DNA of 64,000 nt from an uncultured bacterium (GTDB lineage: Bacteria; Fidelibacterota; Marinisomatia; Marinisomatales; TCS56): positions 28,733-92,732 of the forward strand of contig CAYPJE010000007.1 in assembly GCA_964410945.1 (NCBI GenBank), read 5' to 3'. Of this stretch, positions 1 through 64,000 are shown piece after piece. The notes under the pieces are model-generated. The model saw only the letters and a program-made list of their open reading frames with translations. It was not told the DNA's origin and made no database searches. The stretch's first letter is position 1; each line of letters opens with the position of its first letter. The position numbers and the translations under genes are program-made.

Positions 1-651
1 GAAGAATTCGGCTGGTATTCCCGGAATACAGGTCAGAATCCGGTTTTATCAGAAGGAAAAAAGACGGTTGCCCTGGAAATTGCCGAGCAGTTGAATTGGG
101 ATGTCCCGGATGTAATTTTTGTTCCCGTAGGCGATGGTTGTATCATCGGGGGTGTCTATAAAGGTTTTCATGACTTGCACCAGTTAGGCTGGACTGATCG
201 AGTTCCACGCATAATAGCAGTCCAGGCCGAGGGATCGGCGGCGATTGTCAAAGCCTTCAAATCTGATAAACCCATTGCTGCCGTTGTCGCGCAAACCATA
301 GCCGACAGTATATCTGTTGACCTGCCCCGTGACGGACTCAAAGCATTGCGGGCGATGAAGGCCAGCAGTGGTGATGGAATAACCGTTAGTGATGATGCGA
401 TCCTATTAGCACAAAAGGAATTGTCGGCTGGCAGTGGAGTTTTTACCGAACCAGCGGCTGCAGCCGCATTTGCCGGATTTCTAGAGGCCGTGTCCAAACG
501 ATCAATCGCTAAATCAGATCGAGTGGTTATTCTGGCCACCGGTAGCGGATTAAAGGATATCCCCGCTGCTCAAAGACGATTGGTATTTCATGCTCCAGTC
601 CAGCCAAACTTGGGGAAATTCAAGTTATTTATCAAGGACTCTCCAATCTGA
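1..651 (+). CDS. PLP-dependent threonine-synthase-like enzyme (fold type II), N-terminus outside window
   Basis: Frame 1 is open from nt 1 (EEFGWYSRNTGQNPVLSEGKKTVALEIAEQL) into the listed 91..651 ORF. The blocks FVPVGDGCIIGG..KGF and ILATGSGLKD resemble ThrC-family loops. The TGA at 649-651 overlaps the next ATG (TGATG). Confidence 0.7.
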   Translation, partial: EEFGWYSRNTGQNPVLSEGKKTVALEIAEQLNWDVPDVIFVPVGDGCIIGGVYKGFHDLHQLGWTDRVPRIIAVQAEGSAAIVKAFKSDKPIAAVVAQTIADSISVDLPRDGLKALRAMKASSGDGITVSDDAILLAQKELSAGSGVFTEPAAAAAFAGFLEAVSKRSIAKSDRVVILATGSGLKDIPAAQRRLVFHAPVQPNLGKFKLFIKDSPI

Positions 652-1136
652 TGTTAATCGTAAATAGGGCAATATATAAAGATATAAGCATATCAGTTAA
701 TGGAAAACTTTATACTGAAAATATACCAACTCACATCCGGTTGCTTGATTTTCTTCGGGAAGTTTTACACCTGACTGGTACCAAGGAAGTCTGCGGTGAA
801 GGGGAATGTGGAGCCTGTACTGTGATTATGGATGGCAAAGCCGTTAATGCCTGCCTGATTCTGGCAGTGGAGGCCGATGGTTCGGAAATAACCAATATCG
901 AAGGTCTGGGGCAGGAAAAGCAGCTTAATGAATTACAGCAGGCGTTTGTAGATGAACATGCCGTCCAGTGTGGCTATTGTATCCCCGGGATGGTAATGTC
1001 GGCTGAAGCATTGAAGGCTGATGGTGGAGTCTATTCCCGCGATGAAATCAAACATAGTCTGGCCGGAAACATCTGCCGCTGCACCGGATACGCCAAGATA
1101 ATTATGGCGGTAGAAAAAGAGTTGGGAGCCCGCTAG
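651..1136 (+). CDS. [2Fe-2S]-binding small subunit of a xanthine dehydrogenase/CO dehydrogenase-family molybdenum hydroxylase (copy 1)
   Basis: CGEGECGACTV ferredoxin-type motif plus second-cluster motifs QCGYCIPG and CRCTGY. At 161 aa it is the typical size. It has 1-nt overlaps with both neighbours. Confidence 0.9.
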   Translation: MLIVNRAIYKDISISVNGKLYTENIPTHIRLLDFLREVLHLTGTKEVCGEGECGACTVIMDGKAVNACLILAVEADGSEITNIEGLGQEKQLNELQQAFVDEHAVQCGYCIPGMVMSAEALKADGGVYSRDEIKHSLAGNICRCTGYAKIIMAVEKELGAR

Positions 1137-1984
1137 TGGAGTACTATCGTCCCGGTTCACTGAGTGAAGCGCAGGAATTGCTGGCCCGTCTCGACGGCGT
1201 TGAGTATCAGTTACTGGCTGGGGGTACTGATTTATTGCCCCGGTACGAGCAGGGTAAAACACTGCCGGAAAACTTGATTGATCTTAAAAAGATACCTGAT
1301 TTAAACGGTATTAGGATTATTAATGGTCATCTGATAATCGGGGCATTAACGACACTCGAAGATATTCGATGCAGTTCGGTATTGAAGGATAAATTACCGG
1401 CCCTGGTTCAGGCCGCTGCTGGTTTTGCGGCCACCCAGATTCGCAACCGGGCAACTGTCGGTGGTAATATCTGTAATGCCTCACCGGCCGGGGATACACT
1501 GCCGGTCTTGTATGCAGCACAGGCAGAATTGGTTCTGGCAGGGCCTGCTGGTGGACGGCAAATTCCGATCAGTGAATTCATCACCGGTCCGGGACAGACC
1601 AGCCTGGAAGCGGAGGAATTTCTTACCAGAATAATTATTCCAATACCGGTTGGATATCAGCGATTTTTCAAGCTGGGGCTTCGGGAATCAATGGCGATTT
1701 CGGTGATTAATTTTGCCGTTAATGGCAGGGCAGACCAAGAAAAAGGATTAATTTCTTTAAGTATAGCGGCCGGAGCGGTTGCGCCGACAGTAGTAATGTT
1801 AAAAGGAATAGTTAAAGCGATTATTGAAGATGGAATATCTGTTTCTGAAGCTATCGATGAAGTTGATTTGGATATTGCACCAATCGATGATCTGCGGGCC
1901 ACGGCAGAATACCGCCGTAAGGTATTGAAGAATGTTTTGCAGTATGAACTGGAACAGATCCTTGAAATGAGGGAAGGTGATTAG
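1136..1984 (+). CDS. FAD-binding medium subunit of a molybdenum hydroxylase (CoxM/XdhB-like, copy 1)
   Basis: GTG start overlaps the upstream TAG. LLAGGTDL and ATVGGNICNASPAGD are FAD-binding motifs. Length 282 aa. Confidence 0.88.
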   Translation: MEYYRPGSLSEAQELLARLDGVEYQLLAGGTDLLPRYEQGKTLPENLIDLKKIPDLNGIRIINGHLIIGALTTLEDIRCSSVLKDKLPALVQAAAGFAATQIRNRATVGGNICNASPAGDTLPVLYAAQAELVLAGPAGGRQIPISEFITGPGQTSLEAEEFLTRIIIPIPVGYQRFFKLGLRESMAISVINFAVNGRADQEKGLISLSIAAGAVAPTVVMLKGIVKAIIEDGISVSEAIDEVDLDIAPIDDLRATAEYRRKVLKNVLQYELEQILEMREGD

Positions 1985-1995
1985 TCAAGTTAGTT

Positions 1996-2420
1996 CGACC
2001 CTTTCTGGGTCGTTAATAACAGGGGTGAGGTATTCTGCCGGTTGCACCGGTAGTTATTCACATTTAATCCCTCCGGGATTGTGACAATTAGTAATTGGGT
2101 TTGTATAGATTTGAACAATGTATGTAATGGTTATCAATATTATCCAGGGTTCACAGGGTGGAATTCTAAGGGAATTGATTTAATTCTTATCGAAATGTTT
2201 CTGACAAAAGACCGGTGGGACTGCATGGGAAATGGATATCGATTGGATGTCACATAATTGCTGTGAAATGCATACAGGTAATTATAGGTTATGAATAACC
2301 TTAAATCAATAGTATGATGTTAATATACTTTGCTATTGCTGCTGACATAACCCCGGAGGGGTTAAATATGAATAGTAAAATATTTTCGATATTATTCACA
2401 ACCCTGGAAGGGTTGAATAA
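1996..2420. repeat. family of short CCC-loop-GGG hairpins in the 440-bp AT-rich spacer upstream of the Y1 transposase gene
   Basis: Four hairpins: cgaccc-tttct-gggtcg (1996-2012), aatccc-tcc-gggatt (2066-2080), taacccc-gga-ggggtta (2348-2364) and ttattc-a-caaccc-tggaa-gggttg-gaataa (2392-2420). Segments 2054-2080 and 2392-2415 also share the direct motif TTATTCACA before the hairpin. Confidence 0.6.
2392..2420 (+). promoter_or_regulatory. 12-bp-stem hairpin ending 3 nt before the transposase ATG (possible translation-initiation occlusion)
   Basis: TTATTC/GAATAA plus CAACCC/GGGTTG arms with loop tggaa. The ATG is at 2424, so any ribosome-binding region lies inside the 3' arm. Confidence 0.4.
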
Positions 2421-2423
2421 TTA

Positions 2424-2870
2424 ATGTCAACTTTCACCAGGATATATTATCATATCGTATTTTCTACTAAATATCGTGATCCATGTCTGACGATTGAAAA
2501 CAGGGAAAAACTATTTAAATATATCTGGGGGATAATTAATAAAAAGGATTGCCATTTATATCGCATCAATGGAGTGGAGGATCATATTCACATATTGACA
2601 GACTTGAAATCAAATATTTCCCTTGCCGATTTTGTTAAAGATATCAAAGTCGCCTCTTCAATCTGGATAAAAAATCAGAACATATTTCCTGCTTTTGAGG
2701 GCTGGCAGGAAGGCTATGCCGCTTTCACATGCGGCAGTAATGATAAAGATATGATAATCAATTATATCAAAAACCAGGAGGTTCATCACCGAAAACGAAC
2801 ATATTTGGAGGAGGTGGAAAGATTCCTGGAAGAGAATGAAATTGATTATGATAGCAGGTATCTGGTTTGA
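2424..2870 (+). CDS. IS200/IS605-type Y1 (HUH) transposase / RAYT-like protein
   Basis: N-terminal YYHIVFSTKYR block, HUH motif in EDHIHILTD, and a C-terminal Tyr helix NYIKNQEVHH. Length 148 aa. The gene and flanks are clearly more AT-rich than the neighbours. Confidence 0.85.
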   Translation: MSTFTRIYYHIVFSTKYRDPCLTIENREKLFKYIWGIINKKDCHLYRINGVEDHIHILTDLKSNISLADFVKDIKVASSIWIKNQNIFPAFEGWQEGYAAFTCGSNDKDMIINYIKNQEVHHRKRTYLEEVERFLEENEIDYDSRYLV

Positions 2871-2935
2871 CGCAAGCTGCAGCAATGATAAGTTTAACAG
2901 GATTTGAATAATGGTAATTAAAAAGAATTAGATAA

Positions 2936-5900
2936 ATGTCCGATAAACTCTATCCTATCCCGCTTGAGCGTCTTTTACCCTGGATAATGGCCGAGGAAAA
3001 ACAGGGCAGTATCTTTGGAATATCCAAAGAATTATTTTTTGTACCCCATATTGATCAGCCCTTTCGGATGAAACGTTATGGTCAGCTTCTTGAAAACCCG
3101 ATTGGTGTGGCGGCTGGCCCCCATACTCAATTGTCCCAAAATATAGTTGCTGCCTGGCTGACCGGCGCCCGGTATATTGAATTGAAAACCGTTCAGACCC
3201 TTGATGAGATTGAGGTTGTCAAACCCTGTATCGATATTCAGGATGAAGGCTATAACTGCGAATGGTCCCAGGAATTGAAATTGCGTCAGTCTTTTGATCA
3301 GTACCTCGATGCCTGGATTCTGGTCCATATCCTTCGTCATCACTGGGGATGGGAAGGTGATGGTCCCGGTGTCATTTTCAATATGAGCGTAGGTTATGAC
3401 ATGAATGGTATTTTAAATGCCAATGTACAGGAATTCCTTGATTCGATGGTTGGCTGCCAGTCAGAACTGGACAAGAAACTGAACCGGATCGAAAAGATAT
3501 ATCCGGGGATATCTCAGGTGGAAATACCCGGTAGAATCACCAATAACATCACCCTGTCAACCATGCATGGCTGCCCGCCGGATGAAATCGAGAAAATTGC
3601 CCGCTATCTGATCGAGGATCGCCATCTGCACACCACCGTAAAACTTAATCCGACATTACTGGGTCCGGAACATCTGAGAGAAATCATCAACGGCAAGCTG
3701 GGATTCCGCAATGTGGAGGTACCTGACATTGCCTTTGAACACGATTTGAAATATGAACAGGCATTGGCATTAATTCGTAACCTCACTGCAACCGCCGGAT
3801 TGAGTGGGGTGGAATTTGGATTGAAGCTCACCAATACCCTGGAAGTGCTGAACCGGAAACTGATTTTCCCGGACAGTGAGAAACAGGCCTATTTAAGTGG
3901 CCGGGCTCTGCACCCGATTTCAGTTAACCTGGCCAAACAGCTCCAGCATGCATTTGACGGGGAACTGGATATTTCTTTCTGTGCCGGTGCGGATTGCTAT
4001 AATGTATCCGATCTGGTAGCTTGCGGTGTTGCACCAGTCACTACCTGCTCTGATTTATTGAAGCCGGGAGGATACGGACGTCTGGCACAGTATATTGCTA
4101 ATCTGGAAGCAGATTTCCAGCATTACAAGGCCGGTTCAATCGATGAATTGATCATCAATTATTCCAGGCAGCGAATTGATTTACGCACTGCGATCCGGGC
4201 GAACCTCTCCACCTATGCTGATAAGGTGCTTGATTTGGCCCAATATCAGCGTCAGAAGCCCTTTTATCCCTCAATCAAGGGGCAACGCCCACTGGATTAT
4301 TTTGATTGCGTTTCAGCCCCCTGTGTGGAGACCTGTGCCGCCCACCAGGGTATACCGGATTATTTGTATCATTCAAGCCGGGGCGAATTCGATCTGGCTT
4401 ATGATGTAATTCTCCGGACCAATTCAATGCCGGCTGTGACCGGGTATGTCTGTGACCATCAGTGCCAGAATAAATGTACCCGCATTAATTATGACCGACC
4501 ACTAATGATCCGTGACATTAAACGCTTTGTTTCCGAAGACCAGGCCGGCCAGGAAACCAACAAACCCAAACCGGATAAAGGACGCAAAGCAGCCGTAGTC
4601 GGTGGTGGTCCCTCGGGAATTACCTGCGCATATTTCCTTGCTTTGGAAGGTTTTGAGGTAACACTTTATGAACATAGCCAAAGCTTGGGGGGGATGGTAT
4701 CGGGGATGATACCCTCATTCCGGCTGGGGGCAGAAAGTATCAGTAATGACCTGAATATGCTGGAAAGATCGGGCGTTCTGGTAAAGACCGGTCGACAAAT
4801 TTCCAGCAATGATTTTGATCGGCTGCGAAAGGAAAATAATTATATCTATCTGGCTGTGGGTGCCCAAAGCAGCAAACGCCTGGGGATCAGCGGGGAAGAT
4901 ACAGATGGGGTCCTTGATCCACTGGTTTTCCTGGCTGATGTGAAAACCGGAGATAACCTGCCGGCTGGGTCCGAAGTACTGATAATCGGCGGCGGGAATA
5001 CGGCCATGGATGCTGCCCGGACCGCCCGTCGTGCGGTCGGTGAACAGGGAAAGGTGACCATTGTATACCGCCGGACGATCGACCAGATGCCCGCCGACTG
5101 GGAGGAAGTGGCCGCCGCTCAAGCCGAGGGAATCGCTGTGCGGGAATTACTGGCACCTTTGAAAATCGAATCCGGTGGCGGAGGATTGGTTCTGACGGTA
5201 CAGAAAATGAAATTGGGCACCCCCGATTCCAGTGGCCGGTTGCGTCCGGTTCCAATCGATAGTGCTTATTCCAGCATTAGCGCCGATTACATCATTCCTG
5301 CCGTCGGGCAGGATGTGGAACTGGATTTCATGCCGGGCAATAAAATTAAAGTAGATCCTGAAACCCAACAGACTGATATGCCGGATGTCTACGCCGGTGG
5401 TGATGCGGTCCGGGGAGCCGATACCATTATCGGTGCTATTGCCGACGGACATAAGGCCGCCCGGAGCATCACACGCGCCGCAGGCTTTGAAGCGGATGAC
5501 AGCTTCAAACTATTGAAGGGAAAAGGGGATAGGGCTGATCAGCCGATACGGTTCGCCACCCGCGATTATGGCGATTTTGCGGAACATGATTATTCCGAAA
5601 TGCAGACGGCACCACAAAAAGTACTGTTGACGGCCGAACAGGCCAGAGCCGAAGCTTCCCGTTGTCTGTATTGTGACGAATTCTGTGATGTCTGTGTAAC
5701 TGTCTGTCCCAACCGGGCTAACCTGGCTTATCCGACTGAAATGATTGATGTTCCATTACCGGCTATTTCATCTGATGGTGCCGTTTCAGCCGAATCCAGA
5801 TTTGTTATTACTCAACCTGCTCAGATAGTAAACCTGGCTGAGCTGTGCAACGAATGTGGTAATTGTACTACTTTCTGTCCTACCAGCGGACGGCCTTTTG

Positions 5901-6214
5901 CTGATAAGCCACACCTGTTTTTAACGGCTTCCGGTTTTGCCGGAGAAGAAGCAGGGTACCTGCTGACTGGACATGAACTGCATTTTAAAGACGGTACCAA
6001 TGAAGCACGGCTGTGGGAACATGGAAATTCGCTGCGGTATGAAAGTCAAACTATAAGCGCGTATATTGATCCTGTGACATTTGAAACATCCCGCATTAAA
6101 TTAAAAAACGTGGTTACAGATATGGTTACACTTGAAGATGCTTTTAGGATGGTTGTTCTCTGGAAGGGGCTGAACAAATTAACATATTTGAAAGATGAAA
6201 CAATGTCATCCTGA
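2936..6214 (+). CDS. ygfK: YgfK-like multidomain flavoprotein/Fe-S oxidoreductase (DPD-like TIM barrel + GltD-like FAD/NAD(P) module + C-terminal 2x[4Fe-4S])
   Basis: 1092 aa. Two Rossmann motifs (VVGGGPSGITCAYFLALEG and LIIGGGNTAMDAART), GGDAVRG, and Cys clusters CVSAPCVETC..CDHQCQNKC, CLYCDEFCDVCVTVCP and CNECGNCTTFCP. Its position relative to the amidohydrolase, FAD subunit and Mo subunit matches E. coli ygfK (recalled from memory). Confidence 0.82.
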   Translation: MSDKLYPIPLERLLPWIMAEEKQGSIFGISKELFFVPHIDQPFRMKRYGQLLENPIGVAAGPHTQLSQNIVAAWLTGARYIELKTVQTLDEIEVVKPCIDIQDEGYNCEWSQELKLRQSFDQYLDAWILVHILRHHWGWEGDGPGVIFNMSVGYDMNGILNANVQEFLDSMVGCQSELDKKLNRIEKIYPGISQVEIPGRITNNITLSTMHGCPPDEIEKIARYLIEDRHLHTTVKLNPTLLGPEHLREIINGKLGFRNVEVPDIAFEHDLKYEQALALIRNLTATAGLSGVEFGLKLTNTLEVLNRKLIFPDSEKQAYLSGRALHPISVNLAKQLQHAFDGELDISFCAGADCYNVSDLVACGVAPVTTCSDLLKPGGYGRLAQYIANLEADFQHYKAGSIDELIINYSRQRIDLRTAIRANLSTYADKVLDLAQYQRQKPFYPSIKGQRPLDYFDCVSAPCVETCAAHQGIPDYLYHSSRGEFDLAYDVILRTNSMPAVTGYVCDHQCQNKCTRINYDRPLMIRDIKRFVSEDQAGQETNKPKPDKGRKAAVVGGGPSGITCAYFLALEGFEVTLYEHSQSLGGMVSGMIPSFRLGAESISNDLNMLERSGVLVKTGRQISSNDFDRLRKENNYIYLAVGAQSSKRLGISGEDTDGVLDPLVFLADVKTGDNLPAGSEVLIIGGGNTAMDAARTARRAVGEQGKVTIVYRRTIDQMPADWEEVAAAQAEGIAVRELLAPLKIESGGGGLVLTVQKMKLGTPDSSGRLRPVPIDSAYSSISADYIIPAVGQDVELDFMPGNKIKVDPETQQTDMPDVYAGGDAVRGADTIIGAIADGHKAARSITRAAGFEADDSFKLLKGKGDRADQPIRFATRDYGDFAEHDYSEMQTAPQKVLLTAEQARAEASRCLYCDEFCDVCVTVCPNRANLAYPTEMIDVPLPAISSDGAVSAESRFVITQPAQIVNLAELCNECGNCTTFCPTSGRPFADKPHLFLTASGFAGEEAGYLLTGHELHFKDGTNEARLWEHGNSLRYESQTISAYIDPVTFETSRIKLKNVVTDMVTLEDAFRMVVLWKGLNKLTYLKDETMSS

Positions 6215-6271
6215 GCTAGCCTGCTGGGTCGTAGCACAGCGTAGACTAGTCGAAGGATGACATAAATAATT

Positions 6272-7678
6272 ATGTCAAGAATACTTATTAAAAACTCACA
6301 ACTGATCGCCCGGATGGATGATTCCGGCACCGAATTCAGCGGGGGACACATTCTGATCGATAACGGAATTATCGAATCAATCGGTCCGGAACCACTGGAT
6401 ATTCCCGGTGCTGAAGTGATCGATGCCAGGGGAATGACAGTATTACCTGGATTCGTGAATACCCATCACCATTTCTACCAGACTTTGACCCGCAACATCC
6501 CCCTGATGCAGGATCAGCCCCTGTTCGACTGGCTGAAGAATCACTATGAGGTCTGGCGGGAGATTACCTCAGAAGCGGTGACCGTCAGCAGTACAACGGC
6601 CTTGCTGGAATTGATGAAATCGGGCACTACCACCAGTTCGGATCATCATTACCTTTTTCCCCGGGCGTCCGGAGGTGATCTGATCGATGCCCAGATCAAA
6701 GCGGCCCGTGAGTTGGGTGTGCGCTTCCATGCCACCCGCGGATCCATGTCACTGGGCCGATCCCAGGGTGGACTGCCACCGGATGATGTGGTCCAGACCG
6801 AGGCCGAGATCCAGACCGACGTGGAGCGTCTTTTAGAAAAATATCATGATGGGTCCGAAGGAGCGATGGTCAGGGTGGCATTGTCACCTTGCTCGCCTTT
6901 TTCGGTGACTCCGGAATCATTGAAACAGTCTGCCGAATATGCCCTGGCGAATAATATCCATATGCATACCCATCTGGCGGAAACCAGGGATGAAGAGGAT
7001 TTCTGCCTTAATTATGTCGGTAAACGTCCGGCCGAGTTCATGGCCGATCAGGGTTGGTTTAATGATAAAGCCTGGTTTGCCCATTCGATTTTTCTCAACG
7101 ATGATGAAATCAGCCGACTTGGGGCAGCCGGTGGTGGAATTGCCCATTGCCCGTCGTCGAATATGCGACTGGGTTCGGGGATTGCCCGTATCAGCGAAAT
7201 GCTGGAGGCCGGTGTTAAAGTCGGTCTTGGTGTCGACGGATCAGCTTCCAATGACAGCAGCAATATGCTGGCTGAGATCCGGCAGGCCCTGCTTATTTCG
7301 CGGTTGCGGGAAGAAAAACACTGGCTGACGGCCCGGGATGTACTGTGGATCGCTACCCGGGGAGGTGCAGCGGCCCTGGGACGCAGCGATATCGGTCAAT
7401 TGTCGGTTGGGAAACAGGCTGACATCGCCCTCTTCTCCGTTGATTCACTGGAATATGCCGGTGCCCAGTCCGATCCTCTGGCTGCTTTGGCATTTACGGT
7501 ACGGATGAGCCCGGTGGATTACCTGATCGTCAACGGTAGAATTTGTATTCGCAGTGGTAAAAGCTCGCTGGACGAGTCTGATTTGGTACGCAAACATAAC
7601 ATTATAGCCGGCCGGTTGCTGGAACGGGCCGGGAAAAATACCGGTCTTGATTTTATGAATAATAACAGGCAAAATTGA
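6272..7678 (+). CDS. amidohydrolase-superfamily deaminase (8-oxoguanine deaminase / SsnA-position homolog)
   Basis: VLPGFVNTHHHFYQTLTR metal-binding HxH block, HTHLAET, and GLGVDGSASND Asp ligand. Length 468 aa. Confidence 0.8.
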   Translation: MSRILIKNSQLIARMDDSGTEFSGGHILIDNGIIESIGPEPLDIPGAEVIDARGMTVLPGFVNTHHHFYQTLTRNIPLMQDQPLFDWLKNHYEVWREITSEAVTVSSTTALLELMKSGTTTSSDHHYLFPRASGGDLIDAQIKAARELGVRFHATRGSMSLGRSQGGLPPDDVVQTEAEIQTDVERLLEKYHDGSEGAMVRVALSPCSPFSVTPESLKQSAEYALANNIHMHTHLAETRDEEDFCLNYVGKRPAEFMADQGWFNDKAWFAHSIFLNDDEISRLGAAGGGIAHCPSSNMRLGSGIARISEMLEAGVKVGLGVDGSASNDSSNMLAEIRQALLISRLREEKHWLTARDVLWIATRGGAAALGRSDIGQLSVGKQADIALFSVDSLEYAGAQSDPLAALAFTVRMSPVDYLIVNGRICIRSGKSSLDESDLVRKHNIIAGRLLERAGKNTGLDFMNNNRQN

Positions 7679-7680
7679 CT

Positions 7681-8409
7681 ATGTGGTCTTCAATAAAAAC
7701 AATTCATCATCCTGATTCGCTGGTCTCTGCCAGCCAACTGGCCAAAGAGGAGGCCACCGCATTGTTGGCCGGTGGGACTTACCTGGTGGCCGAACGCTAC
7801 CCAGCCATCAGCAACCTGGTGGACCTTAACGGGCTGCTAAAGAGTGAAATAAAAATTGCCGAGCAGGAACTGATCTGTGACGCTGGGGTTGTCCTTCAGG
7901 ATCTTGTTGATCATTTTTCAATTGACGATCCTCTCCGGTTAGGCACCGCCGCCCGGCATTCCTGCTCATCGAAAAATATCCGCAATCAACGGACGCTGGG
8001 GGGCGAAATCGCCCGGGGCCGAACCGATTCGGAACTGGTGGTGGCGCTGACGGCATTGAATGCCCAACTGATCACAGCGGAGGATTCGATAATAACCGGG
8101 GTGGCCGTTGATCTGAGTGATAATCCCAAAGTGGCCCTGGAACGCTTTGCCCTGCTGCCTTCGGCGCCGGCTTTTGTTATAGTAGCTGCCGTATGTCGTG
8201 GGGAAAGCCTGAAGATCGTAGTGGGTGGTAAGGCTGATAAACTGGCGGTGGAAGACGTACCTTCCGACGGCTGTACCGTAGAATGGATCGCCGGTTTCTG
8301 TAAAGCTGCAGCCGAAAGATTTCCTGCGGACCATATCGGCAATCGTGATTATAAACAGACCGTGATAACCACGGGGCTTAAACGGGTGGCGGAGGCCCTA
8401 TGCAGATAA
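7681..8409 (+). CDS. FAD-binding subunit of molybdenum hydroxylase (YgfM-like, copy 2)
   Basis: LLAGGTYLV and RTLGGEIA FAD-binding-domain motifs, about 243 aa. An alternative TTG start at 7675 overlaps the upstream stop. The 3' end overlaps the next ATG by 10 nt. Confidence 0.78.
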   Translation: MWSSIKTIHHPDSLVSASQLAKEEATALLAGGTYLVAERYPAISNLVDLNGLLKSEIKIAEQELICDAGVVLQDLVDHFSIDDPLRLGTAARHSCSSKNIRNQRTLGGEIARGRTDSELVVALTALNAQLITAEDSIITGVAVDLSDNPKVALERFALLPSAPAFVIVAAVCRGESLKIVVGGKADKLAVEDVPSDGCTVEWIAGFCKAAAERFPADHIGNRDYKQTVITTGLKRVAEALCR

Positions 8410-8837
8410 ATATCTCATTAAACGGCCAACAACTGGCAATCATCGTTGCCCCGGGTGAAACCCTGTTGGAAGTCCTGCGGGACCAGGGCTATTTCGGGGC
8501 CAAACACGGTTGTGATCATGGTGAGTGCGGGGCCTGCACGGTGCTGATAGATGATAAGGCTGTCAATTCCTGCCTGGTCCTGGCTCATAGTGCGGATGGG
8601 AAAAAAGTGGAAACGATTGAGGGATTGGGCGATCATGAGCAACTACATCCGTTGCAGGAGAAATTCATTGCCAGCGGAGCGATCCAATGCGGTTTCTGTA
8701 CGCCGGCCATGATCCTGGCATTGGAGGCCCTGAGTCGGGAAACAACGGAACCAACTGAAGCACAGGTGAGGGATGCGCTGTCGGGGATCCTGTGTCGTTG
8801 CACCGGCTATGTGAAACCGGTGGAGGCGGCCTTATGA
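8400..8837 (+). CDS. [2Fe-2S]-binding small subunit of molybdenum hydroxylase (copy 2)
   Basis: CDHGECGACTV, QCGFCTPA and CRCTGY motifs. Length 145 aa. ATGA overlap with the large-subunit start. Confidence 0.9.
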   Translation: MQINISLNGQQLAIIVAPGETLLEVLRDQGYFGAKHGCDHGECGACTVLIDDKAVNSCLVLAHSADGKKVETIEGLGDHEQLHPLQEKFIASGAIQCGFCTPAMILALEALSRETTEPTEAQVRDALSGILCRCTGYVKPVEAAL

Positions 8838-11119
8838 AAGTGATCGGAAAACCAACCGCCCGTGTGGACGGACCGGCCTTGTCGCGGGGTAAGCCTGTTT
8901 TTGCCGATGATATGTACCTGCCGGGAACACTGTACCTGAAAATTCTGCACAGCCCGGTAGCTCATGCCCGGATCAAATCAATCGATGCCGGCCGGGCCCT
9001 GGCACGTCATGGTGTGGTGGCGGTTTACACTCATGAGGATTTTCCGGTCCATTATTATACTACCGCCGGGCAAGGTTATCCTGAGCCGGGCCCCCGGGAT
9101 TACCGGATACTGGACGATACCGTTCGTTATGTGGGTGACCGGGTGGCGCTGATAGCAGCCGAATCACTGGAGCTTGCCGAGGCCGCTCTTAATGAAATTG
9201 AAGTGGAATACGAGGAATTACCATCCCTCCTGGATGCAGGTAAAGCGCGTTCCTCCGAAATTGTTATCCATCCGGAACAGGGGAAGACCGGAATCCATGA
9301 CGTTGAAAAAAACATAGCCGCCCATATCGAAGCGGAAGTTGGTGATGTAGAAAAGGCTTTCGAGGAATTGCCCCACGTTTTCCATGGGGAATACAGCACA
9401 CCGTTTGTCCAGCAGGCCCATATCGAACCCCATATCAGTCTGAGCTGGCTGGATGATGACGGCCGGATCGTGATCCGTACCGCTACCCAGGTGCCTTTTC
9501 ATGTCCGGCGGATCGTGGCTGAAGTGCTGGATATCCCGGTCCGGAAGATTCGGGTCATTAAACCGCGGATCGGTGGCGGCTTCGGCGGTAAACAGGAAAT
9601 ATTGAATGAAGAACTGGTGGCGGCGGTGACGCTGAAAACCGGTCGTCCGGCCCGGATCGAATATACCCGGGAAGAAGAATTTTATGCCGCCCGGACCCGC
9701 CATCCCCAGATCACCAAATTCAGGATCGGGGTGGATAATGAGTGTCGGGTCCAGGCCATCGACCTGGATATTCTGGAGAATACGGGTGCTTATGGCGCCC
9801 ATTCACTCACTGTGATGTCAGTGACGGCCCAGAAAGCATTATCGCTTTATCGGGCGCCCAACCTGCGGGTTTACGGTGATGCGGTTTATACCAACCTGCC
9901 GATCGCCGGGGCTTATCGCGGCTACGGCGCACCCCAGGGATTTTTCGGTTTGGAATCACTAATGGATGAAATTGCTGCTGAATTGGGGATCGATCCGGTG
10001 GAATTCCGGCATAAGAACTATGTGCAGGTGGATGATGATTTGCCCATCGCCGCCATCCTGGGCGAAGGCCGGGAGGGCTTCCCGGCCAAGGTGCGCTCCA
10101 CGGGAATGAAAGACTGCCTGGAGGAAGGCAGAACACTGATCGACTGGGAAGGCATTCGCAGTACTCCCAGGACGGGTGTGATCCGCCGTGGTGTCGGTGT
10201 GGCTGTGGTGGGACAGGGCTCCGGTATTCCCGGCATTGACATGGGATCAGTATTTATCAAGATGAATGAAGACGCCAGCTTTAACCTGTTGGTGGGTGCC
10301 ACCGATCTGGGAACTGGTTCCGATACGGTCCTGGCCCAGATCGCCGCCGAGGAAATCGGCGTGCCGGTAGAGCAGATCCTGGTCTATTCCAGTGACACGG
10401 ACCGTACACCGTTCGACACCGGCGCCTATGCTTCCAGCACGACCTACATCAGCGGTAACGCTGTAAAAAAGGCTGCCGCTGATGTGAAACGCCAAATCCT
10501 TGAACTGGGTAAAAAATTGTTGGGCGCCGGTGAGGCGGAAATTCGAGACCAGCAAGTTGTAGCCGCCGATGGAAGCAGTATTTCGTTCAAGGATATTTGC
10601 ATCAAAACTTTCTATACCGAAGAGCAGACCCAGATCATGTCCACGGCCAGTCATATGAGTTTCGATTCGCCTTCACCGTATAATGCCACTTTCGCCGATG
10701 TTTCTGTGGATACGGAAACCGGCCTGGTAACGGTGAACAAGGTTGTATCGGTGACCGATATCGGACAGGTAATCAATCCCCAGATGGCGGAAGGCCAGAC
10801 CGAAGGGGGGATACCCCAGGCCCTTGGTATGGCCCTGACCGAATTTATGGTCTTTGATGACCGGGGCCGGCCGATGAATACTGATTTCAATGATTATCAT
10901 ATTTACACTGCCATCGATATGCCGGAAATTGTGACCAGGTTTGTCCATACCAGCGAACCCACCGGCCCGTTTGGCGCCAAGGCGGCGGCGGAGATACCGA
11001 TTAACGGTCCCGCTCCGGCGGTGGTGAATGCGATCCATAATGCCTGCGGAGTGCGCATCAGGGAGCTGCCGGTAACGCCGGGGAAAATCCTTAACGGATT
11101 GGTGAGTAGTGAGAAGTAG
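8834..11119 (+). CDS. molybdopterin-binding large subunit of xanthine dehydrogenase-family hydroxylase
   Basis: MKVIGKPTARVDGPALSRGKPVFADD N-terminus, GGGFGGK, and GAYRGYGAPQG motifs. I chose the ATG at 8834 (ATGA coupling) over the listed 8792 extension. Length 761 aa. Confidence 0.9.
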   Translation: MKVIGKPTARVDGPALSRGKPVFADDMYLPGTLYLKILHSPVAHARIKSIDAGRALARHGVVAVYTHEDFPVHYYTTAGQGYPEPGPRDYRILDDTVRYVGDRVALIAAESLELAEAALNEIEVEYEELPSLLDAGKARSSEIVIHPEQGKTGIHDVEKNIAAHIEAEVGDVEKAFEELPHVFHGEYSTPFVQQAHIEPHISLSWLDDDGRIVIRTATQVPFHVRRIVAEVLDIPVRKIRVIKPRIGGGFGGKQEILNEELVAAVTLKTGRPARIEYTREEEFYAARTRHPQITKFRIGVDNECRVQAIDLDILENTGAYGAHSLTVMSVTAQKALSLYRAPNLRVYGDAVYTNLPIAGAYRGYGAPQGFFGLESLMDEIAAELGIDPVEFRHKNYVQVDDDLPIAAILGEGREGFPAKVRSTGMKDCLEEGRTLIDWEGIRSTPRTGVIRRGVGVAVVGQGSGIPGIDMGSVFIKMNEDASFNLLVGATDLGTGSDTVLAQIAAEEIGVPVEQILVYSSDTDRTPFDTGAYASSTTYISGNAVKKAAADVKRQILELGKKLLGAGEAEIRDQQVVAADGSSISFKDICIKTFYTEEQTQIMSTASHMSFDSPSPYNATFADVSVDTETGLVTVNKVVSVTDIGQVINPQMAEGQTEGGIPQALGMALTEFMVFDDRGRPMNTDFNDYHIYTAIDMPEIVTRFVHTSEPTGPFGAKAAAEIPINGPAPAVVNAIHNACGVRIRELPVTPGKILNGLVSSEK

Positions 11120-11176
11120 TTGGTGAGAAGTCAGCCGGCGGCTGACGGTGAGCCTTATTAATTCCTATCTTGATCT

Positions 11177-11247
11177 GTAGGGACAACACAGTGTGTTGTC
11201 CGAAATATGGAAAATAAAACCCGGACAAGTCGCTGACTTGTCCCTAC
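11177..11247. repeat. REPIN-like inverted REP doublet, copy 1
   Basis: GTAGGGACAA-cacagtgtg-TTGTCCG, a 18-nt A-rich linker, then CCGGACAA-gtcgctgac-TTGTCCCTAC. On the minus strand the right arm reads GTAGGGACAAGTCAGCGACTTGTCCGG. Confidence 0.8.
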
Positions 11248-11401
11248 GAATTGCCGGTGGTATGATTTAAAAATGACGGATGGAATGTGTAGGCCTGCAA
11301 TGGGCAAACCTTTAAGTAGTGCTAACTCAGGTTGGAATTAGTAATTAGTGAGAAGTCAGCCGGCGGCTGGCGGTGAGCTATATTAATTCCTATCTTGAAC
11401 T

Positions 11402-11470
11402 GTAGGGACAACACAGTGTGTTGTCCGAAAAAAGGAAAAACCCCCGGACAAGTCGCTGACCTGTCCCTGC
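11402..11470. repeat. REPIN-like inverted REP doublet, copy 2 (slightly decayed)
   Basis: Same architecture as copy 1. The right arm carries substitutions (gacCtgtccctGc). Confidence 0.75.
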
Positions 11471-11677
11471 GAATTGCTGGTGGTAACATATTAAAAGGCA
11501 AATGGAATTTATTGTGCCTGTAATGGCAAATCTGAAATTAGTGGCAACACAGGATTTAATCTTTTGCAAATTAGTAGGCTATCAGCCTTCGGCTGGCGGT
11601 GAGAATGATGTGTGTGGGTGACAATTCGGTAATTCATTATACCAACATGGCTGTTTACTTTTATCCATACCGGGTTT

Positions 11678-11748
11678 GTAGGGACAACACAGTGTGTTGT
11701 CCGTGAAATGTATAAAACACCCCGGACAAGTCACTGACTTGTCCCTAC
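11678..11748. repeat. REPIN-like inverted REP doublet, copy 3
   Basis: GTAGGGACAACACAGTGTGTTGTCCG ... CCGGACAAGTCACTGACTTGTCCCTAC, followed by the same GAATTGCCGGTGGTATGATTTAAAAATGACGGATGGAAT tail as copy 1. Confidence 0.8.
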
Positions 11749-11830
11749 GAATTGCCGGTGGTATGATTTAAAAATGACGGATGGAATTGCCGTGTGGGTT
11801 AGGGGATTGGCAGGTCGAAGGGGCCGGCTT

Positions 11831-12226
11831 GTCCGTACCATCTGTGTGTAATGCCCGTTCCACAGCGATTGACCGTCCGTTCCGGGGGGTGGGAACGGGC
11901 ATTCCGATGGTACAGACCGCGTGTTCTCAGGGATGAGAACGTGCATTCCAATGCCACAGACCGTGTGTTCCCGGGGGCTCGACCGCACGTTCCGGGGGTA
12001 TAGACTACACGGTCGATAGCATGCGAATGCATGCTCGGACCGACCCGAGCGTATGTTCTGCCCCCTCCAAGTGTGTACTAGTGACCACCCGAGTGTGTGC
12101 TCTGACCATTCCGAGTGCATGCTCAAGACCATCCGAGTGCACACTCGGCACCCATCGATCGCCCACCCGAACCCCTGCGAGTACACATACGCGTGCCAAT
12201 ATAGTGCCAGGCACATCCGATCGATT
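11831..12226. repeat. GC-rich array of 18 consecutive degenerate 22-bp units (array A)
   Basis: The stretch parses without any indel into 22-mers. Examples: gggcattccgatggtacagacc / gcgtgttctcagggatgagaac / gtgcattccaatgccacagacc / gtgtgttcccgggggctcgacc ... gtgtactagtgaccacccgagt / gtgtgctctgaccattccgagt / gcatgctcaagaccatccgagt. 15 of 18 units start with G plus an alternating purine-pyrimidine run. Confidence 0.85.
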
Positions 12227-12246
12227 ATCTATTTAATTCCAGATTT

Positions 12247-12317
12247 GTAGGGACAACACAGTGTGTTGTCCGAAATATGGAAAATAAAACCCGGACAAAT
12301 CACTGACTTGTCCCTAC
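12247..12317. repeat. REPIN-like inverted REP doublet, copy 4
   Basis: The core differs from copy 1 at only 2 positions (ggacaaAtcActgac). It is preceded by TTAATTCC, as are copies 1 and 2. Confidence 0.8.
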
Positions 12318-12429
12318 GAATTGCTTTGATAAATCAGTGGATTATTTCAATCCTCTATTACATAGCCAATGGATTTATCCGTGGGTTTACAGAATTGGTG
12401 CTGAAAGAACCGTTACAACGGTTTAAATA

Positions 12430-12930
12430 TTATTGATTCCGGTTCACAGGCCGTCTGATCAGGCTCATCAATACCAGTCCGATGGCGCCGGTCATTATCA
12501 AAACATCGGCCACGTTGAAAATTCCTGTCCGCAGGGGACCGATCCCCATGTTCATAAAATCGATTACCCGACCGTCGTTGAACAGACGGTCGATCATATT
12601 GCTGATCCCGCCGCCGATCAGCAGGGCCATCATCAGTGATTCGAACCGGGTCAGCTTAGTGCTGAAAATCGTGAAGGCCAGCATCCCCAGAAGAGCGATG
12701 GTAGGAAATATCCGCATCAGCCAGAATTTGATACCCTCCGGCAGTTCCGACCCCAGGCTCAGGAAACCACCGGTATTCTCGGCGTAGTGGAAACGGAAGG
12801 TATCAAAGAAATAAGAGTGGGAGGAATAACCGCGCAGATTATCCCGGGCCACCACTTTCGTTACCTGGTCACAGCCAACACAGACCAGCAGAATAATCAA
12901 TATCACCAATACTCTTCTGTATCTAATCAT
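12430..12930 (-). CDS. lspA: lipoprotein signal peptidase (signal peptidase II)
   Basis: The DQVTK, YAENTGGFLSLG and FNVADVLIMTGA blocks are LspA signatures, with four hydrophobic segments. Start set at MIRYRRVLVILI (12930) rather than the listed 13053 extension. Confidence 0.85.
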   Translation of the reverse strand: MIRYRRVLVILIILLVCVGCDQVTKVVARDNLRGYSSHSYFFDTFRFHYAENTGGFLSLGSELPEGIKFWLMRIFPTIALLGMLAFTIFSTKLTRFESLMMALLIGGGISNMIDRLFNDGRVIDFMNMGIGPLRTGIFNVADVLIMTGAIGLVLMSLIRRPVNRNQ

Positions 12931-12934
12931 CTGG

Positions 12935-13318
12935 CTAACCCGTACCTGACAACCAGTTCTCGGCAGCTTCAAGCGATCGAAATACATGAAAATTAAATAT
13001 AAGGTTTTCGGCTGTTCCCATCTCAAACATCCTGCTAATTCCAAAATCAACATCTTTTTCCACTACCCAGGCAGCCCGGCCTGGGCCACGAATTTTTTCG
13101 TATTTGGCAGTCATTTTTCCAATATCTTCTAAGCCCTTTTGATCCAGTCCGGATAGTGAGCATTGTCGACAATCCCAGATAATATCGATTCCCGGTTTCC
13201 ACATGTCCCAGTCCAGCATTTCCTGATAGCAGGATTCGAGGCTATCCAGATTGAATTTCTCGTAAAGACTGATCGTCAGATAATCTTTGAAAGAATTAAA
13301 ATGTATCTCATATTTCAT
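12935..13318 (-). CDS. hypothetical protein (about 127 aa, no motif I can name)
   Basis: ORF directly upstream of lspA on the same strand with a 4-nt gap. Start set at MKYEIHF (13318). The listed N-terminal extension lacks coding character. Confidence 0.5.
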   Translation of the reverse strand: MKYEIHFNSFKDYLTISLYEKFNLDSLESCYQEMLDWDMWKPGIDIIWDCRQCSLSGLDQKGLEDIGKMTAKYEKIRGPGRAAWVVEKDVDFGISRMFEMGTAENLIFNFHVFRSLEAAENWLSGTG

Positions 13319-13553
13319 TGAAATTTGTCTCAGGCCGTTTAGTATTGACTCAATTCCACAGTGATGTGCATTTCCAACGTATGGTAGATTATACTGACTT
13401 AAACCAAACTCCAAATGATTTTATTCTGATGGCGGGTACAATGAAACCGTTCAGACAAATATATTCTCCTCTTAAAATATCAATCCACATAGTTAAATTA
13501 TCTCTGTCAGGGATAAGATTATTAAGTGTTTAAAGATAATTAAGAGACGAATA

Positions 13554-16511
13554 ATGGCTAGAAGAATTTCTGTTTGGTGTGCTTTACTTTCACTCCTGTC
13601 CGCCCAAATAAATCCAGTGGAAGGAATCCGCTCAAATCCACCACGAATATGGGCACTGACCAACGCTACTGTAGTCACTGAGCCAGGAAAGATACTGGAA
13701 GATGCCAGCATCCTGATCAGAGATGGCCTGATCGAGTCGGTTGGAAGGGATATTGCCTTACCACCGGATGCGACGATACTCGATTATTCCGGCAATACGG
13801 TTTATCCCGGTTTTATTGACAGCTGGCTTCCGGTAGACCAGTCTGAGAACGGTGGTGCGTCCTCCAGGGCGCATTGGAATTCTTTTGTACGTGCCGATAT
13901 GGTGACCAGCCGGTTATATAAACCGGATAATGAGCATTTGAAATCTTTGCATGGATTGGGATTTACAGCGGCTCAGGTAGTTGGTGAAAAAGGCATTTTC
14001 CGTGGATTTGGCGGGGTGGTGCTGTTGACCAACCAGGCAACAACGCTTGTGGATCAATCAGCCCAGGTTGTTTCTATTGAATTTGGTCGCTACCAATCAA
14101 CCGATTATCCTAAATCCGAGTTTGGTTCCATCGCACTGATCCGCCAGACTTTACTTGATGCCGACTGGTACCGGGCCGCTAATACCATTTATGAAAAATA
14201 TCCCAATCTGAATGAACCGGTCCCCGTCAATAATGCCTTGGAAGCGATTGGATCGGCACGGAACAGGCGACTACCCTTTATTTTCATCCCGAAAGAGGAG
14301 CAAGGTCTGCTGCAGGCCGGTAAAATCGCCGCAGAATTCAACTTGCCGTTCTACGTAAGGGGAACTGGTTATGAGTACCGGAGAGCGCGGGAAATAGCAT
14401 TGACCAATCCATTTCTGATCCTCGATCTGAAATTTCCGGAAGCCCCGGCGATTAGTGATCGGCTTGGCGCCAGGGAAATTACCACGGAACAACTCAAGCA
14501 CTGGAAACTGGGCCCGGACAACGTAAAGCGGATGCTGGAAAATGAGGTGTCAGTGGCTCTGACCTGCGATGGCTTGAAGGATCAGCAATTCCGGATCAAC
14601 CTGGCCAGGGCTGTAAAGCAGGGTTTGGATAAAACCGCGGCCCTGGCAGCCATGACCACCATCCCGGCTGAGAAGTTAGGCATTGGTAACAGCATTGGTA
14701 AAATAGCTCCTGGTTTGGTTGCTAATCTGACTGTAGTTGCTGGCGATTATTTCAATCCTGATGATCCGTTGCATGCCGTTTGGATCGGTGGCGATGAATA
14801 CACACTCGAAGATAAAAATATTAAAGATATCTCAGGTGCATGGAAAGTAATATTAGATGATAAAAACTATGACTTAAAGTTATTATTTAAAGGTGGTAAA
14901 TGGTCAGGATCAATCGAAAGTGACAGTATTACAGTCCCGCTTAAACAGTTGGTCCATAACAACCGGATGATCAAATTTGTTGCTTCCACAAATGAATTGG
15001 GATGGGCAGGTATTACCCGTTTCAGCGGCCGGATCAGGGATGGAGAGCTGCTTCTGACGGCGACTTTACCAGCCGGGGACAAGACTGCCATGGTGGCCAC
15101 AGCTGTGTCATCCCCGGAACCGGATAAGCCGGAACCGGATAAGGAAATATCAAAGGTCTTTGCGAGTTTTCCGGAGGGTGCTTTTGGATTCGAGGAATTA
15201 CCCGTACCGGAACCGGTTATATTGGTCAATGACGCCACTATCTGGACCTGCGGCCGACAGGGTATCCTCAAGGGCTGGGATATGCTGGTGGTAAATGGAA
15301 AGATAGACCGGATCGCCCAGGATATAGCTTACCCGTCCGGTGGGGCATTGGTAGTTGACGCCGGAGGAAAACATGTTACTCCGGGGATAATCGACAGCCA
15401 TAGTCATACTGCCACCCGTTCCGTTAATGAAGGCACCCACAGCAATACGGCCGAAGTTCGGATTGCTGATGTACTGGATGCCGATGATATCAATATCTAC
15501 CGCCAGTTGGCAGGCGGGGTAACTGCAATCCATGTTCTGCATGGATCGGCTAATACAATTGGTGGGCAGAATGCCGTCATCAAAATGCGGTGGGGGAGTG
15601 TAGCTGACGATCTGCTGTTGAAAGGAGCACCACCGGGACTGAAATTCGCCCTCGGTGAAAATGTTAAACAATCAGGTTGGGGGGATCGGTTTGTGACCCG
15701 GTACCCGCAAACCAGGATGGGCGTGGAGCAGTACCTGCGGGATAATTTTGAGGCCGCCCGGGATTATCGGGCCGAGTTCAAGCGCTTTGAGCGTAATTCC
15801 CGCCTGAGAAAGACTAAGATTCCACCGCGGATCGATCTGTCAATGGAGGCAGTTGCTGAAGTTCTGGAGGACAAACGGCTCATGCATTGCCATGCCTATC
15901 GGCAGGATGAAATGCTGATGTTATTAAGACTGGCCGAGGAATTTGATTTCACAATGGATATGTTTCATCACGGACTGGAAGGCTACAAAATTGCCGATGA
16001 AATGGCAAAGCATGGAGCTGGGGTAGCGACTTTCACTGACTGGTGGGCTTATAAATTTGAAGTTTACGAAGCAATTCCCTATGCCGCCGGTCTCATGCAC
16101 GAAATTGGCGTAAGTGTTTCATTAAAATCCGACAGTGATGAATTGGCGCGGCATCTGAATACCGAAGCCGCCAAGGTGGTAAAATACAGTGGGATATCCG
16201 AGGAGGAGGCGTTTAAAATGATAACGATCAACTCCGCCCGTCAGCTTGGGATTGACCGCCATGTTGGTTCCCTGGAACCAGGTAAGGATGCTGATTTTGT
16301 GATCTGGAATACCAATCCTTTATCAACCAGTGCCGTGTGCCAGGAAACCTGGATTGATGGTGCCTTATACTTTTCCGTTGAACGCGACCGGGAATTGCGG
16401 GCAGCAGAGGCTGTTCTGCGGAATGACCTCATACAGAAGATTCTACTGGAACAGAACGGTGGTATCGGTAAGGAGAACGATGGATCCAAAGGGGCAGGAG
16501 GTGCATTATGA
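13554..16511 (+). CDS. secreted two-module amidohydrolase-family protein
   Basis: Signal peptide MARRISVWCALLSLLSAQ. The C-terminal module has the canonical VTPGIIDSHSHTA metal site plus EPGKDADFVIW. The N-terminal module has the same fold signature but reads VYPGFIDSWLP, with no HxH. Confidence 0.8.
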   Translation: MARRISVWCALLSLLSAQINPVEGIRSNPPRIWALTNATVVTEPGKILEDASILIRDGLIESVGRDIALPPDATILDYSGNTVYPGFIDSWLPVDQSENGGASSRAHWNSFVRADMVTSRLYKPDNEHLKSLHGLGFTAAQVVGEKGIFRGFGGVVLLTNQATTLVDQSAQVVSIEFGRYQSTDYPKSEFGSIALIRQTLLDADWYRAANTIYEKYPNLNEPVPVNNALEAIGSARNRRLPFIFIPKEEQGLLQAGKIAAEFNLPFYVRGTGYEYRRAREIALTNPFLILDLKFPEAPAISDRLGAREITTEQLKHWKLGPDNVKRMLENEVSVALTCDGLKDQQFRINLARAVKQGLDKTAALAAMTTIPAEKLGIGNSIGKIAPGLVANLTVVAGDYFNPDDPLHAVWIGGDEYTLEDKNIKDISGAWKVILDDKNYDLKLLFKGGKWSGSIESDSITVPLKQLVHNNRMIKFVASTNELGWAGITRFSGRIRDGELLLTATLPAGDKTAMVATAVSSPEPDKPEPDKEISKVFASFPEGAFGFEELPVPEPVILVNDATIWTCGRQGILKGWDMLVVNGKIDRIAQDIAYPSGGALVVDAGGKHVTPGIIDSHSHTATRSVNEGTHSNTAEVRIADVLDADDINIYRQLAGGVTAIHVLHGSANTIGGQNAVIKMRWGSVADDLLLKGAPPGLKFALGENVKQSGWGDRFVTRYPQTRMGVEQYLRDNFEAARDYRAEFKRFERNSRLRKTKIPPRIDLSMEAVAEVLEDKRLMHCHAYRQDEMLMLLRLAEEFDFTMDMFHHGLEGYKIADEMAKHGAGVATFTDWWAYKFEVYEAIPYAAGLMHEIGVSVSLKSDSDELARHLNTEAAKVVKYSGISEEEAFKMITINSARQLGIDRHVGSLEPGKDADFVIWNTNPLSTSAVCQETWIDGALYFSVERDRELRAAEAVLRNDLIQKILLEQNGGIGKENDGSKGAGGAL

Positions 16512-17830
16512 GAATCACTTTAGTATCGCTATTCATTGTAATTGCATCATTGATGGCTTCCGATCAGATTCCGGCTGCTGCCCAGAAAAATCCGGTTCTG
16601 TTGCGTGGCGGTATCCTGCATACTGTGTCAGGTGGAATTCTTAATTCTGATATCCTGTTCCGTGAAGGTAAAATTGCTGCCATTGGGAATGCGATTGAAA
16701 CCTTTCCGTATTACGAGATAATTGACATCAAGGGGAAGCATGTATATCCCGGTTTGCTGGCAGCCAGTACCTCATTGGGGCTGGTTGAGATTGATGCGGT
16801 GCGGGCCACGCTGGACTATACTGAGGTTGGGCCGTTGAATCCCAATGTGGTGGCCGGTCTGGCTTATAATCCCGATTCTGAATCTATACCGGTGACCCGC
16901 TCCAACGGAATCTTACTGGCGAATGTCACTCAGCAATCAGGATTTCTGGCCGGTCAGTCATCATTGATGATGCTGGATGGCTGGACACATGAAGAAGCTA
17001 CTTTGGAATTGGTCGTTGGAATGAATTTGTTCTGGCCGACGGAAAAAAATGCTTGGGGTCAATATTCTCCACAGCAGTTAAAGAAAGTCCGGGAGAATAA
17101 TGAACAGAAATTGGAGAAATTGAATCTCCTGTTCGAACAGGCCCGTGCCTATCGGAAAGTGATGAAGGCAGAAAAGTCAGGAAAACGTCTGAAATCCCAG
17201 AAGCATGATCTGAAACTGGACAGTCTGATACCTGTTCTTGATAAAAAGATTCCTCTGTTGGTTCATGCAAATATGGCCCGGGAGATCGAAGCAGCAATCA
17301 ATTGGGGTTTACAACAGAATGTCAGAATCGTGATCGTCGGTGGGCATGACGCTGCCATGGTTGTCGATCTTTTGGTCGAGAACGATATCCCGGTCATCTA
17401 CAAAAAGGTCCTTGCTTTACCGGTTAAACGACATGACAGTTACGACCAGGTTTATGCAACGCCGGCTGAATTGCATGCCGCAGGAGTGAAAGTGGCGATC
17501 AGTGGCGCTAACTATGGTTTTGAAGCACCTCATCAGCGTAATCTGCCATATCAGGCCGCCCAGGCGATGGCATTTGGATTGCCAGCTGATATTGCCCTGC
17601 GCAGTATAACACTGACTCCGGCCGAGATCCTTGGGATTAATGATCGGGTTGGTTCGCTTTCGGTCGGTAAGGACGCAACTCTGTTTATTGCCAACGGTGA
17701 TATTCTGGATATTCGCACCAACGTCGAACAGGCCTATATCAGGGGGAAAAAAGTGGATATGAGTGACCGGCACAAGCAGCTGCATGCCAAATATCGGGAA
17801 AAATATCGTCAATTGGGTATCCTGGAATAA
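16508..17830 (+). CDS. secreted amidohydrolase-family protein lacking the HxH metal motif
   Basis: ATGA overlap with the upstream gene. Signal peptide present. VYPGLLAASTSLG sits at the position of the HxH motif, and the C-terminal SVGKDATLFIANGD block is typical of the family. Confidence 0.78.
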   Translation: MRITLVSLFIVIASLMASDQIPAAAQKNPVLLRGGILHTVSGGILNSDILFREGKIAAIGNAIETFPYYEIIDIKGKHVYPGLLAASTSLGLVEIDAVRATLDYTEVGPLNPNVVAGLAYNPDSESIPVTRSNGILLANVTQQSGFLAGQSSLMMLDGWTHEEATLELVVGMNLFWPTEKNAWGQYSPQQLKKVRENNEQKLEKLNLLFEQARAYRKVMKAEKSGKRLKSQKHDLKLDSLIPVLDKKIPLLVHANMAREIEAAINWGLQQNVRIVIVGGHDAAMVVDLLVENDIPVIYKKVLALPVKRHDSYDQVYATPAELHAAGVKVAISGANYGFEAPHQRNLPYQAAQAMAFGLPADIALRSITLTPAEILGINDRVGSLSVGKDATLFIANGDILDIRTNVEQAYIRGKKVDMSDRHKQLHAKYREKYRQLGILE

Positions 17831-17866
17831 AAAAAAAGCCTGGTTCCGATATGGAAACAGGCTTTT
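17829..17866. terminator. bidirectional Rho-independent terminator between convergent genes
   Basis: A-run, then agcctggttcc-gatat-ggaaacaggct (11-bp stem with one mismatch), then a T-run. Confidence 0.6.
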
Positions 17867-17885
17867 ACAGTTTAAGATTTTCTTT

Positions 17886-18677
17886 TTACGTAACCTTGAT
17901 TTTCAGGATCAGCCAGTTGAATATCCTCGGGAAGAAGCGCTTGAGATAAACCATTATCTGTTCTTTTCCGGAGATCAGTACTTCCGCTTTTCCTACAGTA
18001 ACAGCATTCAGTATCCCCTGGGCACATTCCTCAGGGGCCATTCCTTTGTCAGTGGTTTTGTCCATCACCGCGTGGGGGTTGCCGTCACCCTTCAGGGCAT
18101 TCTGCGACATATTGGTCCTGATAAATCCAGGCAGGATTACATTGACTTTGATACCATGGGTGTGGGTCTCGGCCCGCAGGGCATCGGCAAAACCCATGAC
18201 AGCGTGTTTTGAGGCCGCATAGATTGAACGCAGCCTGGTTCCGAATTTACCGGTAAGGCTGCTGATCAAAACGATATTGCCGGATTTGCGTTCCAGCATT
18301 GCCGGCAGGACGGCTTTGGTCAAGGCCACTGTTCCGAAGAAATTGGTCTCCATGATTTTACGGACCACCGACATTTCCGTATCCACGATCAGGCTGCGTT
18401 GCGAAATTCCACCGTTATTTACCAGAATATCCGGTGTGCCAATTTTATCAAGCACGTATTGGGCTTGTTCGAAAATCCCTTTTTCATCCAGCAGATCAAG
18501 TGGGACAATATGATGTTTCTCAGGATTTTTGCATTCCTGTCGCACGGCTTCCAGTTCGGATTCGCGGCGGGATGACAGGATAACAGTGGCACCGGTGCGG
18601 CTGAAGGCGATTGCCGTGGCCTTTCCAATTCCGGAAGAAGCTCCGGTAATCCAGACTAATTGATTGTTAAAGGCCAT
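17886..18677 (-). CDS. SDR-family short-chain dehydrogenase/reductase
   Basis: TGASSGIGKA cofactor motif, NNGG, and catalytic YAASKHAV (YxxxK). Confidence 0.9.
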   Translation of the reverse strand: MAFNNQLVWITGASSGIGKATAIAFSRTGATVILSSRRESELEAVRQECKNPEKHHIVPLDLLDEKGIFEQAQYVLDKIGTPDILVNNGGISQRSLIVDTEMSVVRKIMETNFFGTVALTKAVLPAMLERKSGNIVLISSLTGKFGTRLRSIYAASKHAVMGFADALRAETHTHGIKVNVILPGFIRTNMSQNALKGDGNPHAVMDKTTDKGMAPEECAQGILNAVTVGKAEVLISGKEQIMVYLKRFFPRIFNWLILKIKVT

Positions 18678-18694
18678 TTTTCCCCTGCAGCTAT

Positions 18695-19888
18695 TTAATT
18701 ATCCAGTAGTTCGCGTACCTTTTCAGCCAGATCGTTCATTTTAAACGGCTTCTGTAAGAGAACTGTATTCTCTCTGGCAGCATGATTACGGATAATGAAC
18801 TCCGATGCATAGCCAGTGATAAAAATATAATTGATTTCCGGGTCATCGGCTGATATTTTCGCGAACAGGTCAAGTCCGTTCATCTCCGGCATGATTATAT
18901 CCGAAATTACAAGGTTGATATCCGATGAATGTTCCCGGTAAAGATCCAGAGCTTGTTTACCGTCGACTGCAACAATTACCCGATAGCCATACTGTCTCAG
19001 GATAGTATTCATTATCTGGAGTAGATCTTTTTCATCTTCGACGATCAGAATTGTTTCCGTGCCGCCAACCAAAGGTGTAACGTCCTGCTCAACTGCTTCC
19101 TCCTGGACCTGTGAAACCGGGAAGTAGATTTTGAATGTTGTGCCACTTTCATCAGGGCTTTCCAGTTCAATGATCCCATTATGTTGTCGGATCAATCCGT
19201 AAACGACTGATAATCCCAGTCCGGGATTCCGGGCGGGATTTTTGGTAGAGAAAAATGGTTCAAAGATCCGCTGGCGGTCAGATTCCTTGATGCCCGATCC
19301 GGTATCGGAAACAGTCAGGCAGATATATTCTCCGGGAACGGCACTGGAATAATTGCGGCAGAAAGTTTCATCCAAATCCACTTTCTGGGTCTCAAATCTC
19401 AATTCTCCGCCATCGGGCATGGCGTCACTGGCATTCAGGCATAACTGGGATAAAATCGTATCCAGGGCCAGTGAATCGGCATTGATCTGAGGTAATTCAT
19501 AGCCCAGATCGGTTATCACGTCTACCTCGGTTCCAATGGAATTACTCAGGTAAATGATCGAATCGTGGATGACATTGTTTAGATCAACAGGAGTATAATT
19601 GAGGGTTTGCTTGCTGCTGAACGCCAACAGGTGCTGGGTCAGGTTAGCCGCCTGATCGCAAGCATCAATAATATTATTCAAATATTTTTTTAATTCCTTG
19701 GGATCGTTGGTTTGCATCAGGGCCAATTCGGCATAACCAAGTATCGAGCTGAGTTTATTGTTAAAACTGTGAGCGATATTCCCACTCAACTTGCCAGCGA
19801 TTTCCATCTTGGCTTTCAGGGAAACTTCATGTTCCTCAGCGGAATCTAAACTGGGATTGAGGTCTGAATTATTTTTATCTGCGGTCAT
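18695..19888 (-). CDS. hybrid sensor histidine kinase/response regulator without obvious input domain
   Basis: H-box IAHSFNNKLSSILGYAEL, HATPase N/G boxes (NASDAMP, DTGSGI) and a C-terminal receiver (ILIVEDE...VISDIIMPEMNG...K). The start is ambiguous: 19888, 19903 or 19957. Confidence 0.85.
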   Translation of the reverse strand: MTADKNNSDLNPSLDSAEEHEVSLKAKMEIAGKLSGNIAHSFNNKLSSILGYAELALMQTNDPKELKKYLNNIIDACDQAANLTQHLLAFSSKQTLNYTPVDLNNVIHDSIIYLSNSIGTEVDVITDLGYELPQINADSLALDTILSQLCLNASDAMPDGGELRFETQKVDLDETFCRNYSSAVPGEYICLTVSDTGSGIKESDRQRIFEPFFSTKNPARNPGLGLSVVYGLIRQHNGIIELESPDESGTTFKIYFPVSQVQEEAVEQDVTPLVGGTETILIVEDEKDLLQIMNTILRQYGYRVIVAVDGKQALDLYREHSSDINLVISDIIMPEMNGLDLFAKISADDPEINYIFITGYASEFIIRNHAARENTVLLQKPFKMNDLAEKVRELLDN

Positions 19889-20108
19889 TTTTAAATCACC
19901 CATTTTCAACTGGAATAAACTGCATCCTGTTGCATGATGCGCGGCCGGAATATACACAGATTTAATTAAGGATGGGCAGATTTGAAAGGAATTATCAAGT
20001 TGAATGTCATGCCATGGATCAGACTAACCATGGGGAACAAATTCATACGATTTGATTATTTACTTTTTAATTTGTCGCCTCTGTAAAATTAGAAAATTAC
20101 CACTTTAA

Positions 20109-20903
20109 ATGAACCAAGCAACGACTGGGATAATCTTCGATATTAAACGGTTCGCGATTCACGATGGACCGGGTATTCGGACAACCGTGTTCTTTAAGGG
20201 ATGCCCGTTGGCCTGCTGGTGGTGTCATAATCCGGAGAGCCGGAATCCTGATATCGAACAATTCCCAACGATCAAACAGGATGTTGAAACTACACAGACT
20301 ATAGGTTATAAGGTATCAGTTGAAGAGGTTGTGGCTGAGATCAAACGTGATGTTGTATTTTATGATGAATCGGGAGGAGGGGTTACATTTTCTGGCGGGG
20401 AACCGCTGTTCCAGCCGACCTTCCTGGTCGAATTATTGGCTGCCTGCCAGTCGATCGGTATTCACACCTGTATTGATACTTCCGGATATTGCGAGCAAGA
20501 TATTCTGGAGAATATGATTGATCATACGGATTTATTTTTATTTGATCTGAAGTTAATGAACGCCCGGGATCACGAGATCCATACCGGTGTTCCGGGAGCT
20601 AATGTTATCGCTAACCTTGAATTCCTGTTAATGCGGAAAGCCAATTTGCAGATTCGCATTCCACTGATTCCTGGAATTACCGATGGCAGGGAAAACCTGG
20701 AAGACATGGCAAAATATATTTCACATTTTAATTTGAATCATGATATCGCTTTGCTGCCATTTAATTTATTTGCACAGAATAAATTTCATAAATTCCAGCT
20801 GAATAATCGATTAACGGCGATGAAATCACAATCGGCTGCTGAATTGGAGAGACTGGTGGATATTTTCAGGGGGTATAATCTGAATGTGACTATTGGAGGA
20901 TGA
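20109..20903 (+). CDS. glycyl-radical enzyme activating protein (radical SAM), short form without ferredoxin-like insert
   Basis: The N-terminal FDIKRFAIHDGPGIRTTVFFKGCPLACWWCHNPES carries the CX3CX2C radical-SAM motif, followed by SGGEP. Only three further isolated Cys residues and no CX2CX2CX3C motif. Length 264 aa. Confidence 0.9.
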   Translation: MNQATTGIIFDIKRFAIHDGPGIRTTVFFKGCPLACWWCHNPESRNPDIEQFPTIKQDVETTQTIGYKVSVEEVVAEIKRDVVFYDESGGGVTFSGGEPLFQPTFLVELLAACQSIGIHTCIDTSGYCEQDILENMIDHTDLFLFDLKLMNARDHEIHTGVPGANVIANLEFLLMRKANLQIRIPLIPGITDGRENLEDMAKYISHFNLNHDIALLPFNLFAQNKFHKFQLNNRLTAMKSQSAAELERLVDIFRGYNLNVTIGG

Positions 20904-20907
20904 CCCG

Positions 20908-23271
20908 ATGAATGCGCGAATTTCCCAACTTCGAAAAAAAAGCATTGAAGCAGTTCCCAGTATATCTCTTGAGCGGGCAGAGTTGATTACTGAGTTTTAC
21001 CAGACCGTTCGGAGCAACAAAAAATCGGTCCCTGTTACCAGGGCACTGGCATTCAAATACCTGCTTGAGAATAAGCGAATTTATATCAATCCCAACGAAC
21101 TGATCGTAGGCGAACGGGGGCCGGCTCCCAAAGCAACTCCTACTTATCCTGAAATCTGCTCCCACTCGATGGAAGATCTTGATATCCTGGATTCGAGAGA
21201 AAAAATACCTTTCAAATCAAGTGCTGAGATTAAGGCCACCCAACAGAAAACGATTGCACCATTCTGGACGGGCCAATCCTTACGTGATAAAATATTTTCC
21301 GAAGTTGACCAGGAGTGGAAGGATGCCTATCAGGCCGGTATCTTTACCGAATTCATGGAGCAACGCGCACCGGGGCATACGGTAATGGATGATAAGATCT
21401 ATCATAAGGGTATGAATGATTTTATCCGCGATATTGAAACTTCGATGAGCAACCTGGATTCTGTTTCCGATCCGGAAGCTCCAGGGAAACGTGAAGAACT
21501 GAAGGCGATGAAAATTGCCGCCGAAGCAATCATCACTTATGCCAGACGACACGCCGAACAGGCTGAAGCTCTGGCAATATCGGAACCGGATCAGGAACGC
21601 AAAACCGAGCTGCAGCAGATTGCAGCTATCTGCCGGAAAGTCCCGGCTGACAAACCTGAAACACTCTGGGAAGCGTTGCAGTATTACTGGTTCGTCCATC
21701 TGGGAGTGATTATTGAATTGAATACCTGGGATTCTTTCAATCCGGGCCGCCTGGATCAGCATCTGTTCCCTTTCTATCAGGAAGATCTGGCCAAAGGCAG
21801 ACTGAATGAATCGCAGGTTCGTGAATTGTTACAGGCGTTTTGGATCAAGTTCAATAACCAGCCGGCTCCACCAAAAGTTGGTGTAACGGCCAAAGAGAGT
21901 AATACCTATACTGATTTTTGCCTGATCAACGTTGGTGGTGTTGGGAAAGATGGCCAAGATGTCAGCAATGAACTCTCATATCTTATTCTGGATGTAATTG
22001 AAGAAATGCGCCTGCTTCAGCCCAGTTCGATGGTACAGGTCAGTCAGAAAACACCGGATGCACTACTGCAGCGGGCACTGAGAATTATAAAAACCGGTTA
22101 CGGGCAGCCATCATTGTTCAATACCGATGCAATAGTACCGGAGCTGGTTCGCCAGGGTAAATCATTATCTGATGCGCGGTTGGGAGGAGCAAGTGGTTGT
22201 GTTGAAGCAGGTGCATTCGGCAAGGAAAGCTATATCCTGACGGGCTATTTTAACCTGGTAAAAATTCTCGAGATCACACTCAATAATGGCTTTGACCCGC
22301 AGAGTGGAAAAAAAATTGGATTGTCAACCGGTGATTCCCGGGAGTTCGATTCCTTTAACCGGTTGTACTTGGCCTATGAGCGTCAGTTGAATCATTTCAT
22401 CGCTGTAAAAATCAGGGGTAATCTGATTATAGAACGCCTGTGGGCCCGGAATCTGCCGGCGCCCTTTATGTCAATCCTGATCGATGACTGCATCGCTACC
22501 GGCAGCGATTATAACAATGGCGGCGCACGCTATAATTCATCCTATGTACAGGGGGTAGGGCTGGGATCGATCACCGATTCGTTGTCGGCATTGAAATATC
22601 ATGTCTACGATCAGAAAACCATTTCTATGGATGGCATGCTCCAGGCGATTCAAAATGATTTTAATGGGCAAGAATTCCTGCGAAGCCGACTTATTGATGA
22701 AACTCCGCACTGGGGCAATGATGATGATCGCGCCGATGATCTGGCCCGGAAGGTGTTTGAATCATTTTTCAAGGCTGTCGATGGAATCCCGAATACCAAA
22801 GGCGGACATTACCGTATCAATCTATTGCCAACTACATCCCATGTCTATTTTGGCAGTGTCGTAGGGGCGACACCGGATGGGAGACAGGCCCGGCAGCCAT
22901 TATCCGAAGGAATATCACCCGTACAGGGGAATGACCGGAAAGGTCCGACGGCAGTTCTGAAATCGGCAGGGAAAATAGATCATATACGGACTGGTGGCAC
23001 GCTGCTTAATCAGAAATTCACCCCTCAGTTAATGGCCGATGATGTTAGTTTGGGTAAGATCGGCAGTTTGGTGCGCGCCTACTTCAAAATGAATGGTCAT
23101 CATATCCAGTTTAATGTAGTGTCAGTCGATACTTTACGGAAGGCACAGGCAAATCCTGAAGCATACCGTGACTTGATAGTGCGGGTGGCCGGATACAGTG
23201 ATTATTTTGTCGATCTGACCGAGGAGTTGCAGGAAGAAATCATCCGGCGGACCGAACATTTTTCAAATTAA
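20908..23271 (+). CDS. glycyl radical enzyme, dehydratase/eliminase (PFL2/glycerol-dehydratase-like) class, substrate unknown
   Basis: Glycyl loop RVAGYSDYF near the C-terminus. The thiyl loop GGASGCVEAG has a single Cys with Glu at +2, not the CC of pyruvate formate-lyase. The ATG at 20908 is preceded by GGAGGA. Confidence 0.9.
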   Translation: MNARISQLRKKSIEAVPSISLERAELITEFYQTVRSNKKSVPVTRALAFKYLLENKRIYINPNELIVGERGPAPKATPTYPEICSHSMEDLDILDSREKIPFKSSAEIKATQQKTIAPFWTGQSLRDKIFSEVDQEWKDAYQAGIFTEFMEQRAPGHTVMDDKIYHKGMNDFIRDIETSMSNLDSVSDPEAPGKREELKAMKIAAEAIITYARRHAEQAEALAISEPDQERKTELQQIAAICRKVPADKPETLWEALQYYWFVHLGVIIELNTWDSFNPGRLDQHLFPFYQEDLAKGRLNESQVRELLQAFWIKFNNQPAPPKVGVTAKESNTYTDFCLINVGGVGKDGQDVSNELSYLILDVIEEMRLLQPSSMVQVSQKTPDALLQRALRIIKTGYGQPSLFNTDAIVPELVRQGKSLSDARLGGASGCVEAGAFGKESYILTGYFNLVKILEITLNNGFDPQSGKKIGLSTGDSREFDSFNRLYLAYERQLNHFIAVKIRGNLIIERLWARNLPAPFMSILIDDCIATGSDYNNGGARYNSSYVQGVGLGSITDSLSALKYHVYDQKTISMDGMLQAIQNDFNGQEFLRSRLIDETPHWGNDDDRADDLARKVFESFFKAVDGIPNTKGGHYRINLLPTTSHVYFGSVVGATPDGRQARQPLSEGISPVQGNDRKGPTAVLKSAGKIDHIRTGGTLLNQKFTPQLMADDVSLGKIGSLVRAYFKMNGHHIQFNVVSVDTLRKAQANPEAYRDLIVRVAGYSDYFVDLTEELQEEIIRRTEHFSN

Positions 23272-23277
23272 TTATTG

Positions 23278-23607
23278 TCAGGTATGAGCTGGAACAACAG
23301 TATGCAGTAAATCAAGGATTTTTGCATCGATTATTATCAGGGTATGAGTAAGGTAAGTTGCTGAATTCTGTTCCGGGTCGGGACCATTTTCCAAATCGAC
23401 CAATTCCTCCAGATAGCCGCTGTTTTTATTATGAAGTGTTTCGATTAATTGGCGTCTGGTTTCCAGCAGTGCTTCAAAGGTTTTATTGCTCCCTGACCAA
23501 TCTTTGATCAGGTATTCGTCTATGTGCTCAATCACCGAATTAAAATATTCACGTTCCTCATACAGTAGTTGCTGAATAGAGTGCTCGGATGTGATGGGTG
23601 AGTACAT
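23278..23607 (-). CDS. hypothetical acidic helical protein
   Basis: 109-aa ORF convergent with the GRE gene. No recognisable motif. Confidence 0.4.
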   Translation of the reverse strand: MYSPITSEHSIQQLLYEEREYFNSVIEHIDEYLIKDWSGSNKTFEALLETRRQLIETLHNKNSGYLEELVDLENGPDPEQNSATYLTHTLIIIDAKILDLLHTVVPAHT

Positions 23608-23922
23608 TGTTTTTCTTTATGGTTTAGTTTTTATTTACTTTCCTTTTTATTCAGCGCACTTATTTCTCCTATCGTAATAATCGGTGCCCGGATCAATGAC
23701 TTTATTATATTGTTGAAATCATTTGAAAAAGAATTTATTTGTGACAGGATTCGATTAAATGGGCTAAAATTGTAGAAAATAGTGCAGTATTGAAGAAAGA
23801 TTGACAACATTCATAGTTGTCGCCATAGACGACATTCGCGTACTATGATATAATAAAAATATCGCTGGAAGCTGGAACCGATTAATTGTATTTTTCTGAC
23901 AGTTGTAACAGGATTTGTTTGC

Positions 23923-24306
23923 ATGAAGAAGAAAATATTGATCGTAGATGACCTGGAATCCATCCGTGATTTGATGCGGGATGCTTTCTTTAAAGTTGGC
24001 TATGATGTTTTTACCGCCGATAGCGCTGAAGAAGCCCTCCCGCTGATCAAAAAGGAGAATATTCAGGTACATTATTTTGATCTTCACCTGCCGGGGATGA
24101 ACGGGATTGAATTATGCCGGGAAGTACGTACGCAACGTTCGGTGGATTTGATTTACGCCATGACCGGTCATCCTTCTATTTATGCCCTGGTTGAATGCCG
24201 CGAAGCCGGTTTTGACGATTATTTCATCAAGCCATTCGATCTGCGAATTATAATGGATAATACACAACGGGCCTTTGATACCATAAAACGCTGGAAGCGA
24301 CAGTAG
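23923..24306 (+). CDS. stand-alone response-regulator receiver protein (CheY-like)
   Basis: KKILIVDD, phospho-acceptor context YFDLHLPGMNG, and a conserved Lys in FIKPF. Length 127 aa, no output domain. Confidence 0.85.
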   Translation: MKKKILIVDDLESIRDLMRDAFFKVGYDVFTADSAEEALPLIKKENIQVHYFDLHLPGMNGIELCREVRTQRSVDLIYAMTGHPSIYALVECREAGFDDYFIKPFDLRIIMDNTQRAFDTIKRWKRQ

Positions 24307-24371
24307 AAATTCTGTTTATTGTTTTATTAATCCTGTTCAAACACCAACTGTAATATGGACCCGGCTTGCAT

Positions 24372-24875
24372 ATGGCATCGGTTTGGCTGACCTTTTCTCA
24401 GAATGATGATGATTACCTGAGTCAAGTAATCAGTGAACTGGCGCTTCAGAATGAAGCACCGCCCTTTAAACCGCACCTTACTGTCTATGGATCTTTGAAT
24501 TTGAAGGTCGATACAATTAATAATCGCCTGCGATCCTTATTCGAAGACCAGGTATGTTTCGAAATCAACTGCCAGCAGGTGCAGCATAGTTCAAATCTTT
24601 GGAAAACAGTATACCTGAAGATGGAAATGAATCAGGACCTGAAACAGATTTATCATAACCTGACAGAAATCTTCGGATCAGAGTCACATTATAAGTTTGA
24701 TCCCCATATAAGTTTGATCTATGCGCAACTGGAACGTCCAGACAGGGAAAAAATTTGCCGAAAGGCCGCCAGTGAAATGAAAATGAATTACCAGGTATGC
24801 GGCTTGTCAATTGTCGATACCGGTATTTCGATTGAAAACTGGAAAACTCAGCATAACTGCATTTTCTCAAATTGA
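24372..24875 (+). CDS. 2H phosphoesterase superfamily protein (LigT/cyclic phosphodiesterase-like)
   Basis: Two HxT/S motifs, KPHLTVYG and DPHISLIY, at the spacing typical of 2H enzymes. Confidence 0.7.
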   Translation: MASVWLTFSQNDDDYLSQVISELALQNEAPPFKPHLTVYGSLNLKVDTINNRLRSLFEDQVCFEINCQQVQHSSNLWKTVYLKMEMNQDLKQIYHNLTEIFGSESHYKFDPHISLIYAQLERPDREKICRKAASEMKMNYQVCGLSIVDTGISIENWKTQHNCIFSN

Positions 24876-24891
24876 ATGATTGGAATGAAAA

Positions 24892-25431
24892 ATGTTAAAA
24901 AGTGATTCTACCGTGCTTTTAGTAATTGATATCCAGGGTAAACTGGCGGAGATTGTCCACAAGAGTAAATACCTGATCCAAAATGCCGCGGCAATGATTA
25001 ATGGCGCCCGGCTATTTGATATTCCGATTATCTGGACCGAACAGACTCCCGATAAAATTGGTGCCACAATCCCTGAGCTGAATCAGATCTTAGAAATCCA
25101 GGAACCAATAATAAAAAAAACCTTCAGTTGCTGCGGCGATCCCGGTTTTATCGATGCGCTGAAGGCAACAGGGAAGAAGCAGGTCATGGTCACCGGGATA
25201 GAAACCCATGTTTGTGTGTATCAAACAGTGATGGATTTACTCGATATGGGATACGAGGTGGAAGTCATCGCCGATGCTGTTTCTTCAAGATTCAAACATA
25301 ATAAGCAGATCGGGCTGGATAAAATGATGGCAGCCGGGGCCGGGATTTCTTCGGTTGAAATGGCCTTGTTTGAATTGCAGGTGGCAGTGGATAACGACCG
25401 CTTTAAACAACTGATTAAACTGATCAAGTAG
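24892..25431 (+). CDS. isochorismatase-family cysteine hydrolase
   Basis: LLVIDIQ N-terminal strand and VTGIETHVCVYQT with the catalytic Cys. Confidence 0.85.
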   Translation: MLKSDSTVLLVIDIQGKLAEIVHKSKYLIQNAAAMINGARLFDIPIIWTEQTPDKIGATIPELNQILEIQEPIIKKTFSCCGDPGFIDALKATGKKQVMVTGIETHVCVYQTVMDLLDMGYEVEVIADAVSSRFKHNKQIGLDKMMAAGAGISSVEMALFELQVAVDNDRFKQLIKLIK

Positions 25432-25498
25432 GGGTAATTAAAATCAGCTTCCAATTGTGGACAAATTTTGTAAATTCTTCCACCGAGGTAGACTGGGA

Positions 25499-27205
25499 AT
25501 GTTACACAAATCATTGATTCGTATAATTGTAGTTCTCATATTGATGTCCGGGGTTATGCCACTGCAAGCCCAGGATAAATCCACTAAATCCAGCAGCACC
25601 AAAACGGTGAGAAAGAAGAAGCCAACCCAGGATTCTTCCGATAAATCCCAGACTGCCAAACGGCCGACGGCAACCAGGAAAAAGCCCAGTACCAGTGCCA
25701 ACCGGCAATCAGCCACGCGCAAAACCAGCACGGCTAATCAGTCACGAACAAAAACAGCAACCTCGAGCAAGAAAAAACCTGCTTCCACTACCAGTAGTCG
25801 ATCGTCTGCCTCTAAGAAGAGACCGACTGCTTCAAAATCAACTGCCAGCGATCCTAAGCGTAGAACATCCACCAGCCGCAAGCAACCGGCCCGGCGTACT
25901 AAAGCAGCGGTGAGTAGACCCCCGGTACCTAAAGTCAATACCGTTAAAATGGCCGACGATATTTATTCCCTGACTGATGAACTCACTACCAGTTCCCGGC
26001 AGATGCAGCAGGCTTTATCCTATCTTCAGCCGATAACTAAAAGGCCGGCGGTACGCCTTGAATCAAAGGCGACGGTAAGTTTGGCCGAACTGGAACGCCA
26101 GGCTGACCAGAAACAGGATGATCTGAAAATTCAGCGGCAGCTGGCCAAAGAATACGAGCACCAGCAGAATTATGATGCGGCCATGGATATTTATCTTCGC
26201 ATGGTTTACAGTCAACCCCATAATCCCAACAGCCATTATTATCTGGGCAGCTATTATAATTCCATAAATTCTCCCCAAAAAGCCCGGCAGGCCTTCGAAG
26301 AGGCCTTACTGATCGATCCTAATCACTCGGCTACAATTGCAGCAATGGCCAATTATCCCGACCGGCGGAAAACACCAATGGTTGAAGAGATAAAACCGTT
26401 GTCGATGGATCAGCCCGCCGGCCAGATGAACGCCATTAAACGGGAATTGGACGCCGGCAATCTGAATGCCTCGCTGATCCTGATCGGAAAAGCCCAAACC
26501 GAGTTTCCCGATCAGGTTGGATTTGTATATCTGGAAGGCGTGGTTTACACCAGACAGGGACAGGTGGAAAAAGCCAAGACAGCCTATCTCCGGGCGACCC
26601 GTGTCGATCCCGATCACCAGGATACCCACCAGGCCCTGGCTGATATGTATTTTGAACAGGGTGTGTATCTGTATGCTGCCTTGTCCTGTGCCCAGGTCGT
26701 GCGTCTCGATCCTTTGAATATTTCGTTCCGATTTCGGCAGGGTATGTCATTTTTCCTGGCCGGAGAATGGGGCCGGGCAATATCTGCCTGGGAAGATTTA
26801 CTCCATTATGCCCCACGCAATTCTGACGTGAAGCAATATTTACCACAGGCCTATTACATATTGGCTACCGAGTACAACCGGCGGGGACAGTCATCACTGG
26901 GGCGAGAATCGTTTAATCGGGCACTGAGTGTTAATAATAATGCCCATTCCTGGTTACCGGGTGCCTTAACCGTTCTTGGCAAGTATTATCGCGAGCAGGG
27001 TTTCTTCAAGGAATCACTGACAGCGTTGCAGGAAGTGATCGAATTACAGCCCAAAGCGGCCGAAGCCTATACCGAAATCGGGATTACCTATTGGAAAATG
27101 GATGAGCACCGGCTGGCCCGTGCTGCCTGGCAACGCAGCCTGGAATTGCAACCGGCCAACAACGCCGCCCAGGGCTGGTTGATTCTCAGTCGCCAGAGTG
27201 GCTGA
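25499..27205 (+). CDS. secreted/anchored TPR-repeat protein with about 130-aa polybasic Ser/Thr/Lys/Arg-rich low-complexity region
   Basis: Signal-like MLHKSLIRIIVVLILMSGVMPLQAQ, then KSTKSSSTKTVRKKKPTQ...RRTKAAVSRPP, then multiple TPR-like helices (YYLGSYY, AYLRATRVDPDH, AYTEIGITYWK). Confidence 0.75.
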   Translation: MLHKSLIRIIVVLILMSGVMPLQAQDKSTKSSSTKTVRKKKPTQDSSDKSQTAKRPTATRKKPSTSANRQSATRKTSTANQSRTKTATSSKKKPASTTSSRSSASKKRPTASKSTASDPKRRTSTSRKQPARRTKAAVSRPPVPKVNTVKMADDIYSLTDELTTSSRQMQQALSYLQPITKRPAVRLESKATVSLAELERQADQKQDDLKIQRQLAKEYEHQQNYDAAMDIYLRMVYSQPHNPNSHYYLGSYYNSINSPQKARQAFEEALLIDPNHSATIAAMANYPDRRKTPMVEEIKPLSMDQPAGQMNAIKRELDAGNLNASLILIGKAQTEFPDQVGFVYLEGVVYTRQGQVEKAKTAYLRATRVDPDHQDTHQALADMYFEQGVYLYAALSCAQVVRLDPLNISFRFRQGMSFFLAGEWGRAISAWEDLLHYAPRNSDVKQYLPQAYYILATEYNRRGQSSLGRESFNRALSVNNNAHSWLPGALTVLGKYYREQGFFKESLTALQEVIELQPKAAEAYTEIGITYWKMDEHRLARAAWQRSLELQPANNAAQGWLILSRQSG

Positions 27206-27236
27206 CTTATATTTGTCCCAGACCAGTATTCCAACG

Positions 27237-28358
27237 ATGAAAATACCAGCAATACCATTCCTGATTTTGATCTGTATAATAACAGTTGTAAGTGGCCAGG
27301 AACCGGAAGATTCAATGATCTGGCGCGGGATCAAAGCCTGGTATAATTATGATACGGAACGATCAGTAAGAATACTTGATTCAGCCCGGGTTCTATATCC
27401 CGATCATCCCACCGTCCACCTGGTATATGCCGCCGCCCGTTACCAGCACAGCCAGGCGACTGATCCGATCGAGGAAAATTATCGAATCCTTGAGAATGAC
27501 CTGGCGGAAATCATTCCGGTCTATGACAGCCTGGTGCAAGCGCACCCGGAAAAACCGGTTTACCGATTGTACCAGGGCTCGGCCATTGGACTCAAAGCCC
27601 GTGTCCACCTGGGACGTAAAGAGTGGCTGAAAACACTGTGGTCGGCTTACCAGGGATTCTCTATAATTAATGCCGTAGCCAGGGAAAATCCAGAACTGAT
27701 CGATGCCCAATTGCCTGTTGGGGTGGTAGAATATTATGCGGAATTGAGCGGTTATCTCGTGCGTCTGGCTGCCGGATTTTTTGGATTGGAGCCATCCTTT
27801 GATGAGGGACGTAAAGCAATTGTAAAAGCAGCCAATGAAGGAGAATTTGCCTGGATCGAAGCTAAAAGTATTCTGGTCTATCTGTATATCTATATCGAAG
27901 ACCGGCCTGAATTGGCATTACCACACCTGTCGGATTTGATCAGCCATTTCCCCGGAAACTGGTATTACAGGCAGCTATATACCGAATCACTGTTGAAGAC
28001 CGGGGATTTGGAACAGGGTTTCAGATCGCTGGAATATATCGACCTTGAATATAATTCGTTAACTACCTGCAACAAGGTGAATTTCGGTGGCTATCTGCAG
28101 TATGAGTGGGCTCTTTATCATTTCCTCAGTGGCGATTTGAAGGCAGCGGAAACCGCCCTGGATTCTGTGATCTCCGACTATCAGGCCGAACTTGATGCGA
28201 TCCTGGCCTGTTCATACCTGTTGCATGGTAAGATCATGGATATCCATGGAAATCGGGCTGAGGCGATCGAAGCTTACCGGAAGGCCATTGCCCTGGATAA
28301 TTTCACCTACCCGGTCAAAGAGGCGGAAACCTACCTTGAGGAACCTTTCAAACCATAA
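27237..28358 (+). CDS. secreted hypothetical protein, TPR-like helical repeats
   Basis: Signal peptide MKIPAIPFLILICIITVVSGQ. The C-terminal AIEAYRKAIALD is TPR-like. An alternative GTG start at 27198 overlaps the upstream stop. Confidence 0.6.
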   Translation: MKIPAIPFLILICIITVVSGQEPEDSMIWRGIKAWYNYDTERSVRILDSARVLYPDHPTVHLVYAAARYQHSQATDPIEENYRILENDLAEIIPVYDSLVQAHPEKPVYRLYQGSAIGLKARVHLGRKEWLKTLWSAYQGFSIINAVARENPELIDAQLPVGVVEYYAELSGYLVRLAAGFFGLEPSFDEGRKAIVKAANEGEFAWIEAKSILVYLYIYIEDRPELALPHLSDLISHFPGNWYYRQLYTESLLKTGDLEQGFRSLEYIDLEYNSLTTCNKVNFGGYLQYEWALYHFLSGDLKAAETALDSVISDYQAELDAILACSYLLHGKIMDIHGNRAEAIEAYRKAIALDNFTYPVKEAETYLEEPFKP

Positions 28359-28402
28359 TCAATTGGAGGTTCTGATGGATTCAATTAATTTTAAAGGTCA
28401 TT

Positions 28403-29476
28403 ATGGTTGAGCGCCGGAAAACAAGACAGGTAATGGTGGGTGATATCCCGATTGGAGGAAGTGCCCCGATTCCCGTACAATCGATGACAACTACCAAGAC
28501 GCACGATGTGGCGGCTACCCGGGCTGAAATTGAACGGCTGGAAGAGGCCGGTTGCCAGATAATCAGAGTAACGGTGCCGGATGAACCGGCTGCCAAGGCA
28601 CTGGCGGAAATAAGAAAAAATATGAATGTCCCGTTAGTGGCGGATATCCATTTTAATTACCGGATGGCCCTGGCCGCAGTAGATGCCGGTGCCGATAAGA
28701 TTCGGATCAATCCCGGGAATATCGGTTCGGACGAACGGGTCAGGGAAGTTCTGGATAAGGTCAAGGGAGCCAAATTGCCAATTCGGATCGGTGTGAATGC
28801 CGGCAGCCTCGAGAAAGATTTGATTGAAAAATATGGTTTCCCCACCGCCGAAGCCATGGTTGAAAGTGCCCGGCGCCATATTACGATCTGTGAGGAAAAT
28901 AATTTCACTGAACTTGTAGTCTCATTGAAGGCCTCTGATGTTAATCTGATGATTGATGCCTACCGGTTATTCTCTGAGAAATATGATTACCCGGTTCATC
29001 TGGGGGTTACCGAAGCCGGGCCGACCCGTTCGGGGACGATCAAATCGGCGATTGGAATCGGCACTTTGCTGGCCGAAGGGATTGGCGATACAATCCGGGT
29101 CAGCCTGACCGATGATCCGGTGGAAGAAGTGCGTGCCGGATTTGAGATACTGAAATCCCTGGGATTAGCCAGTAAGGGAGTCACTATTGTGGCTTGCCCG
29201 ACGTGTGGGCGGCTGGAAGTGGATCTGTTTAAAATTGCCGGTGAAATGGAAGAACGGCTGAAAAATGTCAAGACGCCACTGTCGCTGGCACTGATGGGCT
29301 GTGCGGTCAACGGCCCGGGAGAAGCCAGCCACACCGACCTAGGAATTGCCTTTGGAAAAGGCGGCGGATTATTGTACTATAAGGGCCGGAGTATGGGCCG
29401 TGTAAAAGAAAATGAAGCCATTGACCGGCTAATGGAGTTGATCCAGGAATTTGAAGCAACGGAAGGGGAACGCTGA
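28403..29476 (+). CDS. ispG: 4-hydroxy-3-methylbut-2-en-1-yl diphosphate synthase (flavodoxin)
   Basis: RRKTRQVMVGDIPIGG..PIPVQSMT N-terminus, RVTVPD, ADIHF, RINPGN and the Cys ligands CPTCGR...GCAVNGPGE. Confidence 0.93.
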   Translation: MVERRKTRQVMVGDIPIGGSAPIPVQSMTTTKTHDVAATRAEIERLEEAGCQIIRVTVPDEPAAKALAEIRKNMNVPLVADIHFNYRMALAAVDAGADKIRINPGNIGSDERVREVLDKVKGAKLPIRIGVNAGSLEKDLIEKYGFPTAEAMVESARRHITICEENNFTELVVSLKASDVNLMIDAYRLFSEKYDYPVHLGVTEAGPTRSGTIKSAIGIGTLLAEGIGDTIRVSLTDDPVEEVRAGFEILKSLGLASKGVTIVACPTCGRLEVDLFKIAGEMEERLKNVKTPLSLALMGCAVNGPGEASHTDLGIAFGKGGGLLYYKGRSMGRVKENEAIDRLMELIQEFEATEGER

Positions 29477-29916
29477 TGCGTTGGTTTCTCGTTATCCTAT
29501 TTTTATCCTCCCTGGTGATTGGGCAGGATAATGAACCAGTGGAATCTTTGTCACCGGTCGTCGTCTATTGGAAGACCCTGTCACAGGAGGAAAAGGAAAT
29601 TTTTCTGTTTTCTTATCTGACACAGGTTTACGAGACCCATAACGCCATGCAGAAACAGCTTGGTTATGGTGAAATAACCACCTGGTACTATGAAAACCAG
29701 GCCGAACTGGTGTATGGAGTATTCGATGCCCTGGAAAGCGTGGATATTAAGGAATTTGTCGGGTGGATCAATCAGTTCTATAACCATGAAGATTTCATGA
29801 ACCGGCCCTTTGTCGAAGCACTGGAATTTGCTTTTCGCTACCAGCAGGCCGCCGGGGAATCGATCTGGGAAAAATACCAGAATCTGGAATATGACCGGAT
29901 CAAACCCGGGGATTGA
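29476..29916 (+). CDS. secreted hypothetical protein
   Basis: ATG overlaps the ispG stop. Signal peptide MRWFLVILFLSSLVIGQ. Confidence 0.5.
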   Translation: MRWFLVILFLSSLVIGQDNEPVESLSPVVVYWKTLSQEEKEIFLFSYLTQVYETHNAMQKQLGYGEITTWYYENQAELVYGVFDALESVDIKEFVGWINQFYNHEDFMNRPFVEALEFAFRYQQAAGESIWEKYQNLEYDRIKPGD

Positions 29917-30043
29917 CCGTATGTAAACAATAACTGAATCCCGGAAGGGAAATATAGACAGGGGTGTCATATGTTTTGTTTAATTTTTTGTATAGTATCT
30001 GATTGTGGATCATCCGCTGATCCCGGCTGCCACGGATAATTCC

Positions 30044-31582
30044 ATGCTTGCTAAAGTATTAAGCAGTGCTGTATTGGGTATCGATGCCTATATCGTCGAA
30101 GTGGAAACACATCTTACAGGAGCCAAACTTCCCAAATTCATTACAGTGGGCCTGCCGGAAGGGGCCGTCCGGGAAAGTAAAGAGCGGGTGCAGGCGGCGG
30201 TCCGTAACAGCGGATTCAGATTTCCAACTAAACATGTTACCGTAAACCTGGCTCCAGCCGATATTCGCAAGGAGGGTAGTGCTTTCGATCTGCCTATGGC
30301 AGTCGGTATTCTGGCCGCTTCCGGGTATGTCAGACGCGATTATCTTGGGAGTATTGTTCTGTTGGGTGAACTGGCTCTGGATGGCGGGTTACGGCCGATT
30401 AAAGGGGCTCTCCCATTGGCGATTGCCGCCCGTCAGGCGGGAATCAAAGGCTTGATCCTGCCAATTGAAAATGCCAGTGAAGCCGCCATCGTTGAAGAAG
30501 TTAAAGTACTGGGTGTTTCCAGTTTGAATGATGTGGTGGGAATATTGAATGGTGAACAGCACTATCAACCGACCAGTGTGGACCGGAAGAAGCTCTTCGA
30601 TGCCAGCCGACGGTACAGTCTTGATTTTTCCGAAGTGAAAAGCCAGGAACAGGTCAAGCGGGCTCTGGAAGTTGCCGCTGCCGGCAGCCACAACGTGATT
30701 ATGATCGGCCCGCCTGGCAGTGGTAAAACCATGCTGGCTAAACGACTGCCGACGATTTTACCCGACCTGGTACTGGATGAAGCACTGGAGACAACTAAAA
30801 TTCATTCCGTGGCGGGATTACTGCCGGCTGAGCAGGGATTGATCGCCACCCGGCCTTTCCGGTCGCCCCATCATTCAATCAGCGATGCCGGCCTGATCGG
30901 TGGCGGTACGGTGCCCAAGCCGGGGGAGGTGAGTCTGTCGCACAACGGTGTCCTGTTTCTGGATGAACTGCCGGAGTTCAAGAAAAATGTGCTGGAATTG
31001 TTGCGTCAGCCCCTGGAGAGTGGTGAAGTAACCATTGCACGGGCCAGTATGTCATTGTGCTATCCGGCCCGTTTCATGCTGATTGCAGCCATGAATCCTT
31101 GTCCCTGTGGTTATGCTACAGACCCGCATAACGACTGTACCTGTACCGGCCAGATGATCCAGAAATATATGAGCCGGATATCCGGACCACTCCTGGACCG
31201 AATCGATATTCATATCGAAGTACCGGCGGTTCCGTTCACCGATCTGGCTGAAAAACCGCCGGGGGAACCTTCAGGCAATATTAAAAGGCGCATTCAGCAG
31301 ACACGGATGGTGCAGTTGGAGCGCTTTTCCCCGGTGAAGGGTCAATATGCCAATTCCCAGATGGAATCGGCTGATCTGACGAAATACTGTCAGATTGATA
31401 AAAGCGGGAGTGAACTGCTAAAGACGGCAATGGAACGACTGGGCCTATCGGCACGAGCCTATGATCGGATACTTAAAGTATCCCGTACGATCGCCGACCT
31501 GGAGGAATCTGTTGACATAAATCCGAATCATCTGAGTGAGGCGATACAGTATCGCAGCCTGGACCGGCAGATGTGGGTGTGA
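30044..31582 (+). CDS. comM: YifB/ComM-family Mg-chelatase-like AAA+ ATPase
   Basis: The MLAKVLSSAVLGIDAYIVEVE N-terminus is typical of the family. Walker A GPPGSGKT, Walker B VLFLDE and the Cys-rich CPCGY...CTC insert. Confidence 0.9.
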   Translation: MLAKVLSSAVLGIDAYIVEVETHLTGAKLPKFITVGLPEGAVRESKERVQAAVRNSGFRFPTKHVTVNLAPADIRKEGSAFDLPMAVGILAASGYVRRDYLGSIVLLGELALDGGLRPIKGALPLAIAARQAGIKGLILPIENASEAAIVEEVKVLGVSSLNDVVGILNGEQHYQPTSVDRKKLFDASRRYSLDFSEVKSQEQVKRALEVAAAGSHNVIMIGPPGSGKTMLAKRLPTILPDLVLDEALETTKIHSVAGLLPAEQGLIATRPFRSPHHSISDAGLIGGGTVPKPGEVSLSHNGVLFLDELPEFKKNVLELLRQPLESGEVTIARASMSLCYPARFMLIAAMNPCPCGYATDPHNDCTCTGQMIQKYMSRISGPLLDRIDIHIEVPAVPFTDLAEKPPGEPSGNIKRRIQQTRMVQLERFSPVKGQYANSQMESADLTKYCQIDKSGSELLKTAMERLGLSARAYDRILKVSRTIADLEESVDINPNHLSEAIQYRSLDRQMWV

Positions 31583-31708
31583 ACACCGAATAAGTATTTG
31601 TTTAATAACTGTGTTGTAGATTAAACTTGAACGCCTGGGCGTGGGGAAGGGCAATAAATTCAAACTGATACTTTTAAGTGCAATGAATAAAATCCGGAGG
31701 ACTTTGTT

Positions 31709-32044
31709 ATGACCAGACCAATTGCCAGTCTATTCATTATTTTATTTTCAGGACTATTAGTTGCTCAGGATGTGGGGCATAATCTGAAAGTGCTTAAGCC
31801 AGCCGGCAAAGCCGAATTGAAACAGGTGATGGATTCCTTTACCGATGAACTGGGGGTTGAATGTGTTTTCTGCCATAACATGCGCGATAAATCCAGCGAT
31901 GAAAAAAAACATAAACAGATTGCCCGGAAAATGCTGGAAATGACACTTGATATCAATACCGAGTATTTCAGCTGGGAGGGAGCCGATCAAATCAGTTGCT
32001 GGACCTGCCATCAGGGACATAAGGAACCGGTGGAGCGCGAGTAG
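31709..32044 (+). CDS. small secreted dihaem c-type cytochrome
   Basis: Signal peptide plus two CxxCH motifs (CVFCHN and CWTCHQ). Confidence 0.75.
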   Translation: MTRPIASLFIILFSGLLVAQDVGHNLKVLKPAGKAELKQVMDSFTDELGVECVFCHNMRDKSSDEKKHKQIARKMLEMTLDINTEYFSWEGADQISCWTCHQGHKEPVERE

Positions 32045-32047
32045 CGG

Positions 32048-32467
32048 ATGTATCATTGGGATAATATCCACCCGCTGTTCATCCATTTTCCGATCGCTCT
32101 GCTGGCAGCGGGTTTCGTATTCGATTTCTTTGGACACTGGTGCAGCAGGAGCCAATTACTGAAGGCCGGGTGGTATAATCAGCTACTGGGAGTGCTATCT
32201 ATCTTTTTCGCAATCATTACCGGCCTCATGGCTGACAGTAAATACGGATCACTGCAGGATTTATTTCCGATCTACAACAACCACGGTCCGGTCATGCTGA
32301 TAATGTCTGTTTTATTATTTGTACCAGTGATTATCCGCATCAGGAACGAAGGCCGGCTGCCAGGAAAACCGATCCATGCGAATTATTACCTGATCTTTGA
32401 AGCACTGGTGATCGTTCTACTGTTTTATGGAGCCCACCTGGGGGCGGTTTTAGGCGATCGGTTGTGA
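32048..32467 (+). CDS. DUF2231-like integral membrane protein
   Basis: HPLFIHFPIALL N-terminal motif and four hydrophobic helices. Only 3 nt downstream of the cytochrome gene. Confidence 0.65.
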   Translation: MYHWDNIHPLFIHFPIALLAAGFVFDFFGHWCSRSQLLKAGWYNQLLGVLSIFFAIITGLMADSKYGSLQDLFPIYNNHGPVMLIMSVLLFVPVIIRIRNEGRLPGKPIHANYYLIFEALVIVLLFYGAHLGAVLGDRL

Positions 32468-32546
32468 TTTACTTTCATCTGTTAAAATATTTTCTAAGGT
32501 TCTATATTATAACCATGTTCTAAATGGGAAAGCGTAGGAAAACCAT

Positions 32547-33002
32547 ATGATCAGAGGTTTTATTAATAAACAATTATCAGTTATAATCATTCTGGTTTTG
32601 CCGGGGTTAATTCTGGCAGCCAGTAAAAAGGAGATTCAGGCCGCCCTCGATAAATGTTCCGAGGAGAAAACAGCCGTTGAATCCCAATTATCAGATCTGG
32701 AAGGCCGGATGAGTAATCTTAGCCAGAAGAATACATTGTTGGAAGCCCAGATCAATGACCAGAAAGAGGAGATTGAGCGCTTAAAAGCCGAACTGGCCCA
32801 GCTGCCCATAGAGGAATTTGAAGCATTACAGATCAAGATTACCGAAATCCAGGATGTCAAAAATAGTATAATTGCTACTTTGGACGAACGGATGGAGCTG
32901 AAAGACCGGGCTCTGGAACAGTTATCACAGCAGAAAACACAGTTGGAACAACAGATCGAGGTGCTGGAGACCGAACTGACCAAGTCGCAGGTACGGCCTT
33001 AA
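32547..33002 (+). CDS. membrane-anchored/secreted coiled-coil protein
   Basis: N-terminal hydrophobic segment followed by about 120 aa of heptad-like E/Q/L-rich sequence. Confidence 0.5.
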   Translation: MIRGFINKQLSVIIILVLPGLILAASKKEIQAALDKCSEEKTAVESQLSDLEGRMSNLSQKNTLLEAQINDQKEEIERLKAELAQLPIEEFEALQIKITEIQDVKNSIIATLDERMELKDRALEQLSQQKTQLEQQIEVLETELTKSQVRP

Positions 33003-33072
33003 TAAATATCCGCAGTAAAGCTGTTCAACCCATTTATTATTTATAAACTTTGCCATCAAAATTGAGAGTAGT

Positions 33073-33474
33073 ATGAATAATAAATACGAAATCGGTGCCT
33101 CTGTTTCCATCGAACATACATTTCATGCCCAGGATGTTGAAGTATTTGCCCAACTGAGCAGTGATAATAATCCGGTCCATCTGGATGAGGAATATGCCGC
33201 CGGAACCCGGTTTGGTAAACGGATTGTCCACGGGATGCTGGTGGCCAGCCGATTCAGTACGATATTCGGTACCATTTTCCCCGGTGAAGGGGCTATTTAC
33301 CTGGGACAGAATCTGCGCTTCACAGCCCCGGTCTACCTGGGAGATACAATAACTTATACCGTGGAAATCACTGCCATTCGTGATGATAAACCAATTGCTA
33401 CCTTTGCCACCGAAGCTGTGAATTCCAGCGGTGAAATAGTGATTAATGGTGAGGCGACCATCCTGTTGCCCTAA
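33073..33474 (+). CDS. MaoC-like (R)-specific enoyl-CoA hydratase/dehydratase
   Basis: Hot-dog hydratase motif DNNPVHLDEEYA....FGKRIVHGML. Confidence 0.85.
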   Translation: MNNKYEIGASVSIEHTFHAQDVEVFAQLSSDNNPVHLDEEYAAGTRFGKRIVHGMLVASRFSTIFGTIFPGEGAIYLGQNLRFTAPVYLGDTITYTVEITAIRDDKPIATFATEAVNSSGEIVINGEATILLP

Positions 33475-34175
33475 TCAGTCTCATGAACCATTGGTACGAA
33501 ACGTACCGCCAGAATTCTCTCTTTACTGATATTGCCTTTTCGATCTTTGGAGACAACCAGCAGTTCCTGGCTCCACCACTGGGGGCCGCAGGGCAGGACC
33601 ATGATGCCGCCCGGTCTCAGCTGTTCAATTAATTTTGGTGGTATTTCCTCTGGTGCTGCCGTGACTATAATCCGGTCAAATGGCGCCTCCTCCGGCCAGC
33701 CCTGGTAGCCGTCACCGGCCCGGACCGTAATGTTTGAGTAACCAAGTGAATCCAGCAGCGTTGCCGCCCGTTCAGCCAATCCGGGCAGGATTTCGATGGT
33801 AAACACCTCCTGCACCAAAGGCGATAAAACAGCCGCCTGGTAACCGGAGCCGGTACCGATCTCCAATACTTTAGCTTCCGGGAAGGGGTGCAGCAATTCA
33901 GTCATAAGGGCTACGATATAGGGCTGGCTGATGGTCTGATCCAAGCCGATCGGTAATGGTCCATCGGAATAGGCCTGTTCACGTAAATTGCGCGGAACAA
34001 ACTGGTGGCGGGGGGTCGACCACATTACAGAAAGAACATCAGAATCGGTTATTCCTCGCCGGATCAACTGGTTATCCACCATATTTGATCGTTGAATACG
34101 ATATGTATCGGTTGGCTGTCCAGCGATTGTTATTGGAATGACAATCAGAAATAGCAGGATATGCAGATATTTCAT
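33471..34175 (-). CDS. pcm: protein-L-isoaspartate O-methyltransferase
   Basis: TISQPYIVALM and SAM motif VLEIGTGSGYQAAVL. An N-terminal signal-like segment is present. Confidence 0.88.
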   Translation of the reverse strand: MKYLHILLFLIVIPITIAGQPTDTYRIQRSNMVDNQLIRRGITDSDVLSVMWSTPRHQFVPRNLREQAYSDGPLPIGLDQTISQPYIVALMTELLHPFPEAKVLEIGTGSGYQAAVLSPLVQEVFTIEILPGLAERAATLLDSLGYSNITVRAGDGYQGWPEEAPFDRIIVTAAPEEIPPKLIEQLRPGGIMVLPCGPQWWSQELLVVSKDRKGNISKERILAVRFVPMVHETD

Positions 34176-34277
34176 ATGCTAAATAATAAACCGTGGATGC
34201 CAGTCTGTCAACCTGTATCGATGGTCGATTTAATCCATGATGCCGTGTAAATTCGAGCTGTTGATATATCAATTATT

Positions 34278-36224
34278 ATGAAGAAAACGACCATTATTCT
34301 ACTGATCACGATGGCAATATCCCATGCCCAGGAAGATTTCCATGAAACCAAGGCACCCTGCAGTCATGCTAAATCTGCTCTGCAGACTTTAAGTACAGCC
34401 CGCAGGGCTACCGACGAGCAGGCTAAAATTGATGCCAAATATTATTTAATTGATATCACGATTGATCCGGGCGCCGAAACTGTCTCTGGCAGTGTGATAG
34501 GTGATTTTGAATTGGTTGATTCCTCCATAACCTATATTGAACTCGATCTGGTCAGCAATATGACGGTTTCCAGCACCGAAATGAATGGTTTGGTTGTTGA
34601 ACATACCAGGGTCAATGATTTCGTACATATTCCCGTCCCTGACACTATCAGGTCCGGGATGGTCCGGGTTAAAATATCCTATTCCGGCCAGCCCGAGGCC
34701 AGTGGTTTCGGATCGTTTGAATTCAGTTCCTATAACGGCCAGCCCTGGATCTGGAGTCTGTCAGAACCCTACGGTGCCCGTTCCTGGTGGCCCTGCAAGG
34801 ACGACCCGGCCGACAAAGCCGATTCGGTGGATATTGTGGTTACCGTACCCAATCCGTTGATCGTTGCCTCCAATGGTGTCCTGGTTGGTACCATGGATAT
34901 TGGTGAAGAATACCGTAAATATTATTGGCAGGAACGCTACCCGATTGTCACATACCTGGTTTCGGTGGCGATTCATCCCTATCTGGTCTGGTACGACCAG
35001 TATGTTTCTGCCGGCAACGACACAATGCCAATCGAATTTTATGTCAGGCCGGATTATTACGATACGGTTTATAATGATTATCTGAAGACAACTGATATGC
35101 TGACTGTTTTTTCCGGTCTGTTTGGTGAATATCCGTTCATCGATGAAAAATACGGTCATGCCGAATTCGGCTGGGGTGGGGGCATGGAACACCAGACGAT
35201 TACCAGCCTGGGGGGCTGGAGCGAGAGCCTTATTGCCCACGAACTGGCTCATCAATGGTGGGGTGATATGATCACCTGTGCCAGTTTCCACCATATTTGG
35301 CTCAACGAGGGATTTGCCACCTATGCCGAGGCCTTGTGGTGGGAATCCCAATACGGCTGGGAGGCCTATCATCAGGATATGATGAATAATGTCTATTATT
35401 ATGGTGGTACGATCTATGTTGATAATCCCGTATCGACCAGTGTGATTTTCAGTAAGAATCTCAGCTATAACAAGGCCTCCTGGGTACTGCATATGTTGCG
35501 GCATGTAGTTGGTGACAGTACGTTCTTCGATATTCTCAAGGCCTATGCCAACGCACCTGATTTACGACATAATTCCATAACAACTGAACAGTTCAGGGAT
35601 CTGTGCGAAACGGTGGCCGGAATCGATCTTGAGTATTATTTCGACCAGTGGATCTATGGGGAATATTTCCCGGATTATACCTTGGGATGGATTCAATCCG
35701 CGGACACCGTTACTATATCAGTTACCCAGACGCAAACGACTGGGACCTTCTTCAGGATGCCGATTGATTTGCAGGTTATCTGTAATGATACAACATTCAT
35801 CCAAGTGGTGGAAAACAGCCAGGTTAATGAATCATTTCAAATTGCGCTGCCGGGAAACAGCGTTGTGGAAAGAGTGGTCCTTGATCCCAATGACTGGATA
35901 CTGAAGATGGTTACCTATATGAATAATGGCCATGAGCCGGTGATTCCTGAGCGGTTCAGCCTGTGGCCCGCTTACCCGAATCCGTTCAATAGCGCCGTAA
36001 CGATTCCTTTTGCGGTCAGCAATCAGGACTGGATCAGGTTTTCGGTTTATAATCTGCTGGGTGAACTGGTATGGAATTATCAGGATTTCTACCACATCGG
36101 GGAGCATGATCTCCAATGGAATGGATACAATGCTGCTGGCAGGCTGGTACCCTCCGGGGTATATTTCATCCGAATGGAATACACCGGCGGATTCAATTCA
36201 CAAAAGATAGTATTGCTTAAATAA
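34278..36224 (+). CDS. M1-family zinc aminopeptidase with C-terminal T9SS sorting domain
   Basis: GGMEHQT exopeptidase motif, HELAHQWWGD...WLNEGFATY zinc site, and a C-terminal YPNPFNSAVTIPF...GVYFIRM...KIVLLK. Confidence 0.88.
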   Translation: MKKTTIILLITMAISHAQEDFHETKAPCSHAKSALQTLSTARRATDEQAKIDAKYYLIDITIDPGAETVSGSVIGDFELVDSSITYIELDLVSNMTVSSTEMNGLVVEHTRVNDFVHIPVPDTIRSGMVRVKISYSGQPEASGFGSFEFSSYNGQPWIWSLSEPYGARSWWPCKDDPADKADSVDIVVTVPNPLIVASNGVLVGTMDIGEEYRKYYWQERYPIVTYLVSVAIHPYLVWYDQYVSAGNDTMPIEFYVRPDYYDTVYNDYLKTTDMLTVFSGLFGEYPFIDEKYGHAEFGWGGGMEHQTITSLGGWSESLIAHELAHQWWGDMITCASFHHIWLNEGFATYAEALWWESQYGWEAYHQDMMNNVYYYGGTIYVDNPVSTSVIFSKNLSYNKASWVLHMLRHVVGDSTFFDILKAYANAPDLRHNSITTEQFRDLCETVAGIDLEYYFDQWIYGEYFPDYTLGWIQSADTVTISVTQTQTTGTFFRMPIDLQVICNDTTFIQVVENSQVNESFQIALPGNSVVERVVLDPNDWILKMVTYMNNGHEPVIPERFSLWPAYPNPFNSAVTIPFAVSNQDWIRFSVYNLLGELVWNYQDFYHIGEHDLQWNGYNAAGRLVPSGVYFIRMEYTGGFNSQKIVLLK

Positions 36225-36247
36225 CACTTACGAATCGAGCGAAATAA

Positions 36248-36685
36248 ATGGATATACTGATACGACCATTCAACAGCAGAGTAGCCGAATATTACCGAAA
36301 TCATAAACATTTTCACCCCGGTGATGCAGGGCTGGATTTATTTGTCATTGACCGGCTGACGATCGCTCCCCGGACTACTGAACTGCTGCATTTACAGATC
36401 TCGTGTGAAACAAGATCGAGCGAGCCATATTATTTGATACCCCGGTCAAGTATATCAAAGACACCCCTGCGGATGGCCAATTCAATCGGTTTGATCGATG
36501 GCGGCTACCGTGGTGAAATCATGGCGGCAGTGGATAATATTCGTGATAAACCATTCACGGTTGAGCCGGGCCAGCGTCTGTTCCAGCTGGTGGCTATGAA
36601 TGGTTCTCCGATCACCTTTGAACTGGTGGAAGAGTTGACCGATACCAGCCGGGGGAGCGGAGGTTTTGGCAGTACCGGCGTTTAA
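36248..36685 (+). CDS. dut: dUTP diphosphatase
   Basis: AGLDL, GLIDGGYRGE and C-terminal RGSGGFGSTG motifs. Confidence 0.88.
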   Translation: MDILIRPFNSRVAEYYRNHKHFHPGDAGLDLFVIDRLTIAPRTTELLHLQISCETRSSEPYYLIPRSSISKTPLRMANSIGLIDGGYRGEIMAAVDNIRDKPFTVEPGQRLFQLVAMNGSPITFELVEELTDTSRGSGGFGSTGV

Positions 36686-36709
36686 GGAACTTATTAAATA
36701 AATTATTCG

Positions 36710-36736
36710 TTAGCACTCTAAACTAAGGAGTGCTAA
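36710..36736 (+). promoter_or_regulatory. CIRCE operator (HrcA binding site) upstream of groES-groEL
   Basis: Perfect TTAGCACTC-N9-GAGTGCTAA inverted repeat, 115 nt upstream of the groES ATG. Confidence 0.92.
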
Positions 36737-36851
36737 ATATCGATTGTACAGTTGATTCTACTTAGATTAATTTCAGCGCTGCATTTAGCAGGTTTTTTCT
36801 TTCACATAAAAATTGTAGTAAATAAAACAGTAATTAAACAGGAGTTAAACT

Positions 36852-37142
36852 ATGAGTTTAAAACTGAAACCCCTGGCCGACCGCGTTGTAGTCGAGCCAT
36901 CTCCTGCCGAAGAAACATCCAAGGGCGGAATCATTCTGCCGGATACGGCCAAGGAGAAACCCCAGCAGGGCACAGTAGCCGCTGTTGGTGAAGGTAAAGT
37001 CAGCGATTCCGGCAGTCTGGTTAAAATGACCGTTAAAGCCGGTGACGTGGTACTATATGGAAAATATTCCGGTACCGAGATCAATATCGATGGAACCGAT
37101 TATTTAATTATGCGCGAGAGTGATATTCTCGCTGTCCTGTAA
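36852..37142 (+). CDS. groES: co-chaperonin GroES
   Basis: [12 protein letters not shown]...GGIILPD...[13 protein letters not shown] matches Cpn10 throughout. Confidence 0.95.
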
Positions 37143-38783
<1,641 letters not shown>

Positions 38784-38797
38784 TCCGAACAATGCAA

Positions 38798-38825
38798 AGC
38801 CCCTCTCCGGAGGGGCTTTTTTTTT
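38798..38825 (+). terminator. Rho-independent terminator of groESL
   Basis: agcccctc-tccg-gaggggct 8-bp GC stem followed by a T9 run. Confidence 0.88.
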
Positions 38826-39360
38826 CCGCCTTCGCAGAAGACCACGCCTGCGTGCCGAAAACAGCTACGTCGTGCAGGCACGGGCTCGCCCGTGGGGCTC
38901 CATCACAGAACAAGGATTAACGAATGATGAATTATGAAGTTTTGGCAATGAGAGTCGGGATGGAAAATTCTAAAATCGATATTCCCTGTTGGTTGTTCTG
39001 AAATTGAAAGAGGTTTGTAAAAAGGATACCTCCACCCGTGCACGACACGCCTGTGCATCGAAGTTGAAATGTAGATGTACCGTGCCCCTACGATGATTTA
39101 TGATTTGAGATTCTCGATGTATTTTGACTATTAGACCAGAATGAAAAGTATCAATATTATTACGAGCGCAGCGAAGCAATCTTTCCGGTCGTTGCCAGGG
39201 GAAGTAAATATCTCCATCTATGTTCCATTACTGTAACTACGATGGATAAAGCTTTGTTGTTCAATTTATCCACTCAGCACGAGGACATGGGGGCTCTGTC
39301 AATTGAGAGATTTCCACTTCGGGGACAAGTTCGCGAGACCAAGCGAAAGTGCGGTCTGTA

Positions 39361-39602
39361 CTGCTAAAATGACCGTTTGGGCCAAGTGAAATGGTCGATT
39401 GGGCTAAGTATAACGACCGTTTGGGTCAGCTGGAACGGTCGTTTGAGTGTGGTAAAAAGCACAATTGACCTGGCTAAAACGCCCTTTTGGGTATGGTAAA
39501 ACGGACGATTGGGTATGGTAAAATGCACGATTGGGTATGGTAAAATGCACGATTGGGTCAGCTAAAACGGTCGTTTGAGCGCGGTAAAACGTACGGTCCG
39601 GC
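39361..39602. repeat. array of 11 consecutive 22-bp tandem units (array B)
   Basis: ctgctaaaatgaccgtttgggc / caagtgaaatggtcgattgggc / ... / atggtaaaacggacgattgggt / atggtaaaatgcacgattgggt (x2, identical) / cagctaaaacggtcgtttgagc / gcggtaaaacgtacggtccggc. Exact register with no indels. Confidence 0.85.
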
Positions 39603-39628
39603 TGGTTGAGACACCGGAAAAAGACAGA

Positions 39629-40147
39629 TCAGACTATTTTAACAACCTCATCCAGCGGTTTACGTTTCTTCTGTCCGTGTTTCCGGTAGCCCTTGTTCTG
39701 ATAACCCAGCGGAGTGATCGAATAAATCACCTCGTTCTCCTTCAGCCCAACGGCTGCCGCCAGTTTTTCAGGATCATAGGCCTCGATCCAGCAGGTGCCC
39801 ACACCTTCATTTTCCGCCGCCAGAATGATATGATCCATGGCAATCGTCAGATCGGTCTCGATGGAATTATAGCCGTCATACGACCGCACCCAGGATTTTG
39901 ATTTATCACCGATAATGATCAGAATATGCGGAGCCTGTTTGAACCACGGTTTATGGTAGCAGGGCCGTACTTTTTCAAGCATCTTGTCCGATGAAACCAG
40001 CAGGAATGTCCAGGGCTGGTTATTACAGGCCGATGGCGCCAGCCTACCCGCGTTCAATATTCGCTTTAGAATACTATCGTCAATTTTTCTGTCCGGGTCA
40101 TAATCCCTGACACTTTCCCGGTTGCTTATCAAATTGTATAAATCCAT
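39629..40147 (-). CDS. nitroreductase-family protein
   Basis: SVRDYD...RLAPSACNNQPW is the nitroreductase FMN-binding signature. Length 172 aa. Confidence 0.85.
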   Translation of the reverse strand: MDLYNLISNRESVRDYDPDRKIDDSILKRILNAGRLAPSACNNQPWTFLLVSSDKMLEKVRPCYHKPWFKQAPHILIIIGDKSKSWVRSYDGYNSIETDLTIAMDHIILAAENEGVGTCWIEAYDPEKLAAAVGLKENEVIYSITPLGYQNKGYRKHGQKKRKPLDEVVKIV

Positions 40148-40165
40148 TTTTTCCTCTATTTGATT

Positions 40166-41659
40166 TTATTCCTCAAGTTTTGGATACAAACCTGTGAGCA
40201 TTGCCATGATGGTCCAGCCGGAGATGCCAGCTATGAACCAGCCGGCTGTCAACGGGGATAAATCCGCCAGGAGCGGTTGGAACAGCAAGGACCAGATAAA
40301 AAGCAGAATGAGCGGTAAAAGAATCCGGAACAGTATGCGAAAGAGTATTCTTGCGGCTGGCAGAGACGGATTCCGGAAGAGAAAAGTGCGCTGTCGGCAG
40401 GAGTGGCTTCGAATACCAGCCAGAACAAAGGCTGCCAGTCCGGCCAGCAATACCGCTGCCAATGACGCCGAAATCCGGAAAATGCGGGTATAAAAGCGGC
40501 AGATTTTCGGTGTAGGTATTCCGATCTGCCGGGACCATTGTCCCAAAAGATCCACATACAGGTTACGGCCGTTATCACTGTTAGTGAGAACAATGATTCC
40601 ATCACCGGTTTCAGGGTGCAGGGCAAAGATATTTCGCCAGCCCCTGTTGGACCCGCTGTGGGCAATCAGCCGGGCTTGCTCATCAATGAAATATCCCAGA
40701 CCCATTTTATCGAAGAATAAATTGATATCGCCCACCAGCGGAGTGGCCGGTGCTGTCATCAGGGCGATGGATTCAGGTTTCAGGATACCGCGGCCAATTG
40801 GTTCGCCAGCCGGTCCGGGCCAGTGGGCCGCTAAGAATCTTGCCAGGTCGCCGGCAGTGGTGTACAGACTGGCCGCTCCCTTGCTGCTGAACAGGTAATT
40901 CGGCCGGGGCATGCCAAATTTGTCATAAGCGATGGCTGTTGATTGCCGCAGTTTTTCGGTCCAGGCATAGCCGCTGTTCACCATACCCAGGGGTAAAAGG
41001 ACTTCCCGCCGGATATAATCTTCGAATTGTTCGCCGGTTACTTCTTCCACGATCAGGGACAGCAGCATATAGCCACCGCCGGAATAGTCAAATTCGGAGC
41101 CCGGTTCCTTGAATATCTGCACTGCCGCCTGACTGCTGTTTTCTCCCGCCAACGCTGCTTCCAGGGCCGGTATTTTTGTCTGGGGATCGAAGCCTGGGAA
41201 ACCACCCAGCGACAGGCCGGCGGTGTGGCTTAAGATTCGGCGGATAGTTACTCCATAATGATCGAACTCTGACGGTGGCAGAAACCAGCGGGTCAAATAT
41301 TTTTCCACTGGTGTATCCAGATCGAGTCTTCCGGATTCCACCAGCTTCATTACCGCCCAGGCGGTGACCGGCTTTGATATTGAAGCGGCCTGAAATACGG
41401 TCTGGTTTGTAATTATAATCCCATTTTGCTTATCGGCAAAACCGTATCCACAGGTACAGGCGATTCCATCATTTTGAATGAATGCAACCGCTGCTCCGGG
41501 AACTTTATATTTTTGCAGCAGGCCGGGGAGGGTACTTTCGAATTGTATCAGCTGGTCATCGATGTCAATATGTTGATTAACGCTATTACCATAGCCCGGA
41601 TATAATACCAGGAAAATCAGACTGTAGATTAATTTTCGCCTGGATTGCATAATGATCAT
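40166..41659 (-). CDS. beta-lactamase-family serine hydrolase with C-terminal membrane region
   Basis: Signal peptide, SxxK nucleophile motif ASISKPVT and YSGGGY. The last approximately 120 aa form hydrophobic helices. Confidence 0.85.
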   Translation of the reverse strand: MIIMQSRRKLIYSLIFLVLYPGYGNSVNQHIDIDDQLIQFESTLPGLLQKYKVPGAAVAFIQNDGIACTCGYGFADKQNGIIITNQTVFQAASISKPVTAWAVMKLVESGRLDLDTPVEKYLTRWFLPPSEFDHYGVTIRRILSHTAGLSLGGFPGFDPQTKIPALEAALAGENSSQAAVQIFKEPGSEFDYSGGGYMLLSLIVEEVTGEQFEDYIRREVLLPLGMVNSGYAWTEKLRQSTAIAYDKFGMPRPNYLFSSKGAASLYTTAGDLARFLAAHWPGPAGEPIGRGILKPESIALMTAPATPLVGDINLFFDKMGLGYFIDEQARLIAHSGSNRGWRNIFALHPETGDGIIVLTNSDNGRNLYVDLLGQWSRQIGIPTPKICRFYTRIFRISASLAAVLLAGLAAFVLAGIRSHSCRQRTFLFRNPSLPAARILFRILFRILLPLILLFIWSLLFQPLLADLSPLTAGWFIAGISGWTIMAMLTGLYPKLEE

Positions 41660-41766
41660 TTTACTAATCCCCGCAATAATTTGTACAGTTTACCGCCGCC
41701 CTTGGTCGGAATGCAAGAGAAAGTTATTAATAATAAGAAATTAACGAAACGTACTTATTCTAAAAA

Positions 41767-41925
41767 TCAACCTTCAGGCAACTGCTCCAGCAACAGGTTG
41801 ATCAGGTTTTCGCCCATGACCTTGTTCATAGATTTTTCCACCAATGGAGGGGCCACGATCAGGAAAGCTATGATCAATACTGCTATTACCGACAGCGGTA
41901 TTCCGATCCATTGAGCTGTTTTCAT
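41767..41925 (-). CDS. possible 52-aa single-pass membrane protein (below ORF-track cutoff)
   Basis: Hand translation gives MKTAQWIGIPLSVIAVLIIAFLIVAPPLVEKSMNKVMGENLINLLLEQLPEG. The ATG lies 10 nt downstream of the nitroreductase stop on the same strand. Confidence 0.35.
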   Translation of the reverse strand: MKTAQWIGIPLSVIAVLIIAFLIVAPPLVEKSMNKVMGENLINLLLEQLPEG

Positions 41926-41935
41926 ATCCAATTTC

Positions 41936-42706
41936 TCATTGGCTTTTGGTCCAGCGGTCGATGGCCGCTCGCACGGAACGGGTCATTTCCCTGGTGAAAT
42001 CGGCAGAGAATTTCATGCTGTAGATATGCTGTCCGAAATTGGTGGCATTCCCATGGAATTGCCGGGGGCTGCGCTCGGTTAGCATTTCCCGGTGCACTTC
42101 CGGGTTGAATCTCTGATAGGTGTTTTCGTGGAGAATGTATTCCTTGGGATAGCGGGGCTGCAGTTTTTTGGGCGGTTTTGGATTTTTCGGGTAACCGAGA
42201 CAAAGCATGGTGATCAGAAAAACATAGGGTGGCAGGTCGAACAACTGCTGATGGAATTCATAATTCTCCATAATATCGCCGATATAGCAGGAGCCGATCC
42301 CCAGTGCTTCTGCGGCAATCACCGCATTCTGGGCGGCGATCAGGGCATCACAGCAGGCCAGCAGCAAATCTCCTTCGGCAGGAGTACGTAATTCCTGGTT
42401 ATTGTCCTGGCAGAATTTCGGTACTTCCGAGGCCATGAAGGCATCCCACCAGCGTTGGTAATCAGCCAGAAAAACCAGCACAAGGGGTGCCTGGGCGATA
42501 AAGGGCTGATGATCGCAGGAAGCCACCAGTTTTTCCTTCATCATCTGGTCGCTGACCCGGATTATGGAATACAGCATCAGGTTCCCGGCCGTAGGGGCCC
42601 GGAAGGCGGCGGTCAGAATCTGATCCTGGTGTTCGGGATCGATTGGCCGGTCCTGGTAGGCGCGGACCGAATGGCGTTTTAAAATTGTATCAATGGTTTC
42701 ATTCAT
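41936..42706 (-). CDS. nitroreductase-family oxidoreductase
   Basis: HSVRAY...RAPTAGNLM signature. Length 256 aa. Confidence 0.85.
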   Translation of the reverse strand: MNETIDTILKRHSVRAYQDRPIDPEHQDQILTAAFRAPTAGNLMLYSIIRVSDQMMKEKLVASCDHQPFIAQAPLVLVFLADYQRWWDAFMASEVPKFCQDNNQELRTPAEGDLLLACCDALIAAQNAVIAAEALGIGSCYIGDIMENYEFHQQLFDLPPYVFLITMLCLGYPKNPKPPKKLQPRYPKEYILHENTYQRFNPEVHREMLTERSPRQFHGNATNFGQHIYSMKFSADFTREMTRSVRAAIDRWTKSQ

Positions 42707-42827
42707 AACAGAGGTCGCTTATTATGATGGATTTAGTCCTGATATTCGGGTTGGTATAAGTACAACCCTCCCTGGTTTGATGAGTGGATTTTAGATAATT
42801 GCATGTCATCAAACAATAGAATTGTTA

Positions 42828-42856
42828 TTAAAAAGGCCGTCGTTTGAAGACGGCCT
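42828..42856 (-). terminator. Rho-independent terminator downstream of the minus-strand amino-sugar operon
   Basis: aggccgtc-gtttgaa-gacggcct 8-bp stem. On the minus strand it is followed by TTTTT. Confidence 0.65.
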
Positions 42857-42866
42857 CGGAGTTCAA

Positions 42867-44003
42867 TCAGATTTTAATGTAAATCTTTTTCCGGTCCAGC
42901 CAGTACAGGATCAGCCACCACATCATGATATGGCTGAGGGCGAACAGGAGGGATCCGTTCAGGTTGCCGGCCAGTGGCACAAAGACGGTCTTGTAAAGGT
43001 AAGTGTAGGCCGAAACGGTCTCTTCACCCAGGGTATATTTGATCCGGACGATTGTTTTAGCCCATAATCCGGAAGCGGCGAACACGAAGATTGAGTTGGA
43101 GCCGAAAATCACGAAGGGCCAGGCCAGCTTCTTATAACCTTTGATGTCGATTACCCAGATGCACAGGGTCAGGAACAGGGTCGCCAGTCCGCCGGTGAAA
43201 AGGACGTAGGAACTGGACCAGATCGGCTTGTTGATCGGGAAGAACAGGCTCCAGATCAGACCGGCAACCACCAGGGCGCCACCGACAATTAACAGCCGTT
43301 TGAGGTTTTTATGCTGGTCTTTGGCCGACTGGATCAGGGTACCGATCTGGTAACCCAGCATGGCGGTAACAATCGCCGGGAGGGTGCTGAATAATCCCTC
43401 AGGATCGAAAGCTACCCGCTCACCAGCCGCGTTCCGGTAACCGTGGTAGACATGATTGTCACCAAGAATTGCCAGGTCGAATTTATTGGCGAAGTTATGC
43501 ATCAGGCTGAAGGGTTCGGGGCCGGTGCCGCCGATCCACATAATCAGCCAATAACCGACCAGGATTGAACCACCGACAATCAGCTGCTTCTTCTGTGGCA
43601 GCCACAGGACCAGCAGGGCGGCGATGCCATAGGAGAGGGCGATGCGCTGCAGTACTCCCATGATCCGGAATGATGAATAATCCCAGTCCTGGCGAATGAA
43701 AGGGAAGGCATTCAACAAGAGACCTATCACGAAAATTGATATCATTCGCCAGATAATCTTTTTGGCAGCCGGGGCAGTCAATTTATAATCGAATTTCTTG
43801 AATGAAAAGGCCATGGCCACACCAACGATGAAAAGGAAGAACGGGAATACCAGGTCGGTGGGTGTGCAACCGTTCCATTTGGCATGCCGGAGAGGGGCAT
43901 AGATATGTCCCCAGCTGCCCGGTGTATTTACCAGAATCATCAGGGCTATTGTCAGACCACGGAAGGCGTCCAGGGCCACAAAACGTTGTTGTTTTTCAAC
44001 CAT
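42867..44003 (-). CDS. DUF5009 / heparan-alpha-glucosaminide N-acetyltransferase-like polytopic membrane protein
   Basis: RFVALDAFRGLTIALMILVNTPGSW N-terminus and about 11 hydrophobic helices, as in the COG4299 family. Confidence 0.78.
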   Translation of the reverse strand: MVEKQQRFVALDAFRGLTIALMILVNTPGSWGHIYAPLRHAKWNGCTPTDLVFPFFLFIVGVAMAFSFKKFDYKLTAPAAKKIIWRMISIFVIGLLLNAFPFIRQDWDYSSFRIMGVLQRIALSYGIAALLVLWLPQKKQLIVGGSILVGYWLIMWIGGTGPEPFSLMHNFANKFDLAILGDNHVYHGYRNAAGERVAFDPEGLFSTLPAIVTAMLGYQIGTLIQSAKDQHKNLKRLLIVGGALVVAGLIWSLFFPINKPIWSSSYVLFTGGLATLFLTLCIWVIDIKGYKKLAWPFVIFGSNSIFVFAASGLWAKTIVRIKYTLGEETVSAYTYLYKTVFVPLAGNLNGSLLFALSHIMMWWLILYWLDRKKIYIKI

Positions 44004-44006
44004 TAT

Positions 44007-45806
44007 CTACTCCTGGTTGGCTCTTTTCTTTCCAAATTCAGGATCGATGGGCAGCCATTTAATCATGACCAGTCCGGGAATCGTGCACAGCAGCACCCAG
44101 AGGAAAAACATCTGGTAGCCGATCTGTTCCTGCAGCCAGCCGCTGAACATGCCGGGTATCATCATACCGAGGGCCATAAAGCCCGTACAGAGTGCATAAT
44201 GGGCGGTCTTATGCTTGCCTTCGGCCACGGTTATCATAAACAGCATGTAGGCCGTGAAACCGAAACCGTAGCCGAATTGTTCGACGGCCACACAGGATGC
44301 GATCAGGGCAAAGCTGTCCGGTTGGGCATAGGAGAGGTAGACGTAGACCACATCAGGCAGTTTCATTGCCAGGGCCATCCACAGGATCCAGAATTTCAGT
44401 CCATGCTTGGCGGCCATGAAACCCCCTACGATTCCTCCCAGGGTAAGGGCCAGGGCGCCGAGAGTGCCGTAGATGAAGCCATACTGGCCGGTGGTCAGGG
44501 CCATACCGCCGGCTTCGATCGTATCGAGCATAAACAGGGGAGCTACCTTAACCAATTGGGCCTCGCCGAAACGGTAAATCAGGATAAATGAAATTGTGAG
44601 AACAATCTTTTCCTTGGTGAAAAAGGCTTTAAATACTTCCAGGAAATCGGTCAGGAAATTGCTGGTCTCACCATGAACCGGCAGGTCGCCATCCGGGCGC
44701 GGCAGCATAAAACGGTGATAGATGAAGAATACAATGAACATGCCGCCCATGATGAAAAAGGTCAGCATCCAGGACAGGGGAATGTTACCGGCTGTTGCCT
44801 TATAAACTGCAAAAGTTGGTTGCTTCAGTTGTGGGTCCAGTTTGACCACCGCTATGGCCGGTTTATTCCAGTCAGTTGTTGTGAAAACCAGACGAGTATC
44901 GGTGACCATGGCGATGCTTTTATCTCCGGAACTCTGGCCGAAATTGACGACTACGTCCTCATCTGTGGTGGGTTTTTGTGACAGGCCAATCAGGTATACG
45001 CCGATATTACCGGTTGTGTTATCATCATTAATACCGATATTTGGCAAGATATCATTAAAGTATATATTTAAATCTTCAGTAGTACCGCGGTTACTGTTCC
45101 AGCGGTTGGCGAAACTCACTAGTGAATCGACCTGGGTGGCTGAACGGGCGGCTAGCGGGATCGCCAGATTTTCCGGGTATGTTTGTATTTGGAGGGCGCC
45201 ATCTTGAGCGGTGTAATCAACTGTCTGAAAATCGATCAGTTCGCCCTGCTCAACACCCTGGACGGCCGAAACAGTGGTCTCAACACTGGGCAGTCCGGTA
45301 GTGCTTTCCATAAACCCGGCAAACATCACCAGGACACCCTGGGCGAAGATAATGGCAATCCGGTAGAAGGTACTGCGGATACCTACGAACCAAGCCTGAT
45401 CATGCCTGGAAAGACCGAGCATATAGAAGCCATCGGCGGCGATATCATGGGTGGCTGAACTGAAAGCCAGGAGCCAGAAGAAGGCCAGGGTTAACTTGAA
45501 GAAGCCCGGCACGGGAATTGTGAGGGCCACACCGGCCAGGCCGGCTCCGATCATGACCTGCATGATAACAATCCACCAGCGCTTGGTTTTCAGGATATCG
45601 ACAATCGGACTCCAGAGGGGCTTAATTACCCAGGGCAGATACAGCCAACTGGTGTATAAAGCAATTGCAGCATTGGAAATACCCATTCGTTTGTACATTA
45701 CCACTGAGATAAGCATCACAACAGCATAGGGTATACCTTCAGCAAAATAGAGGGAAGGAATCCAGAACCAGGGTGATCGTTTTTTAGCGGTCGACGTATT
45801 GCTCAT
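44007..45806 (-). CDS. ampG: AmpG-like MFS muropeptide permease with large central hydrophilic insert
   Basis: The WFWIPSLYFAEGIPYAVV and LPWVIKPLWSPIVD blocks are typical of AmpG-type MFS. It is 599 aa because of a soluble segment of about 175 aa (roughly aa 168-345). Confidence 0.75.
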   Translation of the reverse strand: MSNTSTAKKRSPWFWIPSLYFAEGIPYAVVMLISVVMYKRMGISNAAIALYTSWLYLPWVIKPLWSPIVDILKTKRWWIVIMQVMIGAGLAGVALTIPVPGFFKLTLAFFWLLAFSSATHDIAADGFYMLGLSRHDQAWFVGIRSTFYRIAIIFAQGVLVMFAGFMESTTGLPSVETTVSAVQGVEQGELIDFQTVDYTAQDGALQIQTYPENLAIPLAARSATQVDSLVSFANRWNSNRGTTEDLNIYFNDILPNIGINDDNTTGNIGVYLIGLSQKPTTDEDVVVNFGQSSGDKSIAMVTDTRLVFTTTDWNKPAIAVVKLDPQLKQPTFAVYKATAGNIPLSWMLTFFIMGGMFIVFFIYHRFMLPRPDGDLPVHGETSNFLTDFLEVFKAFFTKEKIVLTISFILIYRFGEAQLVKVAPLFMLDTIEAGGMALTTGQYGFIYGTLGALALTLGGIVGGFMAAKHGLKFWILWMALAMKLPDVVYVYLSYAQPDSFALIASCVAVEQFGYGFGFTAYMLFMITVAEGKHKTAHYALCTGFMALGMMIPGMFSGWLQEQIGYQMFFLWVLLCTIPGLVMIKWLPIDPEFGKKRANQE

Positions 45807-45818
45807 ATGTGATCCTTA

Positions 45819-47132
45819 TCAGGAGTAGAGGTTAACCAGACGGCTGCCCGGATAATAATGTTTTAAAATATTCTCGGTATGGTAGCCCCTGAGAGCCATT
45901 CCCAGAGCACCGATCTGGCAGAGCCCGGCACCATGTCCCCAGCCGGCTCCCCGCAATATAAATCTGGTTGGTATTTCATCACCTTCGGTCTCAATATAGA
46001 AGGCTGAGCTGTAAAGGAAGCTGGGATGCATGACCTGCCTAATTCGGTATTCACTGTCAACTACCACTGATCCGGGATTACCGGACTCATCAAGATATTC
46101 AATCTTTATTTTATTCAGGCGCCCCGAACCACCCCGGTTGAGAGGATGAACGGCTGTAATAGCACCGGCATCAAGGTCAAGTTTTGAATTGAGCATACTG
46201 GTCAGTTCATCCTGTGAATAGGCGAATTCCCAGCGGAAATACTGGCCTTCTTCATCGACGCCCCCGATATATTTGGTCAAACCTTCCTCCGGAACGACCT
46301 GGGGGCTGCAAAAGGTTTTCAAATCAGCATCGACCCACTGTTTCAAATTCTCTTCTTCCGATAATGGCAGGTTATCCCACGTGAAGGTATGGGGGGCATC
46401 AATAATATTCTGCATGTAGGGCAGGGGATCACCCTCCCATAATGTTTCATAGGTTTCCATCATACCGCCACAGGATTTGGAATAGCGGGCGTCGCAGATT
46501 TGATCTTCGTACATGATGACCTGTCCACGGGTGGATACGGCGCCTTGAATGGATTGGGGGGTCAGGTTCCCCGTACCGTGATAGCGCTGACAGCAGTCGT
46601 CGTTGCAGACATCAAAACCCTGCTTGACATGTTTCTGCTCCACATTAGCCAGCATCCAGGCCCGCGCCACGATGGTCTGCGACTCGATCAGGGCAATCGG
46701 ACATTCGGCACTCATCTCCGAGGTGGCCACGCACATGAGATATTGCTCGATGGGAAGCTCGTTGATTGCCAGGATGTTACCATCCACAACACGGATTTCC
46801 AGATCACCCAGCAGGCTTACATCAATAGCCTTTTTCCAGTGAAAATCCCGTCCGGCGATCACATTTTTTACGATCATGGGATTGTCCAGGTTATTGGCCG
46901 TCGGTGAACGTTTGATATCGATCTTATGAACCCGCAGGTCACCGATACATAATTCACCATCCCGGATGGCAATCGTCAGGCTGTCGCCGGATTGCTTGAA
47001 TTTACTCGGGAACACATTATAAATATTGGGATCGGGGAAGACGATGCTTATTTCTTCCTGTTGATCCTCTGGCAGGGTTATTCCGACACGGAGCAGTGGT
47101 TCGGAAGAAGGAATGAGGCCTTTTGTTAGCAT
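45819..47132 (-). CDS. SpoIID/LytB-domain protein without signal peptide
   Basis: ARAWMLAN...FDVCNDDCCQRYHG...YSKSCGG SpoIID-domain motifs. The N-terminus MLTKGLIPSSEPLLRVGITLPEDQQEE is not hydrophobic. Confidence 0.78.
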   Translation of the reverse strand: MLTKGLIPSSEPLLRVGITLPEDQQEEISIVFPDPNIYNVFPSKFKQSGDSLTIAIRDGELCIGDLRVHKIDIKRSPTANNLDNPMIVKNVIAGRDFHWKKAIDVSLLGDLEIRVVDGNILAINELPIEQYLMCVATSEMSAECPIALIESQTIVARAWMLANVEQKHVKQGFDVCNDDCCQRYHGTGNLTPQSIQGAVSTRGQVIMYEDQICDARYSKSCGGMMETYETLWEGDPLPYMQNIIDAPHTFTWDNLPLSEEENLKQWVDADLKTFCSPQVVPEEGLTKYIGGVDEEGQYFRWEFAYSQDELTSMLNSKLDLDAGAITAVHPLNRGGSGRLNKIKIEYLDESGNPGSVVVDSEYRIRQVMHPSFLYSSAFYIETEGDEIPTRFILRGAGWGHGAGLCQIGALGMALRGYHTENILKHYYPGSRLVNLYS

Positions 47133-47133
47133 A

Positions 47134-48336
47134 TCAGGTCCGCTTTTTGAAGTTCAGGTAGGCATCGATGGCGGCACCCATGGCCGGTGCTTCCCGAAGG
47201 TTCGAGCTGGTAATTAAATCCGGGTTGAATTCTCCTTTAACCAGATAGTGGTCTTTAAATTCAGCGGCCAGGTCTGAATCGGCGATCATTTTCGCCAGGT
47301 CAGCCATCAGTGGTTTATAGAACAGGGCAGTATCCCTGGATGATTCCAGCAGCGTACCCAATCGCTGGCCGATAATAATCCCTGATAACAATGTCCCCTG
47401 GAAAGGATGGTCGGATTCCAGATTGTCCCGGTTGGGATTCATGAATTCAAAATTGTTTTTCCAACCGGAGTAGATTGTGCTGATTCGTTCGAAAAGCAGT
47501 TGCGCCAGATAGTGGCTGATATCATTGTATGTATCCAGGGCCGCACTTTCGCCGGCCAGGGCCCGTTTCAATATTTGATCGGGATAAACCTGCTGAATAT
47601 TCAAGTCTTCAATACTGATTCCCGAATAGGTGCTGTAGATCGACTGAATACCGCCTGCTGAGGAATAGCGTTCCAGGGAGATATCCTTGTCATTCTTCAT
47701 TTCCCAGGTCTTGGCCAGCCAGGTTTTGGTCTGGTCCAATGGCATGAGGCTGCCGTTCAGTTTCAGGGCATCGGCCGTTCCTGTGCCGCCGCCCAGGTAG
47801 TAGGCATTTTCGGTTTTCTTGAAACCGCCGCCATCGGAATATTCTTCACCGATACCGCAATAATCAGCGTCACTGCCGATCCGGAAAATCGGGGCTGCCA
47901 GATCGATCCCCATGATTTCCACCGCCGCTTCAACCGTGGCGGCGTAATCGGGAATGCGGGGACCATTCAATAATACGGCTATCCCACGCTGGTCGGACGT
48001 CTTAAGGCCCGGCATTCCCAGTCCCAGGAGTAATTTACTGCCCGGATATTCACTGGCGATTCCGGCAATCACGGCGTTGCAGGCCTGGGTGTAGGCCCGG
48101 GATTGTCTTATTTCGTCCTTGCCGGGACTGATTGTACCGCTGCCGTATTCATTCAATTGTAATTTGATATCGGCCGATTTGAAATTTTCATCGAATTCAG
48201 GGTAATCACGGTAGCTTTTCTGTATATTGGTACTGCCCAAAGAAAACCGGAATTGATCGATATCCAGATCGATCGTCCACCCGCTGATTTTGGTAGCGCC
48301 ACCGTCCAAGCCCACCAACAGTAGCTTTTCAGTCAT
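47134..48336 (-). CDS. BadF/BadG/BcrA/BcrD-type ATPase (N-acetylglucosamine-kinase-like sugar kinase)
   Basis: LLVGLDGGATK phosphate-1 motif and YLGGGTGTAD, an ASKHA fold. Confidence 0.75.
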   Translation of the reverse strand: MTEKLLLVGLDGGATKISGWTIDLDIDQFRFSLGSTNIQKSYRDYPEFDENFKSADIKLQLNEYGSGTISPGKDEIRQSRAYTQACNAVIAGIASEYPGSKLLLGLGMPGLKTSDQRGIAVLLNGPRIPDYAATVEAAVEIMGIDLAAPIFRIGSDADYCGIGEEYSDGGGFKKTENAYYLGGGTGTADALKLNGSLMPLDQTKTWLAKTWEMKNDKDISLERYSSAGGIQSIYSTYSGISIEDLNIQQVYPDQILKRALAGESAALDTYNDISHYLAQLLFERISTIYSGWKNNFEFMNPNRDNLESDHPFQGTLLSGIIIGQRLGTLLESSRDTALFYKPLMADLAKMIADSDLAAEFKDHYLVKGEFNPDLITSSNLREAPAMGAAIDAYLNFKKRT

Positions 48337-48338
48337 AT

Positions 48339-49886
48339 TTATTTCCTGCGATTTTGGTTTTTGCGGCGTTTGATCGCCTCCAGGCGCATCCAGTCCTTGG
48401 CATCATCATTTCGATCCACTGTTATCGGATCGATGGCATGATCGGTTCCTCCGGCGTGACGGATGACTTCATAAATGGGGTCGTAAATCCGTCCGATCTT
48501 ATGTTTTTCAGAGATATGGAGCACCATATCATAGTCTTCGCCATAATTGCGGGCATAGGGATCGTCGTTGATGCCAAAATATCCCATGGACCGGATTACC
48601 GGGATCGGAATCGACCGGGGAGCACCGGCACCATTGATCCGCAGCAGGTTGTTGCGGCCGTTCTTTTCCGTCCATTCATCATGAGTAACCACCGGAATTT
48701 CTTCCATCCGGACCAGCTCACCGTCGGCCTTCTTTTCCCAGACTTCGTAGGAGCCTATTACCATTCCGATATCGGGATCGGAATCGAATAATGCCAGGAT
48801 TTTTTCTACTGCATCGGACTTGAGCCGGTCGTCGGAATCCAGTTGGACATAGTATTCGCCGCGGGCATGGCGGACACCCATATTCAGGCAGAAACCGATA
48901 TTATTGATATCGATCACCACCAGCTGTACAGCCGGTTTATCGGCGTCATACAGATCGCCGCCTTCCTGGTAGCGCTTGACTTCCGGAATCGTCGGGTCAT
49001 CCGGGCCACCATTCACAACGATGATCGCCTCGATTTCCTTGACGGTCTGATCCTGGATGCTGGCAATGGCTGTGCCGATGAATTCCGGGCGGTTATTGAC
49101 CGGGATAATCACGGATGCCTTCAGGGTCGCAGAGGAATCGGTTTCAGGACGTGGTAAATATCCGAAACCGGGTTCGAGGTAGGCACCGATCCTTTTCAGA
49201 TGTTCCGTGATTACCGCCTCGGCTTCCAGCTGAACATCCTTGCCGGCCAGCAGGTAATCGAAAACATTGGCTGATTTTCCGGCGGCATGGACCTGGTAAA
49301 GGGCTCCACTGTATTTATTGGCAACCCGGATCAGGTCATAATTGACGCTCAGTTTCAGGCGGATATCATAAAGGGCGTTGTAATCCAGTGATTCATCAAA
49401 GCCATGGATCTCATCGAGGGCATCCACATTGAAAAAGAATACTTTACCATAATCCTGGTTATCCCGCAGACGGCCGGCATGATGATGGAGGAGGTGCGGT
49501 TCCGATATGGTATCACCGTCTTTCAACTCATACTCGGCATAGACCATTCCGGCATAGCGGTTGCGGTGGGCGGTCAGAAGAAACATATCGAGACAGGCTT
49601 CTTTCAGGGTGATCGGATTCGAGCGGTTGTCCAGATACATGAAATAATCACTGTCACAGCTTTCCAGGGCCATGTTCAAAGCATAGGATTGGTTATCGTC
49701 TGGTACATCGATAATCGTAACCTTGTCAGCGTATTCCTTCGGCAAGTCAGTTGAATCAGAGCCCGATAGACAGTACACTGCCTGGACGGTATTTGATTGA
49801 GAGAAAATTGAATTCAGGGTAGCTTGAAACGCATCTGGCGACTGCGTATCAACTTTGGGGAGATGTAAAACTATGGTGGTTTCCAT
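48339..49886 (-). CDS. tandem GT-A fold glycosyltransferase (family 2-like), cytoplasmic
   Basis: The C-terminal half has canonical SVIIPVNNRPEFIGTAIASIQDQT and the QLDSDD DxD motif. The N-terminal half is a degenerate second GT-A-like module (YFMYLDN). No signal peptide or TM segment. Confidence 0.75.
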   Translation of the reverse strand: METTIVLHLPKVDTQSPDAFQATLNSIFSQSNTVQAVYCLSGSDSTDLPKEYADKVTIIDVPDDNQSYALNMALESCDSDYFMYLDNRSNPITLKEACLDMFLLTAHRNRYAGMVYAEYELKDGDTISEPHLLHHHAGRLRDNQDYGKVFFFNVDALDEIHGFDESLDYNALYDIRLKLSVNYDLIRVANKYSGALYQVHAAGKSANVFDYLLAGKDVQLEAEAVITEHLKRIGAYLEPGFGYLPRPETDSSATLKASVIIPVNNRPEFIGTAIASIQDQTVKEIEAIIVVNGGPDDPTIPEVKRYQEGGDLYDADKPAVQLVVIDINNIGFCLNMGVRHARGEYYVQLDSDDRLKSDAVEKILALFDSDPDIGMVIGSYEVWEKKADGELVRMEEIPVVTHDEWTEKNGRNNLLRINGAGAPRSIPIPVIRSMGYFGINDDPYARNYGEDYDMVLHISEKHKIGRIYDPIYEVIRHAGGTDHAIDPITVDRNDDAKDWMRLEAIKRRKNQNRRK

Positions 49887-50021
49887 TGTGAATTAAATTG
49901 ATTCCTGTTATTTAAAGCAAAATTACTACCCTGGATATTACACTGACCGGAATGAAATTGTCAGTTACCATTTTTGAAATATTTAACCGAACTTTACCCC
50001 TTACAAAAAAGGGAGAAAACA

Positions 50022-51998
50022 ATGGCCAGGCGTTTCTTTGCGGGAGTTCTTTTTCTATTTACTGCCCTTTCAGCGGCTCAAGTTGACACGGTTACCGCGG
50101 TCAGCTATGCCATGGATCGGGAAATGACCACGGTGGTGGTGACACCGGAGGATTATCAGGATAGCCAGACTGAATTCCCGGTGGTTTATATTCTTCATGG
50201 CTACAGCGGTGGTCCTTTTGACTGGATTAATCATATGGATCTGAGGACGCTTGCTGATCTGCACCAGTTCATTCTGGTCTGTCCCGATGGTGATTATAAC
50301 AGCTGGTATTTTGACAGTCCACTGGTAAAAAAGAGCCAGTATGCCACCTGGGTCGGGCGGGAGTTGGTGCGCTGGATCGATGATAATTATCCTACAGTCG
50401 ACCGACAGGACGGCCGGGCCATAACCGGTCTGAGTATGGGGGGACACGGTGCCCTTTATCTGACGCTGCAGAATCCCGAACAGTATTGCGCCGCCGCTAC
50501 CATGAGTGGTGTAGTGGACCTGACAGCTACTACCAAGAAATATGAACTGGCTGAAAAGATCGGTTCATACGAAAAGAATCCGGAGCGTTGGAACCAGGGT
50601 TCACTGGTCGAACAGGTTCCGTCCCTGGCAGAGCTTGATATAGGTCTGCTAATCGATTGCGGAACCGAGGATGCCTTTATCGAACACAATCGTGATCTGC
50701 ACCAGCGGCTGGAAGCGGCCGGCGTGGAGCACAATTATATTGAGAAACCCGGGGGGCACAGTTGGGATTACTGGACCGCAGCTTTGCCGGAACATCTGGA
50801 TTATTTCACCAGATATATTGATCGTGAGCCGGAAATCGAACCAATCGACCAACGGGCTGCCAATCTTATGTGTCTGATGGAACAGGCCATCTCCGATTCA
50901 GCCTGGCCCGGCGGGGTTCTGCTGGCCCGGAGTAAGGGTGAGACGATCGTATTTGATGCCACCGGTTACCATACCTACGACCGCAAAATAAGCACCCGCC
51001 GTGATGATATCTTCGATCTGGCATCGATCACAAAAGTCATTTCCACCACCTCGGCAGCAGCCAAACTGCATGAAAACGGCCTGCTTGTCCTGGACGCAAA
51101 AGTCGTGCAATACATTCCTGAATTCAGGGGTAAGAAATTTTTCAGGGATCGTGCCAAAAAACAGGTCACGGTGAAACATCTGCTGACCCATACCACCGGT
51201 TTACCACCCTTCAAGCAGTACTACAGGATTGATGGTTCAATCGAGGACCGTGTGGCGGAAATCTTTGCTACCAGTCTGGACCGGAAACCAGGATTGAAAA
51301 CGGTTTATTCCGATATTGGAATAATTACCATGGGAAAAATCGTCGAACAGCTCACGGGAATGGGACTGGACGAATATGTTGATCAAGAGGTATTTACACC
51401 ACTGGGAATGGCTGCCACCGGTTATACGCCCTGTAAGAGAAAACTGTATCGGATCGTGCCGACCGAAATCGATCCGGATGGCAAATTAGTTCATGGTTAT
51501 GTCCACGATGAAAATGCTAACAGCCTGGGTGGCGTGGCCGGCCATGCGGGATTGTTTTCCACCGCCGAAGATCTGGCCCGTTTTGCCCGGATGATGCTGA
51601 ACGAAGGAGAACTTGACGACATCCGGATTTTCCAACCGGAGACGGTGGAACTGTTTACGAAGCGAGCCAACGTAATCGAAGGCAGTTCGCGCTGCCTGGG
51701 CTGGGACAGTCCCAGCGATAATGCCTCCGGCGGGGTCTACATCAGTGATAACGCTTTCGGGCACACCGGATTTACCGGGACGTCGCTGTGGATCGATCCC
51801 GATAACGATATCGTGGTTGTTCTGCTGACCAATGCTGTTCATCCGAACCGCTCCTGGAAATCGCCGAATTATTTTGACTGGCGCCAGCGGATTCATTCCG
51901 CTGTTTATGAAGAGCTGGGCTTCGATGTTCAGAATCCAAATCTGACCTGGCGCCAGCGCTGGCAATCTGCCGAATCAACAGATGATTCAACACAATAG
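50022..51998 (+). CDS. secreted fusion of esterase-D-type alpha/beta hydrolase and beta-lactamase-family serine hydrolase
   Basis: Signal peptide MARRFFAGVLFLFTALSAAQ. The N-terminal half has GLSMGGHGA (GxSxG) and the C-terminal half has ASITKVIST (SxxK) and HTGFTG. ATG at 50022 after GGGAGA. Confidence 0.8.
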   Translation: MARRFFAGVLFLFTALSAAQVDTVTAVSYAMDREMTTVVVTPEDYQDSQTEFPVVYILHGYSGGPFDWINHMDLRTLADLHQFILVCPDGDYNSWYFDSPLVKKSQYATWVGRELVRWIDDNYPTVDRQDGRAITGLSMGGHGALYLTLQNPEQYCAAATMSGVVDLTATTKKYELAEKIGSYEKNPERWNQGSLVEQVPSLAELDIGLLIDCGTEDAFIEHNRDLHQRLEAAGVEHNYIEKPGGHSWDYWTAALPEHLDYFTRYIDREPEIEPIDQRAANLMCLMEQAISDSAWPGGVLLARSKGETIVFDATGYHTYDRKISTRRDDIFDLASITKVISTTSAAAKLHENGLLVLDAKVVQYIPEFRGKKFFRDRAKKQVTVKHLLTHTTGLPPFKQYYRIDGSIEDRVAEIFATSLDRKPGLKTVYSDIGIITMGKIVEQLTGMGLDEYVDQEVFTPLGMAATGYTPCKRKLYRIVPTEIDPDGKLVHGYVHDENANSLGGVAGHAGLFSTAEDLARFARMMLNEGELDDIRIFQPETVELFTKRANVIEGSSRCLGWDSPSDNASGGVYISDNAFGHTGFTGTSLWIDPDNDIVVVLLTNAVHPNRSWKSPNYFDWRQRIHSAVYEELGFDVQNPNLTWRQRWQSAESTDDSTQ

Positions 51999-52008
51999 GG
52001 GGTAAGAA

Positions 52009-53742
52009 ATGCCATTCAGTACATTAGATATTATTATCATCCTGGCCTACCTGGCCCTGATGATCTTTGTTGGTATCAAAATGAAATCACGGGCGGAAGG
52101 GAGTACCAGCGATTATTTTACCGGTGGACGTTCCATGCCCTGGTGGCTGGCCGGTGTTTCCATGGTTGCCACGACCTTTGCCGCGGACACACCGCTGGCG
52201 GTGACCGGAATCATCGCCGCCGACGGGATCGCCGGGAACTGGATCTGGTGGAATTTCATGTTCTCCGGTTTTGTGACCGTATTCCTGTTTGCCCGCCTTT
52301 GGCACCGGGCCGGCGTTCTCACCGATGTTGAAGTGATCGAGTTACGCTACAGCGGGAAAGCAGCCAGTATTTTACGCGGTTTCCGGGCGCTATACCTGGC
52401 CTTCCCGATCAACTGTGTCATCATGGGGTGGGTAACCCTGGGGATGTCAAAAGTGATCGGCGTGATGACCGGGATCAATTCCTGGTATATTCTGATCGGC
52501 CTGTTTGTGCTGACCGGTATGTATATCGTTGTCTCGGGACTGTGGGGAGTTGTTGTAACTGACTTTCTCCAGTTCATCATTGCCATGATTGGGGCAATCG
52601 TGCTGATGTTTTTCGCCTTGAAGGAAGTCGGTGGAATCGATGGTTTGACCGCCGGACTGGCCAACCGGTTCGGGTCCGATCATTTCTATCTGGATTTCTC
52701 ACCGATCGGGCATCCGAAAATATTACTCAGTACAGTGCTGGTCTGGCTGGGAGTCCAGTGGTGGGCTTCCTGGTACCCGGGAGCCGAACCGGGCGGTGGC
52801 GGTTATATCGCCCAGCGGATGTTTTCCACCCGCAATGAGAAAGAGGCCGTAAAAGCAACCCTGTTTTTCAACCTGGCCCACTATGCCCTGCGGCCCTGGC
52901 CCTGGATCATGGTGGCCCTGGCATCACTGATACTGTACCCAGGTCTGGCCGATCCTGAAAAAGGATATGCCATGGCGATGGTCAACCTGTTACCTTCAGG
53001 TTTACTTGGCCTGTTGACCGTTGCTTTCCTGTCGGCTTTCATGTCCACAATTTCCACCCAGGTCAACTGGGGATCGTCCTATGTGGTCAATGATTTTTAT
53101 GTCCGTTTTATCAAACCGGCGGACCGCTTCAATTCGGAAGCTGAAGCCCAGAAGCATTATGTATTTGTCTCACGGATCGCCACCATTCTGATGATGCTGG
53201 CGGGTATCCTGGTATCATTTTTCTTCGAATCGGTGAAAGGCGGTTGGGAATTCATCCTGTCCCTGGGAGCCGGTGCCGGACTGGTATACATGCTGCGCTG
53301 GTACTGGTGGCGGGTGAACGCCTGGAGCGAGATCAGTGCCATGCTGGCGGCTCTGGTTGCCAGTACTGCCGCCGGATCGTTGGGTTTCGAGGGCTTTGCC
53401 AATAAGATGATCTTTACGACCATTGTTACCACCATTGTCTGGTTAGCCACCACCTTCCTTACTAAAACGGAAGATAAAGCAGTACTCCAAGCCTTTTTTG
53501 ACAAAGTAAGGCCAGCCGGGCCGGGCTGGAAACCTTTCCTGGGTGATCGCAAACCGGAAGCGGTATTTCCCATGATCGTTAATGTAATCCTGGCTGTGCT
53601 GGTTGTGATCGGATCGCTGTTCGGAATCGGCTACCTGATCTTCGGGATTTACAGCCGGATGCTTGTGTTTGGACTGGTAGCGGGGCTGGCCGGATGGATC
53701 CTTTCCCGCCGGATGACAAAAATTACAGCTGTTGACGGATGA
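52009..53742 (+). CDS. sodium:solute symporter (SSS family)
   Basis: About 13 TM helices and N-terminal YFTGGRSMPWW, typical of SSS transporters. Confidence 0.88.
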   Translation: MPFSTLDIIIILAYLALMIFVGIKMKSRAEGSTSDYFTGGRSMPWWLAGVSMVATTFAADTPLAVTGIIAADGIAGNWIWWNFMFSGFVTVFLFARLWHRAGVLTDVEVIELRYSGKAASILRGFRALYLAFPINCVIMGWVTLGMSKVIGVMTGINSWYILIGLFVLTGMYIVVSGLWGVVVTDFLQFIIAMIGAIVLMFFALKEVGGIDGLTAGLANRFGSDHFYLDFSPIGHPKILLSTVLVWLGVQWWASWYPGAEPGGGGYIAQRMFSTRNEKEAVKATLFFNLAHYALRPWPWIMVALASLILYPGLADPEKGYAMAMVNLLPSGLLGLLTVAFLSAFMSTISTQVNWGSSYVVNDFYVRFIKPADRFNSEAEAQKHYVFVSRIATILMMLAGILVSFFFESVKGGWEFILSLGAGAGLVYMLRWYWWRVNAWSEISAMLAALVASTAAGSLGFEGFANKMIFTTIVTTIVWLATTFLTKTEDKAVLQAFFDKVRPAGPGWKPFLGDRKPEAVFPMIVNVILAVLVVIGSLFGIGYLIFGIYSRMLVFGLVAGLAGWILSRRMTKITAVDG

Positions 53743-54275
53743 TCCTGAAATTCGGTAATTATTGTCTCCGGCCATGGATAATTGCTGATGTCCACGCTGT
53801 TACCCGGTACGCCAACAATCGTAAAATCTGGCTCAATCTGCGGGATGGGTTTCCCAACCCCTATGCTGAGAAAGATGCCCGTGAATTCATCGAACGGGCT
53901 ATGAAACTTGAGCTGCCAACCCTGTTTGCCATCGCTAATTCGAAAGAGGCTATTGGTAGCATCGGACTGATGCTCAAGACCGATATTCACCGCCATACGG
54001 CGGAACTTGGCTACTGGCTTGGCGAACCGTTCTGGGGGCAGGGAATCACCACCGAAGCGGTGAAGACAATCTCGGCCTTTGCATTTGAAAAATTCAACCT
54101 GGTTCGAATCCATGCCGAACCGTTTGTCACCAATCAGCCCTCGATCAGGGTGCTGGAGAAAGCCGGATACAAATATGAAGGACGAACGGAGGTCAGTGCT
54201 TTCAAGGATGGGAAATTACTGGACCAGGTAATCTATGCCAGGACAAGGAAAGTTAAAAATGAAGAATTACAGTAA
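53739..54275 (+). CDS. GNAT-family N-acetyltransferase (RimJ/RimL-like)
   Basis: LGYWLGEPFWGQGITTEA acetyl-CoA-binding motif. ATGA overlap with the transporter. Confidence 0.85.
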   Translation: MILKFGNYCLRPWIIADVHAVTRYANNRKIWLNLRDGFPNPYAEKDAREFIERAMKLELPTLFAIANSKEAIGSIGLMLKTDIHRHTAELGYWLGEPFWGQGITTEAVKTISAFAFEKFNLVRIHAEPFVTNQPSIRVLEKAGYKYEGRTEVSAFKDGKLLDQVIYARTRKVKNEELQ

Positions 54276-55410
54276 CCCGGCCCGGGTTTTGGCCAGATTG
54301 ACGGAAAAAGAATCACTGCGGGTGATCGGCTTGATGTCCGGTACTTCCATGGATGGCCTGGATATCTGCCTGGCCCAGGTAAGCCTGGAAAATGAAAATC
54401 TGGGCTATGAGATTGAAAATTTCACCTCGATCTCATTTCCCGAAAACCTTCGTGATCAGATCCGGGTATCGCTGACCGGTACAACCCAGGATGTTTGTGC
54501 CCTGAATTACGATCTGGGTCGCTGGTATGCCGATACGGTTTACAATTACCTGATGGAAAACGGGATTGAATTTCCTGATCTTGTTGGGAGCCACGGACAG
54601 ACAATCCATCATGTGAGCGGCCACTCGACCCTGCAGATCGGGGAACCATCTTATCTGGCTCAGAAACTTGGTGTGCCGGTTATCTCCGATTTCCGGGCCG
54701 CCGATGTGGCTGCCGGCGGCACGGGAGCCCCACTGATACCGCGAATCGATGAATGGCTGTTCCGGGATTCCAGTCGGGCACGGATAGCACTGAATATCGG
54801 TGGTGTGGCCAATGTGACGTTGATACCACCGGCAGGGGAAGGAACCGTAATCGGCTTCGATACCGGTCCCGGCATGGCCCTGCTGGATGAAACATTCCGG
54901 TCGGCACGAGGTGGAGGTTACGATCCTGGTGGTAAAATGGCGCTTACGGGGGTTATTGATACAGTCCTGGTGGAAGAATGGATCAATGATGATTTTATTA
55001 CCGCATTGCCGCCAAAATCGACGGGCCGGGACCAATACGGCCTGGAATGGTTGAATTCCCACCGCGCTGAATTATTGTCGTTGGAAATTAATGACCGCCT
55101 GGCCACCCTGGCAGCTTTCACAGCCGACAGCATATATGCGAATTGCCGTTCATTCCTGGAACAATATTCAGCCGATTACCTGATCGTTGGTGGCGGCGGT
55201 GTCCATCATGGCTTGATAATGGAGCGCCTGTCGGAATCGTTGGCACCGTCTCGGGTGGTTACCAGCGAGCATTTTGGTCTCGATCCCGACGCCAAGGAAG
55301 CCTTGGGATTTGCCATTCTGGCGGTGGCCAATGTGAGGGGTGTCCATGGCAATTTACCTACCGTTACCGGCGCCGACCGTCCTGTTATACTGGGTAAGCT
55401 TAGCCTCTGA
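54259..55410 (+). CDS. anmK: anhydro-N-acetylmuramic acid kinase
   Basis: GLMSGTSMDGLD N-terminal hallmark, SHGQTIHH and DFRAADVAAGGTGAPL. An alternative ATG lies at 54235. Confidence 0.9.
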   Translation: MKNYSNPARVLARLTEKESLRVIGLMSGTSMDGLDICLAQVSLENENLGYEIENFTSISFPENLRDQIRVSLTGTTQDVCALNYDLGRWYADTVYNYLMENGIEFPDLVGSHGQTIHHVSGHSTLQIGEPSYLAQKLGVPVISDFRAADVAAGGTGAPLIPRIDEWLFRDSSRARIALNIGGVANVTLIPPAGEGTVIGFDTGPGMALLDETFRSARGGGYDPGGKMALTGVIDTVLVEEWINDDFITALPPKSTGRDQYGLEWLNSHRAELLSLEINDRLATLAAFTADSIYANCRSFLEQYSADYLIVGGGGVHHGLIMERLSESLAPSRVVTSEHFGLDPDAKEALGFAILAVANVRGVHGNLPTVTGADRPVILGKLSL

Positions 55411-55413
55411 TCA

Positions 55414-56202
55414 ATGATTGATCGCTGGAAATTAATACTTTCTACAATGCTGGTGGTGGCTGGTTTATCCTGTGTTAAACCTGATCCACCCAATCATGTG
55501 CTCCATCATGGAGGTATAATCCGCGGCGATACTACAAAACCTGAACTGGCTCTGGTATTTACCGGTGGTGATTATGCCGATGGTGGTATGTATATCGCCG
55601 ATGAGCTTGAAAAATACTCCGTAAAGGCCGGTTTTTTCTTCACCGGTGATTTCTATCGCGATCCGGCAAATACAGAGGTTATCAGGCGATTAATCGATGA
55701 TAAGCACTACCTGGGACCTCATTCGGACCGGCATCTGCTGTACTGCAGCTGGGAAAACCGCGATTCCCTGTTAGTTAGCCGGGAGGAATTCGTAGCTGAC
55801 ATGCAGGCCAATTATGAGTTGATGTCACAGTTCGGGATCGAACCGGGTTCGGCTCCTTATTTCATTCCGCCCTATGAATGGTATAATGATTCCATTGCGG
55901 CCTGGGCCCGGGAGGAAGGCTGGGTATTGATAAATAATACACCGGGTACTTTATCGCACGCCGATTACACGGTTCCAGCAATGAGCTACTACCGCAGCTC
56001 CCGGGATATCTGGGACAGTATTATTAATTTTGAACAGCAGGAACCAAACGGCTTGAATGGTTTCATGTTGTTGATCCATATCGGAACCCACCCTGACCGT
56101 ACAAATAAATTTTACCGGAGGTTGGGAGAAATGATTGAGTATCTGAAGGAAAACGGGTATTCCTTCAAACGCGTTGACCAATTACTGGAGGGCAAGCAGT
56201 GA
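55414..56202 (+). CDS. polysaccharide deacetylase-like (CE4/NodB-type) lipoprotein
   Basis: Lipobox-like VVAGLSC, plus FTGGDYADGG and LGPHSDRH blocks consistent with a divergent NodB fold. Confidence 0.65.
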   Translation: MIDRWKLILSTMLVVAGLSCVKPDPPNHVLHHGGIIRGDTTKPELALVFTGGDYADGGMYIADELEKYSVKAGFFFTGDFYRDPANTEVIRRLIDDKHYLGPHSDRHLLYCSWENRDSLLVSREEFVADMQANYELMSQFGIEPGSAPYFIPPYEWYNDSIAAWAREEGWVLINNTPGTLSHADYTVPAMSYYRSSRDIWDSIINFEQQEPNGLNGFMLLIHIGTHPDRTNKFYRRLGEMIEYLKENGYSFKRVDQLLEGKQ

Positions 56203-57980
56203 GACTGAAACATTTGATATTGTTACTGATATTTATCAGTGGACTGGCAGGGGCCAAACAGGATATCCATTTTCGAATAAATCAGGTGGGTTATCTTCCT
56301 TTCGAATCCAAGATTGCCATACTGTTTTCAGATAAGGCCTTGAAACGTGCCCGGGTTGAGCTGATCGATACCGAGTCTGGGAAGGTAGTCTGGGGACCTC
56401 AGCGCGTAGGTGTGAACCAGGGTTCCCATGGTGAATATGATTATCATTATCGAGTAGATTTCAGTGCTTTTGACCGTCCGGGAAGGTACCAACTGGTCAT
56501 CCGTAAAAAGGAGGTCGAATCCCTGGAATTCAGCATTGCTGAAAATATTTATTATGAGCCTCAGAATATTGCGTTGTCCTATATCCGCCAGCAGCGCTGC
56601 GGCTACAATCCGTTTTTCGATGAATATTGCCACCGGCAGGATGGAAAAACGATGTATGGTCCCATGCCGGACAGCACTTTTATCGATGTATCCGGTGGCT
56701 GGCACGATGCCGGTGATCACCTGCGTTACCTGATGACCTCCGGGAATACGGTCTGCCGTTTGCTGTTGGCCTACCGGGAGGCCAAGCTCAAGTTCCCCGA
56801 TAAAGTGGATGCGGTGGGTAAGCCTGGCAGCAACAACATCCCCGATATACTTGATGAAGCCAAATGGGGCCTGGAATGGATGCTTAAGATGCACCCGGAG
56901 CCGGATCAGTTGTTTCACCAGGTGGCCGATGACCGCGATCATATCGGATTCAAACTGCCCTTTGCCGATTCCGCCGACTATGGCTGGGGACCGGGGAGTT
57001 ACCGTGTGACTTATTTTGCCTCCGGGGAGCCCCAGGGCCTGGGTAAATACCAGAACACTTCCACCGGAATCGCCAATCTGGCGGGACGTTATGCCGCCGC
57101 CATGGCCATGGCCAATCAGATCTGGCGGGAACTTGGCGATTCAACCTTTGCGGAAACCTGCCTGCAGGCCGGAATAGAACTATACCGGATGGGATTGGAT
57201 CAGCCCGGTTGCCAGGAGGGAACACCCTGCCGGGCACCTTATCGCTATCATGAAGTGACCTGGGCCGATGATATGGAGTGGGGAGCGGCGGAAATGTACC
57301 GGGCCACTGGTGATGAAACTTATCTGGAAGAAGCTATCCGGTTTTCACGATTGGCGGGGACCGATCCCTGGATGGGCGCCGATACGGCCCGCCATTATGA
57401 ATATTATCCGTTCATGAATATGGGGCATTATGCCCTATTTGACCTGGTGGACGAACAATTGCAGGATACGTTAATCGGTTATTATCGGACCAGCATCGAA
57501 CGGGTGGCCGAGCGGGCTGGTAATTTCGTATATGGTACGGGACATCCATTTATCTGGTGTTCGAATAACCTTGCTTCAGCTTTTATAAATCAGTGTCTGC
57601 TGTACGAAAAAATTAGTGGTGACAAATCATATCGTGAACTGGCACTGGCGCACCGTGACTGGCTGCTGGGCCGTAATCCCTGGGGGGTAAGCCAGTTTGT
57701 GGGGATACCGTCCAGTGGCGGGGTGACACCGCTCTACCCGCATACGGCCGTGACCCTGGAATGGGATGTGCCGATCAATGGCGGATTGAACGATGGACCG
57801 GTATACGCTTCAATCTATGGCCGGCTGAAGGGGATACGGCTCTCACGGCCCGATCCCTATGCTGCATTCCAATCCGACCTGGTGGTATTCCACGATGATA
57901 TCTGGGATTATTCCACCAATGAACCCACCCTGGATGGGACAGCGGAAGCGCTGTTCTTTCTGATCCTAATGGCTAACTAA
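56199..57980 (+). CDS. glycoside hydrolase family 9 enzyme
   Basis: Signal peptide. DVSGGWHDAGDHLRY is the GH9 catalytic signature, and DDMEWGAAEMY and NEPTLDG are also GH9-like. Confidence 0.85.
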   Translation: MRLKHLILLLIFISGLAGAKQDIHFRINQVGYLPFESKIAILFSDKALKRARVELIDTESGKVVWGPQRVGVNQGSHGEYDYHYRVDFSAFDRPGRYQLVIRKKEVESLEFSIAENIYYEPQNIALSYIRQQRCGYNPFFDEYCHRQDGKTMYGPMPDSTFIDVSGGWHDAGDHLRYLMTSGNTVCRLLLAYREAKLKFPDKVDAVGKPGSNNIPDILDEAKWGLEWMLKMHPEPDQLFHQVADDRDHIGFKLPFADSADYGWGPGSYRVTYFASGEPQGLGKYQNTSTGIANLAGRYAAAMAMANQIWRELGDSTFAETCLQAGIELYRMGLDQPGCQEGTPCRAPYRYHEVTWADDMEWGAAEMYRATGDETYLEEAIRFSRLAGTDPWMGADTARHYEYYPFMNMGHYALFDLVDEQLQDTLIGYYRTSIERVAERAGNFVYGTGHPFIWCSNNLASAFINQCLLYEKISGDKSYRELALAHRDWLLGRNPWGVSQFVGIPSSGGVTPLYPHTAVTLEWDVPINGGLNDGPVYASIYGRLKGIRLSRPDPYAAFQSDLVVFHDDIWDYSTNEPTLDGTAEALFFLILMAN

Positions 57981-57992
57981 TCAGGTGAAAAG

Positions 57993-60587
57993 ATGAAAAA
58001 TAGAATTTTGCTTTCTGTGCTGTTTTTATTGGTAGCGGGCTGTATACCAACAGTAGTCAAGGACCAGAGTAATCCCTCCGGAGCGGATTTTGCCATTACC
58101 TGGCGGTTCTTGTACAATATCGATGGGGAAGATGAATTCCGTCAGGTCCTGACGATCAGGAACAACGGAGTAACGCCCCTTGGTTCCAACTGGACGCTGT
58201 ATTTCAATTTCATATACGGAATTGCACCGAACAGCGTATCGGAAACAATAGCGGTGACACGGATAAACGGGAATTATTACCGGATGAATCCAACAGCGTC
58301 TTTTCCGGGCATTGCCGCCGGTGAAGAAATTGAAGTCTGTTTCAATTCACACAGTGCTACGATCAATGCTGCCGCCATGCCGGCCGGCTTCTATTTTGTG
58401 TTCAATGATCAGGATGGGAATGCCAGTTCACCGCAGATTGTACAGGATGTGTCACTGGGAGCTCCGATCCTTCCGAAGCAGTCCCGGCGTGGCAGCCGGG
58501 ATGTTCTGGCGGTGCCTTCGGCCCAATCGCGGTACTATGAAAATCTGAATAATTATCAACCCGTCGATGGTCAGTTTCCGCGGTTGGTGCCGCAGCCGGT
58601 TGAAGTTAGGGTACGTGATGGAAATGCCGTAATAGATAAAACTACGGCGATTACTTGTGATGAAGAATTAAGTAATGAAGCAAGTTTCCTGGCTGATTTT
58701 CTGGCACTGTTAACTGGTGTACAACCGATAGTAATTAACAGTGGTGAGGGCAGCATGATCCGGTTGAAACTGGAACAATTCGAAGGTGGTTCCGAGGCCT
58801 ACCAGCTCAGCATCGATCCCGAAGATGGGATATCGATCAACGGCAATTCACCGGCCGGTGTGTTTTATGGTGTTCAAAGCTTGATCGCTGCAATGCCCGT
58901 TGGTATTTTTAAATCCGGGGCCGAGCGGATCGAAATTCCCGCCACGGTTATCAAAGATTATCCCCGGTTCGGTTATCGTGGAATCCATCTGGATGTGGCC
59001 CGGAATTTCCACTCCATGGAGACGGTGAAGAAATTTATCGACCTGATCGCCTTCTATAAATTGAACAAGCTGCACCTTCACCTTACCGACGATGAAGGCT
59101 GGCGGCTGGAGATCGAAGCCCTGCCGGAGCTGACTGAAGTTGGCGGGCGCCGGGGACATACTGTCAACGAACTCGACCGGTTAGTGCCCACTTTCGGAAC
59201 CTGGATCAAACCCGGCGTTGCTGATGGGTATTATTCCAGAGCCGATTATATCGAAATCCTGCGTTATGCCAACCGGCGCCATATTGAGGTCATACCTGAA
59301 TTCGATATGCCGGGACACGCCCATGCGGCCATTGCGGCTATGGAGGCCCGTTATCACAATTTAAAGGCAGCAGGTGATGTCAAAGCAGCAGAAGAATTTC
59401 GTCTTGTTGATCCTGCTGATGAATCGGATTACCGGTCGGTTCAGGGCTGGGATGACAATGTGATCGATGTGGCCCTGCCGTCCACTTATCGTTTTCTGGC
59501 TACGCTCTTTGATGAAGTGATTGCCATCTATCGTGAAGCCGGTGCACCCCTTAATATGATCCATATCGGCGGTGACGAGGTGGCGCGCGGCTCCTGGGAC
59601 GGATCGGCGGCTTGCAGGGAATTGATTGCGGACGATAACGATATTCATGACTTCCATGATCTGGCGCCCTATTTCATGGAGCGCGTGCACGGTATGCTGC
59701 AAGAACGCGGTTTAGGCCTGGCCGGCTGGGAGGAGATCGCCCTCAGAGAAGAATTAATTGACGACAAGAGGGTGAATTACCCCAACGAAAACCTGGTGGA
59801 TGAAAATGTCTATCCCTATGTCTGGAACAATGTCGCCGGCTGGGGCGGGGAAGACCTGGGTAACCGTCTGGCCAATGCCGGTTTTAAGGTGGTTCTGTCC
59901 AGTGCCACCAACCTGTATTTTGATCTGTCCTACGATAAGGATTACCGGGAGCCTGGTCTGTCGTGGGCCGGGTTTGTGAATACCCGCAAAACCTTTGAGT
60001 TTACGCCCCATAATATCTACAATTGCATCACCACCGACCGGATGGGCAATCCGGTGGACCTGGAGCAGTACGCCGACCGGGCCCGCTTGACGGAGGAGGG
60101 AAAGCAAAACATTGTTGGCATTCAGGGACAGTTGTGGAGCGAATTGCTGAACTCCACCGAGCGGCTGGAATACATGGCCTTTCCCAAGCTGATTGCCCTG
60201 GCGGAACGGGCCTGGTCCCAACAACCGGAATGGGCGGTCATCAATGATGTTGACCTGCGGACAGCCGGACTTGAAGCCGCTTGGAATGAATTCGCCTACT
60301 GGGTTGGCCGGCGGGAACTGCTGCGCCTGGATCATTTGTATGGCGGCGTCCAATACCGGATCCCGCCACCGGGAGCAGTGATCGAAGATGGTTTGTTAAA
60401 AGCCAACTGCCTCTACCCGGGACTGGAAATCAGATACACCACTGACGGGAGTGACCCTGATATGAATGCATCGATTTACAGTGCACCGGTTTCTGTAGAC
60501 GGTACTGTTGAAGGTACAATTAAGATACGAGCTTTTAATGGGATTGGAAGGAGTAGTTATACGACGGTAGTGGATGCGAAACACTAA
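57993..60587 (+). CDS. GH20 beta-N-acetylhexosaminidase lipoprotein
   Basis: Lipobox LVAGC. FGYRGIHLDVARNF, HLHLTDDEGWR and HIGGDEV (catalytic D-E pair). C-terminal IRYTTDGSDP chitobiase-type domain. Confidence 0.9.
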   Translation: MKNRILLSVLFLLVAGCIPTVVKDQSNPSGADFAITWRFLYNIDGEDEFRQVLTIRNNGVTPLGSNWTLYFNFIYGIAPNSVSETIAVTRINGNYYRMNPTASFPGIAAGEEIEVCFNSHSATINAAAMPAGFYFVFNDQDGNASSPQIVQDVSLGAPILPKQSRRGSRDVLAVPSAQSRYYENLNNYQPVDGQFPRLVPQPVEVRVRDGNAVIDKTTAITCDEELSNEASFLADFLALLTGVQPIVINSGEGSMIRLKLEQFEGGSEAYQLSIDPEDGISINGNSPAGVFYGVQSLIAAMPVGIFKSGAERIEIPATVIKDYPRFGYRGIHLDVARNFHSMETVKKFIDLIAFYKLNKLHLHLTDDEGWRLEIEALPELTEVGGRRGHTVNELDRLVPTFGTWIKPGVADGYYSRADYIEILRYANRRHIEVIPEFDMPGHAHAAIAAMEARYHNLKAAGDVKAAEEFRLVDPADESDYRSVQGWDDNVIDVALPSTYRFLATLFDEVIAIYREAGAPLNMIHIGGDEVARGSWDGSAACRELIADDNDIHDFHDLAPYFMERVHGMLQERGLGLAGWEEIALREELIDDKRVNYPNENLVDENVYPYVWNNVAGWGGEDLGNRLANAGFKVVLSSATNLYFDLSYDKDYREPGLSWAGFVNTRKTFEFTPHNIYNCITTDRMGNPVDLEQYADRARLTEEGKQNIVGIQGQLWSELLNSTERLEYMAFPKLIALAERAWSQQPEWAVINDVDLRTAGLEAAWNEFAYWVGRRELLRLDHLYGGVQYRIPPPGAVIEDGLLKANCLYPGLEIRYTTDGSDPDMNASIYSAPVSVDGTVEGTIKIRAFNGIGRSSYTTVVDAKH

Positions 60588-60688
60588 AAAATATCAAGTA
60601 AATATTTGAATTAGGAGAAATCATTATCAGATACTTGCTATTCATGCAGTTTTATTAATACCTTTGACATTATATGGGGGAAATAATA

Positions 60689-63475
60689 ATGAATAGAAAA
60701 CATTTAACTATTGTATTACTTACCTTTTTATTTGTTGGTGCAATCAGCGCTGCAGACATTGGTCCCAGAGGTAAAGGTATTCATGATGGTAATAAGATCA
60801 CTGCTGAATTCTGGAATTATGGCTCATTGTCCAACCCTGGTAATACAAATAATACCAATTTCCTTTGGAATGGACTCGGATATGGTTATGAGTTTGGATT
60901 GCTGGTAACAGCGGAAGTTAAAGTTCCTCCGCGTAGCCATCCGGATTCGCGTATTAAACTGGATGAGCTTGGTAATCCGGTGGTCGATACCAATGGGGAT
61001 ACGGTTTGGGTGGCCCGTATAATAAGTGATGGTCTCGTATCGTTAGGTGGTGAGACTTCACCAGATGGTCTTGAATTCTGGGGTTGGCAACCTGTTGCAG
61101 GATATTCCAACAATGGGTATTTATCGCAAAGTGATAAACCAAACACATGGTCGGAGGACTGGCAGTATTGGCCGGGAAGACACGGCGAAAACATCGTCTT
61201 GGCAGATCAGGAAAGCTACTTCCGATTCACTGACCAAAATAATAATGAGTTCAAGTATTATCCACAACCAGCTGACTCCAGTATCCAAGGATTAGGATTG
61301 GAAATATCATGCAGAATATATCAGATCAACGAACCATTACTTGAGGATTGTTTGATACTGACTTACAATATAACCAATATTGGTGTAGATTCTTTATTTG
61401 ACATTCAAGCTGGCTATTGGGGCGACCCACATATCGGTGGTCCGTCAGATTGGCCTGATGATCTGTCGTTTTTTAATTTAGAGGAAAACTTGGCCTACGC
61501 CTGGGATGCTGATGGAACAGGCGAAGGAGGTCTAGCAACGGGTATTTTTGGAATTAAGTATCTTGATACTCCGGATAATGTTGGATTGCAGTGTTTTTCG
61601 GCACCTAATTGGACTTCTGCAAACCGGCTATGCTATGATAATTATTTCTACACAAATTTTCTCCAACCAGGTATTTTCGATAGTACTAACTTTAAAGTTG
61701 CTGATGATAGAATGTTTACTATCGCAACCGGTATGTTCTCAATTGCCAGTGGCGAGACCAGGACCGTTGCTGCGGCTGTTGTTCTGGGAGCCGATTATGA
61801 TGACCTGATTCTAAACGGGACCAACGCTCAGAAATATTATAATAACCATATCAAAGCCTATCCGGCGATTCAGCATGAAATCAGTCTGGAAGTGCCGCAA
61901 TACAATGATGTCATTGCTGGCACATATTCAATTCAGTGGCATAGCAGCAGTATTTCAGACAATCCTCTACTGGCAGATTTATTTATAAATAACAATTCGG
62001 GCACAGGTTGGGAATTAATTGCTTCTGGTATTAATGATGAAGGTAGTTATTTGTGGAATACAAGCAGCTTTCCCGATGGCTACAATTATCAAATTCTACT
62101 GTATGCGTATGACGACTCGATATCGGGTGTCAGCGTTTCAGATTATTTTATTGTTAACAACGCCGATGTTGAGACAGATATTGAAGTATTACTTACTGAT
62201 CCCGTATCCAATTGGACAAATCCGATTTACTCGGGGGTTATCCCAATACAATGGCGGGCTGGTGATGCCGATGGAAATACAGTAGAAATCAGTATTCTGG
62301 TTAGTGGTAGTTCAGGCTGGGAGTATATTACCCAGAATGAAGTTAATGATGGATTATATAATCTTAATACGAGGTCGTTGGCAAATGGCAGCAGTTACCG
62401 GCTCAAATTAGAGGCTACTGATGGTGAGCAGATTATCGAATCCAATGTTGTGGAAGTATTTACAATCAATAATGAGTATTATACCATGCCCGATGATGCA
62501 GTCACTCATACAAAGGGTGCCGCAACCGGTACGGTAGAAGCAATTGTAATCGATCCGGATGTTATTACCGGACATACATATGAATTGAGCTTTAACGACA
62601 GTGGATCAGTGTCCTACAATATTATCGATTTGATGGATAGCAGTTTAGTTCTGGAAAATATAGCTATGATTTCTGAAGTTTTTGATGGCCCCTATTTTCA
62701 TGGGATGCGACTAAGATTAGCTAACCATGATTGTGATTTGAACGAAGAATTGACTGATTGGAGTTTAACCAGCCAATCCACTTGGGAAGGGATAGTAAAA
62801 CCTTTCAATAATATTGAGACTTATGCCTTCCCAGGAGATTATGAGATTCGATTCTACGATGAACTTGTAGACTCCAGCAGCCGGCCGAATTACGGGTATA
62901 TTAAAACTAACTTTGAAGTCTGGGATGTGACATCAGGACGTATTCCAACGAAAAAACCCATGTTTATCCTGGAAACGGCTAAGAATGACAGCCTGTTCAC
63001 ACCGGGTGATCGGGTTATTATTCTTGAAACGCTTGATCCGGTTCAATATACCTGGGAATTTACTTTCAACATTTCCACTAACAGTGATACAGTGGCACCA
63101 GGCGATGGGGATGTATTCCATATATTCACCGATCGACCATTTTCCGCAGATGATGTTTATTTGATTGATACCAAGGTATTGGGTATTGAGCGACCTGAAC
63201 CGGCTATACCTGATGAATACAGTTTATCCCAAAACTACCCCAATCCCTTCAATCCAGTAACTACCATCGAATATTCAATTGCGAATCCTGATCGTGTGAA
63301 ACTTGAGATATTTGATATTCTGGGTCGTCAAGTTGCAGAGCTTGTTGATTCAGACCAGAATGTTGGTACTTACAAGGTTTTTTGGAATGCCGGTGGTTTT
63401 GCCAGTGGAGTTTACTTCTACCGGATTTCGGCTGGAGAATTTGCAGAGGTCAGAAAGCTGGTAGTTTTAAAATGA
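60689..63475 (+). CDS. large secreted protein of unknown function with T9SS C-terminal sorting domain
   Basis: Signal peptide MNRKHLTIVLLTFLFVGAISA and a C-terminal YPNPFNPVTTIEY...GVYFYRI...KLVVLK. The body has no motif I recognise. The gene is visibly more AT-rich than the upstream operon. Confidence 0.75.
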   Translation: MNRKHLTIVLLTFLFVGAISAADIGPRGKGIHDGNKITAEFWNYGSLSNPGNTNNTNFLWNGLGYGYEFGLLVTAEVKVPPRSHPDSRIKLDELGNPVVDTNGDTVWVARIISDGLVSLGGETSPDGLEFWGWQPVAGYSNNGYLSQSDKPNTWSEDWQYWPGRHGENIVLADQESYFRFTDQNNNEFKYYPQPADSSIQGLGLEISCRIYQINEPLLEDCLILTYNITNIGVDSLFDIQAGYWGDPHIGGPSDWPDDLSFFNLEENLAYAWDADGTGEGGLATGIFGIKYLDTPDNVGLQCFSAPNWTSANRLCYDNYFYTNFLQPGIFDSTNFKVADDRMFTIATGMFSIASGETRTVAAAVVLGADYDDLILNGTNAQKYYNNHIKAYPAIQHEISLEVPQYNDVIAGTYSIQWHSSSISDNPLLADLFINNNSGTGWELIASGINDEGSYLWNTSSFPDGYNYQILLYAYDDSISGVSVSDYFIVNNADVETDIEVLLTDPVSNWTNPIYSGVIPIQWRAGDADGNTVEISILVSGSSGWEYITQNEVNDGLYNLNTRSLANGSSYRLKLEATDGEQIIESNVVEVFTINNEYYTMPDDAVTHTKGAATGTVEAIVIDPDVITGHTYELSFNDSGSVSYNIIDLMDSSLVLENIAMISEVFDGPYFHGMRLRLANHDCDLNEELTDWSLTSQSTWEGIVKPFNNIETYAFPGDYEIRFYDELVDSSSRPNYGYIKTNFEVWDVTSGRIPTKKPMFILETAKNDSLFTPGDRVIILETLDPVQYTWEFTFNISTNSDTVAPGDGDVFHIFTDRPFSADDVYLIDTKVLGIERPEPAIPDEYSLSQNYPNPFNPVTTIEYSIANPDRVKLEIFDILGRQVAELVDSDQNVGTYKVFWNAGGFASGVYFYRISAGEFAEVRKLVVLK

Positions 63476-63586
63476 CGGAGCACAGATAGTATAGTTTTTC
63501 TGGATGAATCAAGCGTTGTTCATAATTTGATATTTATCTTGTGATGCAGTACTTTCTTCCATTCATAATACAAATGGGAGGGTAAT

Positions 63587-63946
63587 ATGAAACGATTAAT
63601 CATTGCCACCATCGGTGGTATGGCCTGTGGACTTGTTTGTCTGATGATGGTAACCAGCGGGCCTGCCCCGGTTGCCGTTCCAATTTTCTGGCAGGTGTTT
63701 TTCAGCCGGACCTTGATCGGAGTGGCGATTGGCTTAAGTTGCCTTAAGTTGGGGCACTGGGCCATCCATGGGTTTGTTTTAGGACTGGTATTCAGCCTGC
63801 CGCTGGCTTTCAGCGGAATGATGGCGCCGGAAACAGTTGAGTACAGCCAGGGTGGGATGTTCTTTCTCACTGCTCTGATGGGCGGTATCTATGGCATCCT
63901 GATCGAAGTTTTAACATCGGTTTTGTTCAAGGCACGCGTGGAATAA
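63587..63946 (+). CDS. small integral membrane protein (4 predicted helices)
   Basis: ATG preceded by GGGAGGG. Strongly hydrophobic periodic sequence. Preferred over the overlapping minus-strand ORF. Confidence 0.55.
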   Translation: MKRLIIATIGGMACGLVCLMMVTSGPAPVAVPIFWQVFFSRTLIGVAIGLSCLKLGHWAIHGFVLGLVFSLPLAFSGMMAPETVEYSQGGMFFLTALMGGIYGILIEVLTSVLFKARVE

Positions 63947-63971
63947 TTCAAAGTCGGAAGGCGTGATAGAA

Positions 63972-63996
63972 GGCAGGCCGAAAGGTCTGCCTTGTT
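63972..63996 (+). terminator. putative Rho-independent terminator
   Basis: ggcaggcc-gaaa-ggtctgcc (8-bp stem including one G-U pair, GNRA loop) followed by ttgttatat. Confidence 0.5.
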
Positions 63997-64000
63997 ATAT

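Follow-up and report, generated by a model that had tools for sequence, protein, structure and literature searches.

A probable peptidoglycan-fragment and amino-sugar salvage locus of Marinimicrobia/Fidelibacterota, with a conserved core and a clade-specific shell

Introduction

Which reaction, or reactions, are carried out by a trio of cytoplasmic proteins comprising a GT2 glycosyltransferase, a ROK-like kinase, and a SpoIID/LytB homolog? This is the central question raised by the locus described here, which lies within a 64-kb stretch of DNA (hereafter, the window). The phylum offers a physiological setting for it: the cultured member Fidelibacter multiformis requires exogenous muropeptides of other bacteria, a reliance that has been traced back to the ancestor of the Fidelibacterota (PMC11652737). 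A sequence-only reading of the window had proposed a peptidoglycan and amino-sugar salvage locus with members foreign to the textbook pathway. Our analyses support that proposal, and we consider it likely that the region is a muropeptide and amino-sugar salvage locus of Marinimicrobia/Fidelibacterota, assembled in two evolutionary layers.

Results

The ORF check of the window recovered all 12 genes, as well as the divergent spacer, at the positions given by the sequence-only reading: a leftward operon spans 42867–49886 and a rightward operon 50022–60587 (Table 1). Independent assemblies and related species show this arrangement too, and it is therefore not a product of chance. Nearly all of the family assignments made previously hold in Pfam, NCBIfam, and PDB comparisons. 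The exception is the 400-aa kinase, which had been called BadF-type; it has no match in Pfam or NCBIfam, and its AlphaFold model (pLDDT 89.7) is nearest to ROK-family N-acyl-hexosamine and glucose kinases, with a ROK kinase (3r8e), ManNAc kinase (2yhw), and NagK (7p7i) as the top Foldseek matches. The BadF-type identity was therefore dropped.

Table 1. Features of the locus, in window coordinates.
Feature	Coordinates	Strand	Basis
MurT/NagX-like polytopic membrane protein, HGSNAT family, 378 aa	42867..44003	-	NF046061, HGSNAT alignment
AmpG-family MFS muropeptide permease, 599 aa	44007..45806	-	TIGR00901, MFS_1
SpoIID/LytB-domain protein without signal peptide, 437 aa	45819..47132	-	PF08486, TIGR02669
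Divergent ROK-like ASKHA sugar kinase, 400 aa	47134..48336	-	AlphaFold/Foldseek, motifs
Soluble GT2, two tandem GT-A domains, 515 aa	48339..49886	-	Pfam Glycos_transf_2 in two stretches
Divergent intergenic region, 135 bp	49887..50021	.	Between GT2 and esterase/beta-lactamase genes
Secreted esterase (PF00756) and beta-lactamase-fold (PBP4B/AmiE-like) fusion	50022..51998	+	Pfam, signal peptide
Sodium:solute symporter (SSS), 577 aa	52009..53742	+	PF00474, 1.3e-34
Cytoplasmic GNAT acetyltransferase, RimJ/RimL type, 178 aa	53739..54275	+	Acetyltransf_3, 1.3e-27
Anhydro-N-acetylmuramic acid kinase AnmK	54235..55410	+	PF03702, 7.5e-95
CE4 deacetylase-like lipoprotein	55414..56202	+	Polysacc_deac_1, 5.6e-9
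Secreted GH9, N-terminal Ig-like domain	56199..57980	+	Glyco_hydro_9, 2.2e-71, and CelD_N
Chitobiase-type GH20 beta-N-acetylhexosaminidase lipoprotein, four domains	57993..60587	+	Pfam CHB_HEX, GH20b, GH20, CHB_HEX_C

The three soluble proteins of the leftward operon retain recognizable catalytic features. The C-terminal domain of the GT2 carries an intact DSDD motif and the N-terminal domain a degenerate DNR/NNQ; the protein is 57–82% identical across phyla, with QLDSDD invariant (alignment A2), and the two-domain glycosaminoglycan polymerases K4CP (2z86) and PmHS2 (8vh7) match it best, both by Foldseek (model pLDDT 84) and by sequence. The ATP and sugar motifs of the kinase (DGGATK, GLGMPG, GSDADYCG, GGGTG) are invariant within its family, whose 966 homologs are mostly from Marinimicrobia, going by source names. 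The SpoIID homolog exceeds the cut-offs of both of its profiles (PF08486, 70 bits; TIGR02669, 169 bits against 83). Aligned to SpoIID structures 4rwr and 5i1t, it retains the Cys motif, and the Glu of its TSEM sequence falls on the Glu of SEM/GEM, which we take to be the catalytic residue. Because none of the three proteins has a hydrophobic N-terminus, they are placed in the cytoplasm, in agreement with the earlier placement of the GT2 and SpoIID proteins; a hydrophobic N-terminus is likewise absent from all 54 of the SpoIID homologs inspected for one. The SpoIID protein is thus presumed, from sequence, to be a cytoplasmic lytic-transglycosylase-like enzyme. In two loci it is fused to the kinase in one ORF (L017, 851 aa; L026).

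The remaining leftward genes encode membrane proteins. AmpG matches MFS_1 and, in two stretches, TIGR00901 (4e-44; 151 bits, below the cut-off of 350), and has 11 hydrophobic segments with a non-hydrophobic insert of ~170 aa in the central loop (about residues 170–340). The NagX-like protein, with about eight hydrophobic segments, matches the NCBIfam NagX profile (E 2e-51; 175 bits, below the cut-off of 480) and aligns with human HGSNAT (8vkj, E 2.6e-26) such that H40 falls on the catalytic His297. Two alternative roles are predicted for it, transmembrane acetyl-CoA:amino-sugar N-acetyltransferase and MurNAc transporter. In the Bacteroidales locus L074, a copy with 51% identity has a MurQ-like gene nearby.

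The limits of the spacer follow from the start of the esterase/beta-lactamase gene, most likely the ATG at 50022, given that public gene calls report a protein of 658 aa. In a consensus scan, the leftward operon has a promoter-like element (CTGACA-N18-TAATAT, 49964–49935, minus strand), consensus-type sites not being enriched over shuffled sequence. The motif AAAATGGTAACTGACA...GTAATAT is kept in the equivalent spacers of L005–L008 and L010.

The rightward operon opens with a fusion of Pfam Esterase (7.7e-34) and Beta-lactamase (5.4e-62) domains, its signal peptide beginning at M17 of the long ORF. Its best NCBIfam match is PBP4B (191 bits, below the cut-off of 385). Orthologs of the beta-lactamase domain (56–62% identity) form the C-terminus of ~980–1010-aa proteins that resemble, in their N-terminal part, the NagZ-type GH3 of L084, the one locus for which the GH3 call comes from Pfam. 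This fusion is found in nine Marinimicrobia loci (both parts in eight; the GH3 part alone in L047, on a truncated contig), which encode the esterase (about 270 aa) in a gene of its own; the arrangement recalls the secreted NagZ/AmiE pair of Bacillus subtilis. The window's fusion protein is presumed, from these matches, to be a periplasmic de-O-acylase and muropeptide amidase or peptidase. The SSS protein may import a monomeric product, for example (anh)MurNAc, GlcNAc, or GlcN. GNAT is 52–59% identical in the rightward operon of L005–L008, and AnmK scores above the equivalog cut-off of NF007148 (395.6 bits against 387).

The last three rightward genes encode exported carbohydrate-active proteins. 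CE4 has a lipoprotein-type signal (lipobox-like ...VVAGLSC), keeps the HSxxH motif, and has motif 1 changed to VFTGGD; its best NCBIfam match is PdaA (TIGR02884, 3.8e-11, under its cut-off), and among solved structures it is closest to PdaA-type MurNAc deacetylases (PDB matches 2j13, 1w17/1ny1). GH9 has a signal peptide, the DAGD motif, and a C-terminal NEP motif. Its closest solved structures are endoglucanases (best match 3x17), and the Vibrio exo-glucosaminidases are not among its PDB matches at E ≤ 1e-10. GH9 orthologs, 56–74% identical, occur in several phyla. Among six distant loci, none has a cellulase beside the ortholog; four carry unrelated genes there, one (L087) a set of GH2, GH9, DUF5009 (NagX-family), ROK, MFS, SIS, and amidohydrolase genes, and one (L088) an adjoining YdjC-family gene. 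YdjC proteins include chito-oligosaccharide deacetylases. We suspect an exo-beta-glucosaminidase-like role for GH9. The GH20 protein has the lipobox LLVAGC and the catalytic HxGGDE motif (HIGGDE), and matches 9joq (1.3e-160) and Serratia chitobiase (1qba, 2.9e-117). AmpG, AnmK, and a hexosaminidase, named earlier as the core of the pathway, are thus all present, but the last of these is a chitobiase-type GH20 lipoprotein of the periplasm rather than the cytoplasmic NagZ of the Escherichia coli pathway.

Pfam scans of the 12 genes and 33 further ORFs found no SIS/MurQ, NagB, Amidase_2/AmpD, or S66/LdcA in the window, nor did precomputed Pfam annotation of the 10 kb past its right end; NagA, too, was not found in the window. 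An approximate E. coli MurQ query gave no tblastn match in the window and did match two other loci. The earlier claim that MurQ, NagA, NagB, AmpD, and Ldc genes are missing from the window therefore stands as regards these families, but a periplasmic amidase is probably present in the beta-lactamase-fold domain, as the fusion of its orthologs to NagZ-type GH3 in the nine loci suggests.

When gene neighborhoods were compared across 81 related loci (Marinimicrobia, Bacteroidales, Saprospiraceae, and Calditrichota), the idea of the 18 kb as a single unit was not borne out. With denominators that differ by gene, GT2 lies upstream of the kinase in 58/61 loci, SpoIID is present in 55/74, AmpG or SSS in 33/57, and the NagX-like gene closes the module in 14/40. 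AmpG itself follows SpoIID in 23 of the 57; in 10, its position between SpoIID and the NagX-like gene is occupied by an SSS paralog (40–44% identical). This leftward core (GT2, ROK-like kinase, signal-less SpoIID/LytB, AmpG or SSS, and MurT/NagX-like protein) is conserved across three FCB phyla, the Marinimicrobia, Bacteroidota, and Calditrichota, whereas the rightward genes are far rarer (AnmK, 5/36; GH9/CE4, 1/36) and only L005–L008, the closest relatives, have the rightward operon in full. There the divergent layout is kept wherever contigs reach far enough; in L010, the esterase–beta-lactamase fusion is still divergent from GT2. The rightward operon is a clade-specific shell of presumed helpers. 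More distant loci have other peptidoglycan genes in place of the full operon; across the 81 loci these are NamZ (23), the GH3(NagZ-type)–beta-lactamase fusion (9), an AmiA-like amidase (8), a ~1000-aa Amidase_3-like protein (6), AnmK (5), and a MurQ-like protein (2), the Amidase_3-like protein being counted around the core generally.

Discussion

The gene order of the leftward core matches that of the Tannerella forsythia ampG operon, which is co-transcribed as gtf-gtf-lytB-ampG-ybbC(namZ)-murT-murK-murQ (PMC5388701) and whose two gtf genes and lytB are listed in the literature as of unknown function. The Bacteroidales locus L052, with GT2, kinase, SpoIID, AmpG, and NamZ, parallels the first five of these genes; by this analogy, resting on gene order in other Bacteroidales rather than on direct alignment, Tanf_08350, Tanf_08355, and Tanf_08360 would be equivalent to the window proteins. 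The sequence-only reading had cast the unusual genes as standing in place of MurQ, NagA, and AmpD. This is contradicted by the published linkage to ampG, since in T. forsythia these genes occur alongside MurQ, unlike in the window, and since elsewhere they co-occur with NamZ, NagZ-type GH3, amidases, and MurQ.

Gene content, families and folds, catalytic motifs, localization signals, and linkage across phyla are observed; we infer the substrate and reaction of every gene at the locus, and the following scheme is offered in that spirit. AmpG would let GlcNAc-(anhydro)MurNAc, peptide-bearing or not, enter the cytoplasm, as the T. forsythia AmpG takes in GlcNAc-MurNAc and GlcNAc-anhMurNAc (PMC7670621). 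The absence of export signals, the tight linkage, and the kinase–SpoIID gene fusion suggest that the trio may act there on the imported glycan: as a working guess, the SpoIID-like enzyme would cut a MurNAc-GlcNAc bond, the ROK-like kinase would phosphorylate a freed N-acetylhexosamine, and GT2 would move GlcNAc to or from UDP. In the periplasm, GH20 could take off terminal GlcNAc, the esterase/beta-lactamase-fold fusion could remove acyl groups and stem peptides, and CE4 and GH9 could deal with de-N-acetylated ends; re-acetylation of the freed amino sugar may fall to the NagX-like protein, and SSS may import monomers. Such a de-N-acetylated side route is plausible because CE4 is PdaA-like, the NagX-like protein has the catalytic His, and two of the six distant GH9 neighborhoods are suggestive. 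In the cytoplasm, AnmK would turn anhydroMurNAc into MurNAc-6-phosphate and GNAT would acetylate an amine, with downstream MurQ, NagA, and NagB assumed to be supplied from elsewhere in the genome, beyond the window.

GH20 has the full, classical architecture of Serratia chitobiase, and the rightward tail may therefore be directed at oligomers of chitin or chitosan instead of peptidoglycan. Uptake of such oligosaccharides would then be the main task of the whole locus, or at the least of CE4, GH9, GH20, the NagX-like protein, and SSS: chitobiase would split (GlcNAc)2, CE4 de-N-acetylate, GH9 free GlcN, and NagX re-acetylate GlcN for import, with the peptidoglycan genes as neighbors sharing amino-sugar end products. 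NagX-family genes are often found in chitin operons and are required for glucosamine use in five bacteria (PMC9007349), Vibrio GH9 enzymes favor (GlcN)2 over cellobiose (PMC6096475), and the GH9 neighborhoods of L087 and L088 fit as well. We nevertheless regard this as unlikely: Pfam scans find no GH18 or GH19 chitinase, NagA, NagB, or NagK in the window; AnmK, AmpG, SpoIID, and the PBP4B/AmiE-like domain are specific to peptidoglycan; the NagX-like gene belongs to the conserved ampG module, not to the GH9 operon; and the nearest relatives of CE4 are not chitin-oligosaccharide deacetylases.

More doubtful still is a functional separation of the two operons, in which the GT2–kinase core is for making or modifying a glycan or glycoprotein of the envelope, AmpG and SpoIID travel along, and only the rightward operon is for salvage. 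The GT2–kinase pair does often occur without adjoining SpoIID or AmpG (e.g., L004, L021–L025), and its primary role could therefore be other than muropeptide import; GT2 is similar to polymerases of polysaccharide biosynthesis, linkage of the full rightward operon is confined to close relatives, and the T. forsythia operon was first called "glycosylation related" and is regulated by GppX (PMC5388701). Against this, NamZ, the NagZ-type GH3 fusion, amidases, AnmK, and MurQ have been recruited repeatedly beside the core, in three phyla and in varied orders; the operon itself includes a MurT-like protein and AmpG (or SSS at precisely that position); the kinase can be fused to SpoIID; and no flippase, polymerase, or undecaprenyl-linked genes are seen among the annotated neighbors. 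It is very improbable that the cluster serves AmpG/AnmK-linked beta-lactam sensing and resistance, with beta-lactamase-family effectors and muropeptide import as the inducing signal. Three beta-lactamase-family genes do lie in or near the cluster (50022–51998, 40166–41659, and L091:16381–17679), and AmpG is classically needed for AmpC induction (PMC7670621), but Pfam scans of the window find neither an AmpR-type regulator nor AmpD, the fused domain fits PBP4B or a family-VIII esterase best (bla_class_C, 50 bits against a cut-off of 415), and the fusion of orthologous domains to a GH3 glycosidase points to substrate processing.

Salvage of peptidoglycan fragments and amino sugars thus remains our preferred reading. 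The GT2, ROK-like kinase, and SpoIID/LytB proteins are the oddest genes of this locus, yet they form a widely conserved core, one whose link to AmpG is already published.

Organization of the locus

The locus belongs with the ampG salvage operons of the FCB group, has a clade-specific helper operon beside it, and comes from a phylum whose reliance on muropeptides is established. Twelve open reading frames make up the cluster, five leftward and seven rightward, as the sequence-only reading had described, and the 135-bp spacer it placed between the two divergent operons agrees with public gene calls for the first rightward gene on identical metagenomic contigs. Pfam and NCBIfam also uphold its family calls of a two-stretch GT2, SpoIID/LytB, AmpG-family MFS, Esterase plus Beta-lactamase, SSS, GNAT, AnmK, CE4, GH9 (here with CelD_N) and GH20 (four domains). 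AnmK reaches 395.6 bits against NF007148, above the cut-off of 387; the MFS matches TIGR00901 (E 4e-44) at 151 bits, below the cut-off of 350. Two proteins, the membrane protein and a kinase-like protein of 400 aa, have no Pfam match and were placed by other means. Simple hydropathy analysis finds the GT2, kinase, SpoIID-like protein, GNAT and AnmK to be soluble and without export signal, with signal peptides on the esterase fusion and GH9 and lipoprotein-type signals on CE4 and GH20. The AmpG-like permease has a non-hydrophobic insert of ~170 aa (residues ~170–340) between TM6 and TM7, without a Pfam match.

The divergent spacer carries a promoter-like motif, preceded by AAAATGGTAA, which is kept in the divergent spacers of L005–L008 (the closest relatives with the full rightward operon) and of L010, a related locus. 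A scan of sigma-70 promoters and terminators gave no excess over shuffled sequence (21 found vs 22 expected), and of the scanned promoter-like sites only this one, conserved across relatives, was retained.

Features and their coordinates in the window or, where a handle is given, in related loci
Feature	Position	Strand or direction	Description
Cluster	42867–60587	divergent	leftward and rightward operons
Membrane protein	42867–44003	leftward	378 aa
AmpG-like permease	44007–45806	leftward	
Promoter-like motif	49935–49964	minus	CTGACA-N18-TAATAT
First rightward start	50022	rightward	ATG; 658 aa
Xanthine-dehydrogenase-type subunit sets and neighbors	651–11119		two sets (2Fe-2S, FAD, molybdopterin), a 1092-aa dihydropyrimidine-dehydrogenase-like protein, an amidohydrolase
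IS200-like Y1 transposase gene	2424–2870		in a low-GC patch (GC 0.415 vs ~0.50 around)
Amidohydrolase	6272–7678		
Two adjacent amidohydrolase-family genes	13554–17830		first of 985 aa, matching amidohydrolase in two stretches and NagA_N below threshold
PFL-like glycyl-radical enzyme and its radical-SAM activase	20109–23271		enzyme of 792 aa
Further beta-lactamase-family genes and two nitroreductase genes	39629–42706; L091:16381–17679		497 aa and 432 aa (beta-lactamase family); flank the cluster
Protein with T9SS C-terminal sorting domain	60674–63475		933 aa, directly after GH20; GC 0.43–0.45; without recognizable catalytic domain
Kinase–SpoIID single ORF	L017:9941–12496; L026 (~10001–12500)		851 aa in L017
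GH3–beta-lactamase fusion	L084:3226–6171		GH3 called by Pfam
MurQ-like genes	L054:500–1378; L074:3308–4126		

Beyond the cluster, the xanthine-dehydrogenase-type sets and their neighbors probably form a purine/pyrimidine catabolic cluster, and the glycyl-radical enzyme with its activase is consistent with an anaerobic lifestyle. The 497-aa beta-lactamase-family gene and both nitroreductases are conserved beside the cluster in identical contigs (L001), and a nitroreductase match lies downstream in L005 as well.

A widespread core and a clade-specific shell

A scan of a genome collection was anchored on the kinase family, window proteins were mapped by tblastn onto the best 80 of 261 loci plus one more, and frequencies count only loci with enough flanking DNA. 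In this set (best 80 of 261 plus one), which spans Marinimicrobia, Bacteroidales, Saprospiraceae and Calditrichota, GT2 lies immediately upstream of the kinase in 58 of 61 loci and the SpoIID-like gene immediately downstream in 55 of 74; AmpG comes next in 23 of 57, an SSS paralogue occupies the AmpG position in 10 of 57, and a NagX/MurT-like gene stands at the module end in 14 of 40. A divergent beta-lactamase-fold gene is found in 10/38 of the same loci, AnmK in 5/36, and GH9 or CE4 in 1/36; the complete divergent arrangement seen in the window recurs, among the best 80 of 261 plus one, only in L005–L008. In L010 the esterase–beta-lactamase fusion is divergent from GT2, and the contig ends there. 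For the kinase, GT2 and GH9 alike, the source names of homologues are Marinimicrobia, Neomarinimicrobiota or Fidelibacterota. The single 18-kb supercluster of the sequence-only reading thus gives way, in the neighborhood survey, to two layers: a core that is wide, and a complete rightward operon confined to the nearest relatives. Nor are the genes that it called unusual peculiar to the window; they are the conserved core, whose linkage to ampG is already published for T. forsythia.

What flanks the core is informative, although its placement varies from locus to locus. By tblastn within the best 80 of 261 loci plus one, NamZ flanks it in 23/81 and a fusion of GH3 (NagZ-type) with beta-lactamase in 9; an AmiA-like amidase lies near it in 8 and a Golvesin_C/Amidase_3-like protein of ~1000 aa in 6; AnmK is nearby in 5 loci of this set and a MurQ-like gene in 2. 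Flanking genes were checked with Pfam in L052, L070, L084 and L017. The Bacteroidales locus L052 reads GT2, kinase, SpoIID, AmpG, NamZ, Amidase_3-like, and the Calditrichota locus L070 reads NamZ, GT2, kinase, SpoIID, AmpG. This repeated, independent recruitment of peptidoglycan genes ties the core to muropeptide salvage far more firmly than the window does alone.

The cytoplasmic trio

The glycosyltransferase, kinase and SpoIID-like protein share ~42–82% identity with their counterparts across phyla, are encoded in the same operon as the importer, and are in some cases joined by fusion. The 400-aa kinase, the sole kinase-like protein of its operon and labeled BadF-type in the sequence-only reading, has ASKHA motifs and an AlphaFold model (pLDDT 89.7) nearest to ROK-family hexosamine and glucose kinases. 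Placement relied on fold search because a kinase-family profile gave a single weak match in the PDB (3r8e, E 0.0024). The top Foldseek matches are all ROK proteins, DxGxTK and GxGxPG are present, and the phosphate and catalytic motifs are intact, but there is no PF00480 match at E<=0.01; with only one invariant Cys in the family, the ROK zinc motif seems to be absent. Identity as MurK or as a BadF-type kinase was ruled out, there being no match by sequence or fold.

The SpoIID-like protein scores 70 bits against PF08486 and 169 bits against TIGR02669, in both cases over the cut-off. The Glu of its 'TSEM' aligns with that of the SpoIID 'SEM/GEM' motif, which we take to be the catalytic residue, and its Cys-rich motif aligns with C. 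difficile SpoIID. All 54 of 54 homologues start directly at a conserved ML-x-P-x-x-IP-x-x-EP-x-x-RVGI-x-LPED, with no hydrophobic leader; no signal peptide or TM segment, such as an extracytoplasmic location would call for, occurs in the window protein or in any of the 54. Two Marinimicrobia genomes (loci L017 and L026) encode kinase and SpoIID-like protein as a single ORF of ~850 aa, and by a Rosetta-stone argument these fusions suggest that the two act together in the cytoplasm. GT2, 57–82% identical across phyla, consists of two GT-A domains (AlphaFold pLDDT 84): QLDSDD is invariant in the C-terminal domain, whereas in the N-terminal domain, itself strongly conserved, the DxD is replaced by a degenerate DNR/NNQ.

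As to the chemistry of the trio, we can offer guesses—an intramolecular transglycosylation coupled to phosphorylation, as the kinase–SpoIID fusions might hint, or a reverse transfer of GlcNAc onto UDP that would save the bond energy. The puzzle was already visible in T. forsythia; it is brought into sharper focus here by the assignment of the kinase as ROK-like, the two GT-A domains of GT2, the absence of export signals throughout and the kinase–SpoIID fusions.

The membrane protein and the periplasmic helpers

The membrane protein matches the NagX model NF046061 (E 2e-51) at 175 bits, below the equivalog cut-off of 480, and its H40 aligns with the catalytic His297 of human HGSNAT (8vkj) in a motif H-x-x-W-N-G...D-L-V-F-P. 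Orthologues of the beta-lactamase-fold domain of the window (56–62% identity) are fused to a NagZ-type GH3, in proteins of ~980–1010 aa, at nine other Marinimicrobia loci among the best 80 of 261 plus one (L084, L040, L043, L047, L051, L065, L066, L075 and L080; in L047, whose contig is cut, the GH3 part alone is seen). Those loci encode the esterase on its own, in a gene of ~270 aa, whereas the window clade has it joined to the beta-lactamase-fold domain and has no GH3. The domain of the window carries a signal peptide, and the curated model that fits it best is PBP4B, with 191 bits where the cut-off is 385. AmiE reportedly has a beta-lactamase fold too, as Litzinger et al. are said to have described in 2010, and we infer an AmiE-like amidase activity for the window domain. 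Judging from sequence, a periplasmic activity removing stem peptides is likely present, which weakens the argument drawn earlier from the lack of an AmpD-type gene.

The GH9 retains its catalytic motifs and has orthologues, 56–74% identical, in Marinimicrobia, Calditrichota, KSB1, Balneolales and Acidobacteriota. Membership in the exo-glucosaminidase subgroup of Vibrio (VC0615/PBPRA0520) was rejected: with a threshold of E<=1e-10 it has 20 PDB matches, led by endoglucanase 3x17, and 6gdt, 5dgr and 3h7l are not among them. A functional analogy with those enzymes may hold all the same. Four of six distant GH9 neighborhoods are uninformative, one (L087) contains GH2, GH9, DUF5009 (NagX family), ROK, MFS, SIS and an amidohydrolase, and YdjC adjoins GH9 in 1/6; with cellulose-related partners in 0/6, a plain cellulase is unsupported.

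Genes of the standard pathway

MurQ, NagB, AmpD and LdcA, which had been noted as missing, were confirmed to be absent from 33 further window ORFs (Pfam; MurQ sought as SIS). No cytoplasmic NagZ (GH3), AmpD (Amidase_2), LdcA (S66) or MurQ occurs among 49 window ORFs scanned with Pfam, AmgK and MurU are likewise not found in the window, and precomputed annotation of the 10 kb past its right end contains no MurQ/SIS, NagB, AmpD or LdcA. An E. coli MurQ query had no tblastn match in the window and strong matches at two other loci, L054 and L074, whose MurQ-like genes are 46–47% identical to that query and lie <10 kb from the core; in L054 the gene directly adjoins AnmK. These genes indicate that the standard etherase step is present in this lineage, though outside the window. 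The NamZ of L017 matches 23 loci by tblastn and not the window, and none of the scanned window ORFs has a NamZ Pfam match. The amidohydrolases elsewhere in the window were ruled out as NagA, whether by their pyrimidine/purine-catabolism context or by size and the sub-threshold NagA_N match.

Comparison with known salvage systems

The closest published parallel is the nine-gene co-transcribed operon of T. forsythia: xanthan lyase, gtf, gtf, lytB, ampG, ybbC (NamZ1), murT, murK, murQ (Ruscitto 2017, PMC5388701). This operon (Tanf_08345–08385) and the window are collinear for GT, second 'gtf', lytB and ampG, with a MurT-type HGSNAT-family protein later; the likeness is argued through gene order in other Bacteroidales loci (L052, with NamZ after AmpG) rather than through alignment with Tanf_08350, Tanf_08355 and Tanf_08360. 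The order of these four genes is shared by loci of Bacteroidales, Calditrichota and Marinimicrobia. [quoted passage not shown] In the published listing neither gtf gene is given a function, lytB is entered just as a putative lytic transglycosylase, and the processing of imported fragments is named as an open question (PMC7670621). In the window and in the Bacteroidales loci surveyed (best 80 of 261 plus one), the ROK-like kinase stands where T. forsythia has its second 'gtf', and the matching gene order suggests that the T. forsythia gene is really such a kinase. Unlike T. forsythia, the window lacks NamZ, MurK (BadF-type) and MurQ and adds the divergent operon of AnmK, SSS, GNAT, CE4, GH9, GH20 and the esterase–beta-lactamase fusion; T. 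forsythia has no AnmK.

Other systems share individual elements. In the exo-lytic rescue pathway of B. subtilis (murQ-murR-murP-amiE-nagZ-namZ; PMC8054146), secreted exo-enzymes trim fragments before import, as would those of the window, and the GH3–beta-lactamase-fold fusion in relatives of the window gene mirrors both the secreted NagZ/AmiE of that pathway and Rhodothermus RmNag3 (PMC6987092). However, the window has a chitobiase-type GH20 in place of GH3, and no NamZ, PTS transporters or MurQ. With E. coli and Pseudomonas recycling it has in common a bona fide AnmK and, by a match below the AmpG cut-off, a permease of the AmpG family, but it adds the cytoplasmic GT2, ROK-like kinase and SpoIID-like protein and lacks cytoplasmic NagZ, AmpD, LdcA, MurQ, AmgK and MurU. 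An HGSNAT-family protein with the catalytic His is shared with the NagX system of glucosamine use (Price et al. 2022, PMC9007349), whose NagX is distantly related to TfMurT (PMC9007349); the window protein, by contrast, falls far below the equivalog cut-off, and its operon is one for muropeptides, with no NagA, NagP or NagK context. The window GH9 resembles the Vibrio GH9 exo-beta-glucosaminidase (PMC6096475) in its N-terminal Ig-like domain and its place beside a deacetylase, but is not near that subgroup by sequence.

A probable pathway and its alternatives

From the observed gene content, folds, motifs, localization signals and linkage, we infer the most likely series of reactions. Fragments would be trimmed in the periplasm by GH20, by the esterase/amidase-like fusion, and by CE4 with GH9; disaccharides would enter via AmpG and monomers via SSS; AnmK would yield MurNAc-6-P; the trio would act in the cytoplasm on the imported glycan; and MurQ, NagA and NagB would work from elsewhere in the genome.

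The GlcNAc-removing step is probably supplied by the GH20, a lipoprotein of chitobiase type with the HIGGDE motif (match to 1qba, 2.9e-117); the nearest solved relatives of the CE4, in which HSxxH is kept and the first motif altered, are PdaA-type MurNAc deacetylases. Given that GH9 enzymes preferring (GlcN)2 are documented (PMC6096475) and that NagX has been proposed to re-acetylate periplasmic GlcN (PMC9007349), a side route of deacetylation, cleavage and re-acetylation, for chitosan-like oligomers as well as peptidoglycan, is reasonable but unproven. 

Two rivals to such salvage are less likely: a locus for chitin or chitosan, and unrelated neighboring operons with a biosynthetic GT2 core. 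By structure as by sequence, GT2 is indeed matched best by the soluble, tandem GT-A enzymes K4CP (E. coli K4 chondroitin polymerase) and PmHS2 (Pasteurella heparosan synthase), which belong to capsule synthesis; however, identity is 11–17%, a canonical DxD is lacking from the N-terminal domain in the window family, the global TM-score of ~0.3–0.4 points to a different domain orientation, and the context of the window gene is salvage. Beta-lactam sensing or resistance is unlikely, given the PBP4B match of the beta-lactamase-fold domain and the fusion of its orthologues to GH3.

Within the salvage reading, it is possible, although we consider it rather doubtful as a whole, that the trio constitutes an FCB-wide cytoplasmic route for AmpG-imported GlcNAc-MurNAc-type fragments, distinct from the NagZ/AmpD/AnmK scheme, and that, jointly, the PdaA-like CE4 and the GH9 of the window clade replace the missing exo-muramidase NamZ by way of a de-N-acetylated sugar.

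Implications

Oceans, sediments, and the human mouth and gut hold abundant FCB bacteria, Marinimicrobia among them, and at least some of these use the cell-wall fragments of other bacteria. Fidelibacter multiformis, the sole cultured member of the phylum, cannot make peptidoglycan and draws cell wall, carbon and energy from the muropeptides of other bacteria, a dependence traced to the phylum ancestor (PMC11652737). The shell, with its esterase/amidase-like fusion, CE4, GH9 and GH20, is an example of a re-tooled salvage locus. Cell walls that are de-N-acetylated or O-acetylated may lie behind this re-tooling, or else marine particles with chitosan-like substrates. For the processing of AmpG-imported fragments, the dual GT-A glycosyltransferase, the ROK-like kinase and the cytoplasmic SpoIID-like enzyme are the best three candidates. 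Their chemistry, once solved, would complete a major route of peptidoglycan recycling outside Proteobacteria and Firmicutes, and could reveal targets against a MurNAc-auxotrophic periodontal pathogen.
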